Made by a program: the position numbers and the translations under genes
Shown: one piece after another, positions 1-64,000 of the stretch
How positions within the stretch are numbered: position 1 is the stretch's first letter
How the letters are laid out: each line of letters begins with the position of its first letter
Source: a virus
Taxonomy: Duplodnaviria; Caudoviricetes
Direction: 5' to 3' (one strand)
DNA: 64,000 nucleotides
Virus record (IMG/VR): IMGVR_UViG_3300031998_000010
Notes under the pieces: model-generated
The model's database searches: none
What the model was told of the DNA's origin: nothing
The model's input: only the letters and a program-made list of their open reading frames with translations

Positions 1-89
1 TCTGATAAATAAATAAAGCGACCATTTGTTCCTAAACCATCTTCTATAGTAAATTGGAATTCTTTGTTAGACCTAACATATCTTTTCAT
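1..89 (-). CDS. 5' part of a gene running off the window; begins with leader-type MKRYVRSN
   Basis: Manual translation MKRYVRSNKEFQFTIEDGLGTNGRFIYLS..., AAGGAG SD upstream; not in ORF track. Confidence 0.7.
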   Translation of the reverse strand, partial: MKRYVRSNKEFQFTIEDGLGTNGRFIYLS

Positions 90-94
90 AAGCT

Positions 95-724
95 TTATTC
101 TCCTTGTCCGTTATCTTCAATAATATCTTCGATATTTGCTACATAAGTAAGCCAAGTCCAATCGAATAATTGTGATTTACTCATATATGTAAGGTTGAGA
201 GCTACGCCGTCGTTTAATTTCTTCAAAAAATCAATATCACGACAAGAGTAATTCATATCAATCCATTCGCTACAACCATCAACATTGAATGCTACAATGT
301 ATTCAGAAAATTCTTTATTGCCAAGATTATCATACTTGTAGACTGCAAGTTTTCTTATCTTATCATAGTTAAGACCAGATAATGTAATAAGATAAGATAT
401 CTGCTCACCGCTAAGGTGTTGATTGATTTCAAATGTTACATCAAATCCAAACTTATTCAATTCTGCAAGAATCTCATCAGTAGAAAATTCTTTAATAATT
501 CCTGAAACTGGGTCTGGAGTTAATAAAGTTCCTTTAGAATTTACTAAGCAGGCAAATAATGTTCCATACTGTGTGTGATTAACAAGAATATTTGTTCCCG
601 ATAATCTATGGCTTCCATCATCAATAATCTGTTTGACAGTAATATATAAATCAGTGGAATTATTTGAACGACATTCTGATAATTGAATCCAGTTAGAAAT
701 GTTATAACGTAAAGGAGCGTTCAT
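95..724 (-). CDS. hypothetical protein
   Basis: 209-aa ORF, ATGA overlap with upstream gene, GGAGG SD. Confidence 0.75.
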   Translation of the reverse strand: MNAPLRYNISNWIQLSECRSNNSTDLYITVKQIIDDGSHRLSGTNILVNHTQYGTLFACLVNSKGTLLTPDPVSGIIKEFSTDEILAELNKFGFDVTFEINQHLSGEQISYLITLSGLNYDKIRKLAVYKYDNLGNKEFSEYIVAFNVDGCSEWIDMNYSCRDIDFLKKLNDGVALNLTYMSKSQLFDWTWLTYVANIEDIIEDNGQGE

Positions 725-1089
725 GCTGATATGACCTCCTTCTTTGCTAATCTTTCAGCTTCCATCCATTCTTTGTGCTCTTTAACATAGTTTCTAAGTT
801 CAATTTGAAAAGCAACAAGATTATCTGTAGAAGAATCAGGATATTCACTAAAGTAACTTGCAATTAAATCAAGCTTCAACTTAAAGTAGAGCACCTTATT
901 CTCTTCGTCAGTAATCTCAGGATGTTTTTCTCTGAATATAAAATAACGAGTTAAGACGGAACTGAATGCTTTGTGAATTACAGGGCTTTCAACAGATAAA
1001 TCTGCAGTTTGTAATGTTTTAAAATTACTAGGATTGAATTCTTTCAAATTCTGGAAGAATAAGTCTGTGAGTTCTTTTGTACTTCTCAT
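721..1089 (-). CDS. hypothetical protein
   Basis: 122-aa ORF directly downstream of portal. Confidence 0.75.
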   Translation of the reverse strand: MRSTKELTDLFFQNLKEFNPSNFKTLQTADLSVESPVIHKAFSSVLTRYFIFREKHPEITDEENKVLYFKLKLDLIASYFSEYPDSSTDNLVAFQIELRNYVKEHKEWMEAERLAKKEVISA

Positions 1090-1090
1090 A

Positions 1091-2611
1091 TTACATCATA
1101 CCTCCCATACCTTCTTCACCTTCGCTAGGAGTTAAATCAACTTTCCAATTCATGACAGAAGAACCTGTTTGAGGGAAAGCTTGAACTAATATTTCTTGAA
1201 TTGCTTCTTTGTAATCGCCTGCATCTGTTACACCTAATCCACGCATCAAATCAATCATTGTAGAAGCTTGATTAATAGCCGCATCTCGCTTCTCTGATTG
1301 TACTTGGTCCATGTTAGTGATGATAGGATTCATATTAAGTACAAACTTATCAACGAAACCACTCATGTTCCTTGACATGAAATACTTATTAAGAGCGTCT
1401 CTCCAACCATTCTTGTATGCTGTCATGATTCTAGAAAGAATGTTAGCATAAAGAGCTGACCTTTGTGACATTACTGAACCAGCATTACCTAAGCCTTCTG
1501 CTGCAGAATAGTTCATTGCTTCCTTCGGTACACCTAATACAGATAATTTCTTATCTTGGTAATAATTAAGAAGTTTATTTTCACTTTCTGTAGGCTCACC
1601 CATCTGTAAGTCAGTAATTGAAATAGCATCTTGTCCATTAACTTTTGCAAGATAAATGAGGTTGTTAGGACTTTGAGGATTGACGAAGCTTTCTGCATTT
1701 CCAGTAGCTGTATTTAAAGCTAACTGCTGTTCAATCATGTCTTTGATTACTTGCAGGTTCTGACGAATTTCGTCTTCCTCGGCTGTTGTACCACAATCTA
1801 CATTAATGAATCTTACTGTTCTAGTTAAAGAAGAAAGCAATAAAGCATCTTCTAAAAGGCTCAATGTCTGAGTAGGTTGTACTGCTTGAGCTAATACAGG
1901 GTCGGCAAATTGAATATCATAATCGAGTTGCTCTCCTTGAGAATTAACCCCTGAAATATGATACTTACCTAAAAGGCCACCCAATGAGAAATGAATAATT
2001 GAAGATTCAGGATAACTAATTATTTGGTCTCCTGAAAAAGAAGTACTTTCAGCGGAAGGTTGATAAACATATCCCTGAGGCTCACCGTGATACCATAAGT
2101 GAATGATATCTTCTTGAGGTATCATATAAGAAGGAATGATGTCATAATCAAGATTCTGTAAAGTATTCTTATCTAATGCAACTAACTCTCTATTCTGATG
2201 TACTCCCGGATTTCTATACATCTCGGTTGTAGGAATGTATATTTGCCCGATTGTAGCTAACTCAAGAATATGGTCTCTTGCATAATCATTTACTCGCCAT
2301 CTCTTGAAGCAACTATTTATGATGTCAGCTACTTGCTTATAATTATCATCAATAGCCGTTGCCCAGATAATATCTCCGGCACTATTAGCCGTTGTAGCAT
2401 CTGTAGCATAGTAATTTAATGCTGTACTAACTTGAGAATCTCTTGCAAGAGCTCTCATTACATTTATTTGAGTTCTAATGTCTTCAATATCAGAATCTCC
2501 ACGAAGGTCTGATATCTTATAGAATGTACCACCTACACAAACAGTACTTCTCAATCTAGAAATAATGTTTTTATTTCGGGGTGCAAATAGTTTATCTAAC
2601 CATGTTGCCAT
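1091..2611 (-). CDS. portal protein (T4 gp20-like)
   Basis: 506 aa; RTVRFINVDCG resembles T4-type portal RxFYIDVG; LGVPKEAM; close to terminase. Confidence 0.8.
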   Translation of the reverse strand: MATWLDKLFAPRNKNIISRLRSTVCVGGTFYKISDLRGDSDIEDIRTQINVMRALARDSQVSTALNYYATDATTANSAGDIIWATAIDDNYKQVADIINSCFKRWRVNDYARDHILELATIGQIYIPTTEMYRNPGVHQNRELVALDKNTLQNLDYDIIPSYMIPQEDIIHLWYHGEPQGYVYQPSAESTSFSGDQIISYPESSIIHFSLGGLLGKYHISGVNSQGEQLDYDIQFADPVLAQAVQPTQTLSLLEDALLLSSLTRTVRFINVDCGTTAEEDEIRQNLQVIKDMIEQQLALNTATGNAESFVNPQSPNNLIYLAKVNGQDAISITDLQMGEPTESENKLLNYYQDKKLSVLGVPKEAMNYSAAEGLGNAGSVMSQRSALYANILSRIMTAYKNGWRDALNKYFMSRNMSGFVDKFVLNMNPIITNMDQVQSEKRDAAINQASTMIDLMRGLGVTDAGDYKEAIQEILVQAFPQTGSSVMNWKVDLTPSEGEEGMGGMM

Positions 2612-2631
2612 TTAAGAAATCCTCCACAATC

Positions 2632-2641
2632 ATAAAAGGTT
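2632..2641 (-). promoter_or_regulatory. putative phage late-promoter element AACCTTWWAT (exemplar; 7 copies)
   Basis: Minus-strand AACCTT+AT-rich element 20-70 nt upstream of starts at 2632-2641, 6867-6876, 12195-12204, 18392-18401, 49844-49853, 56341-56350, 62817-62826. Confidence 0.6.
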
Positions 2642-4208
2642 ACTTGAGGAATTTTTCAAGGTCTTCATCAATAGAATATCTAGCGAAGAAAGCAGATTCA
2701 TCAAACATCGGAATATCTAATTCTCTTGCAGCCTGAATTGCTAAACCATCAATATTCTCTTTGATATCTCCAACAACTACGCATTGAACCTTCTTATCCA
2801 TCTGTGTAACTACTGTAGCAGAATAACTCTGAAGAATTGCAATAATATCTTCAGTATTTCCATGCAGGAATGTTCCTGTTATCAGTATTCTCTTATTTCT
2901 AAGGAGCGGAGCACCATCAAATTTTACAATTCTATCAGCATCAATTACTTCAATCTGCTCCGAATTGATGATTGTATCTAATTCCACTAAATTGCGAGGT
3001 TCATTTAACCATGCCATCAGTCTTCTAGGGACTTCCATATCTAACTCAGTAGCAATTCTTCTCGGACCTTCAAAATAATATTTAACTGTAGCATAAGAAT
3101 TATTGCACTTGTTGCAGAATTTAATAAGCCATTCTGTGTTTAATCCAACTTCACCATTGATACTTGCTAATAAGATTTCAGATAAATACTTCTTAATCTT
3201 AAGGTCTTTATACTTGGGTAAAAGAAGTAAATCAGGCAAAATCGTAATATCTCCTGACTTAACAGCTGAATCAAACTCTTCTTCGGTAGGCTTCTCAATA
3301 TCAAGCAAAGTGCAGAATCTGCTTATACGAGGATATAACAATGAAGTACAGAAAGGGTCACTACAAGTCATTGTTCCATCTTCAGGCACATCAAGAATCT
3401 TATGACAAGAAGAACAGGTTATTCTCTTCGGCAATCTATTTGCCTCATCATGTTGTGTAGAACACCAAATAACTTCTCCTGAATTATCATCAATAACTAT
3501 CTGAGAATCTTTCTGAATGTTAAATTTAACTGCCTTAGGATAATCAATTACCTTAGAAATTACATCAAACTTAAGTCCATACTTGATATAGCCATTGTAG
3601 TCGATAAGCTTAACAGGATTATCAATCACTTTGACAGTTGTTAAACTTGTAGAATAGTATTCACCCTTATTTTGACCTTCAAATACAAAGTAACCTGCAA
3701 TGAGCGGATATTCAAAAGTGATATGTGCATTTGTTGTCAAGAATGTTTTGAGTGATGCCTCGGGATTAACTATAGGAACAGCCCAACAAGGAAGTGACTC
3801 AAATCCTACCATCTTTGTCCATGCCTGCATGGATGAAGGAGTTATAGCCATTGCTCCGCTTTCTACATTTCCTACATAAAATTTATACTTCGGACTTCCT
3901 GATAAGATATCATTTTCAATTCTCTTAAATTCACAATCAGGAAGATTTCCATCAATTGCTTTAATTTCATTTGAGTAGAATACACCTTGGATATCTGTTG
4001 TTCCTCCATGAAGCTTAATTGTATTAGGAACTAAGCCCTGCCTAACAATTGCTTTGAGAAAATCTTCGCCAAGGTCTCCTTTGACATTGATGCCTTCATA
4101 TACTTTGTGTAACATACCATGAGCATCATATCTGAGTGTTACAAGAAGGCCGGTTGGTACTACATAGACCAATGAACCTGCTTTGCAAACGGTTTTTGTA
4201 AACAGCAT
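2640..4208 (-). CDS. NAD-dependent DNA ligase-like protein, catalytically degenerate (Zn finger + BRCT retained)
   Basis: VVPTGLLVTLRY replaces KxDGxxxxLxY; CSSC..CSDPFC Zn finger; C-terminal BRCT (ILITGTF..VQCVVVGD). Confidence 0.7.
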   Translation of the reverse strand: MLFTKTVCKAGSLVYVVPTGLLVTLRYDAHGMLHKVYEGINVKGDLGEDFLKAIVRQGLVPNTIKLHGGTTDIQGVFYSNEIKAIDGNLPDCEFKRIENDILSGSPKYKFYVGNVESGAMAITPSSMQAWTKMVGFESLPCWAVPIVNPEASLKTFLTTNAHITFEYPLIAGYFVFEGQNKGEYYSTSLTTVKVIDNPVKLIDYNGYIKYGLKFDVISKVIDYPKAVKFNIQKDSQIVIDDNSGEVIWCSTQHDEANRLPKRITCSSCHKILDVPEDGTMTCSDPFCTSLLYPRISRFCTLLDIEKPTEEEFDSAVKSGDITILPDLLLLPKYKDLKIKKYLSEILLASINGEVGLNTEWLIKFCNKCNNSYATVKYYFEGPRRIATELDMEVPRRLMAWLNEPRNLVELDTIINSEQIEVIDADRIVKFDGAPLLRNKRILITGTFLHGNTEDIIAILQSYSATVVTQMDKKVQCVVVGDIKENIDGLAIQAARELDIPMFDESAFFARYSIDEDLEKFLK

Positions 4209-4249
4209 ATCTTTATGCCTCCTTAAAATAATTTATTCTAAAAGATTCA

Positions 4250-6268
4250 TCAGAATCTTCTATACTGAGTTCCAAATCCCGGAAGAGGTTGAGTTACTCT
4301 TCCTCCACCAAATCCAGGAATTCCACGATTTCCGGCATTGACAGAATTGATAGCATTTATAACTGATTTAGCCGGAGGTTTTATCAAATCAAGATGAGCA
4401 ATTAATGAGGAACATGCACCGCATAAAGCATCCGCGCAGTCCTTTCCTATTCCCTTACTATTATAGCCGTTAGCTAAACAAGGAGGGGCACTGCTAGTAG
4501 AATTGTTTTGCGGCTTGTGGTCCACACGGTCATTGTTTCTCTGTAGATTAATCATCTCAATTTCTTGTAAATCACACTTGATTAATTCAAGTCGTTGGTC
4601 TTGAAGTAAATTTCGAAGTGACACATATGGGTCAATTGAACGGTCAACAGAAATCTTTTCTGTAGTAAATCCTTGGTGGTCTAAATTTTCTCTAACATAT
4701 GCAGACTGATACTGGTCTGTCGAAACTATCCCAATATTAAACCCGCTACGCTTCAACCATAATATAAAATTGATTACTTTCTGGAAAGACATTCTATCGC
4801 CTCTAGGCGCACCTATTGCTACTTGAAATATCTGCTTCAAGAAAGGCATCATTACTCGTCTTTCGGTCTGCAAATCTAATACATTCTTATTACCATCAAT
4901 TACTACTCCCGAAATTCCAATGTGGTCAGAAGTTTCTGCGAAGTCGATATGAATATTCATTGGTAATGCTTTAAGATTGTTAGGTACAACCTCAGCATGG
5001 AAATGATGTTCAATAGTATCATTATCTCTAAGTCCTATCTCATAATAATCTTCGAAAAAAGGATTGACCCTATCTTCACTTACATTAGGTGTTATCATTT
5101 CTTGGGTTATGAAACCCATCGCACCTACTACTGAAATACCGGCAATATCTCTCAATGCAATATCATAATCGGCCTTGAAATTAGGTTTATAGTCTGCAGG
5201 AACTTCTAATACCTTATACCCCTCATTTCTATATTCCTGTAAATGAGCTTCATCTGCATTCTCATCTGCCACTACGAAGCCTCTTTTAAATCTATCACCT
5301 ACAGTAATATAAAACTTCTTCTTACCAAATCTATATGCAGGCAATACTTCCCATTGAGGCTTATCAAAAAGATACATGTGAGTATTACCTGCGTCTAACT
5401 GCTGTTCTATATGTTCAGATAGATAATCATTATCAGTGTTTTTAGACGAACAAGTAAACATCTTTCCATATATTCTACCATTAAGCTTGAATGTACCTGT
5501 AATACGAGCATTTGCTGTATTATACATTTGCTTCATATGATTTTTAGAAATAGAAATATCTTTGATTCCGGCTCGAGCAAAGTTCACTTCATCTAAAGCT
5601 GCACACCAGAGCTGCATGCCGAGCACATGAGCAGAATCTGAAGCTGTTACAATTTCAATCTGATTTCCTTCAGGAATGAAAATAGGTTTTGTAGAACTAT
5701 TATTCTTTGTTCCATGTCGCATGAACCAAGGAGATTTCAGTAATGTATCTTGATACTCTCTATAAGCTACACCGCTCGCCAAATCTTTTGTTAAGTTAGC
5801 AAATGCGATTGTACATCTAGATACTTCTTTGAGTCCAAAGTATCTTTGAGGATTTCTATAGCACATCAGAAGATATGTCATGTAACACATACACGAGACT
5901 GCAGTTGACGTTTTTCCAATTCTTGTGGCGCCGCTCAGAATTACTTCGTACACATCTCGTTGCGAATCAAACACATCATGATAAACATCCCACCAACCTG
6001 GATATATCTGATTACCACAATCGTTTGATTCTCCTAGATACTCAGGGTCAGTAAGAAACCTGTCAATACTCACTGGAACTTCTTTGAAGTCTACTAAATA
6101 GATAGTTTCAAGAGTTTCAGAATAACCCTTGTCACTAAGCTCTTCCAATATTTTGAGAAAGAGATTTTGCTCTAATTGAGTACACCCAGTATAAATAGAT
6201 TTTATTCTACTTATGATATCCTCGTAATCAAGAGCATCACTGCGAATCGGCGTCTGTATTTCTGTCAT
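4250..6268 (-). CDS. terminase large subunit
   Basis: Walker A GATRIGKT, Walker B ALDE, nuclease HIDF..D and KDCADA motifs. Confidence 0.9.
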   Translation of the reverse strand: MTEIQTPIRSDALDYEDIISRIKSIYTGCTQLEQNLFLKILEELSDKGYSETLETIYLVDFKEVPVSIDRFLTDPEYLGESNDCGNQIYPGWWDVYHDVFDSQRDVYEVILSGATRIGKTSTAVSCMCYMTYLLMCYRNPQRYFGLKEVSRCTIAFANLTKDLASGVAYREYQDTLLKSPWFMRHGTKNNSSTKPIFIPEGNQIEIVTASDSAHVLGMQLWCAALDEVNFARAGIKDISISKNHMKQMYNTANARITGTFKLNGRIYGKMFTCSSKNTDNDYLSEHIEQQLDAGNTHMYLFDKPQWEVLPAYRFGKKKFYITVGDRFKRGFVVADENADEAHLQEYRNEGYKVLEVPADYKPNFKADYDIALRDIAGISVVGAMGFITQEMITPNVSEDRVNPFFEDYYEIGLRDNDTIEHHFHAEVVPNNLKALPMNIHIDFAETSDHIGISGVVIDGNKNVLDLQTERRVMMPFLKQIFQVAIGAPRGDRMSFQKVINFILWLKRSGFNIGIVSTDQYQSAYVRENLDHQGFTTEKISVDRSIDPYVSLRNLLQDQRLELIKCDLQEIEMINLQRNNDRVDHKPQNNSTSSAPPCLANGYNSKGIGKDCADALCGACSSLIAHLDLIKPPAKSVINAINSVNAGNRGIPGFGGGRVTQPLPGFGTQYRRF

Positions 6269-6830
6269 CTAATTCAGTAGCCTCACTATCTGGACGGTTT
6301 TCAGCATTGCGAAGTTCTGTCAATAGTGCTTGTGCACCATTCCTTATAACATTACGAGATTCTTTAGGGATTATAGCCGCACCAAAAGAGGTATTCTCAT
6401 TTATTTCAACGGGCGGAGCAATAGCCGCTAAGTCTATGTTCATATATGGCTCTAATAATTTCTGAGATAAGACCATAGACTCTTGCAACTGAGACTGAAC
6501 TTTAAGTAACAGAAGCATTGTAGCAGGGTCTGCACTGTCAAGACCTGAAAGATTCATATCAATTGAATCATATAGCTTGTCTTCGATTCTATCCATCATC
6601 TCTGTATATCTGATGATTTTTGCTACTTGATGATAGACTTGAAGTACTGCTATGTTTTGCAACGCTACTTTAGCAGATGTAATATCATTCTTCTTACAGT
6701 TCAAAAGAGCAGAACGCATCTGTTCCGCTTGTTGTTTTTGTTCCTTTAAAAGAGGGTCTATAAAAGTATCAGAGGTATCTAAACTTTCCGCCGACTCCTC
6801 AAAGGTTTTGAGCTCATCTTCGCTTATCAT
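6237..6830 (-). CDS. putative terminase small subunit
   Basis: Helical 197-aa protein overlapping the TerL start; positional inference. Confidence 0.5.
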   Translation of the reverse strand: MISEDELKTFEESAESLDTSDTFIDPLLKEQKQQAEQMRSALLNCKKNDITSAKVALQNIAVLQVYHQVAKIIRYTEMMDRIEDKLYDSIDMNLSGLDSADPATMLLLLKVQSQLQESMVLSQKLLEPYMNIDLAAIAPPVEINENTSFGAAIIPKESRNVIRNGAQALLTELRNAENRPDSEATELDDRNTDADSQ

Positions 6831-6880
6831 TTGTATGACACCTTCAAAAATAGGATTTATGATTTTAATAAAGGTTAAAG

Positions 6881-6920
6881 TAAATAGACCCTAGCAAAAA
6901 AAATTGCTAAGGTCTATTTA
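6881..6920 (-). terminator. 17-bp hairpin, probable intrinsic terminator
   Basis: TAAATAGACCTTAGCAA-T6-TTGCTAGGGTCTATTTA on minus strand after the 6949 gene. Confidence 0.6.
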
Positions 6921-6948
6921 CAAAGATGGAAGAAAATCAATAATGGGA

Positions 6949-7374
6949 TTATTTCTCAAACATATCTTCCTCAAAACCTAAGTAGTCAATCATGATTTTC
7001 TTTGCTTCATCAGCAGAAACTCCTAAGGCTTTTGAAATTTCTTTCTGTTCTGCAGCTGTCTCGGTGTCCCAATCTCCTGATACAGGATTGCTTGTGACAT
7101 ACTTATCTGCAATCTCGTCTACTTTTGCTTTCTGCTCATCTGTAAGCTCGATTGAAGCTTTAACTGAAGTACTTGCTTTAATATCAAATAAGCAAACTGA
7201 TAAATTAGCAATGATATCCTTTGTGACTTCGTCATCAGAATTAGCTAATACATCAATTGCTGCTTTGATATGCTGCTGAGCTTTATCATAGTTAGTAGCA
7301 GAATTTACTTTCTTTTGAGGTTTTACTGCTCTTGTTGAAGCAGTTACCTTCTTAGCATTTTTTGTAATCTTCAT
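6949..7374 (-). CDS. hypothetical protein with basic leader and repeated [IV]x[AS][SA] motifs
   Basis: MKITKNAKKVTAST..VNSA..IKAS.SVKAS. Confidence 0.75.
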   Translation of the reverse strand: MKITKNAKKVTASTRAVKPQKKVNSATNYDKAQQHIKAAIDVLANSDDEVTKDIIANLSVCLFDIKASTSVKASIELTDEQKAKVDEIADKYVTSNPVSGDWDTETAAEQKEISKALGVSADEAKKIMIDYLGFEEDMFEK

Positions 7375-7396
7375 CTTTATATCTCCTTTGAATTAA

Positions 7397-8422
7397 TTAT
7401 GCATTATTCATAAGTTTGTATAACATCTTAAGATTAGCTTCATCAGCTTTGAAATCTTGAGGTAAGGTAATCTGAAAATAATCTGTCCCTATTTGATATA
7501 ATTCCGGTTCAGGTACATTCGATTTAACTATAATAACAAAATCCTTTTTATTATTAAATGAAAATTCACGCTCTTTAAGATTTTCAATCTTAATTATCTT
7601 AGGATATTTATGTGCTAACTGACCAATAATACTACGAGCTAGATTAAGATTGGAATATTCAGTACCTGGACCAGGTAAATCTTTATTTTCTTCAAGATAC
7701 TTATAATACAATGTCTTAAAGGATAATTGCTTAGGAGATGATTTTCCTAATTCCTTGGCAAGTTTCTTTGTATCGTTCAAATATGAAGAATAGCTAGGTG
7801 ACGCAAATAATATACCATTAGAAGAATCACTAATTAAAGCAGAATTTGTATCTGGGTCAATTACAGCAAAGCAGAATGCAAAATAATCAGGTCTACTGTA
7901 ATCGGATAAATCAGTAGTTGAATTTTTCTTAAGGTCATAAATATACTGCTGACATCTTGCTGCTGCTTGCTTAAATTCGGAAACAAAATCAGGGTTATCA
8001 CAAGATATCCAGTTATCCGAAAGTGCGTCATCACTGATAGATACATTAAACAACTTGCTTAAGTATTCATTTAACCTGAAATTATGCACACCGGAAGTTG
8101 TTAACTCAGTTCCTGTTTTACTACGATTCAAATCAATACGGAAATATGTTAATTTATCAGTAGGGACAAATTCAAGATGATACTTAGCTATAAGCTGGTC
8201 ATGATTTAATAAATTGTTTGATAACTCGCCTGTAACAGTATCATATTCTGCTTCAGAAATAAATAAGAATCCATAAACATTATTGTTATCTACAAAAAAT
8301 TCTCTATATTCTTTTTTATATTCTTCAGCTTTATCAAGAGGAATAGCATAATAATCAAAGTAAATGCCCTTAGATAAAGTTAATGTTTTATTTGAATCAG
8401 ATGCCCTAATATAAATCTTCAT
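7397..8422 (-). CDS. leader-bearing hypothetical protein (MKIYIRAS)
   Basis: 341-aa ORF, GAGG SD. Confidence 0.8.
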   Translation of the reverse strand: MKIYIRASDSNKTLTLSKGIYFDYYAIPLDKAEEYKKEYREFFVDNNNVYGFLFISEAEYDTVTGELSNNLLNHDQLIAKYHLEFVPTDKLTYFRIDLNRSKTGTELTTSGVHNFRLNEYLSKLFNVSISDDALSDNWISCDNPDFVSEFKQAAARCQQYIYDLKKNSTTDLSDYSRPDYFAFCFAVIDPDTNSALISDSSNGILFASPSYSSYLNDTKKLAKELGKSSPKQLSFKTLYYKYLEENKDLPGPGTEYSNLNLARSIIGQLAHKYPKIIKIENLKEREFSFNNKKDFVIIVKSNVPEPELYQIGTDYFQITLPQDFKADEANLKMLYKLMNNA

Positions 8423-8437
8423 TTATATACCTCAAAA

Positions 8438-8779
8438 TTAGAATCCTACATCAATGCCTTCGGCTTTGAGAGCTTCATAAAAATCTACTACACCATCACA
8501 GAAGTAGCCGTAGCCTCTATGCTTGTCTTCTAAACATGCTTCATATAACTCTTTTGCATATCCAGGCTCACCTACTTGAAGTTCAGGAGTTAAAAGTTCA
8601 ATTACCTCTTCCTGTGCATCTTCAGGAAGAACTGTGAAGCATTCATACATATCGCCTGAATTTTCATCAAGACCGTAGCTTCTATAAATCTTTTCTAACT
8701 CCCAGAGCTTATCACTTTCAGGGTCTCTACCTACTTCTTTGTTGTAATACTCAACAAATGTGTCAAATAAACTCGCCAT
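8438..8779 (-). CDS. acidic hypothetical protein
   Basis: 113-aa ORF, AAGGAG SD. Confidence 0.75.
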   Translation of the reverse strand: MASLFDTFVEYYNKEVGRDPESDKLWELEKIYRSYGLDENSGDMYECFTVLPEDAQEEVIELLTPELQVGEPGYAKELYEACLEDKHRGYGYFCDGVVDFYEALKAEGIDVGF

Positions 8780-8790
8780 ATATGTTCTCC

Positions 8791-9231
8791 TTATTCTATT
8801 GTATTTCCTTCACGAAGCCAATCTACGAGCTCATTCAAATCTCTTCTGAAATCGCCAATGCCCTGTGTAATTTGTTTTCTGTATATCTTCCCGGTTTCTG
8901 AATCTGCTATGAAGAGGATAGAATAAGGAAGACCGGCATCAGGATAAGAATTTATGAAAAACTTATATCTGCCAGCATTTCTGTAAACTCTATTTTCTTC
9001 AGGATGCTCACCAGCAACTGCTCTATACCACATCTTTCCATTCTTATATGTTCTAGAAGTATCTAACTTAAAATCAGGAAGCAGTATAGGCTTAGGATTT
9101 CTAAGCTCTTCTAACCTTTCTTCTGACAGCGTATCATATTCACCTGTAAGTGGATTCCAAATCTTATTACCATCTACAAGATTATCTAATATATTCTGAT
9201 ATCTATTTGATGCTTTGACGTATATTTTCAT
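8791..9231 (-). CDS. leader-bearing hypothetical protein (MKIYVKAS)
   Basis: Start reassigned from 9264 to ATG at 9231, which removes the overlap with the upstream gene. Confidence 0.75.
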   Translation of the reverse strand: MKIYVKASNRYQNILDNLVDGNKIWNPLTGEYDTLSEERLEELRNPKPILLPDFKLDTSRTYKNGKMWYRAVAGEHPEENRVYRNAGRYKFFINSYPDAGLPYSILFIADSETGKIYRKQITQGIGDFRRDLNELVDWLREGNTIE

Positions 9232-9235
9232 AGAT

Positions 9236-9490
9236 TTAATCTTCTTTCTCTCCGTAGCCCTCAAGGGACTTTTTCATTTTCTTTGCCCAAGATGATAACG
9301 ATTTATTATCATTTTTATTCCATATTTCAAGATTAGTAAGGGCTCTTATTATTGGAGCTCTTCCCTTTTTATCAATTAAGGCTTTAAAATGTTTTACAGG
9401 CAAATCTTGCACAGACTTATCTTCAGGAACTTCTAATATTCCAGGATTTTTAGCTTCTATGTCCGCTGTAGATTTGATGTAAATTTTCAT
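9236..9490 (-). CDS. leader-bearing hypothetical protein (MKIYIKST)
   Basis: 84 aa, AAGGAG SD. Confidence 0.75.
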   Translation of the reverse strand: MKIYIKSTADIEAKNPGILEVPEDKSVQDLPVKHFKALIDKKGRAPIIRALTNLEIWNKNDNKSLSSWAKKMKKSLEGYGEKED

Positions 9491-9760
9491 TTATTCTCCT
9501 TTGAAATAGTTATCTTCGTTGTCCCAATCATCTTCGGGATATTTACCTTCCATAGCATCAGAAATCAAATCAGCTAACTTGCCTGATTCTTCTCTGTCTA
9601 TGACCTTCCATTTCCATAACCAATGTATCATCTCGCAGGCTTCATTTAGTTCTTGCATTGAAGCAGAACCTCTTCTGACTTTTGAAATTACATTGTTTAC
9701 ATACTTGAGCTTGTAATCTATTGTCTTTTGGCTGATTCTACCGTGTGAGTAAATTTTCAT
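9491..9760 (-). CDS. hypothetical protein (MKIYSHG leader variant)
   Basis: ATG at 9760 within track ORF 9491..9766. Confidence 0.7.
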   Translation of the reverse strand: MKIYSHGRISQKTIDYKLKYVNNVISKVRRGSASMQELNEACEMIHWLWKWKVIDREESGKLADLISDAMEGKYPEDDWDNEDNYFKGE

Positions 9761-9782
9761 ATTCAATCAATACCTAGACCCA

Positions 9783-10073
9783 TTAGGTGTCTGAAAAATC
9801 ATATCTATCATAAATGTGTGATTTCATTATAATATCTAAATTATGAGATGAAACTAATTTATCTACATCATTAAAAGAATAATAATCACCTTCATCAATA
9901 CCAAGAGATTCTAATACAGACATCAAAGTGTCAAGACGGTCTAATGCCCAAATAGCGTCTTTGAGGTTTTGACGGTTAAACGAAGATGCTGCAGTTTCAT
10001 AAGTCATATCAAAATCATGCTGGATAAGTCTAATAAAATCTCGCTGTTGTTCGGGTGTCAAATTGATGTTCAT
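9783..10073 (-). CDS. hypothetical protein
   Basis: 96 aa, AAGGAG SD. Confidence 0.7.
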   Translation of the reverse strand: MNINLTPEQQRDFIRLIQHDFDMTYETAASSFNRQNLKDAIWALDRLDTLMSVLESLGIDEGDYYSFNDVDKLVSSHNLDIIMKSHIYDRYDFSDT

Positions 10074-10095
10074 TTCTAAAACTCCTTTAATCTAA

Positions 10096-10170
10096 TCATC
10101 CATTTACATAATTTGAAGGATATTTAGTAAAATATCTTTTCATTATTTTGCTATGTGAATAAATTTTCAT
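10096..10170 (-). CDS. 24-aa mini-ORF MKIYSHSKIMKRYFTKYPSNYVNG
   Basis: Manual translation; GAGGAG SD; fills the intergenic gap. Confidence 0.55.
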   Translation of the reverse strand: MKIYSHSKIMKRYFTKYPSNYVNG

Positions 10171-10179
10171 ATTAACTCC

Positions 10180-11121
10180 TCAAGTTCTTACTTCATCACA
10201 ACAATCAAGTATTTCTCGTGTATTTATATCGATTTTATAGATATAAATATGTGTGCCAGGTTTATAATTCTGCATAGCATCTTCTACTGCTGCTTCACAG
10301 GAATCCCAAGTATCAATATTATTACTATCCGAAGAAACCCAACTACGACCTCCGCAACCACAGAATGTTATATGTTTAGGTAATGGGAGACTATAATTAT
10401 AATCGCTAGGTGAAAAATACGACTCAGATTGAACATATTTTATATCAGAATCGGAGCCCTGAATTCTTGTGGAACCTTCTATTGCTTCATCTTCAATCCA
10501 GAACTCATTGTTACTTGGATAATACTGTCCTCTAGTTGTCCATGAGAGTAATTTACCTTCAGGAGTAACTATATAAGAATGAAACCAATCATCTGAATCT
10601 TCAGGCTCATATACTGAACCTTGACCATCTTCTCTCTTATAGATGTATGTATCAATATTTCCGCTCTTCCTCTTTATCTTGAGTACTTTAGAAGCTGTCA
10701 CACTTTTAGAATTTACTTTTGTGGAAGATAGAATCCAATCTACAAATTCATATGTGTTGCAACCTACATCTGCACCTTCGGTTGTTTTAAAGTAGCCCAT
10801 AGCTAAATCTTCGGCTAATCTTCTCGCGTCACTGTCAAGGTAATTTAATGAAATAGAACCTCCACAACTATATCCCTTATCACGATTGACCCAGCCATCA
10901 AATGCTATATAGTTATCACGAAGTGAAGTAATTCTGCAACTTCCTCCGACTTTTTTGAAGGCTTCCTTGATATTATTCGGCAAATCTGCATTCATACCGT
11001 CTGTGATTGTTCGGAAAAGGTCTACATATAAATCGTAATATTTCTTCTTGTCAAAACCTTCAAATTTTGATACACTTGATGGTTCGCTATTATATCTAGA
11101 ATTTCTAATATATCTCTTCAT
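10180..11121 (-). CDS. leader-bearing multi-module hypothetical protein (MKRYIRNS)
   Basis: 313 aa; internal VTAS, IEGS, IQGS motifs at apparent module boundaries. Confidence 0.8.
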   Translation of the reverse strand: MKRYIRNSRYNSEPSSVSKFEGFDKKKYYDLYVDLFRTITDGMNADLPNNIKEAFKKVGGSCRITSLRDNYIAFDGWVNRDKGYSCGGSISLNYLDSDARRLAEDLAMGYFKTTEGADVGCNTYEFVDWILSSTKVNSKSVTASKVLKIKRKSGNIDTYIYKREDGQGSVYEPEDSDDWFHSYIVTPEGKLLSWTTRGQYYPSNNEFWIEDEAIEGSTRIQGSDSDIKYVQSESYFSPSDYNYSLPLPKHITFCGCGGRSWVSSDSNNIDTWDSCEAAVEDAMQNYKPGTHIYIYKIDINTREILDCCDEVRT

Positions 11122-11132
11122 AAATGCTCCTT

Positions 11133-11504
11133 TTATCTAAAAGTTGTTCTCTTTTCAGGGTCTAAATATACATCAACCTTGTCAAGAATATTAGAAACTA
11201 ATTCACATCTTTCAATATACTTATTAAGTTTATCAACATAATAATCCGTATCGCCATCTACTTCGAATGGGATAATTTTACATGAAACTAAATTAACTAT
11301 AGCAGAATAATATCCCGATTCATCATCCATCTCTTCTCTTACATCAGAAAAAACATAAATGATATCGGCAAAAGAATTGATAATATATACTTCATAATCA
11401 TTTTCACCAACCTGTTCTACCCTATAATTATAGGTGAACTCGGAATGGGATTGGTAAGTAATGCCTTCCATATAATCTTTTATAGCGGCACTGATAACAG
11501 ACAT
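11133..11504 (-). CDS. hypothetical protein
   Basis: 123 aa, AAGGAG SD. Confidence 0.75.
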   Translation of the reverse strand: MSVISAAIKDYMEGITYQSHSEFTYNYRVEQVGENDYEVYIINSFADIIYVFSDVREEMDDESGYYSAIVNLVSCKIIPFEVDGDTDYYVDKLNKYIERCELVSNILDKVDVYLDPEKRTTFR

Positions 11505-11547
11505 ATATGTTCTCCTTTATTAAAAGATTCTATTTTGATATCTTCAA

Positions 11548-11555
11548 TAACGATT
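11548..11555 (-). promoter_or_regulatory. putative phage middle-promoter element AATCGTTA (exemplar; 12 exact copies plus 2 variants at gene junctions)
   Basis: Plus-strand TAACGATT at 11548, 15337, 25200, 30869, 33322, 37378, 37957, 53220, 54580, 55440, 59107, 60601; TAACGAAT at 29971 and 51632; all oriented toward a nearby minus-strand start. Confidence 0.75.
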
Positions 11556-11556
11556 T

Positions 11557-12147
11557 TCAATCGTAATTATCGTCATCGTTGAATATTCCTGCACCCTCTG
11601 CAGTTAGGGGCATCCTGACCATGATGTCATGGAGGTCTTGCATCACTCCGTTTCCGTGAAAGGGTTCACGTGTATAGCACTCATACAGTGGTTTATAGAC
11701 CTCCCTTTCCTCTTTTGTGTAATAGCCCTTCTTAGTGCATCTTTTGTAGATGTCTAGCAAACGCTCTCGCATCAATCCCTTCAAAGATTCTATTACAGCT
11801 TTTTGAACTTCTAGTGCTTCCTTATCAGCAGTATCTCTAATATTTCGATACTTAACAGTTTCTTCATTAGCACGTTGGAGTAATTCTATGTCTTGCTTGA
11901 GTTCTTTAACATCGCTTGATAGATGGTCTACTTTGTTGTTAAGCTGAGTCATATTCTCAGTTAGAGTATCCATCTTCTTTTCTATGCCGTTTTCTTTGCT
12001 TTCTTCGTCTCTCTTGGCTTGCTCTTTAGCTTGCTTATATTGCCAATAGCCGGTTCCGCCGAAGATAACTCCCGCTGTTACCAGTATCTGAATGATTACT
12101 GGTATGTAGTCGGCGAGGTTAAATTCAGCTGCTAAGATGTAGTACAT
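11557..12147 (-). CDS. membrane-anchored coiled-coil protein (holin-like / lysis-associated family of Firmicute phages)
   Basis: N-terminal TM helix, coiled coil, C-terminal LYECY..HGNG motif. Confidence 0.5.
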   Translation of the reverse strand: MYYILAAEFNLADYIPVIIQILVTAGVIFGGTGYWQYKQAKEQAKRDEESKENGIEKKMDTLTENMTQLNNKVDHLSSDVKELKQDIELLQRANEETVKYRNIRDTADKEALEVQKAVIESLKGLMRERLLDIYKRCTKKGYYTKEEREVYKPLYECYTREPFHGNGVMQDLHDIMVRMPLTAEGAGIFNDDDNYD

Positions 12148-12252
12148 ATTAAATGTGTTCTCCTAGTCTGTAAATTAGCTCTCTTTTCATAATCAATTAA
12201 GGTTGCGATACATGACCGCAACCTCTTTGAATTATTCATGAATTATTGAAAG

Positions 12253-12681
12253 TTATCTTTTTATGATTTTGCTAACTTTGATTGTTTTCTTATTTGATTC
12301 ATCTTCATCTGAAGAGTCTTCGCCTAATATTTTTTGAACATCAATTGCTTGCTCTATTGCAAAGATATCATATCCAATTTCTTCAAAATTCTCAATATCT
12401 GTTTTAAGTACTTCAAACGATTTTCTGAATTCTCCAGAATCAACATCTTCTTCGGCTTTGAGAGTATCACGAATATCAGGTTCAAGTAAATTGATATACT
12501 TTTCCATTTCTTCTTTATCAGGAAATCTCTTGAAAATTGCTATCTCTAAATTTGCAAGATTTGTAACAACCTTCATATCCCAAAGATGATTCATCATGCA
12601 CTTGTAGAAATCAATATAATCATTCTGCAAATCCTGTGATGTGAGTACTTCTTTTTTATTAACTTCAATTTTAACTGTCAT
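12253..12681 (-). CDS. hypothetical protein
   Basis: 142-aa ORF, coupled to upstream gene. Confidence 0.7.
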   Translation of the reverse strand: MTVKIEVNKKEVLTSQDLQNDYIDFYKCMMNHLWDMKVVTNLANLEIAIFKRFPDKEEMEKYINLLEPDIRDTLKAEEDVDSGEFRKSFEVLKTDIENFEEIGYDIFAIEQAIDVQKILGEDSSDEDESNKKTIKVSKIIKR

Positions 12682-12866
12682 TTTATGTTACCTAACTCCC
12701 TATTAATCGATGTAATCAACTTATTTATACTAATAAAGGTAGTTCCATTAAATTGAGTTTCAAGACTTAAGTTATCATCTTGAACATTGAGTATATATTT
12801 CTGATAATACTCATTGAAGTCTTCTTCAGGCAATTCCTTGATGTAATTTTTTACTGACTCTAGCAT
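12678..12866 (-). CDS. hypothetical protein
   Basis: 62-aa ORF in operon. Confidence 0.6.
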   Translation of the reverse strand: MLESVKNYIKELPEEDFNEYYQKYILNVQDDNLSLETQFNGTTFISINKLITSINRELGNIK

Positions 12867-12867
12867 C

Positions 12868-13338
12868 TTAAGGCTCTGTTATTTCTACATTCAAATAAAT
12901 TGTAGCACCATTTGTAAGGTGAACTTCAATAGAACGCTCTTCATCATAGATTCCAACATCAGGGTCTGCAGGGTCGTAATTAACTTCAACATCTTCTACA
13001 CCGACTATATTATCTATAGACTCTGCAATTGCATTGTAGACAGCAAGTGTTTGTTCTTTCTGATAATAATAGCGATTTTGTGAAATTTCATCAATCATGA
13101 AGAATAAATCGTTGACTGCATTATCAATTAAATCCTCAATATCTGATTGAACATTTTCAGATGTATCATAATTAGCGATTTCATCAAGAATCAAACCTCT
13201 GAGATAATCGTCATCATTAGCTATCTTATCGAGTTCTTTCAGCTGTTCTACACTATATGTCTTATATGCGTCGTCAGGAATTCCTAACTTATCAAATGCA
13301 TCTTGAGCAATGTTTCGAGCGTCACTGTATTGTAACAT
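12868..13338 (-). CDS. acidic hypothetical protein
   Basis: 156 aa, GGAGG SD. Confidence 0.75.
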   Translation of the reverse strand: MLQYSDARNIAQDAFDKLGIPDDAYKTYSVEQLKELDKIANDDDYLRGLILDEIANYDTSENVQSDIEDLIDNAVNDLFFMIDEISQNRYYYQKEQTLAVYNAIAESIDNIVGVEDVEVNYDPADPDVGIYDEERSIEVHLTNGATIYLNVEITEP

Positions 13339-13341
13339 CTA

Positions 13342-13596
13342 TCAACCCTCCATATCATACTCTTGTTTTATATCTTTTATCACTGCGTCTAATTTCCATC
13401 TACGCTTTGAATATCTCTCTTCTGAAGAAGGTCCTCTGTCTGTATCATAAAATACCAAATCTCCATCAGAATCATACTCAAATAGAATAAAATCATTATA
13501 ATCTTGAGTAAGCTCTAATCTTGAACCATCACTCCAATGGTGTTGCCAAATTATTTGCTTTCTTGGAGTATATGTATTAGCATTATAGAATGACAT
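13342..13596 (-). CDS. hypothetical protein
   Basis: 84 aa, TGATG coupling. Confidence 0.7.
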   Translation of the reverse strand: MSFYNANTYTPRKQIIWQHHWSDGSRLELTQDYNDFILFEYDSDGDLVFYDTDRGPSSEERYSKRRWKLDAVIKDIKQEYDMEG

Positions 13597-14591
13597 CAGA
13601 ACTTACCAGAATTTGCAAGAGCTTGATACAACTCATCTGAAACTATTTTAGAAGCTTCAGCGACATCATCAAGCTTGATAATTTTATTAACATCAAATGA
13701 ATATTTTAAGCTATCTCCATCTTCGAAGAAGATTTCAATATCATAAGTAGCATTTGGGCTATTAAAATCAAAATCGATTGCAGCTATATCATCTTGATAA
13801 TCTGGGTCTGTATCAATTGTAGTTAATCCGTCTACTACTGCATTATGAAAAAATGGAGATTCATCTCCATATGTGTCATCAATATTGAAGGGAAGTTCAT
13901 CATCTTCATAATTATAATTTCCATAAGGATTCTTATCAAAATCTAAATATTCGATGAGAGCTTCTAAATCAGGAAATACATTATATTCGGCACCACCCCA
14001 AGCAGAAGGATTCATATCGATATCATCTTCGTCTTCAGGCTGATAATCAAAATATGAATTATATTTATCTACATAGATGTTCCTAGCAGTATACTTTGAA
14101 CCCATGTCCTTGAGCCAAGGATACTTTTCTTTGATTGCTTCAAGTTCTTGCTTTGCAACCTGCAAACTATCTGCGTAGAACTTGCCTAAGCAATAAAACT
14201 CATCTCCATCCATACCATTTGTATCAGGGCCAATATCTGCCGAATAATCCATAAGCATAAATACATCAGATGTATCGGTCTCTGTAGCAGATGAAATATA
14301 ATCTTGAGATTCTGATTTAGAATGAATATACTGACAATCTTCAGGAGCAAGCTTGTAGAATTGACAGAAATAATCAATTGCTTCGTTCAAATCAGGAGAA
14401 CTGAAAACTGTTCCAAGGAACGGGTCTTCAATCAAATATTCTCCATACTCGTTGACATAAGATAAATTCAAATATTCAGCTCCACCAAATGTTGCCTCAA
14501 TTGCAAAATTACCGTCACTGTCAATAAAACAATTGATATTGTCTACTTCAGGAATATCATTGTATTCAGGATAATTATCTCTTGTTATCAT
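13596..14591 (-). CDS. very acidic hypothetical protein
   Basis: 331 aa, D/E-rich, internal YISSAT motif. Confidence 0.8.
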   Translation of the reverse strand: MITRDNYPEYNDIPEVDNINCFIDSDGNFAIEATFGGAEYLNLSYVNEYGEYLIEDPFLGTVFSSPDLNEAIDYFCQFYKLAPEDCQYIHSKSESQDYISSATETDTSDVFMLMDYSADIGPDTNGMDGDEFYCLGKFYADSLQVAKQELEAIKEKYPWLKDMGSKYTARNIYVDKYNSYFDYQPEDEDDIDMNPSAWGGAEYNVFPDLEALIEYLDFDKNPYGNYNYEDDELPFNIDDTYGDESPFFHNAVVDGLTTIDTDPDYQDDIAAIDFDFNSPNATYDIEIFFEDGDSLKYSFDVNKIIKLDDVAEASKIVSDELYQALANSGKF

Positions 14592-14905
14592 AAGTATACT
14601 CCTCTTATCTTGCGAACTAACTCAGTCAGTTCCATTGGAATTTCAGCAGAAGATTTTGACTTCTTGATGTAGACATCATAATACCATTGTAACGCTTCAA
14701 TATCTCTACATAATTGCTCAAGAGTAGGAATTGTTATTGTTTCTCCTCCGGCATACTTGCAAAGCTTAATCAAGGATTTTGCTCCAATTATGCTGAATAA
14801 TTCAGGGAGGTTAGCAAACTCAGGTGTATCCTCTAATGGAGGTAACAACTGCAATAGATATTGAAAATCTAATTCTTCTGTTGTTGAAAATTCGTTATCC
14901 ATCAA
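14588..14905 (-). CDS. Mor/C-like transcription activator domain protein
   Basis: LPELFSIIGAKSLIKLCKYAGGETITIP resembles the Mor family LxExIG..A.KL...GG..IYIP pattern. Confidence 0.5.
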   Translation of the reverse strand: MMDNEFSTTEELDFQYLLQLLPPLEDTPEFANLPELFSIIGAKSLIKLCKYAGGETITIPTLEQLCRDIEALQWYYDVYIKKSKSSAEIPMELTELVRKIRGVYL

Positions 14906-15294
14906 TATTCTTCGTCTTCTTCGTCTTCTACGTCAACTTCTTCAATTTCTTCGTCTTCAACATCGTCCCACTCATGACCGTAGTCAGGTCTAGCCTTTGC
15001 AGCTCTCTTAATCTGAGTATAGAGCTCTCTATCTGTGAAATCACCCATACCTGTACGATAGTTTACCCAACCTACAAGATTGTCGTTGTAGTAGATATAA
15101 CGATTGCCTTCTGCATCAGGCTCACCAATTCTTGTATTAGGGTCCTTCATAAGATTTGTGATAATCTGGTCACCAGACTCGCCTCTGTAACCTGATTCGC
15201 GTCTTCTAGCAATCTCTTCCTGAGAAAACTTCTTAGCCATGTTCTGTGTTCTCTTGAGGGAACCTTCTGTTGCTGCTTTGATTAAAATCTTCAT
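14902..15294 (-). CDS. leader-bearing hypothetical protein (MKILIKAA), acidic tail
   Basis: Start reassigned to ATG 15294 with AAGGAG SD. Confidence 0.75.
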   Translation of the reverse strand: MKILIKAATEGSLKRTQNMAKKFSQEEIARRRESGYRGESGDQIITNLMKDPNTRIGEPDAEGNRYIYYNDNLVGWVNYRTGMGDFTDRELYTQIKRAAKARPDYGHEWDDVEDEEIEEVDVEDEEDEEY

Positions 15295-15349
15295 ATTTGT
15301 ATTCTCCTTTGGTAATATTTTTATTGTCAATTAATATAACGATTCTGAA

Positions 15350-16510
15350 TTAATAATTCATTGATAATTCTAATGCATTCCCATAATCACCGGTGTTCTT
15401 ATAATATTCTAGACCCTTACGTAAACCTTCCATACTTTCGGCTCTAAAATCAATCTCATCATTTGCATTGTTGGCTTCAGGATTATAATCTTTATCAAAA
15501 TGAGGTCTCTTCATGTATAATACTATTTCACGAGTCTCATCATAACCCCATCTATTTACTTCTATTCTAAAGTATGTAGCCAACGCTTTAACCCAGTAAG
15601 GTAATGATTCAAAACACTTCTTTTCTCTTAAATCATAGAAACTTAATCCTTTGTAGTTTCGAGACTGATTTCCAAGAACCCTTGCACCTTCGCAAGTATC
15701 TTCTATCTTTAATATGATACCATATAAATATGAATAGAATTTATTGAAGAATGTTTCATAAAAATAATCATCAATCTCATCAGATTTCATAGTAGGTTTA
15801 AATACTACAACAATCTTGCCTGGATAAGTTTGAGGTCTAATATTTCCTGTATAAACTATATCAATGTTACAAGTTAATGTGAATGTGTAACCGCTAAGGG
15901 TTACTTTGTATATTTCAAAATTGAGGTCAATGTCGAAATCAACTTCTTCTTTGATTTTCTTTAATTTCTTATTTTTAGAAATAATTCTATCAATTATATT
16001 ACCTACAAAATCGTTGTAATACTGAATATCTCTATCTGTAAGCAGTCTCTGTTTAAGAATAGGTTGAATATCTGTGAGATTTTCCTGCTTAATACCATTT
16101 TTTATTTCCCAATAGCCTTTGACAATCCAATTTCTTGAATCCCAACTATCATATACTCTATCATTAATTACACAAACAAGATGTGTACTGCGGCTATATG
16201 AATTTTTTGTTTTTCCACACCATATGATATATGTACCAGAATGAGAATCAACAAATTCTTCTACAGTCATTGTAGAAGATGGATTTATCATGTTGCCTCC
16301 ACCAAGTTCTCTAATTACTCTCTTGCAGTTTTCGAGATAATTAAATGGATAGCCACGATAGTATTGCTTTGCAGATTCATTCTGCATTTTCTTTATCTGT
16401 GGATAATCTTTGTTGAACGCTAAAGAAATTGCACGAGTAGTACAGTCACCTGTACTTGTTCCTCGTGTATTAGCATTATACTTAATCAATGTTGCAGAAT
16501 CTATATACAT
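15350..16510 (-). CDS. protein with N-terminal putative papain/C39-like Cys-His-Asp domain
   Basis: GDCTTRAIS..HLVCVINDRVYDSWDS; start reassigned to MYIDSAT (16510). Confidence 0.55.
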   Translation of the reverse strand: MYIDSATLIKYNANTRGTSTGDCTTRAISLAFNKDYPQIKKMQNESAKQYYRGYPFNYLENCKRVIRELGGGNMINPSSTMTVEEFVDSHSGTYIIWCGKTKNSYSRSTHLVCVINDRVYDSWDSRNWIVKGYWEIKNGIKQENLTDIQPILKQRLLTDRDIQYYNDFVGNIIDRIISKNKKLKKIKEEVDFDIDLNFEIYKVTLSGYTFTLTCNIDIVYTGNIRPQTYPGKIVVVFKPTMKSDEIDDYFYETFFNKFYSYLYGIILKIEDTCEGARVLGNQSRNYKGLSFYDLREKKCFESLPYWVKALATYFRIEVNRWGYDETREIVLYMKRPHFDKDYNPEANNANDEIDFRAESMEGLRKGLEYYKNTGDYGNALELSMNY

Positions 16511-16511
16511 A

Positions 16512-16685
16512 TTATGTATTTCCGGCAAAAGCATCAAGAATCATTCTTGCTTTATCAAGTATTTCAATGTCCTCATTAGATAAGCTGTCTGACAAATAAG
16601 CAGGACCTGTAATAGCATTCTGGAATTCCCAAATCCTATCTGCGGCTTCACTTGCTACTACTTGACAATATTCTAAGTTCTTCAT
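16512..16685 (-). CDS. 57-aa hypothetical protein
   Basis: Manual translation MKNLEYCQVVASEAADRIWEF...AFAGNT; ATGA overlap with the 16682 gene. Confidence 0.65.
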   Translation of the reverse strand: MKNLEYCQVVASEAADRIWEFQNAITGPAYLSDSLSNEDIEILDKARMILDAFAGNT

Positions 16686-17449
16686 TTCTTTGTTTCCTCG
16701 ACTTCTTCTATCGATTTAACAGGCTCAATAACTTCGTTGATGTCAAATACAATTGCATTATTGCTTCTTGCTAACCTACTAAATGACAAATATGTATAAG
16801 CAGAAGCATTGAGCGATTCAATTACATCAACCATTATATCGCCAATGTTTACTTCATCTTTATAGTAAAGCCAAAGTTCGTTATCAACAATTACAAGTCG
16901 AATTACTCCGGCTGTAGTATCTTTGCTATTAAGTGTCCCTTTGATAATTTCTGCTTCTTCTGCAAGAGTATTGATGTTGAATTCTAATGCAGTGTCTGCT
17001 GTTACTTTTCCATAAATAGCAGTAGACTCTTCAACGGCATCATCAGGCTCGGGTGCCGGAGCAGGCTCTCCTCCGCCCTCATCACCTTCAGGCATATCAA
17101 AGATATCAGAACCTTCACCTTCCATATCTCCACCAAAATCATCGGGACCAGAAGGAATTCCACCTCCGCCTGAATAAGAAGGTGAAAATACATTATTTTC
17201 ATCAGGAACATCTTTATCGAAGTTATCTTCTAAACCAATTTCTGAAGCATTTTCAGATTCTTTAGCCTCAGTTTCAGCTATTTCTTCTTGAACTGCTTCG
17301 TCTAATTTTTCTCTTGCATCTTTATCAAGATAATCTGAAAGTTGTTGAACTAATTCAACGTTCTCAGAATCATTGATAGCTGCATTGATTGCCTCTCTAC
17401 GAGGATTCGTCAAGTACAATTTTGAAGCATAAATTCTAGATAATTTCAT
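16682..17449 (-). CDS. acidic, Gly/Pro-linker protein, possible head core/scaffold-associated protein
   Basis: MKLSRIYASK leader; disordered acidic middle; VEES and VTAD motifs. Confidence 0.5.
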   Translation of the reverse strand: MKLSRIYASKLYLTNPRREAINAAINDSENVELVQQLSDYLDKDAREKLDEAVQEEIAETEAKESENASEIGLEDNFDKDVPDENNVFSPSYSGGGGIPSGPDDFGGDMEGEGSDIFDMPEGDEGGGEPAPAPEPDDAVEESTAIYGKVTADTALEFNINTLAEEAEIIKGTLNSKDTTAGVIRLVIVDNELWLYYKDEVNIGDIMVDVIESLNASAYTYLSFSRLARSNNAIVFDINEVIEPVKSIEEVEETKK

Positions 17450-17450
17450 C

Positions 17451-17936
17451 TTAATCGCCGACCTTCCACTTTACATATACAATATGTTCCATATAATCTA
17501 CTAAATAGTAAACACCTAAGTCATCACAAAATTTCCAATCCTCATCTTTCATTGGGTCATAGTCTTCAATACCCCGATAAATTCTATTATCTCCACTAGA
17601 TAATGCATACACTTGAACTAAATCATCTTCATAATTGATTCTACCTGAAGGTTTAAAATTTACAGGAAGTACTGTATAGTTATCACTAATATCCCAATAA
17701 CTATCTAATTCTTTAGTTTCATCATTATATGCCCAAATGAAAGAATTTTCTGATGTTTTTAAATATCCTGTGTTATAGCCGCCATTTCCTACTACTAAGA
17801 TATAACGATTTACTGGAATTTTATCAAGCAGTAAATTCAAAGATTCGGATAATTTACTCTTACTTCCACCATTTATACTACTAGTAGAAATATTATACAA
17901 ATCTGTATTTAAACTGGATTTGATATAAACTTTCAT
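17451..17936 (-). CDS. leader-bearing hypothetical protein (MKVYIKSS)
   Basis: 161 aa, ATGA overlap. Confidence 0.75.
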   Translation of the reverse strand: MKVYIKSSLNTDLYNISTSSINGGSKSKLSESLNLLLDKIPVNRYILVVGNGGYNTGYLKTSENSFIWAYNDETKELDSYWDISDNYTVLPVNFKPSGRINYEDDLVQVYALSSGDNRIYRGIEDYDPMKDEDWKFCDDLGVYYLVDYMEHIVYVKWKVGD

Positions 17937-18358
17937 GAATCACTATCCTCATCATCTTTTGGAATATCAGATTCTACTCTACTTTCAGTCATGTATATGT
18001 AAGGCTTTTCAACGAAGTTATCTTGAATGATATAGCTAAACCAACAAATAGCAGTAAGCTGAATTCCAAGTTTAGAAAATGTCAACCTATATACATGTTG
18101 ACCAACAGATAAATCTAGTATAGAAGTAGAGATATCAATCCAAGGTCGATGCTCATCTCTAGTTACATAATCTGTGTACTCAACATCTTTGTTAGTATTC
18201 AAATCATAAATGCCTGACAGCTCCATATCTCTTGGCATGCTGGCAGGCAATTTTACACAAACTATTTCAGGAACATCTGCAAGATTAACTACAGGTGTAT
18301 GCATATACAAATCTTGCATCTTTGATGATTGTAGTGTTAGTGTGAAAACATCTTTCAT
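17933..18358 (-). CDS. hypothetical protein, first gene after a late-type motif
   Basis: 141 aa. Confidence 0.7.
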   Translation of the reverse strand: MKDVFTLTLQSSKMQDLYMHTPVVNLADVPEIVCVKLPASMPRDMELSGIYDLNTNKDVEYTDYVTRDEHRPWIDISTSILDLSVGQHVYRLTFSKLGIQLTAICWFSYIIQDNFVEKPYIYMTESRVESDIPKDDEDSDS

Positions 18359-18409
18359 TCAGAGTATTCCTTAATGAGATTATTCAATTACATTAAAGGT
18401 TAAAGGAAC

Positions 18410-19402
18410 TCAAAACAATTTCTTAGCTTTCTTAACTCGTTTAGAATCATCATACTTATAAGTGGTTTTAACTAATTGTTGAATACCCCATATGTTAAAT
18501 GCGGTTCTTGCATCTGCATTATCTCTGACATCTTCCCAAGTTAGTCCACATGAAGTTAATTCTTGTTTAACTATCTCAAAATCGTGTTCACTTGCAAAAT
18601 ATTCAAAAGGAGCACCCGATTTATTATTGTCCTGCCTAACTCTCATTGAAGTTGATATTACTCCAAATGTAGGAGAAATAATCTTACCATATGCGGCCTG
18701 GAGTCTATGACTTACACTATCTGCTGAATAACACTTATTCTTAGCAAGTGACTGTAAAGATGTCATTCCATATAAGTGAGTCTTAACATTAGGGTTACTT
18801 GATTTTGCAATGACATCATTACACTGTGAAATATAAATATCTTTCTCATCTTGAGAAGCATCGTTAGCAGGCGAAATTCCTATATAATCTAACTTACTTC
18901 CATCGTCTGCTCGCCATTCAAGCATATTCTTAAGTGCACTTAAATCTTCACCATAGTGGAATACTGGCATTAACTTTTCAGGAGATTTGAGTTTACTTCT
19001 CATATAAAGATAGTTGTCCCAAGACTTCTGTGCAGACTCTACATAATCCTCGGGTCTCTTCGGTTGCTGAAATTTACCTGGAATAGTATCTAACTGAGCA
19101 AATACATCTGTAAATTCATCAATACTGTTTAAGTAATCAATGTAGTTATCTTCCCACTGCCTAAATGTAGGCTCTTTTATTGATTTATCAGGAAACTTTG
19201 CATTACCTGTGTGAATACTAAATGCACCAGAATCAATAAATAACCATCTGCAAAATCCCTTCTGCTTTAGCCCGATAACATTTGTAATTTCTCCTCTATC
19301 CAACTGAGATACAAGGACATCTAAAGGTTCAAAATTTGGAAGTGACATTAGAGTTTGATGAACAAAAGGTCTAATTGAACCACTAAAAACATATTTATCC
19401 AC
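18410..19402 (-). CDS. TGT-fold base-exchange enzyme, DpdA-like (queuine/archaeosine tRNA-ribosyltransferase-like)
   Basis: LFIDSGAFS, QLDTIP, MPVFH, HLYG, SADS motifs typical of phage TGT-like proteins. Confidence 0.7.
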   Translation of the reverse strand: MDKYVFSGSIRPFVHQTLMSLPNFEPLDVLVSQLDRGEITNVIGLKQKGFCRWLFIDSGAFSIHTGNAKFPDKSIKEPTFRQWEDNYIDYLNSIDEFTDVFAQLDTIPGKFQQPKRPEDYVESAQKSWDNYLYMRSKLKSPEKLMPVFHYGEDLSALKNMLEWRADDGSKLDYIGISPANDASQDEKDIYISQCNDVIAKSSNPNVKTHLYGMTSLQSLAKNKCYSADSVSHRLQAAYGKIISPTFGVISTSMRVRQDNNKSGAPFEYFASEHDFEIVKQELTSCGLTWEDVRDNADARTAFNIWGIQQLVKTTYKYDDSKRVKKAKKLF

Positions 19403-19415
19403 TATGTAATTCTCC

Positions 19416-20204
19416 TTATTCAGTATATTTTAATTCAAAAATCAACTTCGATATAATAGCATTTGTCGACATTCTAGCAAACTGCAAATCATCAAGACAT
19501 TCAAGACAAGGTCTTATCTGATTTGGTTTAAGGATTTGCATTAAGTATCTTATTACTATTGTTACCGGAGCTTCAGAATTATCAGGATAATGTTGAAGCT
19601 TCCAAGCAGTATTACTTACTGTCTCTTTAAATTGTATTATATCTGATAACGATTCAAAATAAGCCAATTTATTTGAATCAAATCCTAATATCATCTTAAC
19701 ATCATTGAAACTCTTGACGCATTTCCAAATCTTTTTACCTTCTATTGAATGAAAATTCTCAAAATTTATACTTGTAGCAAATTGCTCTAAATCGTTAGAA
19801 GTAGGCATTGCTACATCAATAAGAATACATCTACTTAATATTGTATCCGGAATATTCCTAATGTTATTACAAGTAACTGCTACATATAAATATTCAGGGC
19901 ATTCTTCAAGAAATTTAAGGAGAGGATATGCTGCCTGAACAACACCTTCATCAAGATTTTCAATACACATGACAGCAGGAGCATGATTATCTAACAAAGT
20001 ATCAATAACTGTCCTTAACTCATTTACAGAAGGGTTAACTAAAGCTACATCGTTGATGTTCAGCATCTTTGCCCATTCCTTAACTAAAGTAGTTTTTCCG
20101 CAACCTCTGCAGCCAGAAAGGATTATACTGTGCCTGTTAGCTTCACATACATTTTTCAAATTCTTAATTGCAGTTTCTTGACATTGAAAATCCATATCAT
20201 TCAC
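19416..20204 (-). CDS. clamp loader delta-prime-like subunit (HolB-like AAA+)
   Basis: SGCRGCGKTT, LLKFLEE, TILSRC motifs. Confidence 0.75.
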   Translation of the reverse strand: MNDMDFQCQETAIKNLKNVCEANRHSIILSGCRGCGKTTLVKEWAKMLNINDVALVNPSVNELRTVIDTLLDNHAPAVMCIENLDEGVVQAAYPLLKFLEECPEYLYVAVTCNNIRNIPDTILSRCILIDVAMPTSNDLEQFATSINFENFHSIEGKKIWKCVKSFNDVKMILGFDSNKLAYFESLSDIIQFKETVSNTAWKLQHYPDNSEAPVTIVIRYLMQILKPNQIRPCLECLDDLQFARMSTNAIISKLIFELKYTE

Positions 20205-21120
20205 CTAATGCTTGTATACTGGGAATATTCTTAAACCTGAGCAATGCGGCTAAGTAGATGATATATAATGAAGCATCTGAAGAATAGCCTTCTCTTAATT
20301 GCTTAAGTGCCTTATATGTATGATTAAACATCCAATACACATCATACCTTGTCCATTGTTTGCTAACCTTCTGCAAAGGAGATTGTGTATACTTATTATC
20401 AAGACATTTATCTAATTCTATCATTGTTCTAAGTATAGTGTATAATATGTTTTGAATATCACCTTCAAAATGTTCTGACATATAAACTAACGATGTAAAA
20501 TCTCTATTGGCAACAGCCATCATCAAATCAGAATCAGTATAAGTTGTATCTAAGCCAAACAGATATTTTATTTGACCTTCAGATAATGTTACTTTATCCT
20601 GAATTGAGTAAAGACATCTTGCAATATTTTTAGCTTGATAGTAATCTGAAGCTACATTAGCAGAAATCTTACAATATTCATCTTTTAACTCAGGAAAATC
20701 AGACTTAAGATACTTAATGATAAATTTAGTATCTATATGATTTACTATTGCAGTATTCTCAGGAAAGAATTTATCACATTTAGTGACATCTCCGTCGGCT
20801 TCAAAGATTAATACAATACAGCCGTTAATGTTGCACTTTTTAATTCGTTGAGCAAATTCACCGTTCTTCTCAGACAATTTACTCAAAAAAGTTTTATCGT
20901 ACCTAATAACATAAACAGAAGGAGGAATAGGAATGAGTTGTTTCTTCTCCATCGAAGCAATCAAATCTACAACACTAGAGTGCTCAATTCTCTTACCTAT
21001 CTTAGATTCAAGTATGTCAATATACTTCTCTTTGATTCCAAATTCTGTTCCACCTAAGATATAAAAATTCTTAGGTGTATCTCCCATTATACTTAGACCG
21101 AGTTCTTGAATAGTTAACAT
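20197..21120 (-). CDS. clamp loader delta-like subunit (HolA-like)
   Basis: N-terminal FYILGGTE resembles delta YLLxGxE; size and adjacency to delta-prime. Confidence 0.55.
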   Translation of the reverse strand: MLTIQELGLSIMGDTPKNFYILGGTEFGIKEKYIDILESKIGKRIEHSSVVDLIASMEKKQLIPIPPSVYVIRYDKTFLSKLSEKNGEFAQRIKKCNINGCIVLIFEADGDVTKCDKFFPENTAIVNHIDTKFIIKYLKSDFPELKDEYCKISANVASDYYQAKNIARCLYSIQDKVTLSEGQIKYLFGLDTTYTDSDLMMAVANRDFTSLVYMSEHFEGDIQNILYTILRTMIELDKCLDNKYTQSPLQKVSKQWTRYDVYWMFNHTYKALKQLREGYSSDASLYIIYLAALLRFKNIPSIQALGE

Positions 21121-21129
21121 TGTTCACCT

Positions 21130-21489
21130 TTAATCTTCAACACCTAATTCTTCAAATATTTTCTTCATCTTAGGAAACTGTCTGGCAATCCAATCCACTA
21201 CAAAATCTTCATCTTCTGTGCGGTCAAAATGATATGTCAATCCACTTTCTTCAAAAAACGCATGAATTACCTCATGGCGATATACTTTGTTAACATATAT
21301 TTCTAAGTTTTCAGAAGTTTTAGGGTTATGTGTTTTACCATTAGCTTCGTCAATTAAATCTTGGTCTATAACAATCTTTTTAGAAAATTGTTCATGATAC
21401 CCAAAACATTTTTCTAATTTAACATCATCTGAATTTTTGTGATATTCAATCTTGTATTCCTGACCTAAAACAGTTATTTTATTCTTCAT
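21130..21489 (-). CDS. HExxH putative metallopeptidase-like phage protein
   Basis: RHEVIHAFFEESG. Confidence 0.6.
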   Translation of the reverse strand: MKNKITVLGQEYKIEYHKNSDDVKLEKCFGYHEQFSKKIVIDQDLIDEANGKTHNPKTSENLEIYVNKVYRHEVIHAFFEESGLTYHFDRTEDEDFVVDWIARQFPKMKKIFEELGVED

Positions 21490-21492
21490 TTC

Positions 21493-21774
21493 TTAAATAT
21501 CTCCCATCATTTCACCTGGATTCTCATAATAATGCGATATTAAACAAATATTGCTTGCATGAGTTAAATAAGTTACATCATCTATAGTAATCTGTAGCTG
21601 GTCTCCATCCTCATAATCTCGCCAACTTTGAACCTTACCTTCAATAATTTCTCCTGTCGGAAGTTTAATATACGCATAATCGAAATTATATGTAAGGTCA
21701 ACCATTTGATAATTGCAGCTAGTTAAAAGTGCAATCATTAAAACTAAAAGTAAGGCAACGAATACCTTTTTCAT
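21493..21774 (-). CDS. phage lipoprotein
   Basis: Signal peptide with lipobox LTSC. Confidence 0.7.
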   Translation of the reverse strand: MKKVFVALLLVLMIALLTSCNYQMVDLTYNFDYAYIKLPTGEIIEGKVQSWRDYEDGDQLQITIDDVTYLTHASNICLISHYYENPGEMMGDI

Positions 21775-22283
21775 GATTCAAATTGCTCCTGATAAAATTT
21801 CTTAAATTCATCTAACGTCATTATTGCTAACGATTCATCTCCAAAGTTGTCTATGAAGAAATTTATCGTACTTGCACAGTAATGTTTATTATACAATGCT
21901 TTAGCAGATTCATTTGAAAATGTAATAGTATTACCTGAAGTAGAAGTATTAACTAAATTTAATATTTGATTAATACTTTCTGAAGTAATTACTCTTTTTG
22001 GTATCATGACCCAAGTATTTGCAGGTTTTTGAGTCCCATTATCTGTAATTAATGCCGGATACTTATTTGTTGAAATTGATTCTTTCTTAATCTTATCCCA
22101 ATGTGATTTGACAAATACTACGTTAGGTTGCTCATCCACATGTGTTTTGCATTCTACAATATAATGTTCATTTTTGACATCTCCTGGGCGAAAAGGTCGC
22201 GCACCACTCCCAGTGACGACCTTCCAACCCATGAAATTTGCAACCATCTTTTCTTGTTTTGTTGACGCTTCTTTATTCGTCAC
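21771..22283 (-). CDS. Holliday junction resolvase-like PD-(D/E)XK nuclease
   Basis: QE..VA..GSGA..GDV..VECKT. Confidence 0.7.
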   Translation of the reverse strand: MTNKEASTKQEKMVANFMGWKVVTGSGARPFRPGDVKNEHYIVECKTHVDEQPNVVFVKSHWDKIKKESISTNKYPALITDNGTQKPANTWVMIPKRVITSESINQILNLVNTSTSGNTITFSNESAKALYNKHYCASTINFFIDNFGDESLAIMTLDEFKKFYQEQFES

Positions 22284-23433
22284 CTGAAAACTCCTCTAAT
22301 TCAACTTGACCCATATTTGCATTAATGTAAGTACAAAGTTTATCATAATATTCTGGATGATTCTGCAAGTAGTCATATACTTTTGCTAATCCATTTACTT
22401 TAACGATACTTCCGTCTACTTCAAGAGGCTCTTTAGTATCAGGGTCACAGAATGTGAACCATGCTCCGCCTTTTCTAATTAATTCATACTGCTTAATTGC
22501 AAGATTAGCATACTCGTAATCAACTCTCAAGCCTGATTGGGCCATAAGATAATAAGTTCCTAACTTTCTATCAAAAGGAGCAGACTTCTGCTTAACTACT
22601 TTTACATTTATTAAGTAACCAGCAGGATTTTCAGCCTTCATAGGAAGTTCTCCTCCAAGGAAATCAACAGGATTTCCAAGCTTAAATGAAAGTCTCAAGG
22701 AAGCATAGAATTTGATTGCTTCTCCTCCAGGTGTTTGGTCTGCATAAGGGTTATCCATACTAACTCTCAACTGATTGATATATATCATAGTACAATCATA
22801 TCTAGTAAGTAATGGAGTAATTTTTCTACAGAATATTGTCATCAATCCGGCAAGAGATGCAACAGTTCTTTCACCAAATTTTTTATCTAACTCAGAAGCT
22901 GTAACTAACGAAGGAATAGAATCCAATACAATAAGTCCAACTTCTCCAGATTCAATTAATTCCTGAACACTCTGTAGAATCTGTTCTGCAGGAATATCAG
23001 GCGGTTGCATTATCTCAATTGCTTTATTAGTAATTCCTAAAGTAGCTGCCCACTTTCTACTAAATGAATGCTCAAGGTCAATATAAAGGATTTTCTTTGG
23101 ACCTCTGTCACGAAGGTCAGATAATTCTGTCTTATACTCCTTTTTGCCTTCATTTACTTTTTCTTCTAATTCTTGTACTTCAGCTTCGTACTCGGAATTA
23201 AACAAATCTAAAGCACCTTTGCAGATATCAATAGCAGTTGTCGATTTACCGCCTCCAGGCACTCCATAAAACTCTGTGATAGCATTTCTAGGAATTCCAC
23301 CGTAAGTTACCCAGTTAAGTGAAGGTGAAGAAAATGGAATCTTTCTACCTGACGCTTTATTGACACTTTCCATTAATTCAGGACAAGCCCAATCTTTTTC
23401 ACACTTTTTGATAATTTCACTAAATGTTGACAT
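22273..23433 (-). CDS. recA: RecA/UvsX-like recombinase
   Basis: GVPGGGKST, IVLDSI, INQLR, PGGEAIKFYAS; start likely MSTFSE (GGAGGAG SD). Confidence 0.9.
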   Translation of the reverse strand: MSTFSEIIKKCEKDWACPELMESVNKASGRKIPFSSPSLNWVTYGGIPRNAITEFYGVPGGGKSTTAIDICKGALDLFNSEYEAEVQELEEKVNEGKKEYKTELSDLRDRGPKKILYIDLEHSFSRKWAATLGITNKAIEIMQPPDIPAEQILQSVQELIESGEVGLIVLDSIPSLVTASELDKKFGERTVASLAGLMTIFCRKITPLLTRYDCTMIYINQLRVSMDNPYADQTPGGEAIKFYASLRLSFKLGNPVDFLGGELPMKAENPAGYLINVKVVKQKSAPFDRKLGTYYLMAQSGLRVDYEYANLAIKQYELIRKGGAWFTFCDPDTKEPLEVDGSIVKVNGLAKVYDYLQNHPEYYDKLCTYINANMGQVELEEFSGDE

Positions 23434-23953
23434 TCGGCAAATCTCCTCCATGAATATACTGCTGTCTCTTGATAGGAGTATAATCCGGCAAGCTATTTGC
23501 TTCATTGATAGGATTTACTTGTTCTGTACGTTTTCTAGCATCCCAAACCTTCTTTGCTCCCATTATCAATTCTTTAGAAAAAGAAAGTTTGCTCTCTACT
23601 TTACTAATAACACAACTATAGACAATTGACATAAGACGATATTCTTCGTCAATGCTTTCCTGTGTTTGATTCTTACGCTGTTTAATAGTTAATTTGATAA
23701 TTTCATTATGCTGCTTAAACTGTGCAAGTGCATCTGATGCTGCCATCAATTCCAAAGGAAGGGAAGTAATAATCCATTCAAGTTCTTTATCAGTAATTGC
23801 TTTATCTGTATCTTGAAATCGAGCATACATTTCAGCTTCCCTTACGAAGTATTTGGCGAAATACTTATTATAAATATCTAATACAACATCATCTGCAGAC
23901 TTGAAATCGTCTTTCAGTGCCTCCATTGCATTTGATATTGAACTCAAAATCAA
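23420..23953 (-). CDS. helical hypothetical protein upstream of recA (possible recombination mediator)
   Basis: 177 aa; function positional only. Confidence 0.55.
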   Translation of the reverse strand: MILSSISNAMEALKDDFKSADDVVLDIYNKYFAKYFVREAEMYARFQDTDKAITDKELEWIITSLPLELMAASDALAQFKQHNEIIKLTIKQRKNQTQESIDEEYRLMSIVYSCVISKVESKLSFSKELIMGAKKVWDARKRTEQVNPINEANSLPDYTPIKRQQYIHGGDLPNVNI

Positions 23954-24132
23954 TCACCTCCTTTAGGCATTGATGTTTTCTCTATTGCTTTACGCTGAAT
24001 AGAAATCTTCATATCAGCATCCTCAGGAAATTCACTAAATTCTGCTCTAACAAGCATCATTGCAATTCCTAATGTCATACCTCTTGCTAAAACTGTATCT
24101 CCAACTAATACAGAGTATTCATAATCGTTCAT
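23950..24132 (-). CDS. hypothetical protein
   Basis: 60 aa, GAGG SD. Confidence 0.65.
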   Translation of the reverse strand: MNDYEYSVLVGDTVLARGMTLGIAMMLVRAEFSEFPEDADMKISIQRKAIEKTSMPKGGD

Positions 24133-24140
24133 ATTTTACC

Positions 24141-25166
24141 TCATTTCTTAACAGGACTCAACAAATATGTTAATGCAGTCTCTACTTGATACTGAGTTGT
24201 TCTCAAATCCTTGTTCATTGCTAATAATACATTTGCAAGTTTAAGGCATAAGACTGCATGAGCCTCTGTATAGTTAGCAAGTTTATCTGCATACTGAGAA
24301 GGTATCATAGTAGCTCCAATGTCCTTCATATAGATATACTTGATAATGTTGCATAAGAATGAATGATAGCCTTCAAACCATTTTACAAAGTTTGTACCAG
24401 AATTGTAGACCTCATCTACTATTTTAGTTACATTCTCGTTGTCCCTCTTAACTAGATGATTGAGAAGCATAAAATATGTATTGTAATCAGGAAGGTCTAA
24501 TGCCTCACTAACATTGGCAAGAGTCACTTCTTTACTAAAAGCAAGACACCTATCAAGATTAGTTAAACTATCTCTCATTCCTCCATTTGACAACCTAGCA
24601 ATATAGTTTAATGCTTCTTCATCAAATGTAATATTTTGTCCTTCTTTGTTTTCCTGTTCAATTACATATCGTAATCTATTCTGTATTCCTTTAGTACTTA
24701 TTTTTGACAATCTGAATGTCTGTACTCTTGATAAAATCGTAGCCGGAATTTTTTCAGGGTTTGTAGTACAGAATAAAAAGATAGACTTTGCAGGCTGCTC
24801 CTCAAGTGTCTTAAGAAATACTTGAAATGCTTGAGAAGATATTGAATGAACCTCGTCTATAATAAATATCTTGTATTTCATTCCTACAGGAAATGTTGCT
24901 GCCTGAGAAGTTATCTGCCTAATTTCTTCAGTACTTCCATGAGATGCTGCGTCTAATTCAATAGGCTCACCTTTACCTTCATTGAGCTCATTTGCTATGA
25001 TACGCGAAATTGTCGTCTTGCCCGTACCCGCGGGTCCAATGAATAAGAAATTTCTATTAGGAAGCTTCTCAGATTCACACATCTGCTTTACTAAAGATAC
25101 TACTAACGCTTGTTCAGTCATATCCTCGAATTTTCGGGGCCTATATTTTACAGCGAGAGATGCCAT
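24141..25166 (-). CDS. dnaX: clamp loader gamma/tau-like subunit (DnaX-like)
   Basis: LAVKYRP, GPAGTGKTT, ELDAAS, IIDEVH, LKTLEE, TILSR, GGMRD. Confidence 0.9.
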   Translation of the reverse strand: MASLAVKYRPRKFEDMTEQALVVSLVKQMCESEKLPNRNFLFIGPAGTGKTTISRIIANELNEGKGEPIELDAASHGSTEEIRQITSQAATFPVGMKYKIFIIDEVHSISSQAFQVFLKTLEEQPAKSIFLFCTTNPEKIPATILSRVQTFRLSKISTKGIQNRLRYVIEQENKEGQNITFDEEALNYIARLSNGGMRDSLTNLDRCLAFSKEVTLANVSEALDLPDYNTYFMLLNHLVKRDNENVTKIVDEVYNSGTNFVKWFEGYHSFLCNIIKYIYMKDIGATMIPSQYADKLANYTEAHAVLCLKLANVLLAMNKDLRTTQYQVETALTYLLSPVKK

Positions 25167-25206
25167 CGGTATCCTCCTTTAATGTTTTCTTCTATACTAT
25201 AACGAT

Positions 25207-25977
25207 TCACCACTGCTTGCATCTTTCGTAGTATCTGCAATATCCGGGAGTGCAATATCTCAAATCAACAGGCTTAGGAGGAGCAATATTCTTTGCTACA
25301 CAATCCTGAACTTCCCTGAACATATTCCACATTCCTTGCATATCACTATCGGATACTCGGACTTCGTAACATTTCAAATCGCCATACATTCTATCTTGAT
25401 AAAGGACTAATGCTCTATGCAAATTGAGTAATGTACAATAACATTTTACTTGGTCTAAGTGATTAGATTTTACATCTGTGAGCTTCTCAAAGCTTGTGTG
25501 GTCTGACGACTTAATTTCTAATAATGAATATTCATTTTCAAATTTTATTAAGCCATCAGGTGCAAATTTAATCGGAGGGTCAACAATAGATATTCTTGTT
25601 TCAAACCCCATCTGCTCGCATGTATACTTATAGGGAGGATTTAAACTGGCAAGATACTCCTTTACATCTAACCAATCACAGCCTAAAGAATTTATCAAAG
25701 TAGACTGAATGATATGATGACAAGCAGTACCCATATCTGCAGTAAATTGAAGTCCTCTATCAACTGCCTTTTCAGCTTCGGGTTCTACTCCTCTAAGTCT
25801 GAACCAACTGACTCTTTTGCACCTAATAGACGAAGGTGCAAAAGTAGCCGAGGGTTTTTCTGCTTCCTGATTTTTGATGAAAGTATCTACAGCATTTTCA
25901 TAATAATCTAGGAAATTACTACTGAGAGAAGAATTGAACCTTGCAACTCTAAAATTCTCTACAGGTTGAAATGCCAT
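25207..25977 (-). CDS. Cas4-like PD-(D/E)XK exonuclease
   Basis: PSSIRC, GTACH, PDG, EIKS, QxxxY and three C-terminal Cys. Confidence 0.75.
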   Translation of the reverse strand: MAFQPVENFRVARFNSSLSSNFLDYYENAVDTFIKNQEAEKPSATFAPSSIRCKRVSWFRLRGVEPEAEKAVDRGLQFTADMGTACHHIIQSTLINSLGCDWLDVKEYLASLNPPYKYTCEQMGFETRISIVDPPIKFAPDGLIKFENEYSLLEIKSSDHTSFEKLTDVKSNHLDQVKCYCTLLNLHRALVLYQDRMYGDLKCYEVRVSDSDMQGMWNMFREVQDCVAKNIAPPKPVDLRYCTPGYCRYYERCKQW

Positions 25978-25980
25978 ATA

Positions 25981-27084
25981 TTACTCCTGGAATGCTAATA
26001 CGATTGCCAAATTATCTGTCCAGAAAAGACTTCCTGAAAGCTCGCCTTCATTGTAGACAGGGCCAATCTTGATTCTATCACTATCGATGCTAGAGAAAAT
26101 TGACTTGAAGAAAGTTGACTTGAAATCTCCGGCATAATCGTTAAGCTCGCCTGTCTTTGTAATATCAAGTTTGAAATCACCTGAACCTCTATTAAGTGTG
26201 AGTGTATTATTCTCTACCTTAAACGAAGTTGACGTATCCTGAGATGTAGCAACGATATCTGCCTGATTCAGGAACTTGATAATAGGAGCTACATCTACTT
26301 CAATGTAAGACTCCGGCTTATTTAATGTTCCAAGAATTGCTTCTGAATTGTAGCTACCAACGCCTTCGTCTGTCTCATATTCAGGAATAAACTGAGAAGT
26401 AAGTGTATATCCGTCTGTATTTACGCTAAGGACATAACTATTGTCTACTTTCTTAATCTTGGAACCTTCAGGAAGATTAGTAAAGAGATTGATGATAGTA
26501 GGATTCAAAAGACAAGTAGAACCGAGATTTGACTTATTAGACAATGTAAAGATAACATTATCAATATCTCCTACGATTACTTTACTATCTGCACCAACCC
26601 AAACTTTGGTATAGACAGGATGAATCATCCAAACAGAAATAGCAAACATCTGGTGTTCCTTAACAAACTTCCAATCACCTGACTTTAATTCAATACCATC
26701 TGCTGAATCTGTTGTTGCTGGCCTATTTAATGAAAGATTATTAGAATCAATCAACTTAGGAAGTGTGAATTTGCTTGAACCTGAATGGAGTGCAATTCCT
26801 CCGTCTACATATTCAATTGTTGTGATATCCTTATCAAAGGAATCAATCAACTGCCTAAGAAGTGAACAATCAACAAAAATTGTTTCTGCTGTATCAGAAT
26901 CACCCGAACCTCTGAGAACTATCTCTGTGTAAATAGAGGGTGCTTCAATGTTAATTCTCAAATTCTCTCTGTCTGCTGTAACCTGAGCAAGGCAGCTCTT
27001 CTGATTGAATTTAGAAATATTTTCCTTAATAATTCCTAAATCCACTGCATTCTGTAACGGCTTTGTTGACAATGTAAATTTCAT
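25981..27084 (-). CDS. sliding clamp, DNA Pol III beta-like
   Basis: 367 aa (beta-clamp size), MKFTL start, beta-rich; lies between polymerase and clamp loader. Confidence 0.65.
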   Translation of the reverse strand: MKFTLSTKPLQNAVDLGIIKENISKFNQKSCLAQVTADRENLRINIEAPSIYTEIVLRGSGDSDTAETIFVDCSLLRQLIDSFDKDITTIEYVDGGIALHSGSSKFTLPKLIDSNNLSLNRPATTDSADGIELKSGDWKFVKEHQMFAISVWMIHPVYTKVWVGADSKVIVGDIDNVIFTLSNKSNLGSTCLLNPTIINLFTNLPEGSKIKKVDNSYVLSVNTDGYTLTSQFIPEYETDEGVGSYNSEAILGTLNKPESYIEVDVAPIIKFLNQADIVATSQDTSTSFKVENNTLTLNRGSGDFKLDITKTGELNDYAGDFKSTFFKSIFSSIDSDRIKIGPVYNEGELSGSLFWTDNLAIVLAFQE

Positions 27085-27105
27085 TTTGATTTCTCCTTTA
27101 TATTG

Positions 27106-29937
27106 TTATTTAATTATGTCTCCGTTTACTCTGTGAAATATGTTATCCATAAATTCAGGTAATGTTATATTATGCCGATGTAAATAATCATTAACTGCAT
27201 TTTCTGTTTCTTGAGACCATACTCCATTTACTCCTAAAGCAGCATCGCCGAGAGGCTTCTTGCCGTCTTTGTCTTTATACACAGGCAAAGTATACTCACA
27301 CTCAAATAGATGATATTGTATCCATTTGATTTGTGACTCAGTTAAACTGCTAAAAGGATTTTCATTGTTTAACGATTCGGGTCTTTCATATTCACAAGGA
27401 TAACTGAGACCATACCATCTATAAGATGTTTCTACATCGCAATTAATTGTAAAAGGTAAAAAGCTTCCTGCCTCACTCATTAGTGAACCTAACAACTCTC
27501 CAGCTCTTTTTGCATTACGAATGGGGACTTCAGCTATCAACTCATCGTGTACAGGCAACAGTATTCTTGCACCTAACTCACACCATTCTTTATTGTTAAA
27601 AATTTTCAATAATGCAATTTTTGTTAAATCTGCGGCACTTCCCTGTACCTGTGAGTTGACGCATTTCCTTGATGCATCTGTAATCTTTCGTGAATTATTG
27701 ATAACCCTGATATGCTCACCATCTAATCGCTTTGTTGCTTTAACAATCATTCCATAATATTTGTAATTAGCAAATTCCTTTTCTAATTGTCTAACAATTC
27801 TTTCGGGAATTTCATTTTTATTTTGAAGAGTGCTAGGGTCAAGAGGGTCTACATCAGGATTAACATATCCCTTACCTGCCTTGAATTCAAAGGGCTTCAA
27901 CTGCATATCAGGAATGTGCCTACGTCTACCTAAAATAGTTTCAACATATCCAAACTTTCGTGCATTAGCTTGTGACCTATCCATGAACGCCTTAAGATTA
28001 GGGAACGCTTCAAGTACTGCATCATACACTCCTTGTGCTGCCTTAGTCCTCTCCTCATCTGTCATCTGCTTATTAGCACCGAATAAATTTTCACCTAAAG
28101 AAGGGATAGAAAGGCCATAAGTTACGCCTAATACTATACCTTTTGCTTGAGACCTTCTCTCTTTACCATCTCGATTAACTTGGTCTGTTTTCTTACCATT
28201 TTCATCAAGATAAAACTCACAACATTCTTCATAAGGCTTCTTAAATGCAAGAGAAGCAATTGTAGAATAAATATCTTTACCTTCCTTAAATGCTTTCATC
28301 ATATTAGCATCTTGAGAGATATAACTCAAAAGTTTAGGTTCTTGCTGGGAATAGTCTGATGACATAATAACATATGGTGGAGTTGTATGCTTAATGCTAT
28401 CAACTGTCGAAGAATCAAATGATATAGTAGTATAAGGTAAATTATGAATAATATTACTAATTTTTAATGCACTTTTGATTGAGATAATCTCATCTCCAAT
28501 GCACAAATCTATTACATCTTTTTGATATCCGCCATTTAGTGTAACCGAATCATAGCTACCAAGAGTAATTTGTAATTGATTATCAATCAACTCACAAGCA
28601 TCTGTCTTTTCCTTAGCAGGAGTTGCTCTAAATTCATGCCTGACATCTAAGGCATGTGAAGGTATCTGCTGAAGGTTGGGGCTGGCGCTTGACATTCTGC
28701 CGGTTGCCGCCCCCATGCTTGAGAAAGTTGCATGAATTCTGCCATCTTTTGCAACCTCTCTTGGAAGTTTATCAATAAATGTATTGAGTAATTTATTGAT
28801 TGCTCGTACTTGCAATATTTGATTCGTGATAGGAAGATTAAGTTCTTTCAATATATCTTTCTTCCCAGAATCTACATCCTGGTGCATGAAGTTATTAAGC
28901 AAATATTTTACTTGCGGAGGACTTGCTTCGTTGAATGCTGCGCCATTCTTAAAAGGAGATTTAGAAATTGTTATTGCATCAGATTCATCCATTACCTCTT
29001 GGACCATTCCAAAGAGTTTATTGAGTTCTTCTTGATAACGCTTCGCGTATTTCTCCTTTAAGATATCTCTATCAGCTTTATCAAAGTAAATACCTACTCT
29101 ATGCATTAATGCACAAACACGAATCATTGGCAATTCAATGTTCCACCAAAGGTCAGCAATCTTTTCTAACTTATGCTTCTGGCACTTGGGATTTGATTTA
29201 GTTACATAAGGTAATTGCCACATGAATAATTCATATGTGATTTTAGCATCGTTTGCTGCATATAATTTAGCAACTTCCGGCTGACAATAAGGAAATAATT
29301 TTGGATTGAAGAAATCTGAGAAGGATTTAGGGTCGCCTTTTCCTTTCTTTACATATTTCATATAAAGAGCTTTCAACCTATTATCTTCTTCGTCTTCTTT
29401 AATACATCTCCAAGCAGAAATTACATCGTAATAACAAACCGGAATTAAATCTACTTTGAAATCTTTATAAATCATTGCAATATCAAAATCAGCATTAGCA
29501 AGAATCATCTTGGTTTTTGCTTCTACAAATAATTGCAATTCACTTCCAACATCTTCATAACTAAGTTGCCCTTCATAAGGTACTTCGAATACTGGAGCAA
29601 GATGTTTGCACGGTATATAGCATTCTACACCGCCTGGGTAATACAGCGATGCACCTACTATTGTATCGTGTGTCCTATCAAGTCCAGTAGTCTCAGTATC
29701 TATTCCACAATAGCCACTTTCAATTGCTTTAACTACATATTCATGTAACTGCGCCTTACTCGTGATTAATATTGCAGGGCTGTCTTTGAAGTATTCTAAT
29801 ACAGCTTTAGTGGACTCTTGAATCTCATGCTGAGAAGATGTAACACTCTTTGATACCTTTATCGGCTTGAGTACTTCTTTTGATTTCTCAGCAATCGCAT
29901 TGATTTCATCCATCTTAGCTTGACTAAATAACGGCAT
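27106..29937 (-). CDS. polA: family A DNA polymerase with 3'-5' exonuclease
   Basis: IDTETTGL, YAANDA, TGRMSSASPNLQQIP, DYSQQE, R..AK...LG..YG, VHDE. Confidence 0.92.
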   Translation of the reverse strand: MPLFSQAKMDEINAIAEKSKEVLKPIKVSKSVTSSQHEIQESTKAVLEYFKDSPAILITSKAQLHEYVVKAIESGYCGIDTETTGLDRTHDTIVGASLYYPGGVECYIPCKHLAPVFEVPYEGQLSYEDVGSELQLFVEAKTKMILANADFDIAMIYKDFKVDLIPVCYYDVISAWRCIKEDEEDNRLKALYMKYVKKGKGDPKSFSDFFNPKLFPYCQPEVAKLYAANDAKITYELFMWQLPYVTKSNPKCQKHKLEKIADLWWNIELPMIRVCALMHRVGIYFDKADRDILKEKYAKRYQEELNKLFGMVQEVMDESDAITISKSPFKNGAAFNEASPPQVKYLLNNFMHQDVDSGKKDILKELNLPITNQILQVRAINKLLNTFIDKLPREVAKDGRIHATFSSMGAATGRMSSASPNLQQIPSHALDVRHEFRATPAKEKTDACELIDNQLQITLGSYDSVTLNGGYQKDVIDLCIGDEIISIKSALKISNIIHNLPYTTISFDSSTVDSIKHTTPPYVIMSSDYSQQEPKLLSYISQDANMMKAFKEGKDIYSTIASLAFKKPYEECCEFYLDENGKKTDQVNRDGKERRSQAKGIVLGVTYGLSIPSLGENLFGANKQMTDEERTKAAQGVYDAVLEAFPNLKAFMDRSQANARKFGYVETILGRRRHIPDMQLKPFEFKAGKGYVNPDVDPLDPSTLQNKNEIPERIVRQLEKEFANYKYYGMIVKATKRLDGEHIRVINNSRKITDASRKCVNSQVQGSAADLTKIALLKIFNNKEWCELGARILLPVHDELIAEVPIRNAKRAGELLGSLMSEAGSFLPFTINCDVETSYRWYGLSYPCEYERPESLNNENPFSSLTESQIKWIQYHLFECEYTLPVYKDKDGKKPLGDAALGVNGVWSQETENAVNDYLHRHNITLPEFMDNIFHRVNGDIIK

Positions 29938-29986
29938 AATGTATCCTCGTCAATTCTAAGTTTGTAAAGATAACGAATGTAAGAAA

Positions 29987-30754
29987 TCAGAATGTAATTT
30001 CAGACTCAGGAAGAGGTTCGTTGCCATCATCTGAAGTAAAATCTTCAGAAGGTACCGGAGCCTCTCCATTTACATTAGGTGTAAAGTTTACTGCTACAGT
30101 CTCTTCTTTGGACGAAACTGCTTCTGCAGCATCTACATATGTTTCAGGAATTGATGCTTGATATCCTGCTCTAGGAATAGGAGTGTACTCCGGCATATTA
30201 GCAGCAGATTCATTTCCAGAATTCTGAAGCATTGCTGTCAATTCAGATACACTTGCATCCTTGATAACAACTGAATATGCATCAGGCATCTTTGTATTAA
30301 ACTTAGCAAGAAGTGCTCCATAAGGTCCAATAGCATTCTTACCTACTGCTTCAATACTATAAGTTGTATTGATATCATTCGGAACACCATGTCTTGTGAT
30401 TCTAAATACAAATTCTGAAGGATTAGGGAATCTATTGAATACTGTCTGCTCCATTACAGGTTCAAACTTCATATTTCTATCCCAGAATTCAATCTCATCT
30501 TTGTCAATGTTATAGATAGGAATGAACAATTTAGTCTGAACACGAATTCCTTTGCCACAAGCGGGGCAACCCTGTTCACAACAATGAACATATCCCGAAT
30601 AATCTGCTGACTTGATATAGTGTGCCTGTGCAACTAACATATCCTTCATAGACTGATAAAGAAAGATTACGTCTGCATGGTCACCATCATTGACAAGCCT
30701 AAAGAGGCCGTGATAACGGTCGTCGTTGAATTGTTCTACGGATTTGAAAGCCAT
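29987..30754 (-). CDS. single-stranded DNA-binding protein (gp32-like, Zn-binding)
   Basis: H..HCCEQGCPAC, FRITRHG..TTY, acidic tail ending in F. Confidence 0.65.
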   Translation of the reverse strand: MAFKSVEQFNDDRYHGLFRLVNDGDHADVIFLYQSMKDMLVAQAHYIKSADYSGYVHCCEQGCPACGKGIRVQTKLFIPIYNIDKDEIEFWDRNMKFEPVMEQTVFNRFPNPSEFVFRITRHGVPNDINTTYSIEAVGKNAIGPYGALLAKFNTKMPDAYSVVIKDASVSELTAMLQNSGNESAANMPEYTPIPRAGYQASIPETYVDAAEAVSSKEETVAVNFTPNVNGEAPVPSEDFTSDDGNEPLPESEITF

Positions 30755-30885
30755 AATAAAAATTTCCTCCTGTTGATATGTGTTGATTTATTTCATGTGG
30801 GCTTTCGTATCCTGTACTCTTGCACTTGTTGATGTTCAACTACAACCTACATTATTTATATCATACTTTAACGATTCGCCATTTT

Positions 30886-30918
30886 GTTGAAAGGAGCCCT
30901 TTCGGGCCCTCTTTCAAC
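30886..30918 (-). terminator. GC-rich hairpin with GAAA loop after sigma-like gene
   Basis: GTTGAAAGAGGGCCC-GAAA-GGGCTCCTTTCAAC. Confidence 0.55.
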
Positions 30919-30945
30919 TTATATTAGGATTATAAGTAGACTAAC

Positions 30946-31608
30946 TTAACCACAAGCAAGCTCCAACATCTTGAGGAGTTCCTGGTTATTGCGAAGCTGT
31001 TCAATGATTTCTGCGAACTCTTTCTTAGAAACTGAAACATCTCCTAATCTATCGCCGTTGTTCTTGTTACGAGAAACTGCAAGAGAATCATCAGGATTGA
31101 TGAGTTTGTTTGCAACCTTCTCAGCCTTAGGACCCATCTTAGCGATAATCTCCCAGACAGCTTCCTTTGCCTGCTGAACCTCAAAAGTATCATCGTTAGA
31201 AGGTGCAAGGTCAAAAAGATTGACGATGCCATCTTCGGCGGTTACTTCGTTGGACATCTCCAACTTATACTGATTAATGTTGACCTGAGAAGCTCCTACA
31301 CAACTGATGCAGTTAGCAGCTACTCTATAGATGTAACCAGGTGTGAATCTCTTCGGATTCTCCATGATAAGAGGTACGTTCTTCATGAGATACTGGTTAA
31401 CCTCAGAAATAGCATCTTCCTCAAGAGCAGGACCATAAGAATACCTCTCCTTGTACCAAGCGAGCTCAATTTCATTAAAGAAATTGACAAATAAAAGAAC
31501 CGCCTTATACTCGTCATCAGCATTAAGCCATGCCTCGTATGTAAGCGGGAACTCGAAATCGTGAAGGTATTCCATGTAAAGGTTACGGGTGGTTCTGAAC
31601 TGTGACAT
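30946..31608 (-). CDS. ECF-type sigma-factor-like protein
   Basis: EEDAISEVNQYLMKN..RFTPGYIYRVAAN resembles sigma region 2 (ED..QE....F..YLYRIARN). Confidence 0.55.
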   Translation of the reverse strand: MSQFRTTRNLYMEYLHDFEFPLTYEAWLNADDEYKAVLLFVNFFNEIELAWYKERYSYGPALEEDAISEVNQYLMKNVPLIMENPKRFTPGYIYRVAANCISCVGASQVNINQYKLEMSNEVTAEDGIVNLFDLAPSNDDTFEVQQAKEAVWEIIAKMGPKAEKVANKLINPDDSLAVSRNKNNGDRLGDVSVSKKEFAEIIEQLRNNQELLKMLELACG

Positions 31609-31680
31609 AATACTTCCTCCTTGGAATCTTGATATGATGTGACTGTTGATATGTGAGCCACTGCCTATAATGACATTTTA

Positions 31681-31709
31681 ATTATAATATAAAATAATGA
31701 AAAAATAAA
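31681..31709 (-). promoter_or_regulatory. host sigmaA-like early promoter TTTATT-N17-TATAAT
   Basis: -35 at 31709-31704, -10 at 31686-31681; similar TTTATT-N17-TAnnnT at 37537-37509 (-) and 38460-38488 (+). Confidence 0.55.
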
Positions 31710-31739
31710 GCCCTGTATATGTGTCCTTCATATATTTCG

Positions 31740-32783
31740 TTAAAATCTTTGTGAATAGTAGAAGTCAAACTCTTCTTTTGACAAATCATTCACATCACGA
31801 GCTATCTCTTCTCCCGACTGCGGGTCAACTCTAGGAGGGATAGTCATCATTCTTACTATTGCTACTCTGGAGAGAGCTTTCTTTAACTTTTTAGCCCCTC
31901 GTTGTCCTGCACTGTCGTTATCAAGACATAATACAAATTCACTTGCACCAATCATCTTGAGCTGATGAATTTCTGCTTCAGTACCAGTACCCAGAAGTGC
32001 TACGGCATTATAGCCGTATCTGCAAGCAGTAAGACAATTAAAGCAACTTTCTGTTATAACAACAGATTTTGCACCTTTTGGGAGTTCATATAATCCATAA
32101 ACAGATTTTGCTTTTCCACTATCCATAAAGAAGAATTTTCCTTTTATACTTCTTCTGCAAAATCCGAGAGTATGTCCTTCTATATCACGAATAGGAAATG
32201 TTATACAAGGGATAGGATTCTTCTTTCCTTGAGGTCTGAAATTTGCATCATATCCTACGTCATACTTATTGATTATCTCATCAGTGAGTTTTCTTTCATA
32301 CATGTAAGGAACAATCAATCTGTAAGATGCAAGCTCTTTTTCACTGACATATTCAGGAGTTGTATTCATTTTAGATTGAATGTAATTTATAGCATATTTA
32401 TTTACTATTTCGGAAGATAATTCAGGTGGAATTAGATAATCGAAGTCAGATTCATCATAATTGAATCCAGGAACATTTTCTTTAAGCCATTCTAGTCCTG
32501 AACGAGTAATGTTCTTGTCTTTGAGTAAGTCAGTTACTACATCCGGTAACATCTTGCGATAGCCGCAAGCAAAACAATGACACCATCCTGCAGGAGTTAC
32601 TTTACCATCTCTTACTTCGTCACGAAGTAGTATACCACAAGAAGGCCTTTTATCTTCTCCCCCAACATGGCCCGCTTTATTAGGACAGTGAATCTGATAA
32701 TAATTACCTACAGGTTTAACTAACTGTAGCATTCCAAAGCTTTCTAGAACCTTTAATGTACTTCTTATCTGTTCTTCAGTCAT
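31740..32783 (-). CDS. DNA primase (Zn finger + TOPRIM)
   Basis: CP..H..CHCFAC, ITES.FN, LCLDND.AG, RDVND; start MTEEQ likely. Confidence 0.88.
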   Translation of the reverse strand: MTEEQIRSTLKVLESFGMLQLVKPVGNYYQIHCPNKAGHVGGEDKRPSCGILLRDEVRDGKVTPAGWCHCFACGYRKMLPDVVTDLLKDKNITRSGLEWLKENVPGFNYDESDFDYLIPPELSSEIVNKYAINYIQSKMNTTPEYVSEKELASYRLIVPYMYERKLTDEIINKYDVGYDANFRPQGKKNPIPCITFPIRDIEGHTLGFCRRSIKGKFFFMDSGKAKSVYGLYELPKGAKSVVITESCFNCLTACRYGYNAVALLGTGTEAEIHQLKMIGASEFVLCLDNDSAGQRGAKKLKKALSRVAIVRMMTIPPRVDPQSGEEIARDVNDLSKEEFDFYYSQRF

Positions 32784-32952
32784 TTGATTCTCCAAATACT
32801 TCGGGAGCATATGTTACTTTACAATATGCAATTCCAACAGGACCTACTACAAGTTTACGAAAGAATATACATCCCTCACAATTCTTATGCTTCTTGCAGT
32901 AAGCAAATACTTTATCTAAACAATCGCTAACTTCTTTCTCTTCAGGAGTCAT
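32776..32952 (-). CDS. 58-aa Cys-rich hypothetical protein
   Basis: Manual translation MTPEEKEVSDCLDKVFAYCKKHKNCEGCIF...; overlaps both neighbours. Confidence 0.6.
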   Translation of the reverse strand: MTPEEKEVSDCLDKVFAYCKKHKNCEGCIFFRKLVVGPVGIAYCKVTYAPEVFGESND

Positions 32953-33296
32953 CCTTTATACCAATTGTTTCTATCAAATTGAGTTTGAGGATAGGAAGTA
33001 GTTATCTTCAATTCCCCATCAACAATATCACACTCGTGCACCACGAATTGATTTGCATTATTGACAAGTGACAAATCTACAACCTGAGAAATTGATAATG
33101 AGATAGTATCAATATCTTTTCTTTGAATAAAGTTTGTTAACCAATCAACAGCATTTTCAACAGACTCAAAATCATGAATAGCTGAAGGACAATCAGGATT
33201 GCCATCATATACAATGTAAGGCAAATTAGTGTCACTATGAATTCCTACAAATCTTCGATTATTGTAGAATTTATTAATAGGCTGAATAATAAACAT
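32949..33296 (-). CDS. hypothetical protein
   Basis: Start reassigned to MFIIQ after AAGGAGGTG SD and AATCGTTA motif. Confidence 0.7.
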   Translation of the reverse strand: MFIIQPINKFYNNRRFVGIHSDTNLPYIVYDGNPDCPSAIHDFESVENAVDWLTNFIQRKDIDTISLSISQVVDLSLVNNANQFVVHECDIVDGELKITTSYPQTQFDRNNWYKG

Positions 33297-33333
33297 ATAC
33301 TCACCTCCTTGACACTTTATATAACGATTCTGA

Positions 33334-34686
33334 TTAGAACTCAAGGCCTGAATCGTCATCGTCTGTGAGGTCAAGTCCTTGAATGATATCAGGAACAGGG
33401 CCAGTCGAAGGAGTAAGCTCTGAAGTATTGATTTCAGGAGTAGTTATCATCGGGTCTTCATCTGCTCCACCCGGAAGATACTGCATGTTACCATTATTTA
33501 CATCCCAAGAATAAGACAAAGTATTATTCTCGTTTAAGGCCATTCTAGATTTCTCAAGTCTTATTTCAAATACATGTTTGTCAAATATCTGGCGAATTGC
33601 ATATACCTGAGTGGCAATCTGACCTATTGCATCTGAACCTGCTATATTATAGATAGTAGGGAAGGGCACGCCTTTATCATCTTTAGATTCTTTAGTTTCT
33701 CTATTAGCCTGCGCCGCTAATACTACAGCACAACCATATTTCTTACTTAATTGAAATAAATCATGACAGATATTTCCATATTTCTCATGGTCACTAAATC
33801 CCTTTCGGTCATCTACCATGTATGAAATACCGTCTATAAGAAGTATCTGAATATTATGTTTCTTTACAAATGATGAAAGATGTCTCGGAGATACACCCTC
33901 AGGCATATCTTTATCCTCAATTATGTAGAAATCTGCATTAGTTTCTTCAGGAAGTTTCTTTAAGTAGTCGATGTATTCTTGAGAATATTGACCGGTGAAT
34001 ATTTTACTATTCTGATGATGTCCTCTCCAAGTATCAACTCTTGTAGCCAAATATGCGGCCTGCATTTCTGGAGAATAATATGCTACATTAAATCCGGCTC
34101 TATTAGCAGCCTCGCCAATCCTTGTTAAGCACCAGGACTTACCTACATTTGAACGACCTACGAATACAAGTAATTCCTCTACTGTAGAAAGACCACCATA
34201 ACTGAGTTTATCTAACTCGGCAAAACCTGTAGGAATTCTTTTTTGCTTTGACCATTCTATGACCTGGTCACTTCTTTCTTGAGCCTGCTTGATAATATTC
34301 ATAGGAGCTACATCTGTTAAAGAATCAGCAGCATCTAATTGCTGTGCTACAAACTCCCAAGCTACGTCAACATCAGCAGAACCCATATCTGTCAACTTAT
34401 TGAACATATTCAAGAATAAGATATGACGCTTATTCTTCTTTATTTCAGTTACTAAGTAATCAAGAGGTTCATCTACAGCTACAACTTGGAATTTAGGAAA
34501 TTCTGCAGAAAATGTAAATCTATCAGGGACAACATTATACTTATCCCTGTGGTCCAGGATAAACTTTATTTCTTCCTTACAAGCTTCGTAGTAACTTTCG
34601 TCAAAACTACAAAGCTCATCTACCAATGCTTCATCATTGGAGGTAAGTATTTTTGAAATAACCTGTAACTCAATTGAACCTGTCAT
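33334..34686 (-). CDS. replicative DnaB-like helicase
   Basis: GRSNVGKS, SPEM, LLIDG, AAQANR, EKSR. Confidence 0.88.
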   Translation of the reverse strand: MTGSIELQVISKILTSNDEALVDELCSFDESYYEACKEEIKFILDHRDKYNVVPDRFTFSAEFPKFQVVAVDEPLDYLVTEIKKNKRHILFLNMFNKLTDMGSADVDVAWEFVAQQLDAADSLTDVAPMNIIKQAQERSDQVIEWSKQKRIPTGFAELDKLSYGGLSTVEELLVFVGRSNVGKSWCLTRIGEAANRAGFNVAYYSPEMQAAYLATRVDTWRGHHQNSKIFTGQYSQEYIDYLKKLPEETNADFYIIEDKDMPEGVSPRHLSSFVKKHNIQILLIDGISYMVDDRKGFSDHEKYGNICHDLFQLSKKYGCAVVLAAQANRETKESKDDKGVPFPTIYNIAGSDAIGQIATQVYAIRQIFDKHVFEIRLEKSRMALNENNTLSYSWDVNNGNMQYLPGGADEDPMITTPEINTSELTPSTGPVPDIIQGLDLTDDDDSGLEF

Positions 34687-34695
34687 TATAAATTA

Positions 34696-35286
34696 TCACT
34701 TCTGAACAGAATTTGTCATCATATTCTTTAACTGACCAAAGAAAATACCATCACCGGCAAGAGATTTTATTTGAGGAGATACAATGATTGTACTTAATCC
34801 ATTTGCGTCTCTATTCTGTAAAAGAGACAACAGCGTCTGACATTGGAACTCCTTGAAATTTACATAATCTATATTTGAGATAATGAGCAATTTTGCAGTT
34901 TCAGCCCATATCTTAATGTATTCAACCTCTTCAGTCATTCCTTTTGTATTCCAACTTTTCTGAATACCGTCAAGATATTGAGAAAATCTGAGGTTGTAAA
35001 CACTCATGTGTAACCTACTATGCTTCCAATGTTTACATATACCACAATATGTTAATAGCTCAGAAGATTCATTTGTATTATTTGCTATTACTGTTATTAA
35101 TCTCTTCTCTTCTGAATTATTAACAATGTCGATATACTTTTGGAGCATTTTAGGGTCTGCATGAAATACATTACTCTTTAACGAGATATTATTCTTTTCA
35201 AGCAAATAAGAAGACTGAACATAATCAGGACAAGCTTTATCACATTCGCCGTTTACACAAAAACCTGTGAAGATACAATCATGCAT
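34696..35286 (-). CDS. DnaC/DnaI-like helicase loader, degenerate ATPase
   Basis: N-terminal Cys cluster, LLIISNID and NR..NGLSTIIVS like DnaC; no Walker A. Confidence 0.55.
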   Translation of the reverse strand: MHDCIFTGFCVNGECDKACPDYVQSSYLLEKNNISLKSNVFHADPKMLQKYIDIVNNSEEKRLITVIANNTNESSELLTYCGICKHWKHSRLHMSVYNLRFSQYLDGIQKSWNTKGMTEEVEYIKIWAETAKLLIISNIDYVNFKEFQCQTLLSLLQNRDANGLSTIIVSPQIKSLAGDGIFFGQLKNMMTNSVQK

Positions 35287-36478
35287 TCTGCTGTAACCTC
35301 CTGATTACTGGATTTCTTGATTGCTTAAAAGCAACACGACTCTTTACACACTGCCTTGCAATATCAATAGGATTATATCCTCTCTTTATATATTCCTCTG
35401 CAGGCATTACAAGAGTTAAGAAAGGATGTAACTCACCATACAAAGGATATTTGAAATAGACATTTCCGATATCTCTATCTAGGAGATACTTTCTTACTAG
35501 ATATTCTTTAACATATTCTGCTTGGCGAGGTATCTGCTTTGAAATCTCTAACGAGTCCCAAATATCCATTGTTGGAACTAATTCGCCGTTTATTTCAATC
35601 CAACCATAGAAACTAGGAAAATCTGTGTTGCTCTGTAGACCTTTCTGATGACGAGCTAACTTATACAAATGTGGATATTCAATTATGCACTTAAGTACCT
35701 GCTCCCTTGTATAGCCTTCGATTGGAATGATATTTCCAAACTGCTCATCTTTGTCTAATCCAATATCTTCATACATTGCTTGAGCACGAGTTTGAATAAA
35801 ATGATTAGGAAATAAATTCAATAAATCACTATCTGACATCTTATTGACATCAGTTGTAGCAGAAATATCTCTTTGTCTCTGTGGAATCTCCGGCAATGTT
35901 GTATAGACTACAAGTTTGTCTACTCCGTCCATTCCTTGCATGAATGGTTTATTATAATCAAATTGAGGAACTTCAGGTGCCTGTAAGTACAAATCGAGCG
36001 GGTCTGTTGGCTTGATAGAATAATCAACAGAAGGAGCTGCATCTACAGGAGTAAATTTAGGTTTTGCTACTTCTATTATATTCTTGACAGGCTCTTTCTT
36101 TACAGGCTTACTTGCATATACAGAATCATCGGGCTCTTCTACTACCTTTAAATCCCAATCAATAGCATCAACTGTAAGGTAAATTTCACCTAATACCCTC
36201 TTAATATCATCTTCATCAATGTCTGTTGGCATATTCACGAAAGGATTCTGAGGAGACCAATCAAACGGAAGAGGTTCAGATGAATATACTGCATAAGTTA
36301 TAATGTTGATAATTTTAACAACCTGTTCCTTATACTTTGCAGTTCCTTGATAATGCTTTACTACATACGTGATTACTGAAGAATGCATTGAAGACAAAGT
36401 GCCTTTATACGATTTCTTCACTTGATAATTTTCTGAAATGTTTGTGAATTTAATCTTATGCTTGTTGGAGTATAACAT
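35279..36478 (-). CDS. hypothetical protein (replication region)
   Basis: 399-aa ORF. Confidence 0.8.
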   Translation of the reverse strand: MLYSNKHKIKFTNISENYQVKKSYKGTLSSMHSSVITYVVKHYQGTAKYKEQVVKIINIITYAVYSSEPLPFDWSPQNPFVNMPTDIDEDDIKRVLGEIYLTVDAIDWDLKVVEEPDDSVYASKPVKKEPVKNIIEVAKPKFTPVDAAPSVDYSIKPTDPLDLYLQAPEVPQFDYNKPFMQGMDGVDKLVVYTTLPEIPQRQRDISATTDVNKMSDSDLLNLFPNHFIQTRAQAMYEDIGLDKDEQFGNIIPIEGYTREQVLKCIIEYPHLYKLARHQKGLQSNTDFPSFYGWIEINGELVPTMDIWDSLEISKQIPRQAEYVKEYLVRKYLLDRDIGNVYFKYPLYGELHPFLTLVMPAEEYIKRGYNPIDIARQCVKSRVAFKQSRNPVIRRLQQNA

Positions 36479-37347
36479 TAGATGTTACCTCCTTTTGCTG
36501 TTGATGTAAATTCTAATGTTTCAAGTAAATTGTTCTGATTATTTACTCTTGTTCTAATTGCACCAGTAAGTGCAGGATTATTTGTTCTTACAAGAGATAC
36601 AACATCATTTTCATCAATATTACTAGATAACGAATAGTAACATTTTTCAATCAATAAATCAGAAATTAATACTGCCGACAATGTAAAACATTCTCGCTTA
36701 TCTGACTTACAAGTATTGTAGACACAATAGGGAACCCTATATATGTTATGTGAGTCTTCTTGAACATCTTTGCACCATGAATTAAACTCTTGCTGAAGGT
36801 CATATACTTTGCCTTGTTCAAAGTAGTACCCATATGTTATGATTATCTGTGAAATCCATAAAGGAATTTGATTAATATTATATCTGAAATCTGAATTACT
36901 GTTCTTTGGAAATCTTGTTTGAAACCATTGATTAATTAAACATGCACATTGATTAATTTCTTCATAACCAAAATCGACATTAGTTCCGGTTTGCAAAATT
37001 GTACTATATTTAAGTATTGACGCAGAATTATACTGTTGACCTGATGTATGTAAGTCATCAAAATTCTCCGGACTCCTGACCTTTGAATACTTGATATCAT
37101 CATCTGCCGGCTTACTAAGTTCGTCAAACTCAGTATCATCGGAGGATAAAAGTGTTTCAGATTCTATGAATTTATTGATTTTGTCTAAACACTGCATTAG
37201 AAGTTCTGCTAATTTCTTATACCTGAGGATAGTTTTCTTATACACCTTAGGCTTTTCTTTCAACATCTTATCAAGATGAGCAAGGATTTTCTTAGCAGCA
37301 ACTTCGGAAGGATATATTTCTAAGTACTTTAATTTTTCTTTTTGCAC
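36478..37347 (-). CDS. hypothetical protein
   Basis: 289 aa, GTG start with GGGAGG SD. Confidence 0.75.
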   Translation of the reverse strand: MQKEKLKYLEIYPSEVAAKKILAHLDKMLKEKPKVYKKTILRYKKLAELLMQCLDKINKFIESETLLSSDDTEFDELSKPADDDIKYSKVRSPENFDDLHTSGQQYNSASILKYSTILQTGTNVDFGYEEINQCACLINQWFQTRFPKNSNSDFRYNINQIPLWISQIIITYGYYFEQGKVYDLQQEFNSWCKDVQEDSHNIYRVPYCVYNTCKSDKRECFTLSAVLISDLLIEKCYYSLSSNIDENDVVSLVRTNNPALTGAIRTRVNNQNNLLETLEFTSTAKGGNI

Positions 37348-37395
37348 TGTTTACCTCCCGATATTTGTTTTGATATGTAACGATTTGTAGTAGTG

Positions 37396-37500
37396 TAAAA
37401 ATACCGCTACCGGCTCCACTTAAGATAGATAATATGAATGATACCGCAAACATATCAAATATCAAAAATGGAGTCGGCAGCGGTATCTGCACAAGTGAAC
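37396..37500 (-). ncRNA. candidate small structured RNA
   Basis: 18-bp GC-rich inverted repeat 37401-37418/37469-37486 followed by a U run; upstream TTTATT-N17-TATCAT. Confidence 0.4.
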
Positions 37501-37582
37501 TTATCCTTATGATATAATGGAAATGTTGAAAAATAAATAGTAGAACTTAATGAAAAATAAATTATTTTTAAGTGATTCTCAT

Positions 37583-37921
37583 TTAATCATCTATTCCGTA
37601 GTAATGCTCAGAACTGACATTAGGAATGAACCAAATATCAAGAGTGTTATCTGCCTCATTCCACTCGGCACTAATGAATACACCTGACTTTTCACTAGGA
37701 TTCTTTGCCCATTCTCTAGCGTCAAATGTATCAACAGCAACAAGCTCGTGATAATGCCTTTCGACTTCTTCGTCCTCACAAGTAACTACATTAACTTCAA
37801 TATTACTAGGAATTTCTCCTTCAAAAATATAGTCATCAATATCTTCTATGATAGAAGAAATATGAATGCAATCATTTTCATACCTGTTGTTGATTATTTT
37901 AACTAACTCCTGAATTGTCAT
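37583..37921 (-). CDS. acidic hypothetical protein
   Basis: 112 aa, AAGGAGG SD. Confidence 0.75.
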   Translation of the reverse strand: MTIQELVKIINNRYENDCIHISSIIEDIDDYIFEGEIPSNIEVNVVTCEDEEVERHYHELVAVDTFDAREWAKNPSEKSGVFISAEWNEADNTLDIWFIPNVSSEHYYGIDD

Positions 37922-37964
37922 ACTATCTTCCTCCTTAGCAATATTTACACTATATCTAACGATT

Positions 37965-38530
37965 CACAGGGTACATATACTGCCGGTCAAGGGGACGAAT
38001 GTTGTAGAGCAAGAAATTTCAAAGAGCGAAGCAGCGAGGCGAGCGGGCAATCAATATATAATAATTTAATTAAAAAACGAAAATAAGAATGAAATTAATT
38101 TATAACTTAATTAATTTATATTTCTTATATTTCTTTATATCTCAATTGATATATCTATATATCGGCAACTTCTTGAAATAATTCCTGAATCTTTATTATA
38201 CTATAGTGAAAATTAATAGTCCTACAAGTTGACAAATCTTATCAATTCTGAAATATCTACTGAATTGATTGAAAATATAATCATTTATTTAGATATTGTA
38301 TCAATCTTGAAATAATTTGAAGATTTAATGTAGGTAAATATAAATTTTCTTTTATATGTTGATGTAGTGTAACATTACGATTTCTTTACGGTCTCATCTC
38401 GATGAAATTAAATCTAAAAAATTTAAAAGAAATTTTCTATATTTCTAATGAAATTTACTTTTATTTTTCTAATGTTTATATATAATCTAATTATATCAAT
38501 ATTTTTCAAATCCCTTCCCAGTAACTTAAA
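37965..38530. other. AT-rich divergent intergenic region, candidate replication origin/control region
   Basis: Largest non-coding gap; TCTTGAAATAATT repeated at 38171 and 38305. Confidence 0.4.
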
Positions 38531-39433
38531 TTGATGCATGAGAGGTGTACTGTGTTTATGGATTATCCTTCTGCCTATCCTACGAAATTGCCGAAGTTAT
38601 CTGAAGATGCTTCTAAGAAAGAAAAGAATGATTGGATAAAATTGAGGACCTTGGAGCTATATAGTTTCTTACCTCAGACTACTCTTGAAGAAAGAGATTC
38701 TTATAGAGACATCAGAGATGAAATTATATGTATTAATGAAAGTTTCTTTTGGTATGTGGCAAGATTAAAGATACCTGTAAGTAAATATGTAAGTATAGAA
38801 GATAAATATCAGTCCGCAATATGCAGTTTTATGACCAACTGTTTGTGGGCTAAATTTATGTTTAAACCTGAAGTAACAGATTCAAAGAACAGAAGATATC
38901 GTGATGATTTGGCTTTCACTAGTTTCTTTAAGCCCCGACTCACAGAGTGTATTGAAAGAGAATTATTTGATGTTAAATGGTCACTTCGTCGTTCATTATG
39001 TATCAAGGCAGGCGAACAGTTAGGAAAGAAAGGCACTGAGGTTGTTTATGAAGATTTAGTGAATGTTCACCTTCCTCCCGAAGAAATGGAAGCATTGATG
39101 TCAATATTCTGCACTACTAATACTGCAGATGTAAATGATATTTCACTTTATAAGCCGGCAAGTACTATTGTAGAAGACAGAATTGAAGAAATGTATAATG
39201 ACGAATATGATTCTGTCGAAGATTTATTAGTCCACGAAATGCTTGAAAGAGAGGCTAAACTTGAAGATTCATTCTTACTTAAGATGTCAGAAATGTATGG
39301 AATTCCCTTCAATGAATTAGTAGAAGCTAGACCTGGAGCTGAAGAAAAATTAAGGAGACAGCTCGAAGAAGCAATTAGTGTACAAGATGCATTTTCATTT
39401 AGCGATGAGTATTATTCCGAACTTGATGACTGA
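38531..39433 (+). CDS. sigma70-family-like protein (only plus-strand gene)
   Basis: RDEIICINESFFWYVAR..SIEDKYQSA..AFTSFFKPRL resembles sigma region 2; true start probably 38552/38558. Confidence 0.6.
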   Translation: MMHERCTVFMDYPSAYPTKLPKLSEDASKKEKNDWIKLRTLELYSFLPQTTLEERDSYRDIRDEIICINESFFWYVARLKIPVSKYVSIEDKYQSAICSFMTNCLWAKFMFKPEVTDSKNRRYRDDLAFTSFFKPRLTECIERELFDVKWSLRRSLCIKAGEQLGKKGTEVVYEDLVNVHLPPEEMEALMSIFCTTNTADVNDISLYKPASTIVEDRIEEMYNDEYDSVEDLLVHEMLEREAKLEDSFLLKMSEMYGIPFNELVEARPGAEEKLRRQLEEAISVQDAFSFSDEYYSELDD

Positions 39434-39443
39434 AACCATAAAT

Positions 39444-39471
39444 ATGCGGCCTTTTTGATTCAAGACCGCAT
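39444..39471. terminator. hairpin between convergent genes
   Basis: ATGCGGCCTT..AAGACCGCAT. Confidence 0.5.
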
Positions 39472-39555
39472 TAATCAGATAATACCAACTATATTCAAAT
39501 TAGAGATACATAAAATCTCAAAGGGCTAACTTAAGTTATCAGGTATCAAATCCCC

Positions 39556-39852
39556 TTAATCTTTTGTCTCTTCGTCATATTGAGAAATATGATTCTGATG
39601 AACCTTAAGGGCATCCTGATAGTTATTGTAACTCACTCCGTCAACCCAATAAATATCAGAACTAGGATTCATGATGTCGTCATACTGAACATAGCAAATG
39701 CTACCAGGGTAGTCAATTGATTTCTTCTGGGCTAACTTTTCAGCTTCTTCATCTGAAATCTTGAGCCAATCATTATGTAGAACACGACCATTGTCAAATT
39801 CTTCAGTCCTAGCGATTCTTTTGTATGCTGACGATTTAATATAGATTTTCAT
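39556..39852 (-). CDS. leader-bearing hypothetical protein (MKIYIKSS)
   Basis: 98 aa. Confidence 0.75.
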   Translation of the reverse strand: MKIYIKSSAYKRIARTEEFDNGRVLHNDWLKISDEEAEKLAQKKSIDYPGSICYVQYDDIMNPSSDIYWVDGVSYNNYQDALKVHQNHISQYDEETKD

Positions 39853-40268
39853 AAATCAACCACTTCTCCTTCAAAATAGTAGCCTGTATCTAATCCGTTC
39901 GTTGCATTGTATACTGCACCATCAGTATCAATTAATCTGGGAGCTGACATTGTGTCGTCGTTTTTATCATAAATTCTAAGATAAACACCAGATACTTCGA
40001 CAAATTCATAACCATAGTCTTTTGCTACATCAATAAAAGCCTCATCATTGAGATACTGAAGTAACTGGTCCATATCATCAAGTACCTGCTTACCATTGTT
40101 GAATTCTTGTAACCATCCCTGTTTATCACTATAATCAGGATTGATATAATCGTAAATTGCTACAGGATATAAATTCCAAACGACATAAGGCCCGCTAAAT
40201 CCATAAGATACTTCTAACCTATGTGGATTTGCAAAATATACAATGTTGTCAGATTTTAATAGTTTCAT
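39849..40268 (-). CDS. hypothetical protein
   Basis: 139 aa, GAGGAG SD. Confidence 0.75.
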   Translation of the reverse strand: MKLLKSDNIVYFANPHRLEVSYGFSGPYVVWNLYPVAIYDYINPDYSDKQGWLQEFNNGKQVLDDMDQLLQYLNDEAFIDVAKDYGYEFVEVSGVYLRIYDKNDDTMSAPRLIDTDGAVYNATNGLDTGYYFEGEVVDL

Positions 40269-40280
40269 GTATGTGTCTCC

Positions 40281-40763
40281 TCAATATTCTTCATCGCCGT
40301 AGTCTTCGTTATAGTCCTCATCTTCGTACCAATCATCCTCTTCCTCTTCTTCATCATAATCTCTGAATTCAAAAGGACCATCACAATCATAAATACTTCC
40401 TTGCTTTTCTGCAAATGTGTTCAAATACTTCAGATAATCAGCATTTAAGAATTTATCTGCAAGAGGACGAAGGATTAAATCTTCATAATCGCTTTCGGTA
40501 TTAGCCTTTTCAATTCTATCAAGAATTTCTTGAGATTCAGGAATATATCTATATAACCAGTTGGCATAACTTGAGAGGTCATTTGCCCAGCCTTCTAATC
40601 CATAAGTATTATCATATACATCACCGTCGTTGTACCATTTATATACAAGTTTAGTGATAGCAGTTACTGCTTGATTAGCTAATGTATCACCTTCACCATA
40701 GTCAGGAAGGAATGTGTCCATTATATCTTCAAACTTATCAAAATAATTCCAATCTGTAGCCAT
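40281..40763 (-). CDS. acidic hypothetical protein
   Basis: 160 aa, AAGGAG SD. Confidence 0.75.
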   Translation of the reverse strand: MATDWNYFDKFEDIMDTFLPDYGEGDTLANQAVTAITKLVYKWYNDGDVYDNTYGLEGWANDLSSYANWLYRYIPESQEILDRIEKANTESDYEDLILRPLADKFLNADYLKYLNTFAEKQGSIYDCDGPFEFRDYDEEEEEDDWYEDEDYNEDYGDEEY

Positions 40764-40775
40764 GAATATTTCTCC

Positions 40776-41003
40776 TTAGTTAAAATCGATTAGTTTTCTT
40801 ATATCTGAAATTTCAAGAGCTTCTGCTATAGTAGATAGATGTTGAAGATTGATTCCTGACCGGCAACCTCTACAGATTTCACTTATAGTGGATTCTCTGA
40901 TTCCTGTCATATGTGCCAATTCTTTCTGAGAAATTCCTCTTTCTTTGAGGACATCTCTTATTTTAACTTTGATGCTAGGTTTTGTGGAACAATATATTTT
41001 CAT
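40776..41003 (-). CDS. XRE-family HTH protein with MKIYCS leader
   Basis: RGISQKELAHMTGIRESTISEI. Confidence 0.85.
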   Translation of the reverse strand: MKIYCSTKPSIKVKIRDVLKERGISQKELAHMTGIRESTISEICRGCRSGINLQHLSTIAEALEISDIRKLIDFN

Positions 41004-41012
41004 ACTATATCC

Positions 41013-41726
41013 TCAAATTCCGTTAGGAAGATGAGTTCTCTTATCTCCTGTTAATTTTGCATATTTTGCTACATTTCTAATATATTGCCAAAAGAAATGT
41101 CCCTTACTTGGGGCTGCTACGAATTTCTGCCAAATCTTTGTAGGAATATCATAGTATATGTAAATATCATCAGGGCCTCCATTAGCTCCTTTGAATTGAA
41201 TCAACATATCACCTTTGTTATAATCTTTAGGTTGAAATGCATAGCTCCACAAATTAGAAGACTTTACTCTGATTAATTTCTTAATGAAATCCTTTGTAGA
41301 GAAATTAGATTTAGCAAAAATAGGTTTGCCTTTGATTAATTCACTAGACTCAATTTCAACTAATTCTACTGCTTCTAGTCCATATGTATTGAGTATTCTT
41401 TCTACTGTATCAATAAATTCTATTGTAGAATCACAATAAGTTTCATTTAAGAATTTTTCATTTTCATACAATGTTACTGTGATTGTATCAGGAGATAATT
41501 CACAGTAAATATTTATCACCTTAGATTCATCAGGAATTTTATCTGTTCTTCGATAAAAGTTCATTTCAATAGGCTCAAAGCCTAACATAGTGAGAGCCTC
41601 AATTGTATCTAAATAAAATGATTTAGAATTTTGTGAGGTCTGCATATTCTTCATCCTCCCAAGGGATTTGCATTGATTTCTTATAAGCAATTCTCTTCTT
41701 TTCAAATGCACTATAGACAGCTTCAA
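41013..41726 (-). CDS. KTSC-domain protein
   Basis: C-terminal VKSSNL..Y....IYIYYDIP..W..FVAAPSKG.FF...IR; real start probably about 27 codons downstream (MQTSQ). Confidence 0.7.
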   Translation of the reverse strand: MKLSIVHLKRRELLIRNQCKSLGRMKNMQTSQNSKSFYLDTIEALTMLGFEPIEMNFYRRTDKIPDESKVINIYCELSPDTITVTLYENEKFLNETYCDSTIEFIDTVERILNTYGLEAVELVEIESSELIKGKPIFAKSNFSTKDFIKKLIRVKSSNLWSYAFQPKDYNKGDMLIQFKGANGGPDDIYIYYDIPTKIWQKFVAAPSKGHFFWQYIRNVAKYAKLTGDKRTHLPNGI

Positions 41727-41967
41727 TGTTTGCTACATTTCTTAACGGTCCATTCATAACACTTTTCAAGATACTTCTGCGAATCGGTAAATAAGTCCGC
41801 TTATCTAATAAAAGGTATTCTTCTTGACTATTTGCAGTTGTTGGAATTTGATAAGAATACTTTATTGCAGAATATGCAATAATTTCTTTTGCTAGACTCA
41901 CCCAGCAATCATCGTCATATCTGCAGTAGAAGGGGTTATCATCTGTGTGAATACCATATACACTCAT
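41623..41967 (-). CDS. hypothetical protein
   Basis: 114 aa. Confidence 0.7.
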   Translation of the reverse strand: MSVYGIHTDDNPFYCRYDDDCWVSLAKEIIAYSAIKYSYQIPTTANSQEEYLLLDKRTYLPIRRSILKSVMNGPLRNVANIEAVYSAFEKKRIAYKKSMQIPWEDEEYADLTKF

Positions 41968-42422
41968 ATTAGTACCTCATATTTCTTGAAGTAATTTTCT
42001 ATTTTCTTATATGTGAAATCTACAAGTTTTTTCTTACAATCAGGTAAGCTGATTAAATCCTTAGGTTCAAACCTCAAATAACCTAATGTTACTTCATATT
42101 TATCAAGTAAGATAACATTTACTCGGATATATTTTCCATATGTAGTGATATTGAAATAGATATTAGCTTCATAAATATCTTCTTCAATACCATTTAATTC
42201 CTTATTGTATTCTTTCATCTGTTTCCGGAGTTCGAGAGGAATCTGATACATTATTGTAGTATAGATAATGTATTCATTCGGAGGTTCTTGTACCTTATAA
42301 ACTCCACTGAGATTTTCTTTTAAATATTTACCTAATCTTTTTATTTGTGAAGGTAAAGGAAGTCTGTTGTAATATTCTTCTCTACCGTCAAAGTGTTGTT
42401 TTGTTTTAGCATAAATTTTCAT
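41964..42422 (-). CDS. hypothetical protein (MKIYAK start)
   Basis: 152 aa, GAGG SD. Confidence 0.75.
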   Translation of the reverse strand: MKIYAKTKQHFDGREEYYNRLPLPSQIKRLGKYLKENLSGVYKVQEPPNEYIIYTTIMYQIPLELRKQMKEYNKELNGIEEDIYEANIYFNITTYGKYIRVNVILLDKYEVTLGYLRFEPKDLISLPDCKKKLVDFTYKKIENYFKKYEVLI

Positions 42423-42433
42423 ATGTTAACCTC

Positions 42434-44830
42434 TTAAGTAAATATTCCACTAATATCTTCCCAATGTCCGCCTTCTTCGTCTTCTATGAATTTATAGACA
42501 TGAGCAACTTTATGCCATTGTTGGTCGTCACAAAATTGCCAAACAGGACAATCAATACTATGCCATTTTCCATCTTTTCCAAATTGTCTAATAGGAAGTT
42601 CATACCATTTTGCATAAATAGTAATTTCTGACTCTGAAGCAGGAATTATTAGTCCTTCTTCTCTTGATACAGGTTCAATAAATGCATTATCATAATACCA
42701 ACCTTCAAAAGCATAACTTGAACGCTTAGGTATAGGCAACTGGTCATATGGTACTCTACCAACACCCCATGTTCCAAGCATGTAGAGTTGTGCACCCCAG
42801 TCGGTGTATATTACATTAGAATAATAACGAACCATGATATTAGCATTATTTGCAGGCGCAGTTTCAAATGTTAGAGTAAATTCGTCTGCTGTATAAGTTG
42901 ACGGGTCTTGTATTACATCATCTATAGCAACACTTTCTACTACTGATAAAAGTCCACGAAGTGTAAATACTGTAGTTGTTCCATCACCTTTGAGTTCATT
43001 AGAACGAGTATTATATTGCAAGTATTCAATGTCAACAATAGAACCACTAGCAGGGATAAAATTCAATGTAACTGAATTCTTATACCAAGTATATGTTCCA
43101 GGTTCCTGAACAACTCCGTCAACTTTTACTTTAAAAGCAAAATCACAAAGTTCTTCAAGAATGAATGTATTCCCTACTCCATCTCCTGTATATTGTTCAT
43201 AGAAATATACTGCCACGCCTTCAAATTTAACTTCTATTTCTGTTTCAGCTGCAGGCGCAGTTTCAAATGTAAGTGTCCTACATCTAACAGAATATGAACT
43301 TGCAGGTTGTACTTCTCCGTTAATCTTTATATACCATATAGAATAACAAGGTAAATCAAGTGTAAACTCAGTTGTACTACCATCTCCATGCAGGTCTTGA
43401 ATATACAGCAGCGGAGTGGAATCTACTTGATTGCCAGAAGGGTCTAATTCTTGATAGGAATTCGGCTTGTAATAGATTCTTAAACCGGAATCAGGGGCTG
43501 GAGCTGTTTTTAATCTGTTATTCATATGATAGTAACCGAGTTTTTCTTGTAATACAGCCATACTATCAGGAGAACCAGTTCCTCCATTGTAATCAAAATT
43601 AACTTTTTTATACCCATCAGGCATAGGATTAAGTTGCACTACGCCTGTATCCCAATAAGGTATCATATATACATCACGAGTACCGTTCTTACCTGAAGTA
43701 TCATAAGTATCTCCTGGCTGATATTTTTCACCGGCGTCACGGTATGAATAGTCAGCACCATTGTAATCAATATTTAACTGAGCGCCTTTAGGAGGTGGAG
43801 TTGGTTTAAATACTTTATTATCTATGATACCAATCGTGATACATTTTCCTTCGTAATAAGCTTGTCCAGGAAATGTTGCAGTTTCAAGAGCCCAATAATA
43901 TGGATAATTAGAATCTTTGGGAGATTGCCCAGATGTCCAATTATATAAAGTTATTGAACGTCCTCCAACTATAAGCACTACAAAATTAATCGTATCTACC
44001 CCTGAAGGTAAACTATATGCATAGTTAATATTACTTCCAGAAATGAAATGTCGAGGATATGTAGTATGTTCTCCATCACACTTTCCTATCCATTGGAAGT
44101 GGTTGTTCCTGCTATAATAAGCTTGCCAATATGCAAATCTTCTGTAAACAGTTTCACTATCTGTAAACTGAGATAAATCAAAGCTTCCACCATTTGGATA
44201 ATTGTAATATTTAACCGTAAAAGGAAATTGAGGTACCTGAGTAGATAATACAACATTTTTACCTTGTACTATGGACTGAGGGCTAGGAGCACCGGTGCCT
44301 CTACCTGGTAAATAATATATGTTATAAGAAGCAGAGGAGCTACTTCCTCCACCTCCTCCACCTCCGCTACTACCGCTTGAATAGGAAGGAATACTAACGC
44401 TCTTTGAATAAACGGTGTACCATCCGCTTGACCCAAAACAGTATTGACCATCATTTAAACAGTGGCCACCTTCTACCTGGAATTTAACTGTAACAGAACT
44501 GGATGTAGAAGAAAATGAGCCGCTAAAATCTTCATATACATTTACGGAATTTCTCCATCCTGAACCGGAAGTACTGCCTTTTGAAACTAAATTGTGTGAT
44601 GAGCTACCTACTACCAATTTACAATAGAAGGGATAATCATATCTATAACTATCAGCTGAACCTGTTGATATATCTACACCACCTACGCTCCAACTAACTG
44701 ATTTTGATGTAGAGCTGCTACGAGTAAATGTGATTTCCAAAGATACACAAATATCAGGATAATCACCTGAATTTGCTACTCCGCAACCGTGTAACTGTAT
44801 GCCTATGAATTTAGTAGAAGTTTTTGCCAT
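42434..44830 (-). CDS. tail/adhesin protein with InlB B-repeat-like segments and GDG..T.FTL repeats
   Basis: Ser/Gly linker; FDYNGGTG, Y.FEGWY..IYAKW; three GDG repeats. Confidence 0.6.
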   Translation of the reverse strand: MAKTSTKFIGIQLHGCGVANSGDYPDICVSLEITFTRSSSTSKSVSWSVGGVDISTGSADSYRYDYPFYCKLVVGSSSHNLVSKGSTSGSGWRNSVNVYEDFSGSFSSTSSSVTVKFQVEGGHCLNDGQYCFGSSGWYTVYSKSVSIPSYSSGSSGGGGGGGSSSSASYNIYYLPGRGTGAPSPQSIVQGKNVVLSTQVPQFPFTVKYYNYPNGGSFDLSQFTDSETVYRRFAYWQAYYSRNNHFQWIGKCDGEHTTYPRHFISGSNINYAYSLPSGVDTINFVVLIVGGRSITLYNWTSGQSPKDSNYPYYWALETATFPGQAYYEGKCITIGIIDNKVFKPTPPPKGAQLNIDYNGADYSYRDAGEKYQPGDTYDTSGKNGTRDVYMIPYWDTGVVQLNPMPDGYKKVNFDYNGGTGSPDSMAVLQEKLGYYHMNNRLKTAPAPDSGLRIYYKPNSYQELDPSGNQVDSTPLLYIQDLHGDGSTTEFTLDLPCYSIWYIKINGEVQPASSYSVRCRTLTFETAPAAETEIEVKFEGVAVYFYEQYTGDGVGNTFILEELCDFAFKVKVDGVVQEPGTYTWYKNSVTLNFIPASGSIVDIEYLQYNTRSNELKGDGTTTVFTLRGLLSVVESVAIDDVIQDPSTYTADEFTLTFETAPANNANIMVRYYSNVIYTDWGAQLYMLGTWGVGRVPYDQLPIPKRSSYAFEGWYYDNAFIEPVSREEGLIIPASESEITIYAKWYELPIRQFGKDGKWHSIDCPVWQFCDDQQWHKVAHVYKFIEDEEGGHWEDISGIFT

Positions 44831-44837
44831 TTAATTA

Positions 44838-46727
44838 TTACCAACCTATTCCAATGGAACCTACAGGAATATTTGTTGTACCAGGAGTTTCTGTTGCTAT
44901 GTACAATCTTAAGTTTTCTGTCTGTCCATTTGTCTTAGTATGTGTAAATTCAATATAATTAGTTCCGGTCTTAATTGACTTACCTTTGTCTACAGTTGCA
45001 ACAGATGAATTATAACTTGTTGTTTGAGTAATTCCAATTGCATCAGCACCTGCAGAAGGATTAACTGTGAGCCTTGTAGCTCCAAGATTAGTTATTGTAT
45101 TGTCATTAGTAATACCTATAGTATTAGCAGAACTTAATTCTGAACTAAATGTTGATAATCTTGTTCCTAATATATTTATGGTTTTATTATCTTTTAATGC
45201 TGTAAGCATGTCAGACCAAGAAAGTGTTCTAGAAGCCGTTGTTGCAATCTGTCCACTTGAACCTGATGTACTATAATCAACTCCGCTTGAATTTGTTAAT
45301 GCTACAAATTTTGCAATCTTAGTACTTGTAGTCAGTTTTGCAATAGGTGCATCTAAATATTCTAACTTAACAGAACTGAACCAATTATTCTCATCATTTC
45401 CATCTACAAATGAATATGTATTATTAGTTGTATTATGATAAATTGAGAAATTATTAGGAAGTAATGTACGATAATTGATTGCCTCTTCTTTTGTATTAAA
45501 GCATTTTACTGTTCCAGGGGCAGCTGTATCAACAGGGACTAACATTTGGTCTCCTGAGCTTGCTACTTTTGCGGCGTATAAAGCAGGAGGGAAGAAATTA
45601 CTTACGTCATCATCATTAACAGCAGTTGCTACTTGACTAGATGACATTCCTGGATACCAAGCTATAAGTGCATTATAACTTCCTACAAACCCTAAGTTAA
45701 TAGCAGTCACTTGTTCAGTTATTGTAGGGTCAGCAGAAAAATGCTTAACATTTATATAATAATCAAGTAAATTGATTGAATCAAAATCAATGAAGGGACT
45801 TACATTGGGCTTGTATTCAATGTAATTATTAATGTGGACCTTACTATCAATAGTAATAGGGTCACCATCACCAAAACTGCTAGCCCCTTTAGGAAGTGTT
45901 CTTGTGATATTTGTAGAAAGTGAATAAGCAGAACTTGGAACTGTAAATATGATTTTGCTTGCCCACGGAATTGTTTCAGGACCAATCATTCCACCATTCT
46001 GCCAATTATTAGCAGTAATGTCAGTAGAACCTCCAACTGCTACTCCTCCACTCGATGTAGCCCATCCTGAAATAACATCTAAGAAAGCTTTATGTTCAAA
46101 ACCTGTAAGTAAGATATAAATAGAAGTATTGATTGTTTCAGAAATATATAATCTTACTACACATCTTGAATTTGGAAAATCAGGATTGATATCATCATAA
46201 GGAGTTCCGTCACTTGTAGGAATCCACTGTGCTGTTTTTGTATAAACAATACCATCATTTATTTTTACAAATTCTGTTATTTCATCAATGTAGTCAGAAT
46301 AATCAGGATAACCATCTCTTAATATTGCCGGAATATTGTCAGGAGCAGAACCGGGATGCTTGCCTGAACCGGATACGTTACTAATAAGAGGTCCATAAGA
46401 AGTGACCTTAGTAGCAAAATTACAAGTAGGGTCACCTCCAGGTTGGTCACATGCGATATCGCATTCACCTATGAATAAGCTTCCAATGATTACTCCGGCT
46501 GCAGTAAGTTTAGAATCTGCAGGTAAAGGATAATCAATATATCCTTTAGGAGTATTTGCGTCTACTCGAAGAATCATTGATGTGCCCTTGCACACCATTT
46601 CAGTCAACCATTCATGTTCATCAGGAATATCTTCGGGTGAAATTCCATGAGCAATTGCATCTCTTGCAAATATTTCCCAAGCAGAAAACCCGACTACTCT
46701 TCCTTCATTATATAATTCTTGAGCCAT
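44838..46727 (-). CDS. virion structural/tail-associated protein
   Basis: 629 aa, Thr/Ser/Gly-rich; C-terminal LYIATETP..PVGSIGIGW typical of tail fibre ends. Confidence 0.55.
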   Translation of the reverse strand: MAQELYNEGRVVGFSAWEIFARDAIAHGISPEDIPDEHEWLTEMVCKGTSMILRVDANTPKGYIDYPLPADSKLTAAGVIIGSLFIGECDIACDQPGGDPTCNFATKVTSYGPLISNVSGSGKHPGSAPDNIPAILRDGYPDYSDYIDEITEFVKINDGIVYTKTAQWIPTSDGTPYDDINPDFPNSRCVVRLYISETINTSIYILLTGFEHKAFLDVISGWATSSGGVAVGGSTDITANNWQNGGMIGPETIPWASKIIFTVPSSAYSLSTNITRTLPKGASSFGDGDPITIDSKVHINNYIEYKPNVSPFIDFDSINLLDYYINVKHFSADPTITEQVTAINLGFVGSYNALIAWYPGMSSSQVATAVNDDDVSNFFPPALYAAKVASSGDQMLVPVDTAAPGTVKCFNTKEEAINYRTLLPNNFSIYHNTTNNTYSFVDGNDENNWFSSVKLEYLDAPIAKLTTSTKIAKFVALTNSSGVDYSTSGSSGQIATTASRTLSWSDMLTALKDNKTINILGTRLSTFSSELSSANTIGITNDNTITNLGATRLTVNPSAGADAIGITQTTSYNSSVATVDKGKSIKTGTNYIEFTHTKTNGQTENLRLYIATETPGTTNIPVGSIGIGW

Positions 46728-46740
46728 TATTCATACTCCT

Positions 46741-49700
46741 TTAGATTGTTGGTTTTGTATATCTAACTGTGATGTAAGCAGTAGCATTAGCTAATGCAGT
46801 ACCTGCAAGATATGTAATATTTGTTCCATCTATCTTAATGCACAATTCTTCATCTCCAGCAGTCGAATCATAAGCAGAAATCATTCCACTATATGCAACA
46901 TTAGAAGATGTATAACTTGTAAATCCTTCTTTAATAAAGATGATATTAGCAGAAATTCCATGTGCTACAGTCTGTGAAGATGATGCTGACAATGAACTGA
47001 GAGTTAATGTTTGTTCATATAATGTAGTACCATCTGCCCAAGTACCTACAACTTTTTCTCCTGAAGAATAAATATCATGATACTTCACTAACTCGGTTAC
47101 ACGAATTGAATCCCAATGCGTAGGGTCAAATGCTTCTTGAGCAGTAATTGCTGTATTACACCTATAGAGCTGTGTTGTATCACCATCATAATAAATTACA
47201 TAATCTCCAATTGAGTATGCTAAAGTATAAGTTACAACTATTTCATCATCAACAGCCGGAGCAGATGTAAATGTAATCTTATTTGTTGTGTCATCAAAAG
47301 TATAATCTGATGTTTCCGCACCTGCTACTTTGACCGATGTAATTCCTGATGCAACTTTCGTGAGGGTGAATTCGGTAGTAGAACCATCTCCTGTGAAAGT
47401 ATCGCTTACATTCTCATTGTAATTAGATGCTACGCACGAATTTGATAACTTAGATGCAAGATTAGACTGAATGGGATTAATTCTTGTATTTGTATAGGAC
47501 ATTACCGCACTATTTGTAGGAACATTCTCTGTATTATAGAACGGGTCTTGTACCTTATATGTAATTCCTATTTTAGAAGCAATATATTCATAATATGTGT
47601 CTAATGCAAATGTAGGCGCAATTAATGTTCTTGTGAAATAATCTGTATAATTTGTATCCCAGTCTGCAGGCTTATAATCCAATTCAGTATATGTGCCACC
47701 ATCATACTTCCAAATGTTATCCATAACTTCATCCCAGTTAGGATTATTATTTGAAGTATACTGTGCAGCACCTTCTACAGCAACATATTCATCATCTACT
47801 TTTGTGAAATAATCAGAATAGTTATCTTCCCAATCATCAGGTTCTGTTGTAAGAAGATTGTAATAAGGAACGACTGGAGCCGATGTAAATGTTATTGTAT
47901 AATTAGTTGAATCAAAGGTATAATCTACATTTTCAACTTGAACAACTCCATCAAGTGTTACCTCAAGGAGTTCTTCAATTGGTGAATAATTGATTACAAA
48001 AGTTGTAGTTACACCATCTCCTGTGAATTCATCAGTTATAGTTACTATTGTTTGTTCAACAGTACTTGAAGTTTCAACAAAAGCAGAAGTTCCCAATGAT
48101 TTTCCATCAAATGTTTTATTTGTCATATTCTGATACGAAGTAGTATCTATGAGTTGATTATCATTTGCATAAAGCATATTATTCAATACATATACTCTGT
48201 TATTTGAATATGTTATAGGGCTTGTTGAACCGCCATTCTGTGTCTTTGCACCGATGAGATACAGGATTTCTACTTCAGGTGAATTGTATTCAACAATAAT
48301 ATTAGCCTCATCAGCAGGGGCTGTGTTAAATATGATTTGATTTGAAGTACTATCATAAGTATAAGCTGTCGTTTCTACTGTATCTATTGTTATAGAAATA
48401 ATTTCGGCTACAGAATATTCAAGTGTGAATGCTGTTGTAGTTCCATCACCTGTGAATGCTTCAGTATTTTGTATGCCATATTGTACTTGAGACGAACCGG
48501 CTGTATCTTTTGTATCTGTATTAGCAGACGCTGCCCAAGTACCGTCTGCTCTTAATGAATAACTAGCATCTGCAACTAAAGGAGAAGGGACTAATCCCGC
48601 TTCTGTTGTACTAAATATTTCTCCCCAGTCACCATCGCCTCTTAAGAAGTAATTCATTTCACCGGCTGCAGCAGCAGGAACTAATCCTGCTTCACCGGCA
48701 GCAATAGCAGTAGCACCTTGATAATCATTTACAGGAACAGAATCCCAAGTGCCATCACCTTTAAGGAACTTGGCAGTCTCTCCAGCACCAGAAGGCTTAG
48801 GTACAAGACCATCTGCAGAAGGAGTAAATACTGAATAATCAGAAATAGGTAATTGTACTGTTTTTGATGTATTACCATCAGCAGAAGTTAATGTTAATCC
48901 TACTCCTGTAGTATAGTCTACATCTGCATAATATGTAGCGTCAATCTGATTTCCGGCACTATCATTTGTTGCACTGTCAGCTGATGTAGCCGTTCCAATT
49001 GATATATTTGCTTTATCAACCCACCCAGAACCTGTCAGTACTAAATCAGCTAAAGTTCCACCCGAAGCCGCAGGAACTATTCCTGCTTGTAAACTAGTAA
49101 ATTGAGAATAGACATGGTCTGATACTCTAACTACTTTTGTATTTCCATTTCCTAATGTAAATGTAAGAGCAGAGCCTAAATCAGAAGATGCATTACTGCT
49201 GACATCATGAAGATAATAATCAGTTATTGTATGATTACTACTATCCTTCATTGCACTAGTTGCACTTGTTGCTGTAGTAGCAGAATTTGCACTTGTTGCT
49301 GTAGTAGCAGAACCATCAATATCTGCATGAATCTTTCCAGTAGTTGTGATATAAATATCAGGTGTCTTTAATAAAGTTCCTGTCCAGGTATCTTGTTGAG
49401 CACTTGCTACAAGGTAGGCTTTTGTATTCCAAGGACTTTGCTTAACAGACTGAACTTGAGAATCTGATACTTCAGCATTATTGAATACTGGATAAAATTC
49501 GCTATTGTCTTCATTCCAGCAGTAACCTGTGGTAGCATTTCCTTCTGTTACTACAAATATTGTATCTCTTTCGTGTCTAGCATTTGCTAAATTTTCTACA
49601 TATTCAATAGCACTAGCTTTTCTTCTAACAACAGACTGACCACTTCCTGCAGGATTTCCTACATCATAATATAATCCATCTGTATCAGAAAGTGAAATTA

Positions 49701-49779
49701 CATTTCCTTCAACTAATGGAACTGTAGATAATTCATCAAATGTTGTAACATAATATTTTCTTTGAATACTTGTCGGCAT
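46741..49779 (-). CDS. tail fibre protein
   Basis: ATSA repeats, GLVP..FLRGDG.W repeats, three FTGDG.TT.F domains. Confidence 0.7.
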   Translation of the reverse strand: MPTSIQRKYYVTTFDELSTVPLVEGNVISLSDTDGLYYDVGNPAGSGQSVVRRKASAIEYVENLANARHERDTIFVVTEGNATTGYCWNEDNSEFYPVFNNAEVSDSQVQSVKQSPWNTKAYLVASAQQDTWTGTLLKTPDIYITTTGKIHADIDGSATTATSANSATTATSATSAMKDSSNHTITDYYLHDVSSNASSDLGSALTFTLGNGNTKVVRVSDHVYSQFTSLQAGIVPAASGGTLADLVLTGSGWVDKANISIGTATSADSATNDSAGNQIDATYYADVDYTTGVGLTLTSADGNTSKTVQLPISDYSVFTPSADGLVPKPSGAGETAKFLKGDGTWDSVPVNDYQGATAIAAGEAGLVPAAAAGEMNYFLRGDGDWGEIFSTTEAGLVPSPLVADASYSLRADGTWAASANTDTKDTAGSSQVQYGIQNTEAFTGDGTTTAFTLEYSVAEIISITIDTVETTAYTYDSTSNQIIFNTAPADEANIIVEYNSPEVEILYLIGAKTQNGGSTSPITYSNNRVYVLNNMLYANDNQLIDTTSYQNMTNKTFDGKSLGTSAFVETSSTVEQTIVTITDEFTGDGVTTTFVINYSPIEELLEVTLDGVVQVENVDYTFDSTNYTITFTSAPVVPYYNLLTTEPDDWEDNYSDYFTKVDDEYVAVEGAAQYTSNNNPNWDEVMDNIWKYDGGTYTELDYKPADWDTNYTDYFTRTLIAPTFALDTYYEYIASKIGITYKVQDPFYNTENVPTNSAVMSYTNTRINPIQSNLASKLSNSCVASNYNENVSDTFTGDGSTTEFTLTKVASGITSVKVAGAETSDYTFDDTTNKITFTSAPAVDDEIVVTYTLAYSIGDYVIYYDGDTTQLYRCNTAITAQEAFDPTHWDSIRVTELVKYHDIYSSGEKVVGTWADGTTLYEQTLTLSSLSASSSQTVAHGISANIIFIKEGFTSYTSSNVAYSGMISAYDSTAGDEELCIKIDGTNITYLAGTALANATAYITVRYTKPTI

Positions 49780-49813
49780 TTAAGTGACCTCGCAATGTAT
49801 TTTTACATAAAAA

Positions 49814-49846
49814 TATGAATGTGTAATTAAACCTTACACATTCATA
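49814..49846 (-). terminator. 13-bp hairpin + U-rich tail
   Basis: TATGAATGTGTAA-N7-TTACACATTCATA TTTTT. Confidence 0.55.
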
Positions 49847-49873
49847 AAAGGTTATGAGGCCACTAAATATCAG

Positions 49874-50113
49874 TTACCAATCCTCAAAATCTGGTTCGTA
49901 TTTTGATAATTTCTTATGTGTGATATATAACTTCTTACGAAGTTCATCATTTTGTCTAACTAAGTCAGTATTGTCTTTGATAATAGTTTCATTATTCTGT
50001 TCAGACTCAAATAACTGATTCTTTAAGCTATGTACTTCAAAGTGAGTAGAAATCCTAGCAAATAAAATTCCTAATATTAAGCATAAGATTCCAATGATTA
50101 TTTTATCAACCAT
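49874..50113 (-). CDS. small membrane-anchored coiled-coil protein
   Basis: N-terminal TM helix, heptads. Confidence 0.65.
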   Translation of the reverse strand: MVDKIIIGILCLILGILFARISTHFEVHSLKNQLFESEQNNETIIKDNTDLVRQNDELRKKLYITHKKLSKYEPDFEDW

Positions 50114-50114
50114 A

Positions 50115-51596
50115 TCATTTAAACAACCTTTCGTAATTTTCTTTCCAAGGAAGATTAGATTCTAATTGTCTACATATTGCAAATACTTTGTCGTCTTCAT
50201 ATCTCTTTCCAATAACTTGTAATCCAATAGGAAGTCCTTCATTTGAAAGTCCGATTGGAATAGAAGCAGCCGGAGTTCCTATCATATTTTCTAAATAAGT
50301 ATAGCCGAATCCAATAAGTGGGTCAACTTTTTCATTCTTGATATATTCAGGTCCCTTTGTATCAAAATCATCTGAATTCTTAACAGGTAAACAACCTGTG
50401 ACAGGGGCTAGTATTATATCATAGTTATCAAATATGTCATAATGTGCATCAAGTATATTTGTCCTGATTTCATGAAATTTTCTATAATCTAGCATACTTG
50501 ATTTTAGAGCAATGTTATTCCATGTTATAAAAGCCTCAGGCAATTCTTCTGCATAATCACGAAGTAAATCAAATCCATTTTGCCTATCAATTTCACAATC
50601 TATAGCAGTGTCAATGCATATTCCACGTAACCATGCATTTTCAAGTTCTTCCCTTGAATATTTGAACTTAAATGTAACAGGTTCAATTTCGTATCCGAGT
50701 GAACGAAGTACTTCAAATGAATTAATCATTGCTTCTTTGATTTCGTCTTCAGGGTCTGCAAATATATTGAAATCAAAAGTATATCCAATCTTGAATTTAC
50801 GACCTTCGACTACAGTTAATCTTGAAATTATATTTCTCACTAAATCAGGAGGAGTAGGAACACTGATAGGGTCTCTAGGGTCATACTTTATCATTGCAGA
50901 AAGAACATTTGCAGCATCGGCTACTGTTCTTGTTATTGGACCTCCACAACAATAGGGATGTGTAGCTGTCCATGCATCTGGTCTGCATACACTTGGAACT
51001 AATCCAGCTGAAGGTTTGAATCCAAAACATCCGCACCATGCAGCAGGAATTCTAATTGAACCTCCAGCATCTCCGCCTTCTGCGATTGCAAGAAGACCTG
51101 AAGCAACTGCTGATGCACTACCTCCTGAAGAACCTCCTGAATTATATCCTATCTTAAAAGGAGTAGATGTAGGTCCATACATCTTATTATCTGTTGTTCC
51201 TCTAAATCCAAATGCTGGTGCATTAGTTTTACCAATTACAATAGCACCTAATTTTTCCATTGCTTTGCATATTTCAGAATCATAATCGTCAGGACATACA
51301 AGGCAGTTAACGCCTCCGTGAGAAGATAACCACCCTTTCTTAGACGGCAAGAAATCCTTTAAACCAACAGGAACTCCTGCAAAGGGTCCGACGTATTCAT
51401 TCTTTGCAATTTTTTCTTCAATCTCTTTTGCACGAATTCTAGCAATTTCAAATTTAGTATATACAATAGCATTGATTTTAGGATTGATTTCTGCAATCCT
51501 CTTTTCATATGCATCAAGAATCTCTGTAGGCTTGATTTTCTTTGATGTAACTAAATTACCTAATTCTAATGCAGAACAATAGAAAATATCTTTCAT
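50115..51596 (-). CDS. amidase-signature family enzyme (GatA-like fold)
   Basis: GVPVGLKD, GKTN, GGSSGGSA, GGSIRIPAAWCG; intact Lys-Ser-Ser triad. Confidence 0.92.
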   Translation of the reverse strand: MKDIFYCSALELGNLVTSKKIKPTEILDAYEKRIAEINPKINAIVYTKFEIARIRAKEIEEKIAKNEYVGPFAGVPVGLKDFLPSKKGWLSSHGGVNCLVCPDDYDSEICKAMEKLGAIVIGKTNAPAFGFRGTTDNKMYGPTSTPFKIGYNSGGSSGGSASAVASGLLAIAEGGDAGGSIRIPAAWCGCFGFKPSAGLVPSVCRPDAWTATHPYCCGGPITRTVADAANVLSAMIKYDPRDPISVPTPPDLVRNIISRLTVVEGRKFKIGYTFDFNIFADPEDEIKEAMINSFEVLRSLGYEIEPVTFKFKYSREELENAWLRGICIDTAIDCEIDRQNGFDLLRDYAEELPEAFITWNNIALKSSMLDYRKFHEIRTNILDAHYDIFDNYDIILAPVTGCLPVKNSDDFDTKGPEYIKNEKVDPLIGFGYTYLENMIGTPAASIPIGLSNEGLPIGLQVIGKRYEDDKVFAICRQLESNLPWKENYERLFK

Positions 51597-51613
51597 TATT
51601 ATTTTCTCCTAAG

Positions 51614-52408
51614 TTATATTATATCTTTGAATAACGAATGATTAGATGTAAAAATAGTAAGTAAATTCTTACCTAACATTTCTTTATAATTATCAAATGT
51701 ACATTTCTTCATATAATCAATCAATTCAGGAAGATATGTTTCGATATTAAGGTCATCAGAAACTTCTTTTAAGTATTCAAACTGAGCAATCTTCGTTGCT
51801 TTCTGTTCTTCAAATTCTTCTTTTGTGGCAGGTGACCTAAATTTAATTCCACAGCCAAGAGCCCAGTTTCTACCATACTGACTAATTCCGATAGAAGTAG
51901 AACCTGAACTACTATGAAATATTCTTGTATGAGGCATTCTGCAAGTAATACTCCTTACTGGGTGAATCTTGCACCTATATATTCCATCTTTAAGCTTAAA
52001 CAGATGATAACAGACATCTCTTTCTTTTTCAGGGTCTTTTGTGTTTACAACCATTCGCTGCTTTCTTTCGGGACATACATAAACGGTGATTTCTTTTCCA
52101 TTAATGATATGTTTAGTAGGTACGATAGTACTCTGAAGATTGTGAAGATTTTCTACCTGAAGCCCATAATCAATAAAATCCTGGTCTGTATAAGCCATTA
52201 ATCTTTCATATTCTTTTTGTGTAAGAAGTAAGTTTTCTGTGATACAACAACACTTGCCACAACTATCACAACCATCTACGTCAAAGAATGTAGGTGATAA
52301 AATAAGGCTTTTCCGATTAGTATCAAATACCTCATCATCGATTGTAACTGCTTTCTTTGATAAAGGAAGCAAATACTGCATTATCTTACTAAGATTGTTG
52401 ACGCTCAT
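51614..52408 (-). CDS. CxxCxxCC (YkgJ/FliB-like) cysteine-cluster protein, paralogue 1
   Basis: CDSCGKCC, CYHL, CKIHPVRSITCR. Confidence 0.8.
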   Translation of the reverse strand: MSVNNLSKIMQYLLPLSKKAVTIDDEVFDTNRKSLILSPTFFDVDGCDSCGKCCCITENLLLTQKEYERLMAYTDQDFIDYGLQVENLHNLQSTIVPTKHIINGKEITVYVCPERKQRMVVNTKDPEKERDVCYHLFKLKDGIYRCKIHPVRSITCRMPHTRIFHSSSGSTSIGISQYGRNWALGCGIKFRSPATKEEFEEQKATKIAQFEYLKEVSDDLNIETYLPELIDYMKKCTFDNYKEMLGKNLLTIFTSNHSLFKDII

Positions 52409-53190
52409 ACAATTCCCTCCAACATTTTTGATTTTGTATTGATAATAGGTAAAATATCTTTACCTAAAAATTGCTTATGATTTTCAAATGCTGCATTGCT
52501 GATGTACTGAATCATTTCTGGAAGATATGTATCACAATTCAAATCATTAGCGACTCTCAAGAGATATTCAAGTAATGCAATTCTGTCTGCTTTGATAGCA
52601 TTGAATTTTTCTTCTGTCTCACATTCTTTGAATTTGATAGGACAACCTACAGCCCAATTTCTACCATACTGACTAACTGCAAATGAAACTGTTCCTTTAT
52701 TATTGCAGAAAAGTCTAACATGCGGTACTCTACAAGTAATACTTCTCACAGGATGAATACCACATCTATAAAGACCTTCATCATTCTTAAATAAGTAATG
52801 ACAAGTTTTACTATCACGATTCTTATAAGGATTATGAATAGTCTGCAAAGGTTGAGAACACCTGTAAAGCTTTATTTCTTTTCCATTGATTATATGTGAC
52901 TCTACTTCGATTGTATCTCTAAATGTATGTAAATTTTCTACTGGGAGGCTATAATCAATGAATTCCTGGTCTGTGCAATTCTTTAAATTTTCATGTTCGT
53001 GTTCAGTAAGTACAACCATCTCTGGGACACACATACAACAAGTTCCGCAACATACACAATCATCAATCAAGAAGAAAGATGGCGAGAATGAAAGTTTCTT
53101 AGCCTGATTATCATATACCTTACCATCAACTTCTATCGGTACTTTACATACAGGCGATATATAATGAAGTAATTTACTGATGTTATCCAT
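52405..53190 (-). CDS. CxxCxxCC (YkgJ/FliB-like) cysteine-cluster protein, paralogue 2
   Basis: CVCCGTCC, CHYL, CGIHPVRSITCR; colinear with paralogue 1. Confidence 0.8.
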   Translation of the reverse strand: MDNISKLLHYISPVCKVPIEVDGKVYDNQAKKLSFSPSFFLIDDCVCCGTCCMCVPEMVVLTEHEHENLKNCTDQEFIDYSLPVENLHTFRDTIEVESHIINGKEIKLYRCSQPLQTIHNPYKNRDSKTCHYLFKNDEGLYRCGIHPVRSITCRVPHVRLFCNNKGTVSFAVSQYGRNWAVGCPIKFKECETEEKFNAIKADRIALLEYLLRVANDLNCDTYLPEMIQYISNAAFENHKQFLGKDILPIINTKSKMLEGIV

Positions 53191-53252
53191 GTAATCCTCC
53201 TAAATTTTACTATTGTAAATAACGATTCTTAATGTTGTCAATACTGCATTTG

Positions 53253-53819
53253 TCATATATTCTCCTGATTTTCTGGAAATACTAATCTAACTAAATCATC
53301 TATAGGCCAATATACATTAATCTGTCCACGATATCCAGATTCATGTTTTCGATGAAAATGATATACAGCTGTTCCTGACATTTTTTGATAATACTGCGGT
53401 TTAAGTTCTTTTGCAATATAGGCCACGGAATCTTTAACTTCATCTCCGTCTATGTTTCTACATCTGCATATCTTTCGTGCTTTCCTTCGTACTTTACCCG
53501 ATTTAGCTACTTCGTATAATTCTTCAAAATCAGGAACAGGTCGCCATTCTTCTGTATCTTCTATAACAGGACCTGGCCATACTAAATCATGCAATCTATC
53601 CACACGAACCATTTTGTGTTCTCCATCTTTAGCTAATAATACATGTGGATGATATGCACCGCACATAACAGGTTTTAATATCCTGGACTTAAATGACCTT
53701 GTCATTAATTTACCTGCACGAATGCATGAAACTGTTCTGTCTAAACTTCGTACTCGACCTAAGTTACTCACTTCGTAGTAACCTTCGTAACCAGGTACAG
53801 CTTTCCATTGTTCTTCCAT
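53253..53819 (-). CDS. double-NUMOD4 protein lacking HNH motif
   Basis: EQWKAVPGYEGYYEVSNLGRVRS and EEWRPVPDFEELYEV. Confidence 0.8.
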   Translation of the reverse strand: MEEQWKAVPGYEGYYEVSNLGRVRSLDRTVSCIRAGKLMTRSFKSRILKPVMCGAYHPHVLLAKDGEHKMVRVDRLHDLVWPGPVIEDTEEWRPVPDFEELYEVAKSGKVRRKARKICRCRNIDGDEVKDSVAYIAKELKPQYYQKMSGTAVYHFHRKHESGYRGQINVYWPIDDLVRLVFPENQENI

Positions 53820-53822
53820 AGA

Positions 53823-54479
53823 TTAATCCTCTTTATACAATTCAGGGAATGCTGATTTAATTAAATCTTCTGCTTTATAATAAGCATCTGTTTGACCACA
53901 TCGGCCTGTCTTATATCTTTTATGAAGATGATACACTGCTACGCCTGATTTCTTATTAAATCTATAAGGCTTTAATTCTCTAGATTCATATTCAGGGCAA
54001 TCTTCAAACGATATAGCATTTCTACTACGTTCACGCAGAACCCGCCTAGTTATACTCCTTACTTTTCCAGTATTAGATACTTCATATATATTTTCATATC
54101 CAGGAATATTTCGCCATTCTTCTTTTAAATTATTAGATATATTCGACCTAGTATGATATGGAACCCAAACAAGATTATTCGCAGAGTTGTTGGTTTTATC
54201 AGAATCTTTATGATTTATAAAAGAATATTTATTTGGATTAGCTACAAAAGCTTCTGCAACTAAACGACTCAATTTCATAGAAGTAAATGAACCATCTTTA
54301 TACAAATTAACTACAGGGTCTTTACCCGTCTTAAGTGGGCGTAACTCCCTGCCTGAACGGAATCTAACAACAATTCTATTTATCTTAAAAGATTCATATC
54401 TATCTAAACTACGAACTTTTCCTAGATTGCTTACTTCATAAACACCTTCGTAATCTTTTATTGGTCTCCACTCTTCCAT
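53823..54479 (-). CDS. NUMOD4-HNH-NUMOD4 homing-endonuclease-like protein
   Basis: EEWRPIKDYEG.YEVSNLG, INHKDSDKTNNSANNL.W, second NUMOD4. Confidence 0.8.
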   Translation of the reverse strand: MEEWRPIKDYEGVYEVSNLGKVRSLDRYESFKINRIVVRFRSGRELRPLKTGKDPVVNLYKDGSFTSMKLSRLVAEAFVANPNKYSFINHKDSDKTNNSANNLVWVPYHTRSNISNNLKEEWRNIPGYENIYEVSNTGKVRSITRRVLRERSRNAISFEDCPEYESRELKPYRFNKKSGVAVYHLHKRYKTGRCGQTDAYYKAEDLIKSAFPELYKED

Positions 54480-54543
54480 GATTAAATCCTCGGCCTAGGA
54501 ATGTCCTGTGTGTTATCTGTCATAATTTTCTCCTTATAAAAAG

Positions 54544-54578
54544 ATAGAGTGTAACCATAGATGATGGCTACACTCTAT
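54544..54578 (-). terminator. 15-bp hairpin after transporter gene
   Basis: ATAGAGTGTAGCCAT-N5-ATGGTTACACTCTAT CTTTT. Confidence 0.55.
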
Positions 54579-54601
54579 ATAACGATTTTAGTTTATGTAA
54601 G

Positions 54602-55357
54602 TTATACTACTGAATACTTTTCAAGATAATCAGAACCTACGTTGTCTTTCTTCCAATTTCTAGACATCTTGTAACCGATAGGGCTGAATACCATCTCAAT
54701 TACAAGTTCCAAGAGCATCATCATAAATGAGCAGACGAAAACCTGTGTGAGTGTCCATCCAAAGAAAATATAAGATACAAACAAGGCAAATACAAGATTA
54801 TCTACAAACTGACCTGCTGCTGTTGATAAGAAACTTCTAATAGCAAATCCGCCAAAATTATCTTTCTTATCTACTTTCTTTCCAATGAACTTATTAACAA
54901 TAGAATTTACAAGTCCACCAAGGTACATTGCTACAGCAGAACCAATTACAATAAACCAAGAAGATGAGAATGTTGCGTCTACGCTTGCATTGATTGCATC
55001 AGCTACTGCAGGGTCTGTGGCTGAATAACTTGCTGCCCAAATTCCGGGAATCTTACAAATTAACATGTAGATTATACCAGTTAATAAGTTTGCAACCATA
55101 GCTACTGTATTGAGAATCGTTGCTGCACGAGCTCCAAATCTCTTACATGTAGCATCCATGCATAAGAAACTTATCCACGAAACAAAAATTCCGGCAGTTG
55201 ATGCAAGCCAAGGTAAGTTAAAGATGGACTTGTTTGCTAAAAGATTCATTGACACAACTGAAAGGATGAAAAAGGCTGTTACCAACCCGGGAATAGCTCT
55301 CATTGTGTCCTTCACTTCTTCGACTAATGAATACTTAGTCTTTGTTTTTGAAACCAT
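54602..55357 (-). CDS. VUT/YhhQ-family queuosine precursor transporter
   Basis: About 6 TM helices; NLLANK, D...KRFG..AA, R...ST..GQFVDNLVF. Confidence 0.8.
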   Translation of the reverse strand: MVSKTKTKYSLVEEVKDTMRAIPGLVTAFFILSVVSMNLLANKSIFNLPWLASTAGIFVSWISFLCMDATCKRFGARAATILNTVAMVANLLTGIIYMLICKIPGIWAASYSATDPAVADAINASVDATFSSSWFIVIGSAVAMYLGGLVNSIVNKFIGKKVDKKDNFGGFAIRSFLSTAAGQFVDNLVFALFVSYIFFGWTLTQVFVCSFMMMLLELVIEMVFSPIGYKMSRNWKKDNVGSDYLEKYSVV

Positions 55358-55364
55358 ATGCGGT

Positions 55365-55430
55365 CTCCTCCTTTTATTTTTATTTTATAACGCCGAGGGT
55401 GTCAAGGAATTACAAAACTCGGCGGTTATA
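55365..55430 (-). promoter_or_regulatory. candidate preQ1-I-like riboswitch
   Basis: Stem CGCCGAG/CTCGGCG, loop with anti-SD TTCCTT and ACACCCTC, A-rich tail, then AAGGAGG. Confidence 0.45.
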
Positions 55431-55448
55431 TCTAATTTATAACGATTC

Positions 55449-56312
55449 TTAATCTTCTAAAAATGATACGTCTTCGACTTCTAAATCTTCGAGGAACTGT
55501 GCCCAAGCACACATTCTTGCCGAAGTATTATCACTGTATCTAAGATTTTCTGAAGTTTCATTATCTAAAGAAATTTTATAAGGATTTCCTTTAAATGTAA
55601 TTGTCACAGTGCAGTCAAAGTAGTTATCTCCATAATCTCTAAATTGAATATCTTTCCATGTAACTACGTCTAATAACTTATTTTCATAATCATTAATGAC
55701 AATCTCTTTCAGCTGTTCATCAGAGCTTCCTTTAGGTGCTGTTATCTTCATTCTCAAAGGTACGAGATGTGCATCGTAAGGAAGGATATCAACTAAATAT
55801 TTTTGTGTTTTAGGAACATCTACATCAACGGTTACTTCACTGAATTCATACCATCCGCTTATATAGACTGTATCAGCATTTTGATAAATTCCGTTAAATG
55901 AAATTCCGGGAGTATCTTCTGGTTGAAATAAATCAGATGATTTGAATCCGTTGAATTTCTTACTCTTTAATGCTTTGCTCAATGTAGCAAATGCTTTCTT
56001 GCCATATTTTTCACAACCATATACGCAGAATTGAAACTGGCCATGGAGCTTCATCGTGACTGTTTCATCTTTATCTCTTTCTGATGCCCAAGGACCTGCT
56101 TGAAGATAGCCGGAGAGCATAAAATCATCGGGTCCGTCTAAATCAATAGATTCAACGACAGGTCTAAATTGCTCAGCAAGGTAATCAGCAAGTATGTCAA
56201 GATTGTCATCGTCTAATTCTTCATTTTCATACCAATCTCTATTATAAAAATCAAGTAACAAAGATTCAGGAACAATTTGTTTGTATATTTTAGGCAGTTT
56301 AGAATACTTCAT
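55449..56312 (-). CDS. hypothetical protein
   Basis: 287 aa, preceded by AACCTTTAAT motif. Confidence 0.75.
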   Translation of the reverse strand: MKYSKLPKIYKQIVPESLLLDFYNRDWYENEELDDDNLDILADYLAEQFRPVVESIDLDGPDDFMLSGYLQAGPWASERDKDETVTMKLHGQFQFCVYGCEKYGKKAFATLSKALKSKKFNGFKSSDLFQPEDTPGISFNGIYQNADTVYISGWYEFSEVTVDVDVPKTQKYLVDILPYDAHLVPLRMKITAPKGSSDEQLKEIVINDYENKLLDVVTWKDIQFRDYGDNYFDCTVTITFKGNPYKISLDNETSENLRYSDNTSARMCAWAQFLEDLEVEDVSFLED

Positions 56313-56351
56313 TGTAGCACCCCATTAGTTTTGATAATATATTAAAGGTTG

Positions 56352-56504
56352 CTATACCTGATGGTTTTCAGATAATGCCTTGATAGCCATATCTAACGCT
56401 ATCTTGATATCCCTTGTGGTATATCCTTCCATTTCCTCAATAATGATTCCATAGCCCAAATTTGTTGTATGATATAATATCTTGATTGCTTCTTCATTAC
56501 TCAT
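56352..56504 (-). CDS. 50-aa MSNEEAIKIL..ALDMAIKAL family protein
   Basis: Manual translation, GAGG SD. Confidence 0.6.
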   Translation of the reverse strand: MSNEEAIKILYHTTNLGYGIIIEEMEGYTTRDIKIALDMAIKALSENHQV

Positions 56505-56506
56505 TT

Positions 56507-56731
56507 TTATTTCCTCTCACCTTTGTGTGCATCGCAATAAGCCTCTTTACTATTTAGTATAATCTTGTGAAAGCCTTCCGAATTGACATTAGTGCAACCA
56601 TAACGACAATTCCAAAATTCACAATTTGAGCAAGAATTTTCATTATCCATAAGCATCATTAGTCCTTCCTCATATGTGCAGGTGATAAAACCGTATGTTC
56701 TGCAACATTCTTTCTTATCGCTTCTTGCCAT
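56507..56731 (-). CDS. small Cys-rich protein (true start probably near MDNENSC)
   Basis: CSNCEFW..C..C. Confidence 0.5.
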   Translation of the reverse strand: MARSDKKECCRTYGFITCTYEEGLMMLMDNENSCSNCEFWNCRYGCTNVNSEGFHKIILNSKEAYCDAHKGERK

Positions 56732-56762
56732 TCTTCATTAGTCATACCATTTCGCCTCTTTC

Positions 56763-56921
56763 TTAACAGAAATCAGTATACTGTTCATACTCTAATGCCT
56801 TAATAGCAAGGTCATAAGCCTGTTTTGCTTTCTCAAAATCAGGGTTGTGATAAATCTCATGTGTTCTTATAAGCATATTTCTTGCATCTGTTAATATCTT
56901 GATTGCTTCTTCATTAGTCAT
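56763..56921 (-). CDS. MTNEEAIKIL..AYDLAIKAL family protein
   Basis: Internal ATG of track ORF 56763..56948. Confidence 0.6.
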   Translation of the reverse strand: MTNEEAIKILTDARNMLIRTHEIYHNPDFEKAKQAYDLAIKALEYEQYTDFC

Positions 56922-57098
56922 ACCTTTTCGCCTCTTTCTGCCTTGCAATAATTTAGCGTTGGCGACTCGAAATATCTTTCTACAATAGCTTTTATCTGTT
57001 CATCAGACAATCCTACTTCTTTTTCCTAACTGTCAATTATTTTTGCTTGTTCCTCTAATGCCTTAATAGCAAGGTCATAAGCCAAGGAATTTTCACAT

Positions 57099-57354
57099 TC
57101 AATCTGTTTCCTCCTTTTTCATTGATGCACCACAATATGAGCAAAAGTTATTAAAAAGTTGTTGCTTTTCCCTCATACAATAATTACAGTGAAACATACC
57201 CCCAATTATCCGTAATCCACTCGCCTTGCGTTCTTTCTTCATAAGGTATGCTATTTGGAATTAGTTGAATAAGTGTATCTGCATATTCAGAACAAATGTA
57301 TCCGTGTTTGATGTCATCATATATTTCATCAGGAATATCAATTATCAGTTTCAT
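57099..57354 (-). pseudogene. frameshifted Zn-ribbon small gene (MKLIIDIP..GEW..CxxC..NFCSYCGASM)
   Basis: Removing one G from the G5 tract (57199-57203) restores an 84-aa ORF. Confidence 0.6.
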
Positions 57355-57676
57355 TCTTTAAACCTCTCAACCAAGAATAGTCTAACTTTTTAATAATTGT
57401 TATATCATCCATAAGTAATGGCTCACCATCAGCACCAGTTAAAAACATTTCTGTCCCTGTAACAAGATATATAGGCTTATCAGAAAACAACATCCGAAAA
57501 TAATCTGTTATTGCATGGAGATTAGGGTTATCAGGCAGTATAGGATAATACTCATCGTCTGCCTGTATGCAATTCCATACACTTACACCACCCTCATTTC
57601 GTACAATTGCATCACCTTTATGCACCTTGGATTGAAAATCTTTTGGTATATCTCCAAATCTAATATAAACTTTCAT
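57338..57676 (-). CDS. hypothetical protein
   Basis: 112 aa, GGGAGG SD. Confidence 0.75.
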   Translation of the reverse strand: MKVYIRFGDIPKDFQSKVHKGDAIVRNEGGVSVWNCIQADDEYYPILPDNPNLHAITDYFRMLFSDKPIYLVTGTEMFLTGADGEPLLMDDITIIKKLDYSWLRGLKNETDN

Positions 57677-57682
57677 TCTTCT

Positions 57683-57802
57683 TTACCTCCCTATCACCAT
57701 ATCTGCCCCACAATTCGGACAGAAATCGACGCTACCGTGAATAAATACACCGTTGACTTCATAAGAATATACTAAGCGATTTTCGTACCAGTATGTGCTC
57801 AT
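57683..57802 (-). CDS. 39-aa protein ending FCPNCGADM
   Basis: Manual translation, GAGG SD. Confidence 0.55.
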   Translation of the reverse strand: MSTYWYENRLVYSYEVNGVFIHGSVDFCPNCGADMVIGR

Positions 57803-57813
57803 TCTTTATTACC

Positions 57814-58432
57814 TCACAATCGAATTCTACCATTCCGTGTTGTACCTAACATAGCATCCTTTGCTCTTAAAGCCTCGATAGCATTAGATAATGCTCGGTA
57901 ATAGGGTTCTTCGGATTCGTCAAAACAGTTGTAATTAGATTTCAATTCTGATAACTTCTCAATGTCTTGCCAAATCTCAGTTCTCCGTTGCTGAATCAAA
58001 TTATTTATATCTTCACTTGTCATTTTTTAACCCCATAAACTTGTAATTCTTTCCCACATATAGGACAGAATTTAATATCTCTAATATAATCAAACCCTAT
58101 ACCATTATCCCAATCAGCAGATTCATACAAAGTATCTCCCATATAATGATACTGACAGAATTTACAGTTGGTTTGATTAGTTATATCTTCACTTGTCATT
58201 TTATTTATATCTTCACTTGTCATTATTCTTTACTTCTTATGGAAATAAAACCTCTATCGTAAATCTGTTCTCCGTTATCTCCGCTAATTGACATTTTCTT
58301 GATTGCAAGACCGTACTTCGACAAAACATCCTCGATTTCTTCTTCCATCTTTTTCATATCATCAAAAAACTTATTGGCATCACTCATTTTCTTCATTTGT
58401 TCATCTGTAAGCATGATTTTATCACTTGTCAT
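57814..58432 (-). CDS. three small genes (57814-58023, 58020-58223, 58223-58432) with MTSED/MTSDK starts
   Basis: ORF track; shared DNA repeat at the starts. Confidence 0.65.
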
Positions 58433-59034
58433 TTTGTATCTCCTTTACAGAATTTATCGCATATCCCTTAATATCTGTTAAATCAGGTCTATAAAATCTC
58501 CCATTATGAGTTTTGCAAAAATTACATACATCTTGTATTGCGTTAGGTGGATAGTATTTTCTATTAAAGCAGATAGAACAATCATATTTCATTCTTTATC
58601 ACCGCTAGATGCTATCTGTTCCAAAGCATAAATAGCACGGTCAAGAGCATTCTCTGTCAACTCTGTTGTGCTTTCCGCCTTTAAGATTTTAAGTTCTCTA
58701 ATCACTTCCTCATTAGACATATGTGTTCTCGTCATTCTTACACCACAATTCGGGCAAAAATTATAATATTTCTTTGAAACATAACAGCATCTCGAACACT
58801 CACCCTCATCATCATAGGGAGAAATATTTACCCACTCCCCTAAAATTTCCTTATCTGCCATTATTCTTTACCTCCACACATCAAATATAATTGATTACCC
58901 TCAAACCTTGACCTATCATTAGATAAACAGTCGTGAAATTCTTTATCAGATAAAGTACAGGCTGCTTCGGGCATACATTCTGGATTCTTTGGAGTAATAA
59001 TTTTTGAGCGAATACACTCTTTACAGGTTTTCAT
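58422..59034 (-). CDS. three small Cys-rich genes (58422-58592, 58589-58861, 58861-59034)
   Basis: One from ORF track, two by manual translation (MKYDCSIC.., MKTCKEC..); tightly coupled. Confidence 0.6.
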
Positions 59035-59112
59035 TCTTTCTCTCCTCTCATATCCGGTTCGCTTATATTTATGTTTGATTGATATTTAAAATTCTCCTAA
59101 ATACTATAACGA

Positions 59113-59763
59113 TTAGGAGTTGAAGAAATTTATATTGAAGTGCCACCCTGTGACCGGCTCAGTTTCTAAATAACTAACTGAATAAACACCAGTCCAATGT
59201 GAACCGAAATTTGCCATAGATTCATAATCAGGCATAAAAGTATCTATCCAATGACCAACAGCACCGGGACCTGTGTCTTCAGCAACAAAAACCTTTCCAT
59301 CTATTAAGAATAAATCTCCATAGTTGTTTATTGATGTATTTATTCCACATGTGCTTGGGTTCCACCATTCTTCTTCTCTATGTGCTATTGTACCTGTGGA
59401 GGTGACCCAACCATTAGGAAAGTTATCTGTACCGTCTGAATAGACTCTGTATCCGCACTCTTCTGGACAATACGCTGTTATGTAGTATTCTCCGATGTAT
59501 TCAAATTCCATATAAACTGCAGATATAGAAACGCTATCAAGACTTTCTTTGAAGTTATCTTGATAGTATTCAATCATCGGGTTTGGTATAGGTGTTGGAG
59601 TAGGAGTGGGAGAAGGTGTTAATGTAGGTTTAGCAATAACTAAATCATTGCAATCTTCTGTTTCTTGCAAACTCGGTTGAGGTATATTATTAATTTGTTC
59701 TGCTGTAATAACAATTACACATAGAAGCATAACTGTTATTACAGCAGATTTAATTCTACTCAT
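59113..59763 (-). CDS. exported 3D-domain protein with PT linker
   Basis: Signal/TM, PTPTPTP, ITAYC..TSTG..AEDTG..IDTF. Confidence 0.7.
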   Translation of the reverse strand: MSRIKSAVITVMLLCVIVITAEQINNIPQPSLQETEDCNDLVIAKPTLTPSPTPTPTPIPNPMIEYYQDNFKESLDSVSISAVYMEFEYIGEYYITAYCPEECGYRVYSDGTDNFPNGWVTSTGTIAHREEEWWNPSTCGINTSINNYGDLFLIDGKVFVAEDTGPGAVGHWIDTFMPDYESMANFGSHWTGVYSVSYLETEPVTGWHFNINFFNS

Positions 59764-59773
59764 TGTGGGAAAA

Positions 59774-60517
59774 TCACCAATCTACTGCGATGTCTACTCC
59801 ATAAGGATAATCGGCAACAAATTCGCCAGTGTCTACAACAATGCTCCATCCTAATGAAGTTTCCAGGATAGTGCCTAATGGTCTTATTTTCCAATTGGCC
59901 GCAATCATCACGTAGCGACCAAGCATCTTAGCACCATCGTCTCTGACCCAATAAGGGTACTCTTCTTCGCTGTAGCCTAACTCTCTCATTTTATTTATAC
60001 AACCATTCATATTCAGGTTGTAATATGTTTCTCTGCCCGCAGGTCCCATATTTCCTCCAATCTCTTTTGTAAGGATAGGACCTTCCCAAGTAGTCGGAAG
60101 CTCAATCTTAGGGGCAACTTCTTCTAATGCTAATTCATATGCATTTAATTCATTCTTCAAATCTGTGACATGCTGTTCATAGTTTAGTAGCATTTCAGAT
60201 TGTTCTTCTAGAGTAAGACTCTGCATTGCATTTTCTGATTTCAACCTATCAATTTCTTCTTGTAATTCTGCAATATCTTCTGAATTTTCCGAATGCAATG
60301 AATGTAAAGTCGAAACTGAATAATCATGCACCGCTACTAATTCATTAATATCATGCTTTAAATCGAATATTTTTATCTGATGCATTGTGAATACTAATGC
60401 AATTATTACAAAAATCAAGAAAAAGCAAAATACTGGAGTTTTTATTACTTGTTTAATCTTCGTCCAATTCATCATAGATTTTGTTATACAAATCCCAGAT
60501 TTCATCAGGGACTTCAT
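59774..60517 (-). CDS. membrane-anchored coiled-coil protein with C-terminal 3D-like domain
   Basis: TM, heptads, ETYY..AAN..GT..ETSLG..VVDTG..DIAVDW. Confidence 0.6.
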   Translation of the reverse strand: MKSLMKSGICITKSMMNWTKIKQVIKTPVFCFFLIFVIIALVFTMHQIKIFDLKHDINELVAVHDYSVSTLHSLHSENSEDIAELQEEIDRLKSENAMQSLTLEEQSEMLLNYEQHVTDLKNELNAYELALEEVAPKIELPTTWEGPILTKEIGGNMGPAGRETYYNLNMNGCINKMRELGYSEEEYPYWVRDDGAKMLGRYVMIAANWKIRPLGTILETSLGWSIVVDTGEFVADYPYGVDIAVDW

Positions 60518-60578
60518 TCCTTTCGTGATTTTTGATAAAGGTCAATATAGCCTGTAATTCATCTTCTGTAAGGTACAT
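60453..60578 (-). CDS. 41-aa acidic protein
   Basis: MYLTEDELQAIL..; AAGGAGG SD after AATCGTTA motif. Confidence 0.6.
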   Translation of the reverse strand: MYLTEDELQAILTFIKNHERNEVPDEIWDLYNKIYDELDED

Positions 60579-60688
60579 ACCTGACCTCCTTCATCTATAC
60601 TAACGATTGAAATGTCTAAAATCAATGGAGAAATTAAGTATCAACTAAATTCGTAATGAAAAGGTAATATTAGATATATGAATTTAAG

Positions 60689-60922
60689 TTATGCTTCAAC
60701 ATCCTGTACAGGCGGGATGGGATGTGAAATATATTCTTTATACCCATCAACAACGCAAAGTTCGGTATCTACAATCATTACACATGCAGTAATTACATCA
60801 GGAGCGTTCCATAATGTCTGACAAAGACCATGGAAATTTGTTTTTGCCTGACAAATATCTGTTATTCCTTCAGCATAAATTGCATAAGAATCATTCACTA
60901 CCTTTACTATTGCATAGACCAT
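60689..60922 (-). CDS. small protein downstream of tail fibre
   Basis: 77 aa, AAGGAGG SD. Confidence 0.7.
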   Translation of the reverse strand: MVYAIVKVVNDSYAIYAEGITDICQAKTNFHGLCQTLWNAPDVITACVMIVDTELCVVDGYKEYISHPIPPVQDVEA

Positions 60923-60939
60923 GTAAAATTCCTCCTTAA

Positions 60940-62778
60940 TTAAGATTTATTTATAAACTGCTCTAATTTAGCAACTTTTTTCTCAAGATTGTCAACTTTT
61001 GCAACGAGCAAAGCAACATAATCAAGAGTTCTATTATATTCAGCATCTTTCGTCACAAGATAAGGTAGAACTTTTTCTACATCTTGGGCAATATATCCTA
61101 TATGTTCATTAGTATCCCTCCCTACTGACTTCTTCCATCTAAATTTAACAGCTCTAATAGATGAAACATCAGGCAATTCTTCATCAATAATATCTTTTAA
61201 TCTACTGTCAGAAGATTGTGTTAAAGTTCCTGCTAATGTTTCATTCCCATTCCAATCAAGAGTTCTTGCGTTTGACCTGTAATTAGAACTCACACCCTTA
61301 CCTATAATTTCAACATAAGTACCTCTTGTTGTTGTTCCTGAACCTCCCGTATCAGCAACATTATTTTCTCCAAAAGCATATTGAGCCTGACGATTTGCTA
61401 TTGTTTCTGAACCTATGGCGAAACTTCTTAAACCACTTGCGGTCGTTTCCATCCCAGTAGCAAAACTACAATTACCACTTGCTGTACAATCAAATCCTGC
61501 CGTAACCGATAAAGGACCGACTGTTGTTCCTGATTTTCTATTTAAACTTAAAGAGCCTTCGCCTGTTGGGTTATTTGCAGATAAATGACCATAAGCTGTA
61601 ACAGTAGTTTGTAATGTAGATAATGATGATACCGAAGATATTGTAAACAACCCATTATAATTTGTAAGTTGTGTATACCCGTTTGTTACATCACTTATTG
61701 AAACACCTGTATAATTGCCCCCATCAAATCCTACCCACAGATTATTAGCACTATCATAGCCAAAATATACCGATATTGAAGTAGCACCGTCACTATCTCC
61801 TAATAAAACGGCTTCGGGCTGATACCAATAATTAGAACCATACTGATAACCACTAATCATTACTTTACTTGCTTTATATCCTTGGTATAAAGTAACTACA
61901 AAGCAAAGCATCCATGAACTTGTAGAATTTATCTTTATCTTTATCTTAGTTGTGGAAGATTTAGTGCCATAACGAGTACCAGTAGGATATTCTGTAGCAT
62001 CTGCTATATTTAGCCAATCCTGCCAAGCACCATTATTTTTACCTCTAACAGATAATCTACCTGTACGATAATCTTGGTATATTTCTCCAAGCCAACTCGA
62101 ACTATAAAATTGAGTGTATAATGCACCATCTGTGTTTTGATAATTCCATGCGGATTTTGTCAAACCACTAACATAACCGATAGCATTAGTTCCGGGTGCG
62201 TCTATTCCTAAATTAGAATTTGTTGTTACTTTAAAATTAGTAAGATTTGTAGCCGTTGTAGCCGTTGTAGCCGTAGCCGCATTTCCTGAAACAGATATTC
62301 CCCAAGTACCTGATGCACCAGTACCATCTGCAAGAGGTAATGTACCTGAATATAACGAAGTACCGTCAGATTTATATACTCGGTACTGTGGACCACTTTT
62401 TGAAGTATAGTCATTAGCGGTCCAAAGTCTTGATTTTTCTTTACCATTACCATAATACCAAACAATATCTCCACTATCGTCTGAACTTGAACTGGGGGTT
62501 CTTAAATTTATGTTTGATGTAAGATATAAGTTGCTAAAAGGATATGATGTATTACCTAAATCACCGGAAACACATAAAATACTTTTATTAAAAATAAAAT
62601 TAGCATTAGTAGAATTATATATATGACAAAAAGAAGAGTTCTGCGAGCCTATCGTGGTAGTAGTGCCATTATTAGTTATCTTCAATAATCCATTAGTTGA
62701 GTTAATGCCCCCACTAACATTTAATGAATTAAGTAATCTTGTAGCACCATTAACAATAAGGTCATTTAGTTGAGCCAC
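60940..62778 (-). CDS. tail fibre with C-terminal intramolecular chaperone (peptidase S74-like)
   Basis: ATT repeats, YadA-head-like ASG..SFA.G repeats, SSDSRLKD..GYIAQDVE and terminal coiled coil. Confidence 0.8.
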   Translation of the reverse strand: MAQLNDLIVNGATRLLNSLNVSGGINSTNGLLKITNNGTTTTIGSQNSSFCHIYNSTNANFIFNKSILCVSGDLGNTSYPFSNLYLTSNINLRTPSSSSDDSGDIVWYYGNGKEKSRLWTANDYTSKSGPQYRVYKSDGTSLYSGTLPLADGTGASGTWGISVSGNAATATTATTATNLTNFKVTTNSNLGIDAPGTNAIGYVSGLTKSAWNYQNTDGALYTQFYSSSWLGEIYQDYRTGRLSVRGKNNGAWQDWLNIADATEYPTGTRYGTKSSTTKIKIKINSTSSWMLCFVVTLYQGYKASKVMISGYQYGSNYWYQPEAVLLGDSDGATSISVYFGYDSANNLWVGFDGGNYTGVSISDVTNGYTQLTNYNGLFTISSVSSLSTLQTTVTAYGHLSANNPTGEGSLSLNRKSGTTVGPLSVTAGFDCTASGNCSFATGMETTASGLRSFAIGSETIANRQAQYAFGENNVADTGGSGTTTRGTYVEIIGKGVSSNYRSNARTLDWNGNETLAGTLTQSSDSRLKDIIDEELPDVSSIRAVKFRWKKSVGRDTNEHIGYIAQDVEKVLPYLVTKDAEYNRTLDYVALLVAKVDNLEKKVAKLEQFINKS

Positions 62779-62824
62779 AGGTTATAGCCTCCAAATAAAG
62801 AAAAACATATATTATTAGATAAGG

Positions 62825-63424
62825 TTATAATTCGTAAAATTGGTTAGCTTCATATACACCATCATAGATCTTGGCTTGATCAACCGGACTTTCAAAAAAT
62901 CCACAATCATTCTCAATATAATTAGTATCTGCACTATTAGCTACCCAAGGTGTAGGGTGTGAACCTGCTTCTAACTTTACACATTTCATAGACACAACTC
63001 CTGTGCCTGTCGCACCCCCGGATGCCTGACTAAACATTCTTGGACAAATTACATGCTTAACTGCCGTTGTTTCGGTTTGAGTATAAACAACCCAATATCT
63101 TTCCCATTTAGTAGAAAGTGTAAAATCCATATTTCCGTCACTTGCGGTTTTAGTTGTTCCCTGACTTGATACACAAGTAGTAGTCGTATTCGGGCTATAA
63201 TAATGAGTTCTTATTTTATCTCCTGCTACTGTAGATTTTGCGTAAAACGATAAAGTATATTGTGTTGCGGTTGGAATCACCGTTGTTATAGGTGAAAATT
63301 TATCTGAATAACTGGAATCAGGATAAGTATATTGTGCTTCGATATTGGATGTATTAGGGATTATGTTTGCACCTAATACCATATCGGCTTGTGCAACACC
63401 TTGTTTAGTAATATTTGCACTCAT
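62825..63424 (-). CDS. tail-associated carbohydrate-binding-like protein
   Basis: YTLSFYAKS, LSTKWERY, KLEAGSHPTPW. Confidence 0.6.
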   Translation of the reverse strand: MSANITKQGVAQADMVLGANIIPNTSNIEAQYTYPDSSYSDKFSPITTVIPTATQYTLSFYAKSTVAGDKIRTHYYSPNTTTTCVSSQGTTKTASDGNMDFTLSTKWERYWVVYTQTETTAVKHVICPRMFSQASGGATGTGVVSMKCVKLEAGSHPTPWVANSADTNYIENDCGFFESPVDQAKIYDGVYEANQFYEL

Positions 63425-63426
63425 AG

Positions 63427-64000
63427 TTAGACCTCTTTTAATTCATAGGCATACATATTACCTGACTTATCTATACTTGCACCTACTTGATATAATTCTT
63501 TTATATCATCTGAGGATAAGCATGTTGCATATATTCTAAAATCCGACATTAAACCATAATAATTTTGACTGGTAAGTCCGTTCCAAGAACCAAGTCGATA
63601 AGCACCAGTAGGCATAGATTTCGCCTCAATTGTTTTCTTCAAATCTCCATTTACATAATATAATTCATTAGTCCCATCTCGCACCATTGTAATCATATTC
63701 CATTTATTAAACTCTAACGGAGAAAATATATTACCACCACGAGTACTTGCCATATATAAAGATAAAGTTGTTGCAGAACCAGCTCTTGTATCCATCTCAA
63801 AGCCTGAAGGTCCACCAAATAATGTTTCATAGTTCTTGGAGCCAAGTGCATCTTTGTAAAACCATATATTTATTGTAAATATATTAGTTGGGCATATAGT
63901 ATTGAATGGAATTGTTATAGTATTGTCAGTACCATTAAAACTGGTGCTGACTGAATATCTTGATGTATTACTACTAATTGTCATGGCAGTATTTATTGTC
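63427..64000 (-). CDS. LamG/ConA-like domain tail protein (3' part; likely begins beyond the window)
   Basis: FTINIW, W.MITMV, YVNG, SDFRIYATCLS.DDIKELY. Confidence 0.7.
   Translation of the reverse strand, partial: TINTAMTISSNTSRYSVSTSFNGTDNTITIPFNTICPTNIFTINIWFYKDALGSKNYETLFGGPSGFEMDTRAGSATTLSLYMASTRGGNIFSPLEFNKWNMITMVRDGTNELYYVNGDLKKTIEAKSMPTGAYRLGSWNGLTSQNYYGLMSDFRIYATCLSSDDIKELYQVGASIDKSGNMYAYELKEV

Follow-up and report, generated by a model that had tools for sequence, protein, structure and literature searches.

The present analysis revealed that approximately one in ten proteins of this phage begin with a tag of 7–8 residues, MK-x-Y-I/V-K/R-S/A-S/A, which is most likely a variant of the signal by which phage T4 loads proteins into its capsid and then clips them. 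The end of the tag appears to be the motif cut by the T4-type head protease of the clade. We assign a probability of roughly 0.6 to the reading that this leader serves, as in T4, for capsid targeting and processing and is fitted to a prohead protease, the P1 preference of which has shifted from Glu to Ala/Ser. This shift and a greatly enlarged set of tagged proteins (carriers) are what is new here relative to T4.

The window is a stretch of 64,000 nucleotides within a record of 175,559 bp (261 called proteins, 35% GC), and the complete record was analysed. All 15 N-termini listed in an earlier note on this stretch were recovered on the minus strand at the same start positions, and the three codon strings that it quoted were correct. 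Genome-wide, the leader was real and stronger than first reported. The strict pattern ^MK[IVLRKF]Y[IV][KRQ][SANCT] matched 17 of the 261 proteins, whereas 0.07 matches were expected from column-shuffled N-termini (maximum of 2 in 2000 shuffles) and 0.0016 from composition alone; a loose pattern gave 24 carriers. The strict pattern had no match inside any of the 261 proteins, and all 10 matches of K[IV]Y[IV][KR][SA] in the genome were at residue 2. After removal of the first 12 residues, the 24 loose-pattern carriers showed no pairwise BLASTP match at E<0.01. Codons 3, 5, 6, and 7 of the leader used synonymous or conservative alternatives (ATA/ATC/ATT/GTA/GTT/GTC; AAA/AAG/AGA/AGG; TCA/TCT/TCC/TCG/GCA/GCT), and the synonymous variation indicates selection on the peptide. 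Across the clade, 125 of 969 distinct proteins begin with MKxY. The information content of the clade leaders was above 2 bits at positions 5–7, 1.9 at position 8, and below 0.7 bit from position 9, which bears out the earlier description of an N-terminal peptide module of approximately 8 residues. A logo of 116 leaders gave Y-[IV]-[KR]-[SA]-[SA] or I-Y-[AC]-S, and the leader has two forms, a long M-K-x-Y-[IV]-[KR]-[SA]-[SA] and a short M-K-I-Y-[AC]-S. The N-termini at 9760, 10170, 16510, 7374 (in which the leader is longer), and 42422 are weak or atypical. In several of those listed, the presumed P1 is Ser, Asn, or Cys, or P1' is not a small residue; therefore, not all of them need be substrates. 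The leader is conserved at the peptide level, is confined to the N-terminus, and is carried by unrelated proteins with fast turnover.

The features of the window are summarized in Table 1. The portal was T4-like, as the earlier note had it, and shows a T4-like head module; none of the replication genes in the window bears the leader, also as claimed. The carriers are orphans in Pfam and PHROG, with two exceptions, an HTH protein of the XRE type and a BspA-LRR protein. The HTH domain of the former begins at residue 14; the "putative Cys protease" proposed as cargo was not confirmed. Starts resembling MKIYSHG occur in relatives as MKIYSHS or MKIYSHT. The 24-codon ORF, the second half of which is similar to the leader of a 372-aa protein of a relative (MKRRFTKYPSNYVGAAS), is probably what is left of a carrier gene. 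The 141-aa basic protein is the most site-enriched protein of the genome (four sites versus 0.26 expected, p 1.6e-4) and, from its sequence, is a candidate for a core or internal protein of the prohead that has a longer leader and would be cut several times.

Table 1. Carriers, head genes, and promoter-like motifs in the window (positions are those of the window)
Feature	Position	Strand	Remarks
Carrier MKRYVRSN	1..89	-	First 29 codons of 103 aa; gene continues past the left window edge (genome 65695-66006); located downstream of the portal operon
T4-type portal protein, 506 aa	1091..2611	-	Pfam Portal_T4, 54.9 bits; PHROG 213 portal
Terminase large subunit, 672 aa	4250..6268	-	PHROG 2 / 17415, weak match
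Basic protein, 141 aa, start MKITKNAKKVTAS	6949..7374	-	Four [IV]xA[SA] sites: VTAS10, IKAA36, IKAS65, VKAS71
Carrier MKIYIRAS, 341 aa	7397..8422	-	Orphan
Carrier MKIYVKAS, 146 aa	8791..9231	-	Residues 4-7 (YVKA) same as the end of the HCMV release site
Carrier MKIYIKST, 84 aa	9236..9490	-	
Weak carrier MKIYSHG, 89 aa	9491..9760	-	Short form, Ser at presumed P1
24-codon ORF MKIYSHSKIMKRYFTKYPSNYVNG	10096..10170	-	Start MKIYSHS
Carrier MKRYIRNS, 313 aa	10180..11121	-	Orphan
Carrier MKILIKAA, 130 aa	14902..15294	-	Leader MKRYIRSA in the homologue from the 200-kb relative
Second promoter-like motif (GAATCGTTATA)	15337..15343	-	Another copy at 11548-11554
Weak carrier MYIDSA, 386 aa	15350..16510	-	Y-I-x-S-A without MK; PHROG 3754, unknown function
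Carrier MKLSRIYAS, 255 aa	16682..17449	-	Offset leader, I-Y-A-S at residues 6-9
Carrier MKVYIKSS, 161 aa	17451..17936	-	Orthologue in a relative (53% identity) starts MKLYIKAS
Late-type promoter-like motif (TAACCTTTAAT...)	18392..18400	-	More copies of the family at 12195-12203, 6867-6875 (before a small ORF and terminase), 2632-2640 (before portal), 49844-49852
Carrier MKIYIKSS, 98 aa	39556..39852	-	
Short-form carrier MKIYCST, 75 aa	40776..41003	-	XRE/Cro-type HTH; Pfam HTH_3, 49.3 bits, residues 15-66
Short-form carrier MKIYAKTK, 152 aa	41964..42422	-	Orthologue in a relative (66% identity) starts MKIYAKSK
Weak case MKVYIRFG, 112 aa	57338..57676	-	Beyond the span of the earlier note; positions 7-8 lack a small residue

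The capsid and protease genes are absent from the record and, therefore, the cleavage motif was derived from relatives with portals that are 81–84% identical. The search for the prohead protease and for a matching capsid propeptide that the earlier note had proposed accordingly yielded sites of the same type in relatives, but not the phage's own genes. The relatives encode a T4 gp23-type capsid protein (Pfam Gp23, 64.5 bits) and a protease of the gp21/assemblin fold, which forms the N-terminal part of a fusion with its coiled-coil scaffold. Foldseek placed T4 gp21 first for the AlphaFold model of this protease (pLDDT 91.5; 5JBL, E 1.9e-6, TM 0.66, rmsd 2.1 A), followed by the HCMV, KSHV, PrV, and HSV proteases. 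Against a Pfam Peptidase_S77 gathering score of 27 bits, the protease scored 27.5 in one relative and 22.7 in the 200-kb relative, and a sister-clade protease profile matched 5JBL at E 9e-9. His70, Ser125, and Asp149 were invariant across 60 aligned protease sequences, A- and E-type alike. By its modelled fold and catalytic residues, the protease of the relatives appears to be a gp21/assemblin-fold prohead serine protease. The protease-scaffold fusion of the 200-kb relative ranked first among 301 proteins for [IV]xA[SAT] (8 sites versus 1.09 expected, p 1.9e-5), and four sites of this kind were conserved in five relatives. The capsid boundary in relatives reads [IV]-M/T-[AG]-A↓TNTSNI (↓, predicted cut), immediately before the Gp23 homology. 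Among [IVL]-x-P1-P1' motifs, the leader end proposed earlier, [IV]-x-[AS]-[SA], is the most strongly over-represented in the scaffolds fused to the protease in this clade, and it flanks the capsid propeptide boundary.

The same P1 residue co-varies between leaders and scaffolds. Dipeptide enrichment after [IVL]-x was computed in an unbiased manner for 78 close scaffolds and for 53 scaffolds of a sister clade with 31–40% identical proteases. AS was enriched 6.6-fold in the former (281 versus 42.8 expected) and the classical ES 5.9-fold in the latter (290 versus 49.3 expected), and E-type scaffolds were found in 75 of 76 sister-clade loci. The leaders followed this division: 57 A/S-type and no E-type among 999 proteins of this clade, versus no A/S-type and 33 E-type (e.g., MKLYVKED, MKLYIQEN, and MKLRIKES) among 1222 proteins of the sister clade (Fisher p 2e-25, which overstates independence because the Glu-to-Ala switch is approximately one evolutionary event). 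N-terminal enrichment of [ILV]xZ was highest for Z = E in the sister clade (2.4-fold) and reached 1.7-fold for A and 1.65-fold for S in this clade, topped only by I (2.0-fold) because the tag itself contains I-Y-I. The clades were compared at matched AT content, with similar GC and ribosome-binding sites. E-type proteases have three near-invariant Arg (alignment positions 36, 39, and 74), whereas the A-type enzymes of the window's clade have N/L, L/M, and P. The sister clade includes a cultured member, Streptococcus phage vB_SagM-GXN1 (PQ819873), with the same protease-scaffold fusion (558 aa, 18 [ILV]xE sites) and small head-module genes beginning MRLIRLLED, MRLVRLTED, MRLVKLTES, and MRLIRLNED; IMG/VR relatives have MKLYVKED and MKLRIKES, again with Glu at P1. 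Since the tag end equals the scaffold motif and the leaders co-vary with it, the tag would end in a prohead-protease cut site, as does MKTYQEFIAE of T4.

The carriers turn over fast. A homologue in the relative was found for 9 of the 24 carriers versus 147 of the 261 proteins overall, and the leader was kept in orthologues of 39–66% identity. A PRTase that begins with the leader MKRYVRNK in the relative lacks it in this genome. In a family of 29 paralogues, the leader is of one form or the other and the linker behind it varies in length; in the model of this family, the only one that could be modelled, residues 1–11 are coil (pLDDT approximately 60) and the fold begins at residue 12, and thus the tag is not part of the folded domain.

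The capsid-targeting sequence of T4 is MKTYQEFIAE, in which residues 4 and 7 serve targeting and residues 8 and 10 processing (PMC8442874; PMC9026906). It resembles the present leader in being short, N-terminal, and attached to otherwise unrelated, non-essential, fast-evolving proteins, in the notable M-K-x-Y start, and in ending in a motif that also punctuates the scaffold and capsid propeptide. Both stand beside a T4-type head module, with the gp20 portal in the window and the gp23 capsid and gp21-fold protease in relatives. However, T4 cuts at [LI]-x-E↓, whereas the predicted site here is [IV]-x-A/S↓S/A, and the Glu-type motif was absent from the leaders among the 999 proteins of the clade. 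The leader has 6–8 residues versus 10 in T4, the protease is fused to its scaffold, and 24–48 carriers per genome (9–16% of genes) contrast with a handful in T4. Unlike T4, the clade has a Firmicutes-like host type and lacks a cultured member.

The predicted specificity also resembles that of herpesvirus assemblin (HCMV UL80a and HSV UL26), in which protease and scaffold are likewise fused and which undergoes self-cleavage at a release and a maturation site of the type (V/L/I)-x-A↓S. The protease fold (Foldseek) and the order of protease and coiled-coil scaffold are shared, and the window's clade has a conserved predicted site just past the protease domain (EF-x-x-[IV]-A-A-[ST]) and others near the C-terminus (VTAST). 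The predicted sites resemble those of assemblin in an aliphatic P3, Ala at P1, and Ser at P1'. The HCMV protease domain ends in ...YVKA, which residues 4–7 of MKIYVKAS in the window match, and its assay substrate contains ...Asn-Ala-Ser-Ser...; the HCMV example indicates that proteases of the gp21/assemblin fold can cut Ala↓Ser. However, the phage protease is 23% identical to gp21 and 8–12% to the herpes enzymes, and the catalytic Asp149 is conserved, as it is in gp21, in place of the second His of the herpes enzymes. Use of such a site to tag the N-termini of a cargo library is not known from herpesviruses. Since the protease lineage is gp21-like, the likeness to assemblin is a resemblance and not membership, and that in cleavage specificity is probably convergent. 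In the giant phages phiKZ, 201phi2-1, and SPN3US, a gp21-type protease likewise processes many proteins of the head interior, the propeptides of head and ejection proteins being cut at S/A/G-x-E or A-x-E and thought to target the prohead (PMC5694885). Those propeptides are mostly >100 residues, have Glu at P1, and are backed by mass spectrometry, whereas the tag described here has 7–8 residues with Ala/Ser at P1 and is deduced from sequence.

We propose that proteins with the long or short tag would be recruited to the scaffolding core during prohead assembly, a core that in this clade would be built from the protease-scaffold fusion protein. The activated gp21/assemblin-fold protease would digest its own scaffold, remove the capsid propeptide, and cut the tag off behind its small residue ([IV]-x-A/S↓S/A). 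The processed proteins would stay in the head and leave it together with the DNA at infection. The steps differ in strength. The tagged proteins are probably protease substrates, and loading into the head is somewhat favoured; their role as injected effectors is a tentative proposal, with the odds slightly against it. We infer that the tag causes incorporation into proheads, and propose that its receptor is the fusion protein itself, through the protease domain. Counter-defence or host-takeover functions are plausible for the carriers.

Late expression of the carriers was supported in part. The family of the late-type motif stands upstream of portal, terminase, baseplate, and fibre genes; 38 carriers lie behind it and 10 behind the other type in the 200-kb relative. 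However, the counts were 13 and 11 in this genome (p 0.28, not significant). The second promoter-like motif also precedes replication genes and, thus, the late-type motif is not the sole driver of some carriers.

A different explanation is that the leader is only a cut site of the prohead protease on proteins that act during assembly, either as additional parts of the core or scaffold or as proteins that late proteolysis activates or inactivates, and that are then expelled or degraded with no injected library. P4–P1' occupy residues 4–8 and only M-K-x is left as an address; therefore, the tag may be a cut site alone. Evidence for the cut site is silent on the fate of the proteins, and the 141-aa protein has four sites, like a chopped-up scaffold. 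A repertoire of 24–48 cargo species, 29 of them paralogues of one small protein, also counts against the cargo reading when T4 has a handful. Nevertheless, we regard this explanation as unlikely: in most carriers there is one site, at the N-terminus, and the site density of the remainder is normal, as in T4 internal proteins, they are non-essential with fast turnover, unlike core assembly factors, and the equivalent T4 tag is enough to retain foreign proteins in heads (PMC9026906).

Another enzyme or machine unrelated to the capsid may recognize the leader, such as a host protease of the Prp type, a degradation adaptor, or a modifying enzyme. The Prp/L27-type extension of Firmicutes and phage 80alpha has a conserved ...LNLQFFA↓S-like motif cut by host Prp. 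The A↓S junction is similar to this site, and some carriers lie behind the promoter type that also drives replication genes. However, the 116-leader logo has no Phe-Phe or LNLQ element, and the leader P1 tracks the phage's own scaffold motif across protease clades, which is unexpected for a host enzyme; the prohead protease was also the only partner enzyme noticed to co-occur, outside any systematic search. The Prp/L27-type extension was rejected on these grounds, and a tag for any such machine is improbable. A Sec, Tat, or lipoprotein signal peptide, with a hydrophobic core of approximately 10–15 residues or a lipobox, was also rejected, as the conserved part is charged, spans 6–8 residues, and gives way to polar sequence that is not conserved. 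Finally, the similarity may be a by-product of AT-rich or unstructured 5' ends that aid initiation, of a copied DNA element, or of the first beta-strand of hidden paralogues. Although 65 of the 261 proteins begin with MK in this genome of 35% GC and AT-rich codons make MKIY-type starts cheap, we find this very hard to reconcile with the excess over shuffled N-termini, the synonymous and K/R codon variation, the carrier bodies without similarity, and a leader that is coil outside the fold before linkers of variable length. Moreover, no such leader occurred among 1163 AT-matched proteins of sister-clade loci (median GC 34%), and the top-expressed structural genes begin MA... or MS....

A T4-type targeting and processing tag remains the preferred reading, and its widest form is less likely than not. 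In that form, an uncultured T4-like phage clade with Firmicutes-type hosts would have retuned its gp21-family head protease from Glu to Ala/Ser at P1 and so become convergent with herpesvirus assemblin, and hundreds of non-homologous accessory proteins would carry the matching 7-residue tag; the protease domain would be the receptor, 10–16% of the proteome would be virion-delivered, and the whole would form a minimal orthogonal packaging system. An annotation rule follows from the present results, namely, to find the enriched [IVL]-x-P1-P1' motif of the scaffold and then seek a match in the first 10 residues of other proteins. If the reading is correct, a 7-residue tag orthogonal to the Glu-type T4 sequence would be available to load foreign proteins into phage heads, and approximately 25–50 orphan proteins per genome would be marked as candidates for delivery by the virion. 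The substrate specificity of the gp21/assemblin family would then be evolvable, with the scaffold, the capsid propeptide, and dozens of cargo tags having changed together, and the clade would represent a natural experiment on the co-evolution of a protease with its entire substrate set.

The leader recurs more often than expected by chance. The earlier note had proposed that unrelated proteins share this N-terminus, and all 15 of the N-termini it listed were recovered on the minus strand, each at its reported start; the one at 10170 belongs to an ORF of a mere 24 codons (10096-10170), apparently a relic of a carrier gene. The strict pattern ^MK[IVLRKF]Y[IV][KRQ][SANCT] was matched by 17 of the 261 proteins called in the whole record and had no internal occurrence in these proteins. 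The expected number was 0.07 (mean; maximum 2) in 2000 shuffles within N-terminal columns and 0.0016 from amino-acid composition. K[IV]Y[IV][KR][SA] occurred 10 times, every time at residue 2. A looser pattern gave 24 carriers in the record, and these did not match each other by BLASTP when the first 12 residues were removed. Codons differ at every leader position (six codons for Ile/Val, AAA/AAG/AGA/AGG for Lys/Arg, and TCN/GCN for Ser/Ala). Given this codon variation, selection acts on the peptide, as previously claimed.

In the clade, 125 of 969 distinct proteins start with MKxY, including 82 with the long form M-K-x-Y-[IV]-[KR]-[SA]-[SA] and 34 with the short form M-K-I-Y-[AC]-S. The motif [IV]-x-[small]-[S/A] is common to the two forms, and the information content is below 0.7 bit from position 9 onward. 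Other families of small proteins also have their own common N-termini (MRLGDLDAL..., MK[VL][VI]IDIPDE..., and MTNEEAIKIL...; genome 27785-39165, window 56352-59034). Unlike the leader carriers, these look like ordinary paralogues, in which the similarity runs into the body of the protein.

The window covers positions 65,918-129,917 of the 175,559-bp phage record, which has a GC content of 35%, genes almost entirely on the minus strand, and strong Shine-Dalgarno sites, like phages of Firmicutes-type hosts. Its portal is T4-like, as previously noted (Pfam Portal_T4, 54.9 bits). No cultured close relative was found, because the portal had no tblastn match across 50,697 deposited phage genomes; the closest cultured capsid proteins show 25-29% identity. 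The record is rated 100% complete, yet capsid and protease genes were not found in it with Pfam S77, Pfam Gp23, or the protease and capsid proteins of relatives as queries. From synteny with the head module of a relative, both genes would sit just past the high-coordinate end of the record. The protease and capsid were therefore read from relatives.

These relatives have a capsid protein of the Gp23 type (64.5 bits) and, encoded directly upstream of it, a protein of approximately 490 aa that begins with a protease domain and continues as a coiled coil in its C-terminal half. This protease domain matched Peptidase_S77 with 22.7-27.5 bits, which is marginal to the cut-off. Its AlphaFold model (pLDDT 91.5) best matched T4 gp21 (5JBL, E 1.9e-6, TM 0.66, rmsd 2.1 A), followed by herpesvirus proteases. 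In the 200-kb relative, the phage with a portal 81% identical to that of the window, this protease-scaffold fusion (497 aa, with the protease domain at residues 1 to about 165) ranked first among 301 proteins for the density of [IV]xA[SAT] (8 sites vs 1.09 expected, p 1.9e-5). Four such putative scaffold sites are kept in an alignment of five relatives: EF-x-x-[IV]-A-A-[ST] immediately behind the protease domain, KR-[IV]-x-A-S, KTVVAST, and VTAST close to the C-terminus. The capsid propeptide has additional sites and ends in [IV]-M/T-[AG]-A directly before TNTSNI, a boundary a few residues before the start of Gp23 homology. The C-terminal tail of the fusion contains A-T-N-T-S-N-I-G, also kept in five relatives, which is nearly the same as the predicted mature capsid N-terminus A-T-N-T-S-N-I-M; these segments could be competitors for a single binding site. 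The two most site-rich proteins of the present genome are small basic proteins, one of which is in the window (see the table).

Coordinates of features (in the window unless another sequence is named)
Feature	Position	Strand	Remark
TAACCTTWTAT family	18392-18400, 12195-12203, 6867-6875, 2632-2640, 49844-49852	minus	
RAATCGTTATA family	15337-15343, 11548-11554, 25200-25206, 37957-37963, others	minus	
XRE HTH carrier, 75 aa	40776-41003		Pfam/PHROG scan
BspA-LRR carrier, 570 aa	outside window		Pfam/PHROG scan
Site-rich small basic protein, listed in the earlier note as MKITKNAKKVTAS	6949-7374		four [IV]xA[SAT]-type sites
29 tandem paralogues	200-kb relative, L035:13974-16594, L036:17286-19723, L037:381-8439; genome record G000, 52886-53242		
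Protease-scaffold fusion with A-T-N-T-S-N-I-G tail	200-kb relative, L041:10001-12968		
BRCT protein, 522 aa	2640-4208	minus	C-terminal domain, 27.5 bits
Queuine tRNA-ribosyltransferase-like gene	18410-19402	minus	PHROG 887, E 4e-36
Adjacent endonuclease-type genes	53253-53819, 53823-54479	minus	

The leader and the scaffold motif co-vary between clades. A protease-domain search of 1.8 billion representatives yielded 2702 relatives. In the scaffold part of the 78 close relatives (42-78% identity), Ala-Ser was the top pair after [IVL]-x (281 vs 42.8 expected, 6.6-fold); among the 53 from the next clade (31-40% identity), Glu-Ser ranked highest (290 vs 49.3, 5.9-fold). Cleavage after Glu is the classical gp21 rule. 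Among 80 sister-clade loci, the protease was recognisable in 76, and 75 of these had Glu-type scaffolds. Neighbouring genes in these loci start with MKLYVKED, MKLYIQEN, MKLRIKES, MRFLLREE, and similar sequences. The sister clade had 33 Glu-type and no Ala/Ser-type leaders in 1222 proteins, whereas the window's clade had 57 Ala/Ser-type and no Glu-type leaders in 999 proteins. In an unbiased count of N-terminal [ILV]-x-Z, Glu was the top Z residue in the sister clade (2.4-fold). In the window's clade, Ile was highest (2.0-fold) because the tag itself contains I-Y-I, followed by Ala (1.7-fold) and Ser (1.65-fold). The Ala-type proteases have neutral residues in place of three near-invariant arginines of the Glu-type proteases (positions 36, 39, and 74), and both types retain the catalytic His, Ser, and Asp.

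Based on this comparative evidence, we consider it likely (probability of roughly 0.8) that the leader ends in a prohead-protease site. The cleavage site proposed in the earlier note gains support from the match to the scaffold and capsid propeptide of relatives and from co-variation by clade. Translation-initiation bias in an AT-rich genome was rejected as the explanation. In all, 17 matches were observed against 0.07 expected, and the sister loci are equally AT-rich (median GC 34% vs 36%). They therefore double as the AT-matched control suggested previously, and none of their proteins has an Ala/Ser-type leader. A signal peptide was rejected, as the conserved part is only 6-8 residues long, charged, and followed by unconserved polar sequence. 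A Prp-type site was also rejected; the leader logo contains neither Phe-Phe nor LNLQ, and P1 follows the clade of the phage protease.

Cutting between Ala and Ser is a hallmark of herpesvirus assemblin, which resembles the clade's protease in its fold and also in its fusion to a scaffold. The release site at the end of the HCMV protease domain reads ...YVKA (sequence in PMC13486704), identical to residues 4-7 of MKIYVKAS in the window, and an HCMV protease assay substrate contains ...Asn-Ala-Ser-Ser.... We regard this likeness as convergence. T4 internal proteins carry the 10-residue capsid-targeting sequence MKTYQEFIAE (PMC8442874), in which residues 4 and 7 are important for targeting, and residues 8 and 10 are important for processing; this sequence is sufficient for packaging foreign proteins in heads (PMC9026906). 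The M-K-x-Y start is common to both, and both end in a protease motif; however, P1 of the present leader is Ala/Ser. The propeptides of giant phages are long and still have Glu at the end (PMC5694885). By analogy with T4, it is reasonably probable that the leader loads proteins into the head. The proposed injection of this cargo is a more tentative reading, and its proposed anti-defence role is more tentative still.

Few carriers are recognisable. Scanning 20 of them with PHROG and Pfam revealed only an XRE HTH domain, a kind of cargo that the earlier note also mentions, and BspA LRRs; the others were orphans. The putative Cys protease among the proposed cargo was not confirmed, and querying the ESM Atlas with the 341-aa carrier produced no usable match. 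As stated previously, none of the replication genes in the window (18410-37347) has the leader. Carriers account for 48 of 301 proteins in the 200-kb relative. Homologues in this relative exist for only 9 of the 24 carriers, vs 147 of 261 proteins overall, and these orthologues (39-66% identity) retain the leader. In the relative, one phosphoribosyltransferase starts with the leader MKRYVRNK, which its counterpart in the present genome lacks. Therefore, the tag is modular and lies on a fast-changing part of the genome.

A family of 29 paralogues of approximately 110 aa in the 200-kb relative, within late, tail, and baseplate operons, starts with one or the other form of the leader, after which come a variable linker and [FY][IV]GKD[IL]WVK. 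Its model (pLDDT 80.7) is a small beta-rich domain, for which Foldseek found no match below E 0.09. Residues 1-11 are modelled as low-confidence coil and the fold starts at residue 12, which suggests, in agreement with the variable linkers, that the tag lies outside the folded domain.

The promoter-like motif TAACCTTWTAT, which takes in the late-type motif of the earlier note, precedes portal, terminase, baseplate, and fibre genes. A second motif, RAATCGTTATA, has approximately 35 intergenic copies genome-wide, ahead of replication genes and small-ORF arrays. The proposed link between carriers and the late-type motif was found in the 200-kb relative (38 carriers behind the first motif vs 10 behind the second, p 1.6e-4), but not in the present genome (13 vs 11, not significant). 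Since it is significant in the relative only, we did not use this association, which is at best a weak indication of late timing, as main evidence. The BRCT gene lies between terminase and portal in all relatives examined, and its product has weak PHROG matches to NAD-ligase C-termini. The first gene of the replication block, which is queuine tRNA-ribosyltransferase-like, hints that DNA or tRNA is modified with 7-deazaguanine. Two adjacent genes that both start MEE(Q)W(K/R).(V/I).(G/D)YEG.YEVSNLG.VRS look like duplicated endonuclease-type genes.

The Glu/Ala switch between the clades counts as essentially one evolutionary event, yet it is tracked by the scaffold, the capsid propeptide, and many non-homologous leaders. 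The cultured Streptococcus phage vB_SagM-GXN1 (PQ819873) of the Glu-type clade has the same arrangement. Only 40 features are annotated over its 176 kb, and unannotated small ORFs of its head module (117872-143023) start with MRLIRLLED, MRLVRLTED, MRLVKLTES, and MRLIRLNED. Given these starts, the Glu-type tag could be studied conveniently in this phage.

Follow-up and report, generated by a model that had tools for sequence, protein, structure and literature searches.

A putative salvage-only 7-deazaguanine DNA-modification system with a transporter-amidase partnership in an uncultured phage

On balance we favour, though with reserve, the view that the uncultured gut or rumen phage IMGVR_UViG_3300031998_000010 carries a form of the phage 7-deazaguanine DNA modification of the preQ1 type that relies on salvage only. 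In the proposed pathway the transporter YhhQ, encoded behind a leader reminiscent of preQ1 riboswitches, would import a 7-deazaguanine precursor, as suggested by its family and gene context. An amidase-signature enzyme would cleave an amide bond of the imported compound and thereby free preQ1; the simplest candidate substrate is an N-acylated preQ1. A DpdA homologous to those of the Dp-1 type would then swap guanine in the phage DNA for preQ1, and two paralogues homologous to DpdM, possibly acting as a pair or in two successive steps, would N-methylate dPreQ1 to mdPreQ1. Modification by DpdA and DpdM is known; the tandem DpdM-like pair, the absence of the que genes and the additional importer and amidase set this phage apart from the described DpdM system.

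Results and discussion

Gene content of the window. The window, i.e. the whole analysed stretch of 64,000 nucleotides, belongs to a record of 175,559 bp that is 100% complete according to CheckV. The TGT-fold, YhhQ, amidase and two CxxCxxCC genes were found where the initial annotation had placed them, all on the minus strand (Table 1).

Table 1. Features of the modification locus and their coordinates in the window
Feature	Position	Strand	Basis
DpdA-family DNA guanine transglycosylase (putative), 330 aa, GTG start	18410..19402	-	closes clamp-loader block
Terminator-like hairpin closing CxxC-CxxC-amidase-orf79 operon	49814..49846	-	13-bp stem + T-run
Small membrane-anchored coiled-coil protein (predicted), 79 aa	49874..50113	-	N-terminal hydrophobic helix; phrog_3671
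Amidase-signature enzyme, 493 aa	50115..51596	-	PF01425 2.8e-89, 300.7 bits
DpdM-like Cys-cluster protein, paralogue 1, 264 aa	51614..52408	-	blastp phiSM DpdM 29%/163 aa, 5e-8
DpdM-like Cys-cluster protein, paralogue 2, 261 aa	52405..53190	-	blastp phiSM DpdM 4e-6
Promoter-like region of CxxC-CxxC-amidase-orf79 operon, incl. AATCGTTA at 53220-53227	53204..53241	-	TTGACA-18-TACAAT, 11/12
Two NUMOD4/HNH homing-endonuclease genes	53823-54479 and 53253-53819	-	PF07463, PF13392, phrog_1492
Terminator-like hairpin downstream of yhhQ	54544..54578	-	15-bp stem + T-run
VUT/YhhQ-family transporter, putative 7-deazaguanine precursor importer, 251 aa	54602..55357	-	PF02592
Riboswitch-like yhhQ leader	55365..55427	-	7-bp hairpin 55391-55424, 20-nt loop, A-rich tail into Shine-Dalgarno

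The Cys-cluster pair. Previously regarded as unexplained accessory proteins, the CxxCxxCC paralogues are, as judged by profile comparison and gene context, full-length homologues of the DpdM family, that is YkgJ-like, putative dPreQ1 N-methyltransferases. The assignment is based on the alignment of their family profile with that of DpdM (hhalign 99.2%, E 7.9e-20, 197 columns) and on gene order in other phages, where members of the family repeatedly neighbour QueF, DpdA or YhhQ. A CxxC gene lies beside YhhQ and QueF-FolE in two phages (L003 and L145), the order CxxC-DpdA-YhhQ occurs in an unrelated PolA phage (L004), and CxxC genes are located between FolE and the amidase in a further one (L002). 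The same homology and adjacency support N-methylation, one of the roles initially suggested for these proteins. Against Pfam PF03692 they reach only 13.8 bits, under the cut-off. The paralogues are 47% identical to each other, the stop of one gene overlapping the start of the other. Their eight family-invariant cysteines (C47, C50, C54, C55, C133, C146, C156 and C186), all of which are present in paralogue 2, correspond to C34, C38, C41, C42, C92, C102, C112 and C150 of phiSM DpdM. As in DpdM, they fall into two clusters, four residues belonging to the N-terminal motif and four lying beyond it. The AF2 model of paralogue 1 has a pLDDT of 85, and only three significant fold matches (214, 304 and 217 aa) were obtained in BFVD; this fold, shared and otherwise unique, adds to the case for DpdM.

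DpdM was described in 2023 by Cui et al. as a YkgJ-like dPreQ1 N-methyltransferase, validated for VH7D and proposed to act on DNA (PMC10516641). That system and ours have in common a DpdA transglycosylase, a Cys-cluster protein of the YkgJ type for which two metal sites are predicted, the link of the family to QueF (preQ1) and a near full-length alignment of the Cys-cluster proteins. In contrast, the phage described here has a tandem pair of paralogues where that system has a single protein, with only 24-29% identity and a first motif CxxCxxCC in place of CxxxCxxCC; it lacks FolE, QueD, QueE, QueC and QueF, its DpdA is encoded 31 kb away, and it has an importer and an amidase besides.

The amidase as partner of YhhQ. 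The amidase is intact, as had been noted before, with a complete Lys80/Ser156/Ser180 triad (Lys-cisSer-Ser, GGSSGG motif) whose residues are invariant in the alignment. Of its relatives with solved structures, aryl acylamidase 4yj6 scores best (6e-107); this enzyme (4yj6/4yji), similar over the full length and with the same Ser-cisSer-Lys triad, strips the N-acyl group off an aromatic amine and frees the amine, but in another biological context. GatA is also among the solved relatives. Equivalog scoring did not support an assignment as GatA, AtzE or allophanate hydrolase, the score for the GatA model TIGR00132 being 221 bits, far under the cut-off of 481.

Gene neighbourhoods show the amidase to be a conserved partner of YhhQ in phages and bacteria. 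It is near or adjoining YhhQ in every relative with upstream DNA available, the two genes being directly adjacent in L049, L146 and L147, and the YhhQ of this phage is 75-79% identical to YhhQs encoded immediately upstream of an amidase in other phage contigs. One protein of 713 aa (P0178) is a natural Vut_1-amidase fusion. Two contigs of 132 and 202 kb carry the YhhQ-amidase pair and lack que genes within 6 kb of it, and in three Clostridia genomes it forms a stand-alone two-gene operon among unrelated neighbours. These three genomes encode Tgt and QueA; QueF and a true QueC were absent from them, a provisional result because the genomes may be incomplete. Counting against the proposed pathway, the CxxC-bearing phages L003 and L145 have no amidase within 8-10 kb. 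From its gene context, the amidase is ancestrally an operon partner of YhhQ. Since it tracks YhhQ by adjacency, fusion and bacterial operon, it would most plausibly perform a salvage step on an imported small molecule.

The initial annotation had proposed that the amidase tailors the 7-substituent or supplies NH3. In this explanation it would turn ADG, an amide, into the carboxylate CDG, as base or in DNA, or would release ammonia for QueC in a GatA-like manner. In line with such a function, the amidase of five relatives neighbours FolE and the que cluster, GatA is among its solved relatives, and in the window it is in one operon with the DpdM-like genes. However, the amidase is kept intact despite missing QueC in this genome, in a near-identical phage (L132) and in the loci around L146 and L147, fusion to a membrane transporter is ill-suited to a DNA-acting enzyme, and the GatA equivalog score is low. 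Moreover, CDG or ammonia for QueC would be useless in pair-bearing bacteria without QueC and QueF. The amidase is thus probably not a DNA-tailoring enzyme, and we consider this explanation as a whole unlikely. Our literature search found no paper on an amidase-signature enzyme in any deazaguanine pathway, in agreement with what had been stated for this locus before.

More tentatively, YhhQ and amidase might constitute an undescribed two-component preQ1 salvage route that takes in amide-linked or N-acylated preQ1 and frees preQ1. Clostridia auxotrophic for preQ1 would use this route for tRNA queuosine, phages of gut or rumen, a large group of them, would have captured it for DNA modification, and in the present phage the duplicated DpdM might take dPreQ1 past the monomethyl stage, e.g. 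to a dimethylated base. We regard this extended proposal as possible rather than probable. As a point against the main pathway too, we know of no N-acyl-preQ1-type metabolite that serves as a nutrient, and the only natural preQ1 amide known to us is fdPreQ1. This amide occurs in phage DNA (PMC10516641).

YhhQ and its leader RNA. YhhQ matches Pfam Vut_1 above the cut-off (2.3e-20, 73.9 bits) and the queuosine precursor transporter model TIGR00697 of NCBIfam below it (8e-11, 42.1 bits; cut-off 50.95). In relatives it adjoins que genes and abuts QueF or FolE directly; five of them contain QueF-QueC-QueD-QueE-FolE in the same locus, in the order YhhQ, QueF, QueC, QueD, QueE, FolE, (CxxC twice), amidase.

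The loop of the yhhQ leader starts with UUUU, ends with C and contains UUCCUU, complementary to the Shine-Dalgarno sequence AAGGAG. All YhhQ genes examined, be they from phages or bacteria or part of the fusion gene, have a leader of this architecture, and in the alignment of these leaders all 66 cells of six stem columns are canonical, with compensatory changes in five columns. Scanning the entire genome for the structure returned the yhhQ leader as the only match, and in L003 the motif also precedes the QueF-QueC-QueD-QueE-FolE operon. Folding gave a minimum free energy of -14.8 kcal/mol (z -1.73). The Rfam preQ1 models gave no match at the gathering score, nor at E up to 10 with queries of 131-151 nt. 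With its covarying hairpin, which Rfam does not recognise, the leader resembles the preQ1-I riboswitch. Both have a short hairpin, an A-rich tail reaching the ribosome-binding site, a C closing the loop and a position ahead of transporter and que-operon genes; the preQ1-I aptamers taken for comparison are those of B. subtilis and T. tengcongensis. In addition to the missing Rfam match, the leader differs by its loop of 15-22 nt, that of preQ1-I riboswitches having about 11-13 nt.

VUT proteins form a broad family of "vitamin uptake transporters", and the YhhQ-amidase pair could also import and cleave a different amide, for example a vitamin or nitrogen source, and simply be located near the modification genes. 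The TIGR00697 score under the cut-off and the lack of an Rfam preQ1 riboswitch would fit such a pair unrelated to deazaguanines. It has, in our estimation, a rather small chance of being correct, as YhhQ abuts QueF or FolE in relatives, a QueT transporter occupies the same slot in L132, the leader motif also stands ahead of the que operon of L003, and the bacteria with the pair have Tgt and QueA without QueC and QueF.

Loss of the biosynthesis genes. FolE, QueD, QueC and radical-SAM/QueE proteins were not found anywhere in the 175,559-bp record, nor did tblastn with phage QueF, QueC, QueD, QueE and FolE queries yield a match in the genome. The lack of folE, queD, queE as well as queC reported for the window in the initial annotation hence extends to the remainder of the genome. 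Having DpdA without base-making genes, this phage would have to scavenge the base. The idea of a salvage-type, physically split system is thereby supported, DpdA lying 31 kb from the other genes, a distance likewise found in relatives.

Between YhhQ and the CxxC paralogues lies a pair of NUMOD4/HNH genes that had not been mentioned before. They are selfish inserts in the slot that holds QueF-QueC-QueD-QueE-FolE or QueT in relatives. L132, which comes from another sample, has the order Vut_1, HNH, QueT, CxxC, CxxC, amidase; this salvage layout is 95-99% identical to ours, with QueT added and QueF-QueC-QueD-QueE-FolE likewise missing.

The missing biosynthesis genes and the homing endonucleases in their slot might indicate a decaying remnant, in which DpdM-like genes, amidase and YhhQ became useless after que loss and DpdA would insert a host-made base in trace amounts at most; DpdA-only phages often have no or trace modification (PMC6884629). 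We judge such decay to be improbable, given that all five genes (DpdA, YhhQ, the DpdM-like pair and the amidase) are full-length with intact catalytic and ligand residues, that the layout recurs in an independent sample with QueT added, and that the 132- and 202-kb contigs carry YhhQ-amidase and, in the 6 kb around it, no que gene. Phages with DpdA alone and phages with YhhQ (Hutinet 2019; CAjan cluster, PMC7544227) resemble the salvage system proposed here in needing a host-made or imported 7-deazapurine and in the phage-encoded YhhQ, but they have neither an amidase partner nor DpdM, and their base is preQ0 where measured.

DpdA. The TGT-fold gene does end the clamp-loader operon, as initially described, starting 13 nt past the clamp-loader gene (19416-20204). 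Its product matches phrog_887 (4e-36) and, in tblastn, proteins of Bacillus phage Flasso (39% identity, 1e-45), Streptococcus phage Dp-1 (DpdA, 44.7% over 58% of the protein, 2e-42) and Pseudomonas phage iggy (DpdA, 25% identity, 4e-10); orthologues in four related phage records are 44-86% identical. It has no Pfam TGT match and no PDB match by sequence. From the homology to experimentally linked phage DpdAs we infer that it is a phage DpdA. As a member of the TGT superfamily it could instead act on host or phage tRNAs to restore or change their queuosine-type modification, which is very improbable considering its phage DpdA relatives including that of Dp-1, whose DNA contains dPreQ1, the missing Pfam TGT match, the location among replication genes and the proposed action of DpdM on DNA. 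In Dp-1, DpdA occurs with a preQ1 pathway and dPreQ1 amounts to ~1.7% of G (Hutinet et al. 2019, PMC6884629). The DpdA of Dp-1 is among the closest named ones to that of this phage and preQ1 is the base put into DNA, but Dp-1 makes its own preQ1 and is without DpdM-like gene or amidase.

Operons and regulatory elements. The window contains 20 copies of the motif AATCGTTA versus 2.0 expected, 18 being on the minus strand. Said to precede each unit, the motif was found upstream of YhhQ (55440-55447), the HNH pair (54580-54587) and the CxxC pair (53220-53227) but not of the amidase gene, which lacks a separate copy and belongs to the CxxC operon. The gene of the 79-aa coiled-coil protein is co-transcribed with the amidase and is kept downstream of it in relatives. 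As a counterpoint to the salvage pathway, the amidase is here transcribed with the DpdM-like genes rather than with YhhQ, so that a role after base insertion is conceivable.

Genomic setting of the predicted salvage system

Judged from its sequence, the system described here is predicted to be the known DpdA/DpdM preQ1 modification system in a variant that relies on salvage alone. The window corresponds to bases 65,918-129,917 of a 175,559-bp IMG/VR virus record that is rated complete by CheckV; its GC content is ~34% and nearly all genes are carried by the minus strand. The initial annotation had named a TGT-fold gene at the end of the clamp-loader operon and, far from it, a transporter, two tandem Cys-cluster paralogues and an amidase, all of which were recovered where it had placed them, together with two NUMOD4/HNH homing-endonuclease genes missing from its description.

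Features of the predicted salvage module and its surroundings, with 50115-55357 in transcription order (coordinates in the window)
Feature	Position	Strand	Remarks
DpdA-family protein	18410-19402	-	13 nt after clamp-loader gene; phrog_887, 4e-36
287-aa acidic protein	55449-56312		upstream of yhhQ
AATCGTTA upstream of YhhQ	55440-55447		
Vut_1/YhhQ transporter	54602-55357	-	
AATCGTTA upstream of HNH pair	54580-54587		
Two NUMOD4/HNH genes	53253-54479	-	
AATCGTTA upstream of CxxC pair	53220-53227		
Promoter-like site	53212-53241		TTGACA-18-TACAAT; AATCGTTA inside spacer
Cys-cluster paralogue CxxC2	52405-53190	-	
Cys-cluster paralogue CxxC1	51614-52408	-	
Amidase-signature enzyme	50115-51596	-	Lys80/Ser156/Ser180 triad intact
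orf79	49874-50113		79-aa protein

In tblastn searches the DpdA-family protein was 39% identical to its counterpart in Bacillus phage Flasso, 44.7% to that of Streptococcus phage Dp-1 and 25% to DpdA of Pseudomonas phage iggy; a PDB sequence search with it gave no match. In Dp-1 DNA, ~1.7% of G is dPreQ1 (PMC6884629). The two Cys-cluster paralogues share 47% identity. A nucleotide search with the 6.4-kb module found no match among GenBank phages.

Terminator-like hairpins lie 3' of YhhQ and 3' of orf79, which divides the locus into the units [leader-YhhQ], [HNH, HNH] and [CxxC2-CxxC1-amidase-orf79]. The element AATCGTTA is ten-fold enriched in the window (20 copies between 9296 and 60608 versus 2 expected), is found on the coding strand in 18 of 20 cases, mostly 20-60 nt upstream of AGGAGG-type ribosome-binding sites, and is probably a phage promoter element. 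The orf79 product combines an N-terminal membrane helix with a coiled coil, and its gene is conserved in relatives as the one immediately following the amidase, ahead of the tail genes. The acidic protein encoded upstream of yhhQ matched no family, and the near-identical phage L132 alone yielded a homologue (80% identity).

Absence of precursor biosynthesis genes

That biosynthesis genes might lie elsewhere in the genome was a point left for checking by the initial annotation. Across the whole 175,559-bp record, QueC, QueD, FolE and radical-SAM families had no match, and tblastn with phage QueF, QueC, QueD, QueE and FolE found none. For comparison, four related IMG/VR records were taken whole along with several other loci. 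In all four and in the phage locus L002, the gene order at this locus is YhhQ, QueF, QueC, QueD, QueE, FolE, followed by amidase, orf79 and tail genes, and in the four whole records DpdA is 18-50 kb distant. L002 additionally carries, between FolE and the amidase, two CxxC genes that are 88-91% identical to those of the window. L132, which comes from an independent run, has the order Vut_1, HNH, QueT, CxxC, CxxC, amidase (amidase 97%, YhhQ 99.6%, CxxC 95-98% identical to the window) and also lacks the biosynthesis genes here; the salvage layout is accordingly genuine, not an assembly artefact. The presence of QueT shows that the slot can hold a second precursor transporter.

The content of this slot, which separates yhhQ from the DpdM-like pair, varies greatly among phages: two HNH genes in the window, HNH and QueT in L132 (2454-3535), and QueF-HNH-QueC-QueD-QueE-FolE with three small ORFs in L002 (3662-7156). 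This gene turnover may be driven by homing endonucleases.

The Cys-cluster proteins resemble DpdM

A YkgJ-like protein, DpdM was identified as the dPreQ1 methyltransferase by Cui et al. 2023 (PMC10516641), who validated it using the gene of Vibrio phage VH7D; its motif is CxxxCxxCC, and two metal sites are predicted. The phiSM DpdM sequence was taken from its GenBank record; its cysteine positions agree with PMC10516641 and it passes Pfam CxxCxxCC. Pairwise, the two window proteins matched it at 5e-8 and 4e-6, and a profile of the 19-member window family matched a phiSM/Pan1/VH7D profile with 99.2% probability (E 8e-20, 197 columns), all eight Cys ligands being conserved in the window family. 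When an AlphaFold model of the Cys-cluster protein (pLDDT 85) was compared with viral models, only three matches were significant, of 214, 304 and 217 aa; these came without names, 304 and 217 aa being the lengths of the VH7D and phiSM DpdM and the Pan1 protein having 216 aa. Gene context points the same way. In two related phages, L003 and L145, a single DpdM-like copy lies between YhhQ and QueF-QueC-QueD-QueE-FolE, and an unrelated PolA phage (L004) has the order CxxC, DpdA, YhhQ, its DpdA being 48% identical to that of the window. On the basis of profile match, ligands, fold matches and context, the Cys-cluster proteins are predicted to be DpdM-like and thus of a known kind. The initial annotation had treated the pair as unexplained accessory enzymes, which does not hold; its assignment to an N-methylation family stands by way of DpdM, while the link it drew to the lysine methylase FliB is at superfamily level only and was rejected. 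What is new is the tandem duplication of the DpdM-like gene, which is kept in L002, L132 and a 9-kb contig. Searches with the CxxC protein gave no match in GenBank phages by tblastn and only chance-level adrenodoxin matches in the PDB.

Directly after the DpdM-like gene, an adh_short short-chain dehydrogenase is encoded in L003 (10989-11666) and L145 (8792-9481), both phages with full que clusters, and a 50%-identical homologue lies outside the window at 149203-149733 of the whole record. This dehydrogenase may be a further member of the pathway.

The amidase tracks YhhQ in phages and bacteria

The amidase family comprises >120 protein clusters (53-97% identity), many on contigs of 100-230 kb, and wherever a related phage locus includes upstream sequence, YhhQ lies 0.6-5 kb upstream of the amidase. 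Searching 1.8 billion representatives yielded a natural 713-aa fusion of Vut_1 and amidase as well as a contig on which YhhQ ends 2 nt before the amidase. The window YhhQ is only ~37% identical to that of L002, its closest CxxC-bearing relative, but 68-79% to many YhhQs, with 75-79% to those of other phage contigs and 47-49% to bacterial ones; this mosaic pattern suggests that the gene was replaced by recombination. Two YhhQs inspected among the 68-79% relatives, on phage-like contigs of 132 kb and 202 kb, lie directly upstream of an amidase without intervening que genes. In GenBank phages, tblastn gave no match for YhhQ and just 25-30% matches of no contextual value for the amidase; the contexts of two further proteins, P0179 and P0183, were uninformative.

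Of 400 bacterial genomes from the class to which a Clostridiales MAG belongs, three (GC 47-53%) encode YhhQ (34-49% identity) immediately upstream of the amidase (50-55% identity). Around the pair, each of the three genomes has different, ordinary chromosomal neighbours (GH8, PrmA, a T-box leader, solute-binding proteins). Tgt (1e-166) and QueA (1e-142) are present, and neither a true QueC nor any QueF was found in these possibly incomplete genomes, so these bacteria would need external preQ1. On the Clostridiales MAG contig L053 a 45%-identical amidase is encoded, and a search of that genome revealed no YhhQ. A GTDB genome scan with the amidase alignment, matching the generic DAGGSIRIP-type motif only, gave generic amidases, none of them next to YhhQ.

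Among solved enzymes, the closest to the amidase is an aryl acylamidase (6e-107), a type of enzyme that frees the amine from an N-acyl aromatic amine. The idea that the amidase supplies NH3 in the manner of GatA was discarded, as the GatA score is far below cut-off and such a role has no logic in genomes lacking QueC.

A riboswitch-like leader precedes YhhQ

A hairpin of 5-8 bp was found upstream of every YhhQ examined (15/15: ten phage loci including the window, the fusion gene, three bacterial genomes and L004). Its loop of 15-22 nt starts with UU(U/C), in the fusion gene with UAC, and has C as its last nucleotide; an A-rich tail 3' of the hairpin leads into the Shine-Dalgarno sequence. Over 11 distinct sequences, pairing is canonical in 66/66 cells of six stem columns, five of which show compensatory changes. 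In the window, the leader is 63 nt long and its loop holds UUCCUU, complementary to the Shine-Dalgarno sequence AAGGAG. Scanning the entire 175-kb genome for this structure returned the YhhQ leader as sole site, and in L003 the same motif also precedes the QueF operon. The architecture resembles that of preQ1-I aptamers. Since Rfam recognized no riboswitch in the window, the YhhQ leader, related loci or bacterial leaders, we term the leader preQ1-riboswitch-like rather than a member; the candidate is probably a new variant of the preQ1 riboswitch.

Proposed salvage route

We propose that the amidase would act on the molecule imported by YhhQ, giving preQ1. This proposal draws on the linkage to YhhQ, the fusion, the bacterial pairs without QueC and QueF, and the aryl acylamidase relative; from it we infer that the substrate would be an amide on the aminomethyl group. 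To our knowledge, every described route starts from GTP to make preQ0/preQ1 or uses the base as such, and a literature search found no paper on such an amidase. Neither the conserved YhhQ-amidase salvage pair, nor the probable variant preQ1 leader, nor the duplicated DpdM is described in the literature searched.

Modification of phage DNA with 7-deazaguanines defeats restriction enzymes and is a much-studied case of enzymology common to tRNA and DNA modification. If the proposal is true, the transporter-coupled amidase is a new salvage reaction and implies that gut and rumen environments contain an unrecognized precursor. The pair is present in >100 phage protein clusters and in bacteria predicted to be unable to make preQ1. 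Whether dPreQ1 is methylated beyond mdPreQ1 is a question posed by the pair of DpdM-like paralogues.

Further observations on the related phages

The 159-kb phage L145 encodes an Amidase_2 endolysin with a ChW domain (5712-6686), which together with strong AGGAGG ribosome-binding sites points to Clostridia-type Firmicutes as hosts of this phage group. In L003 (15447-20014), an intein and a DUF7487 gene interrupt the NrdD gene.
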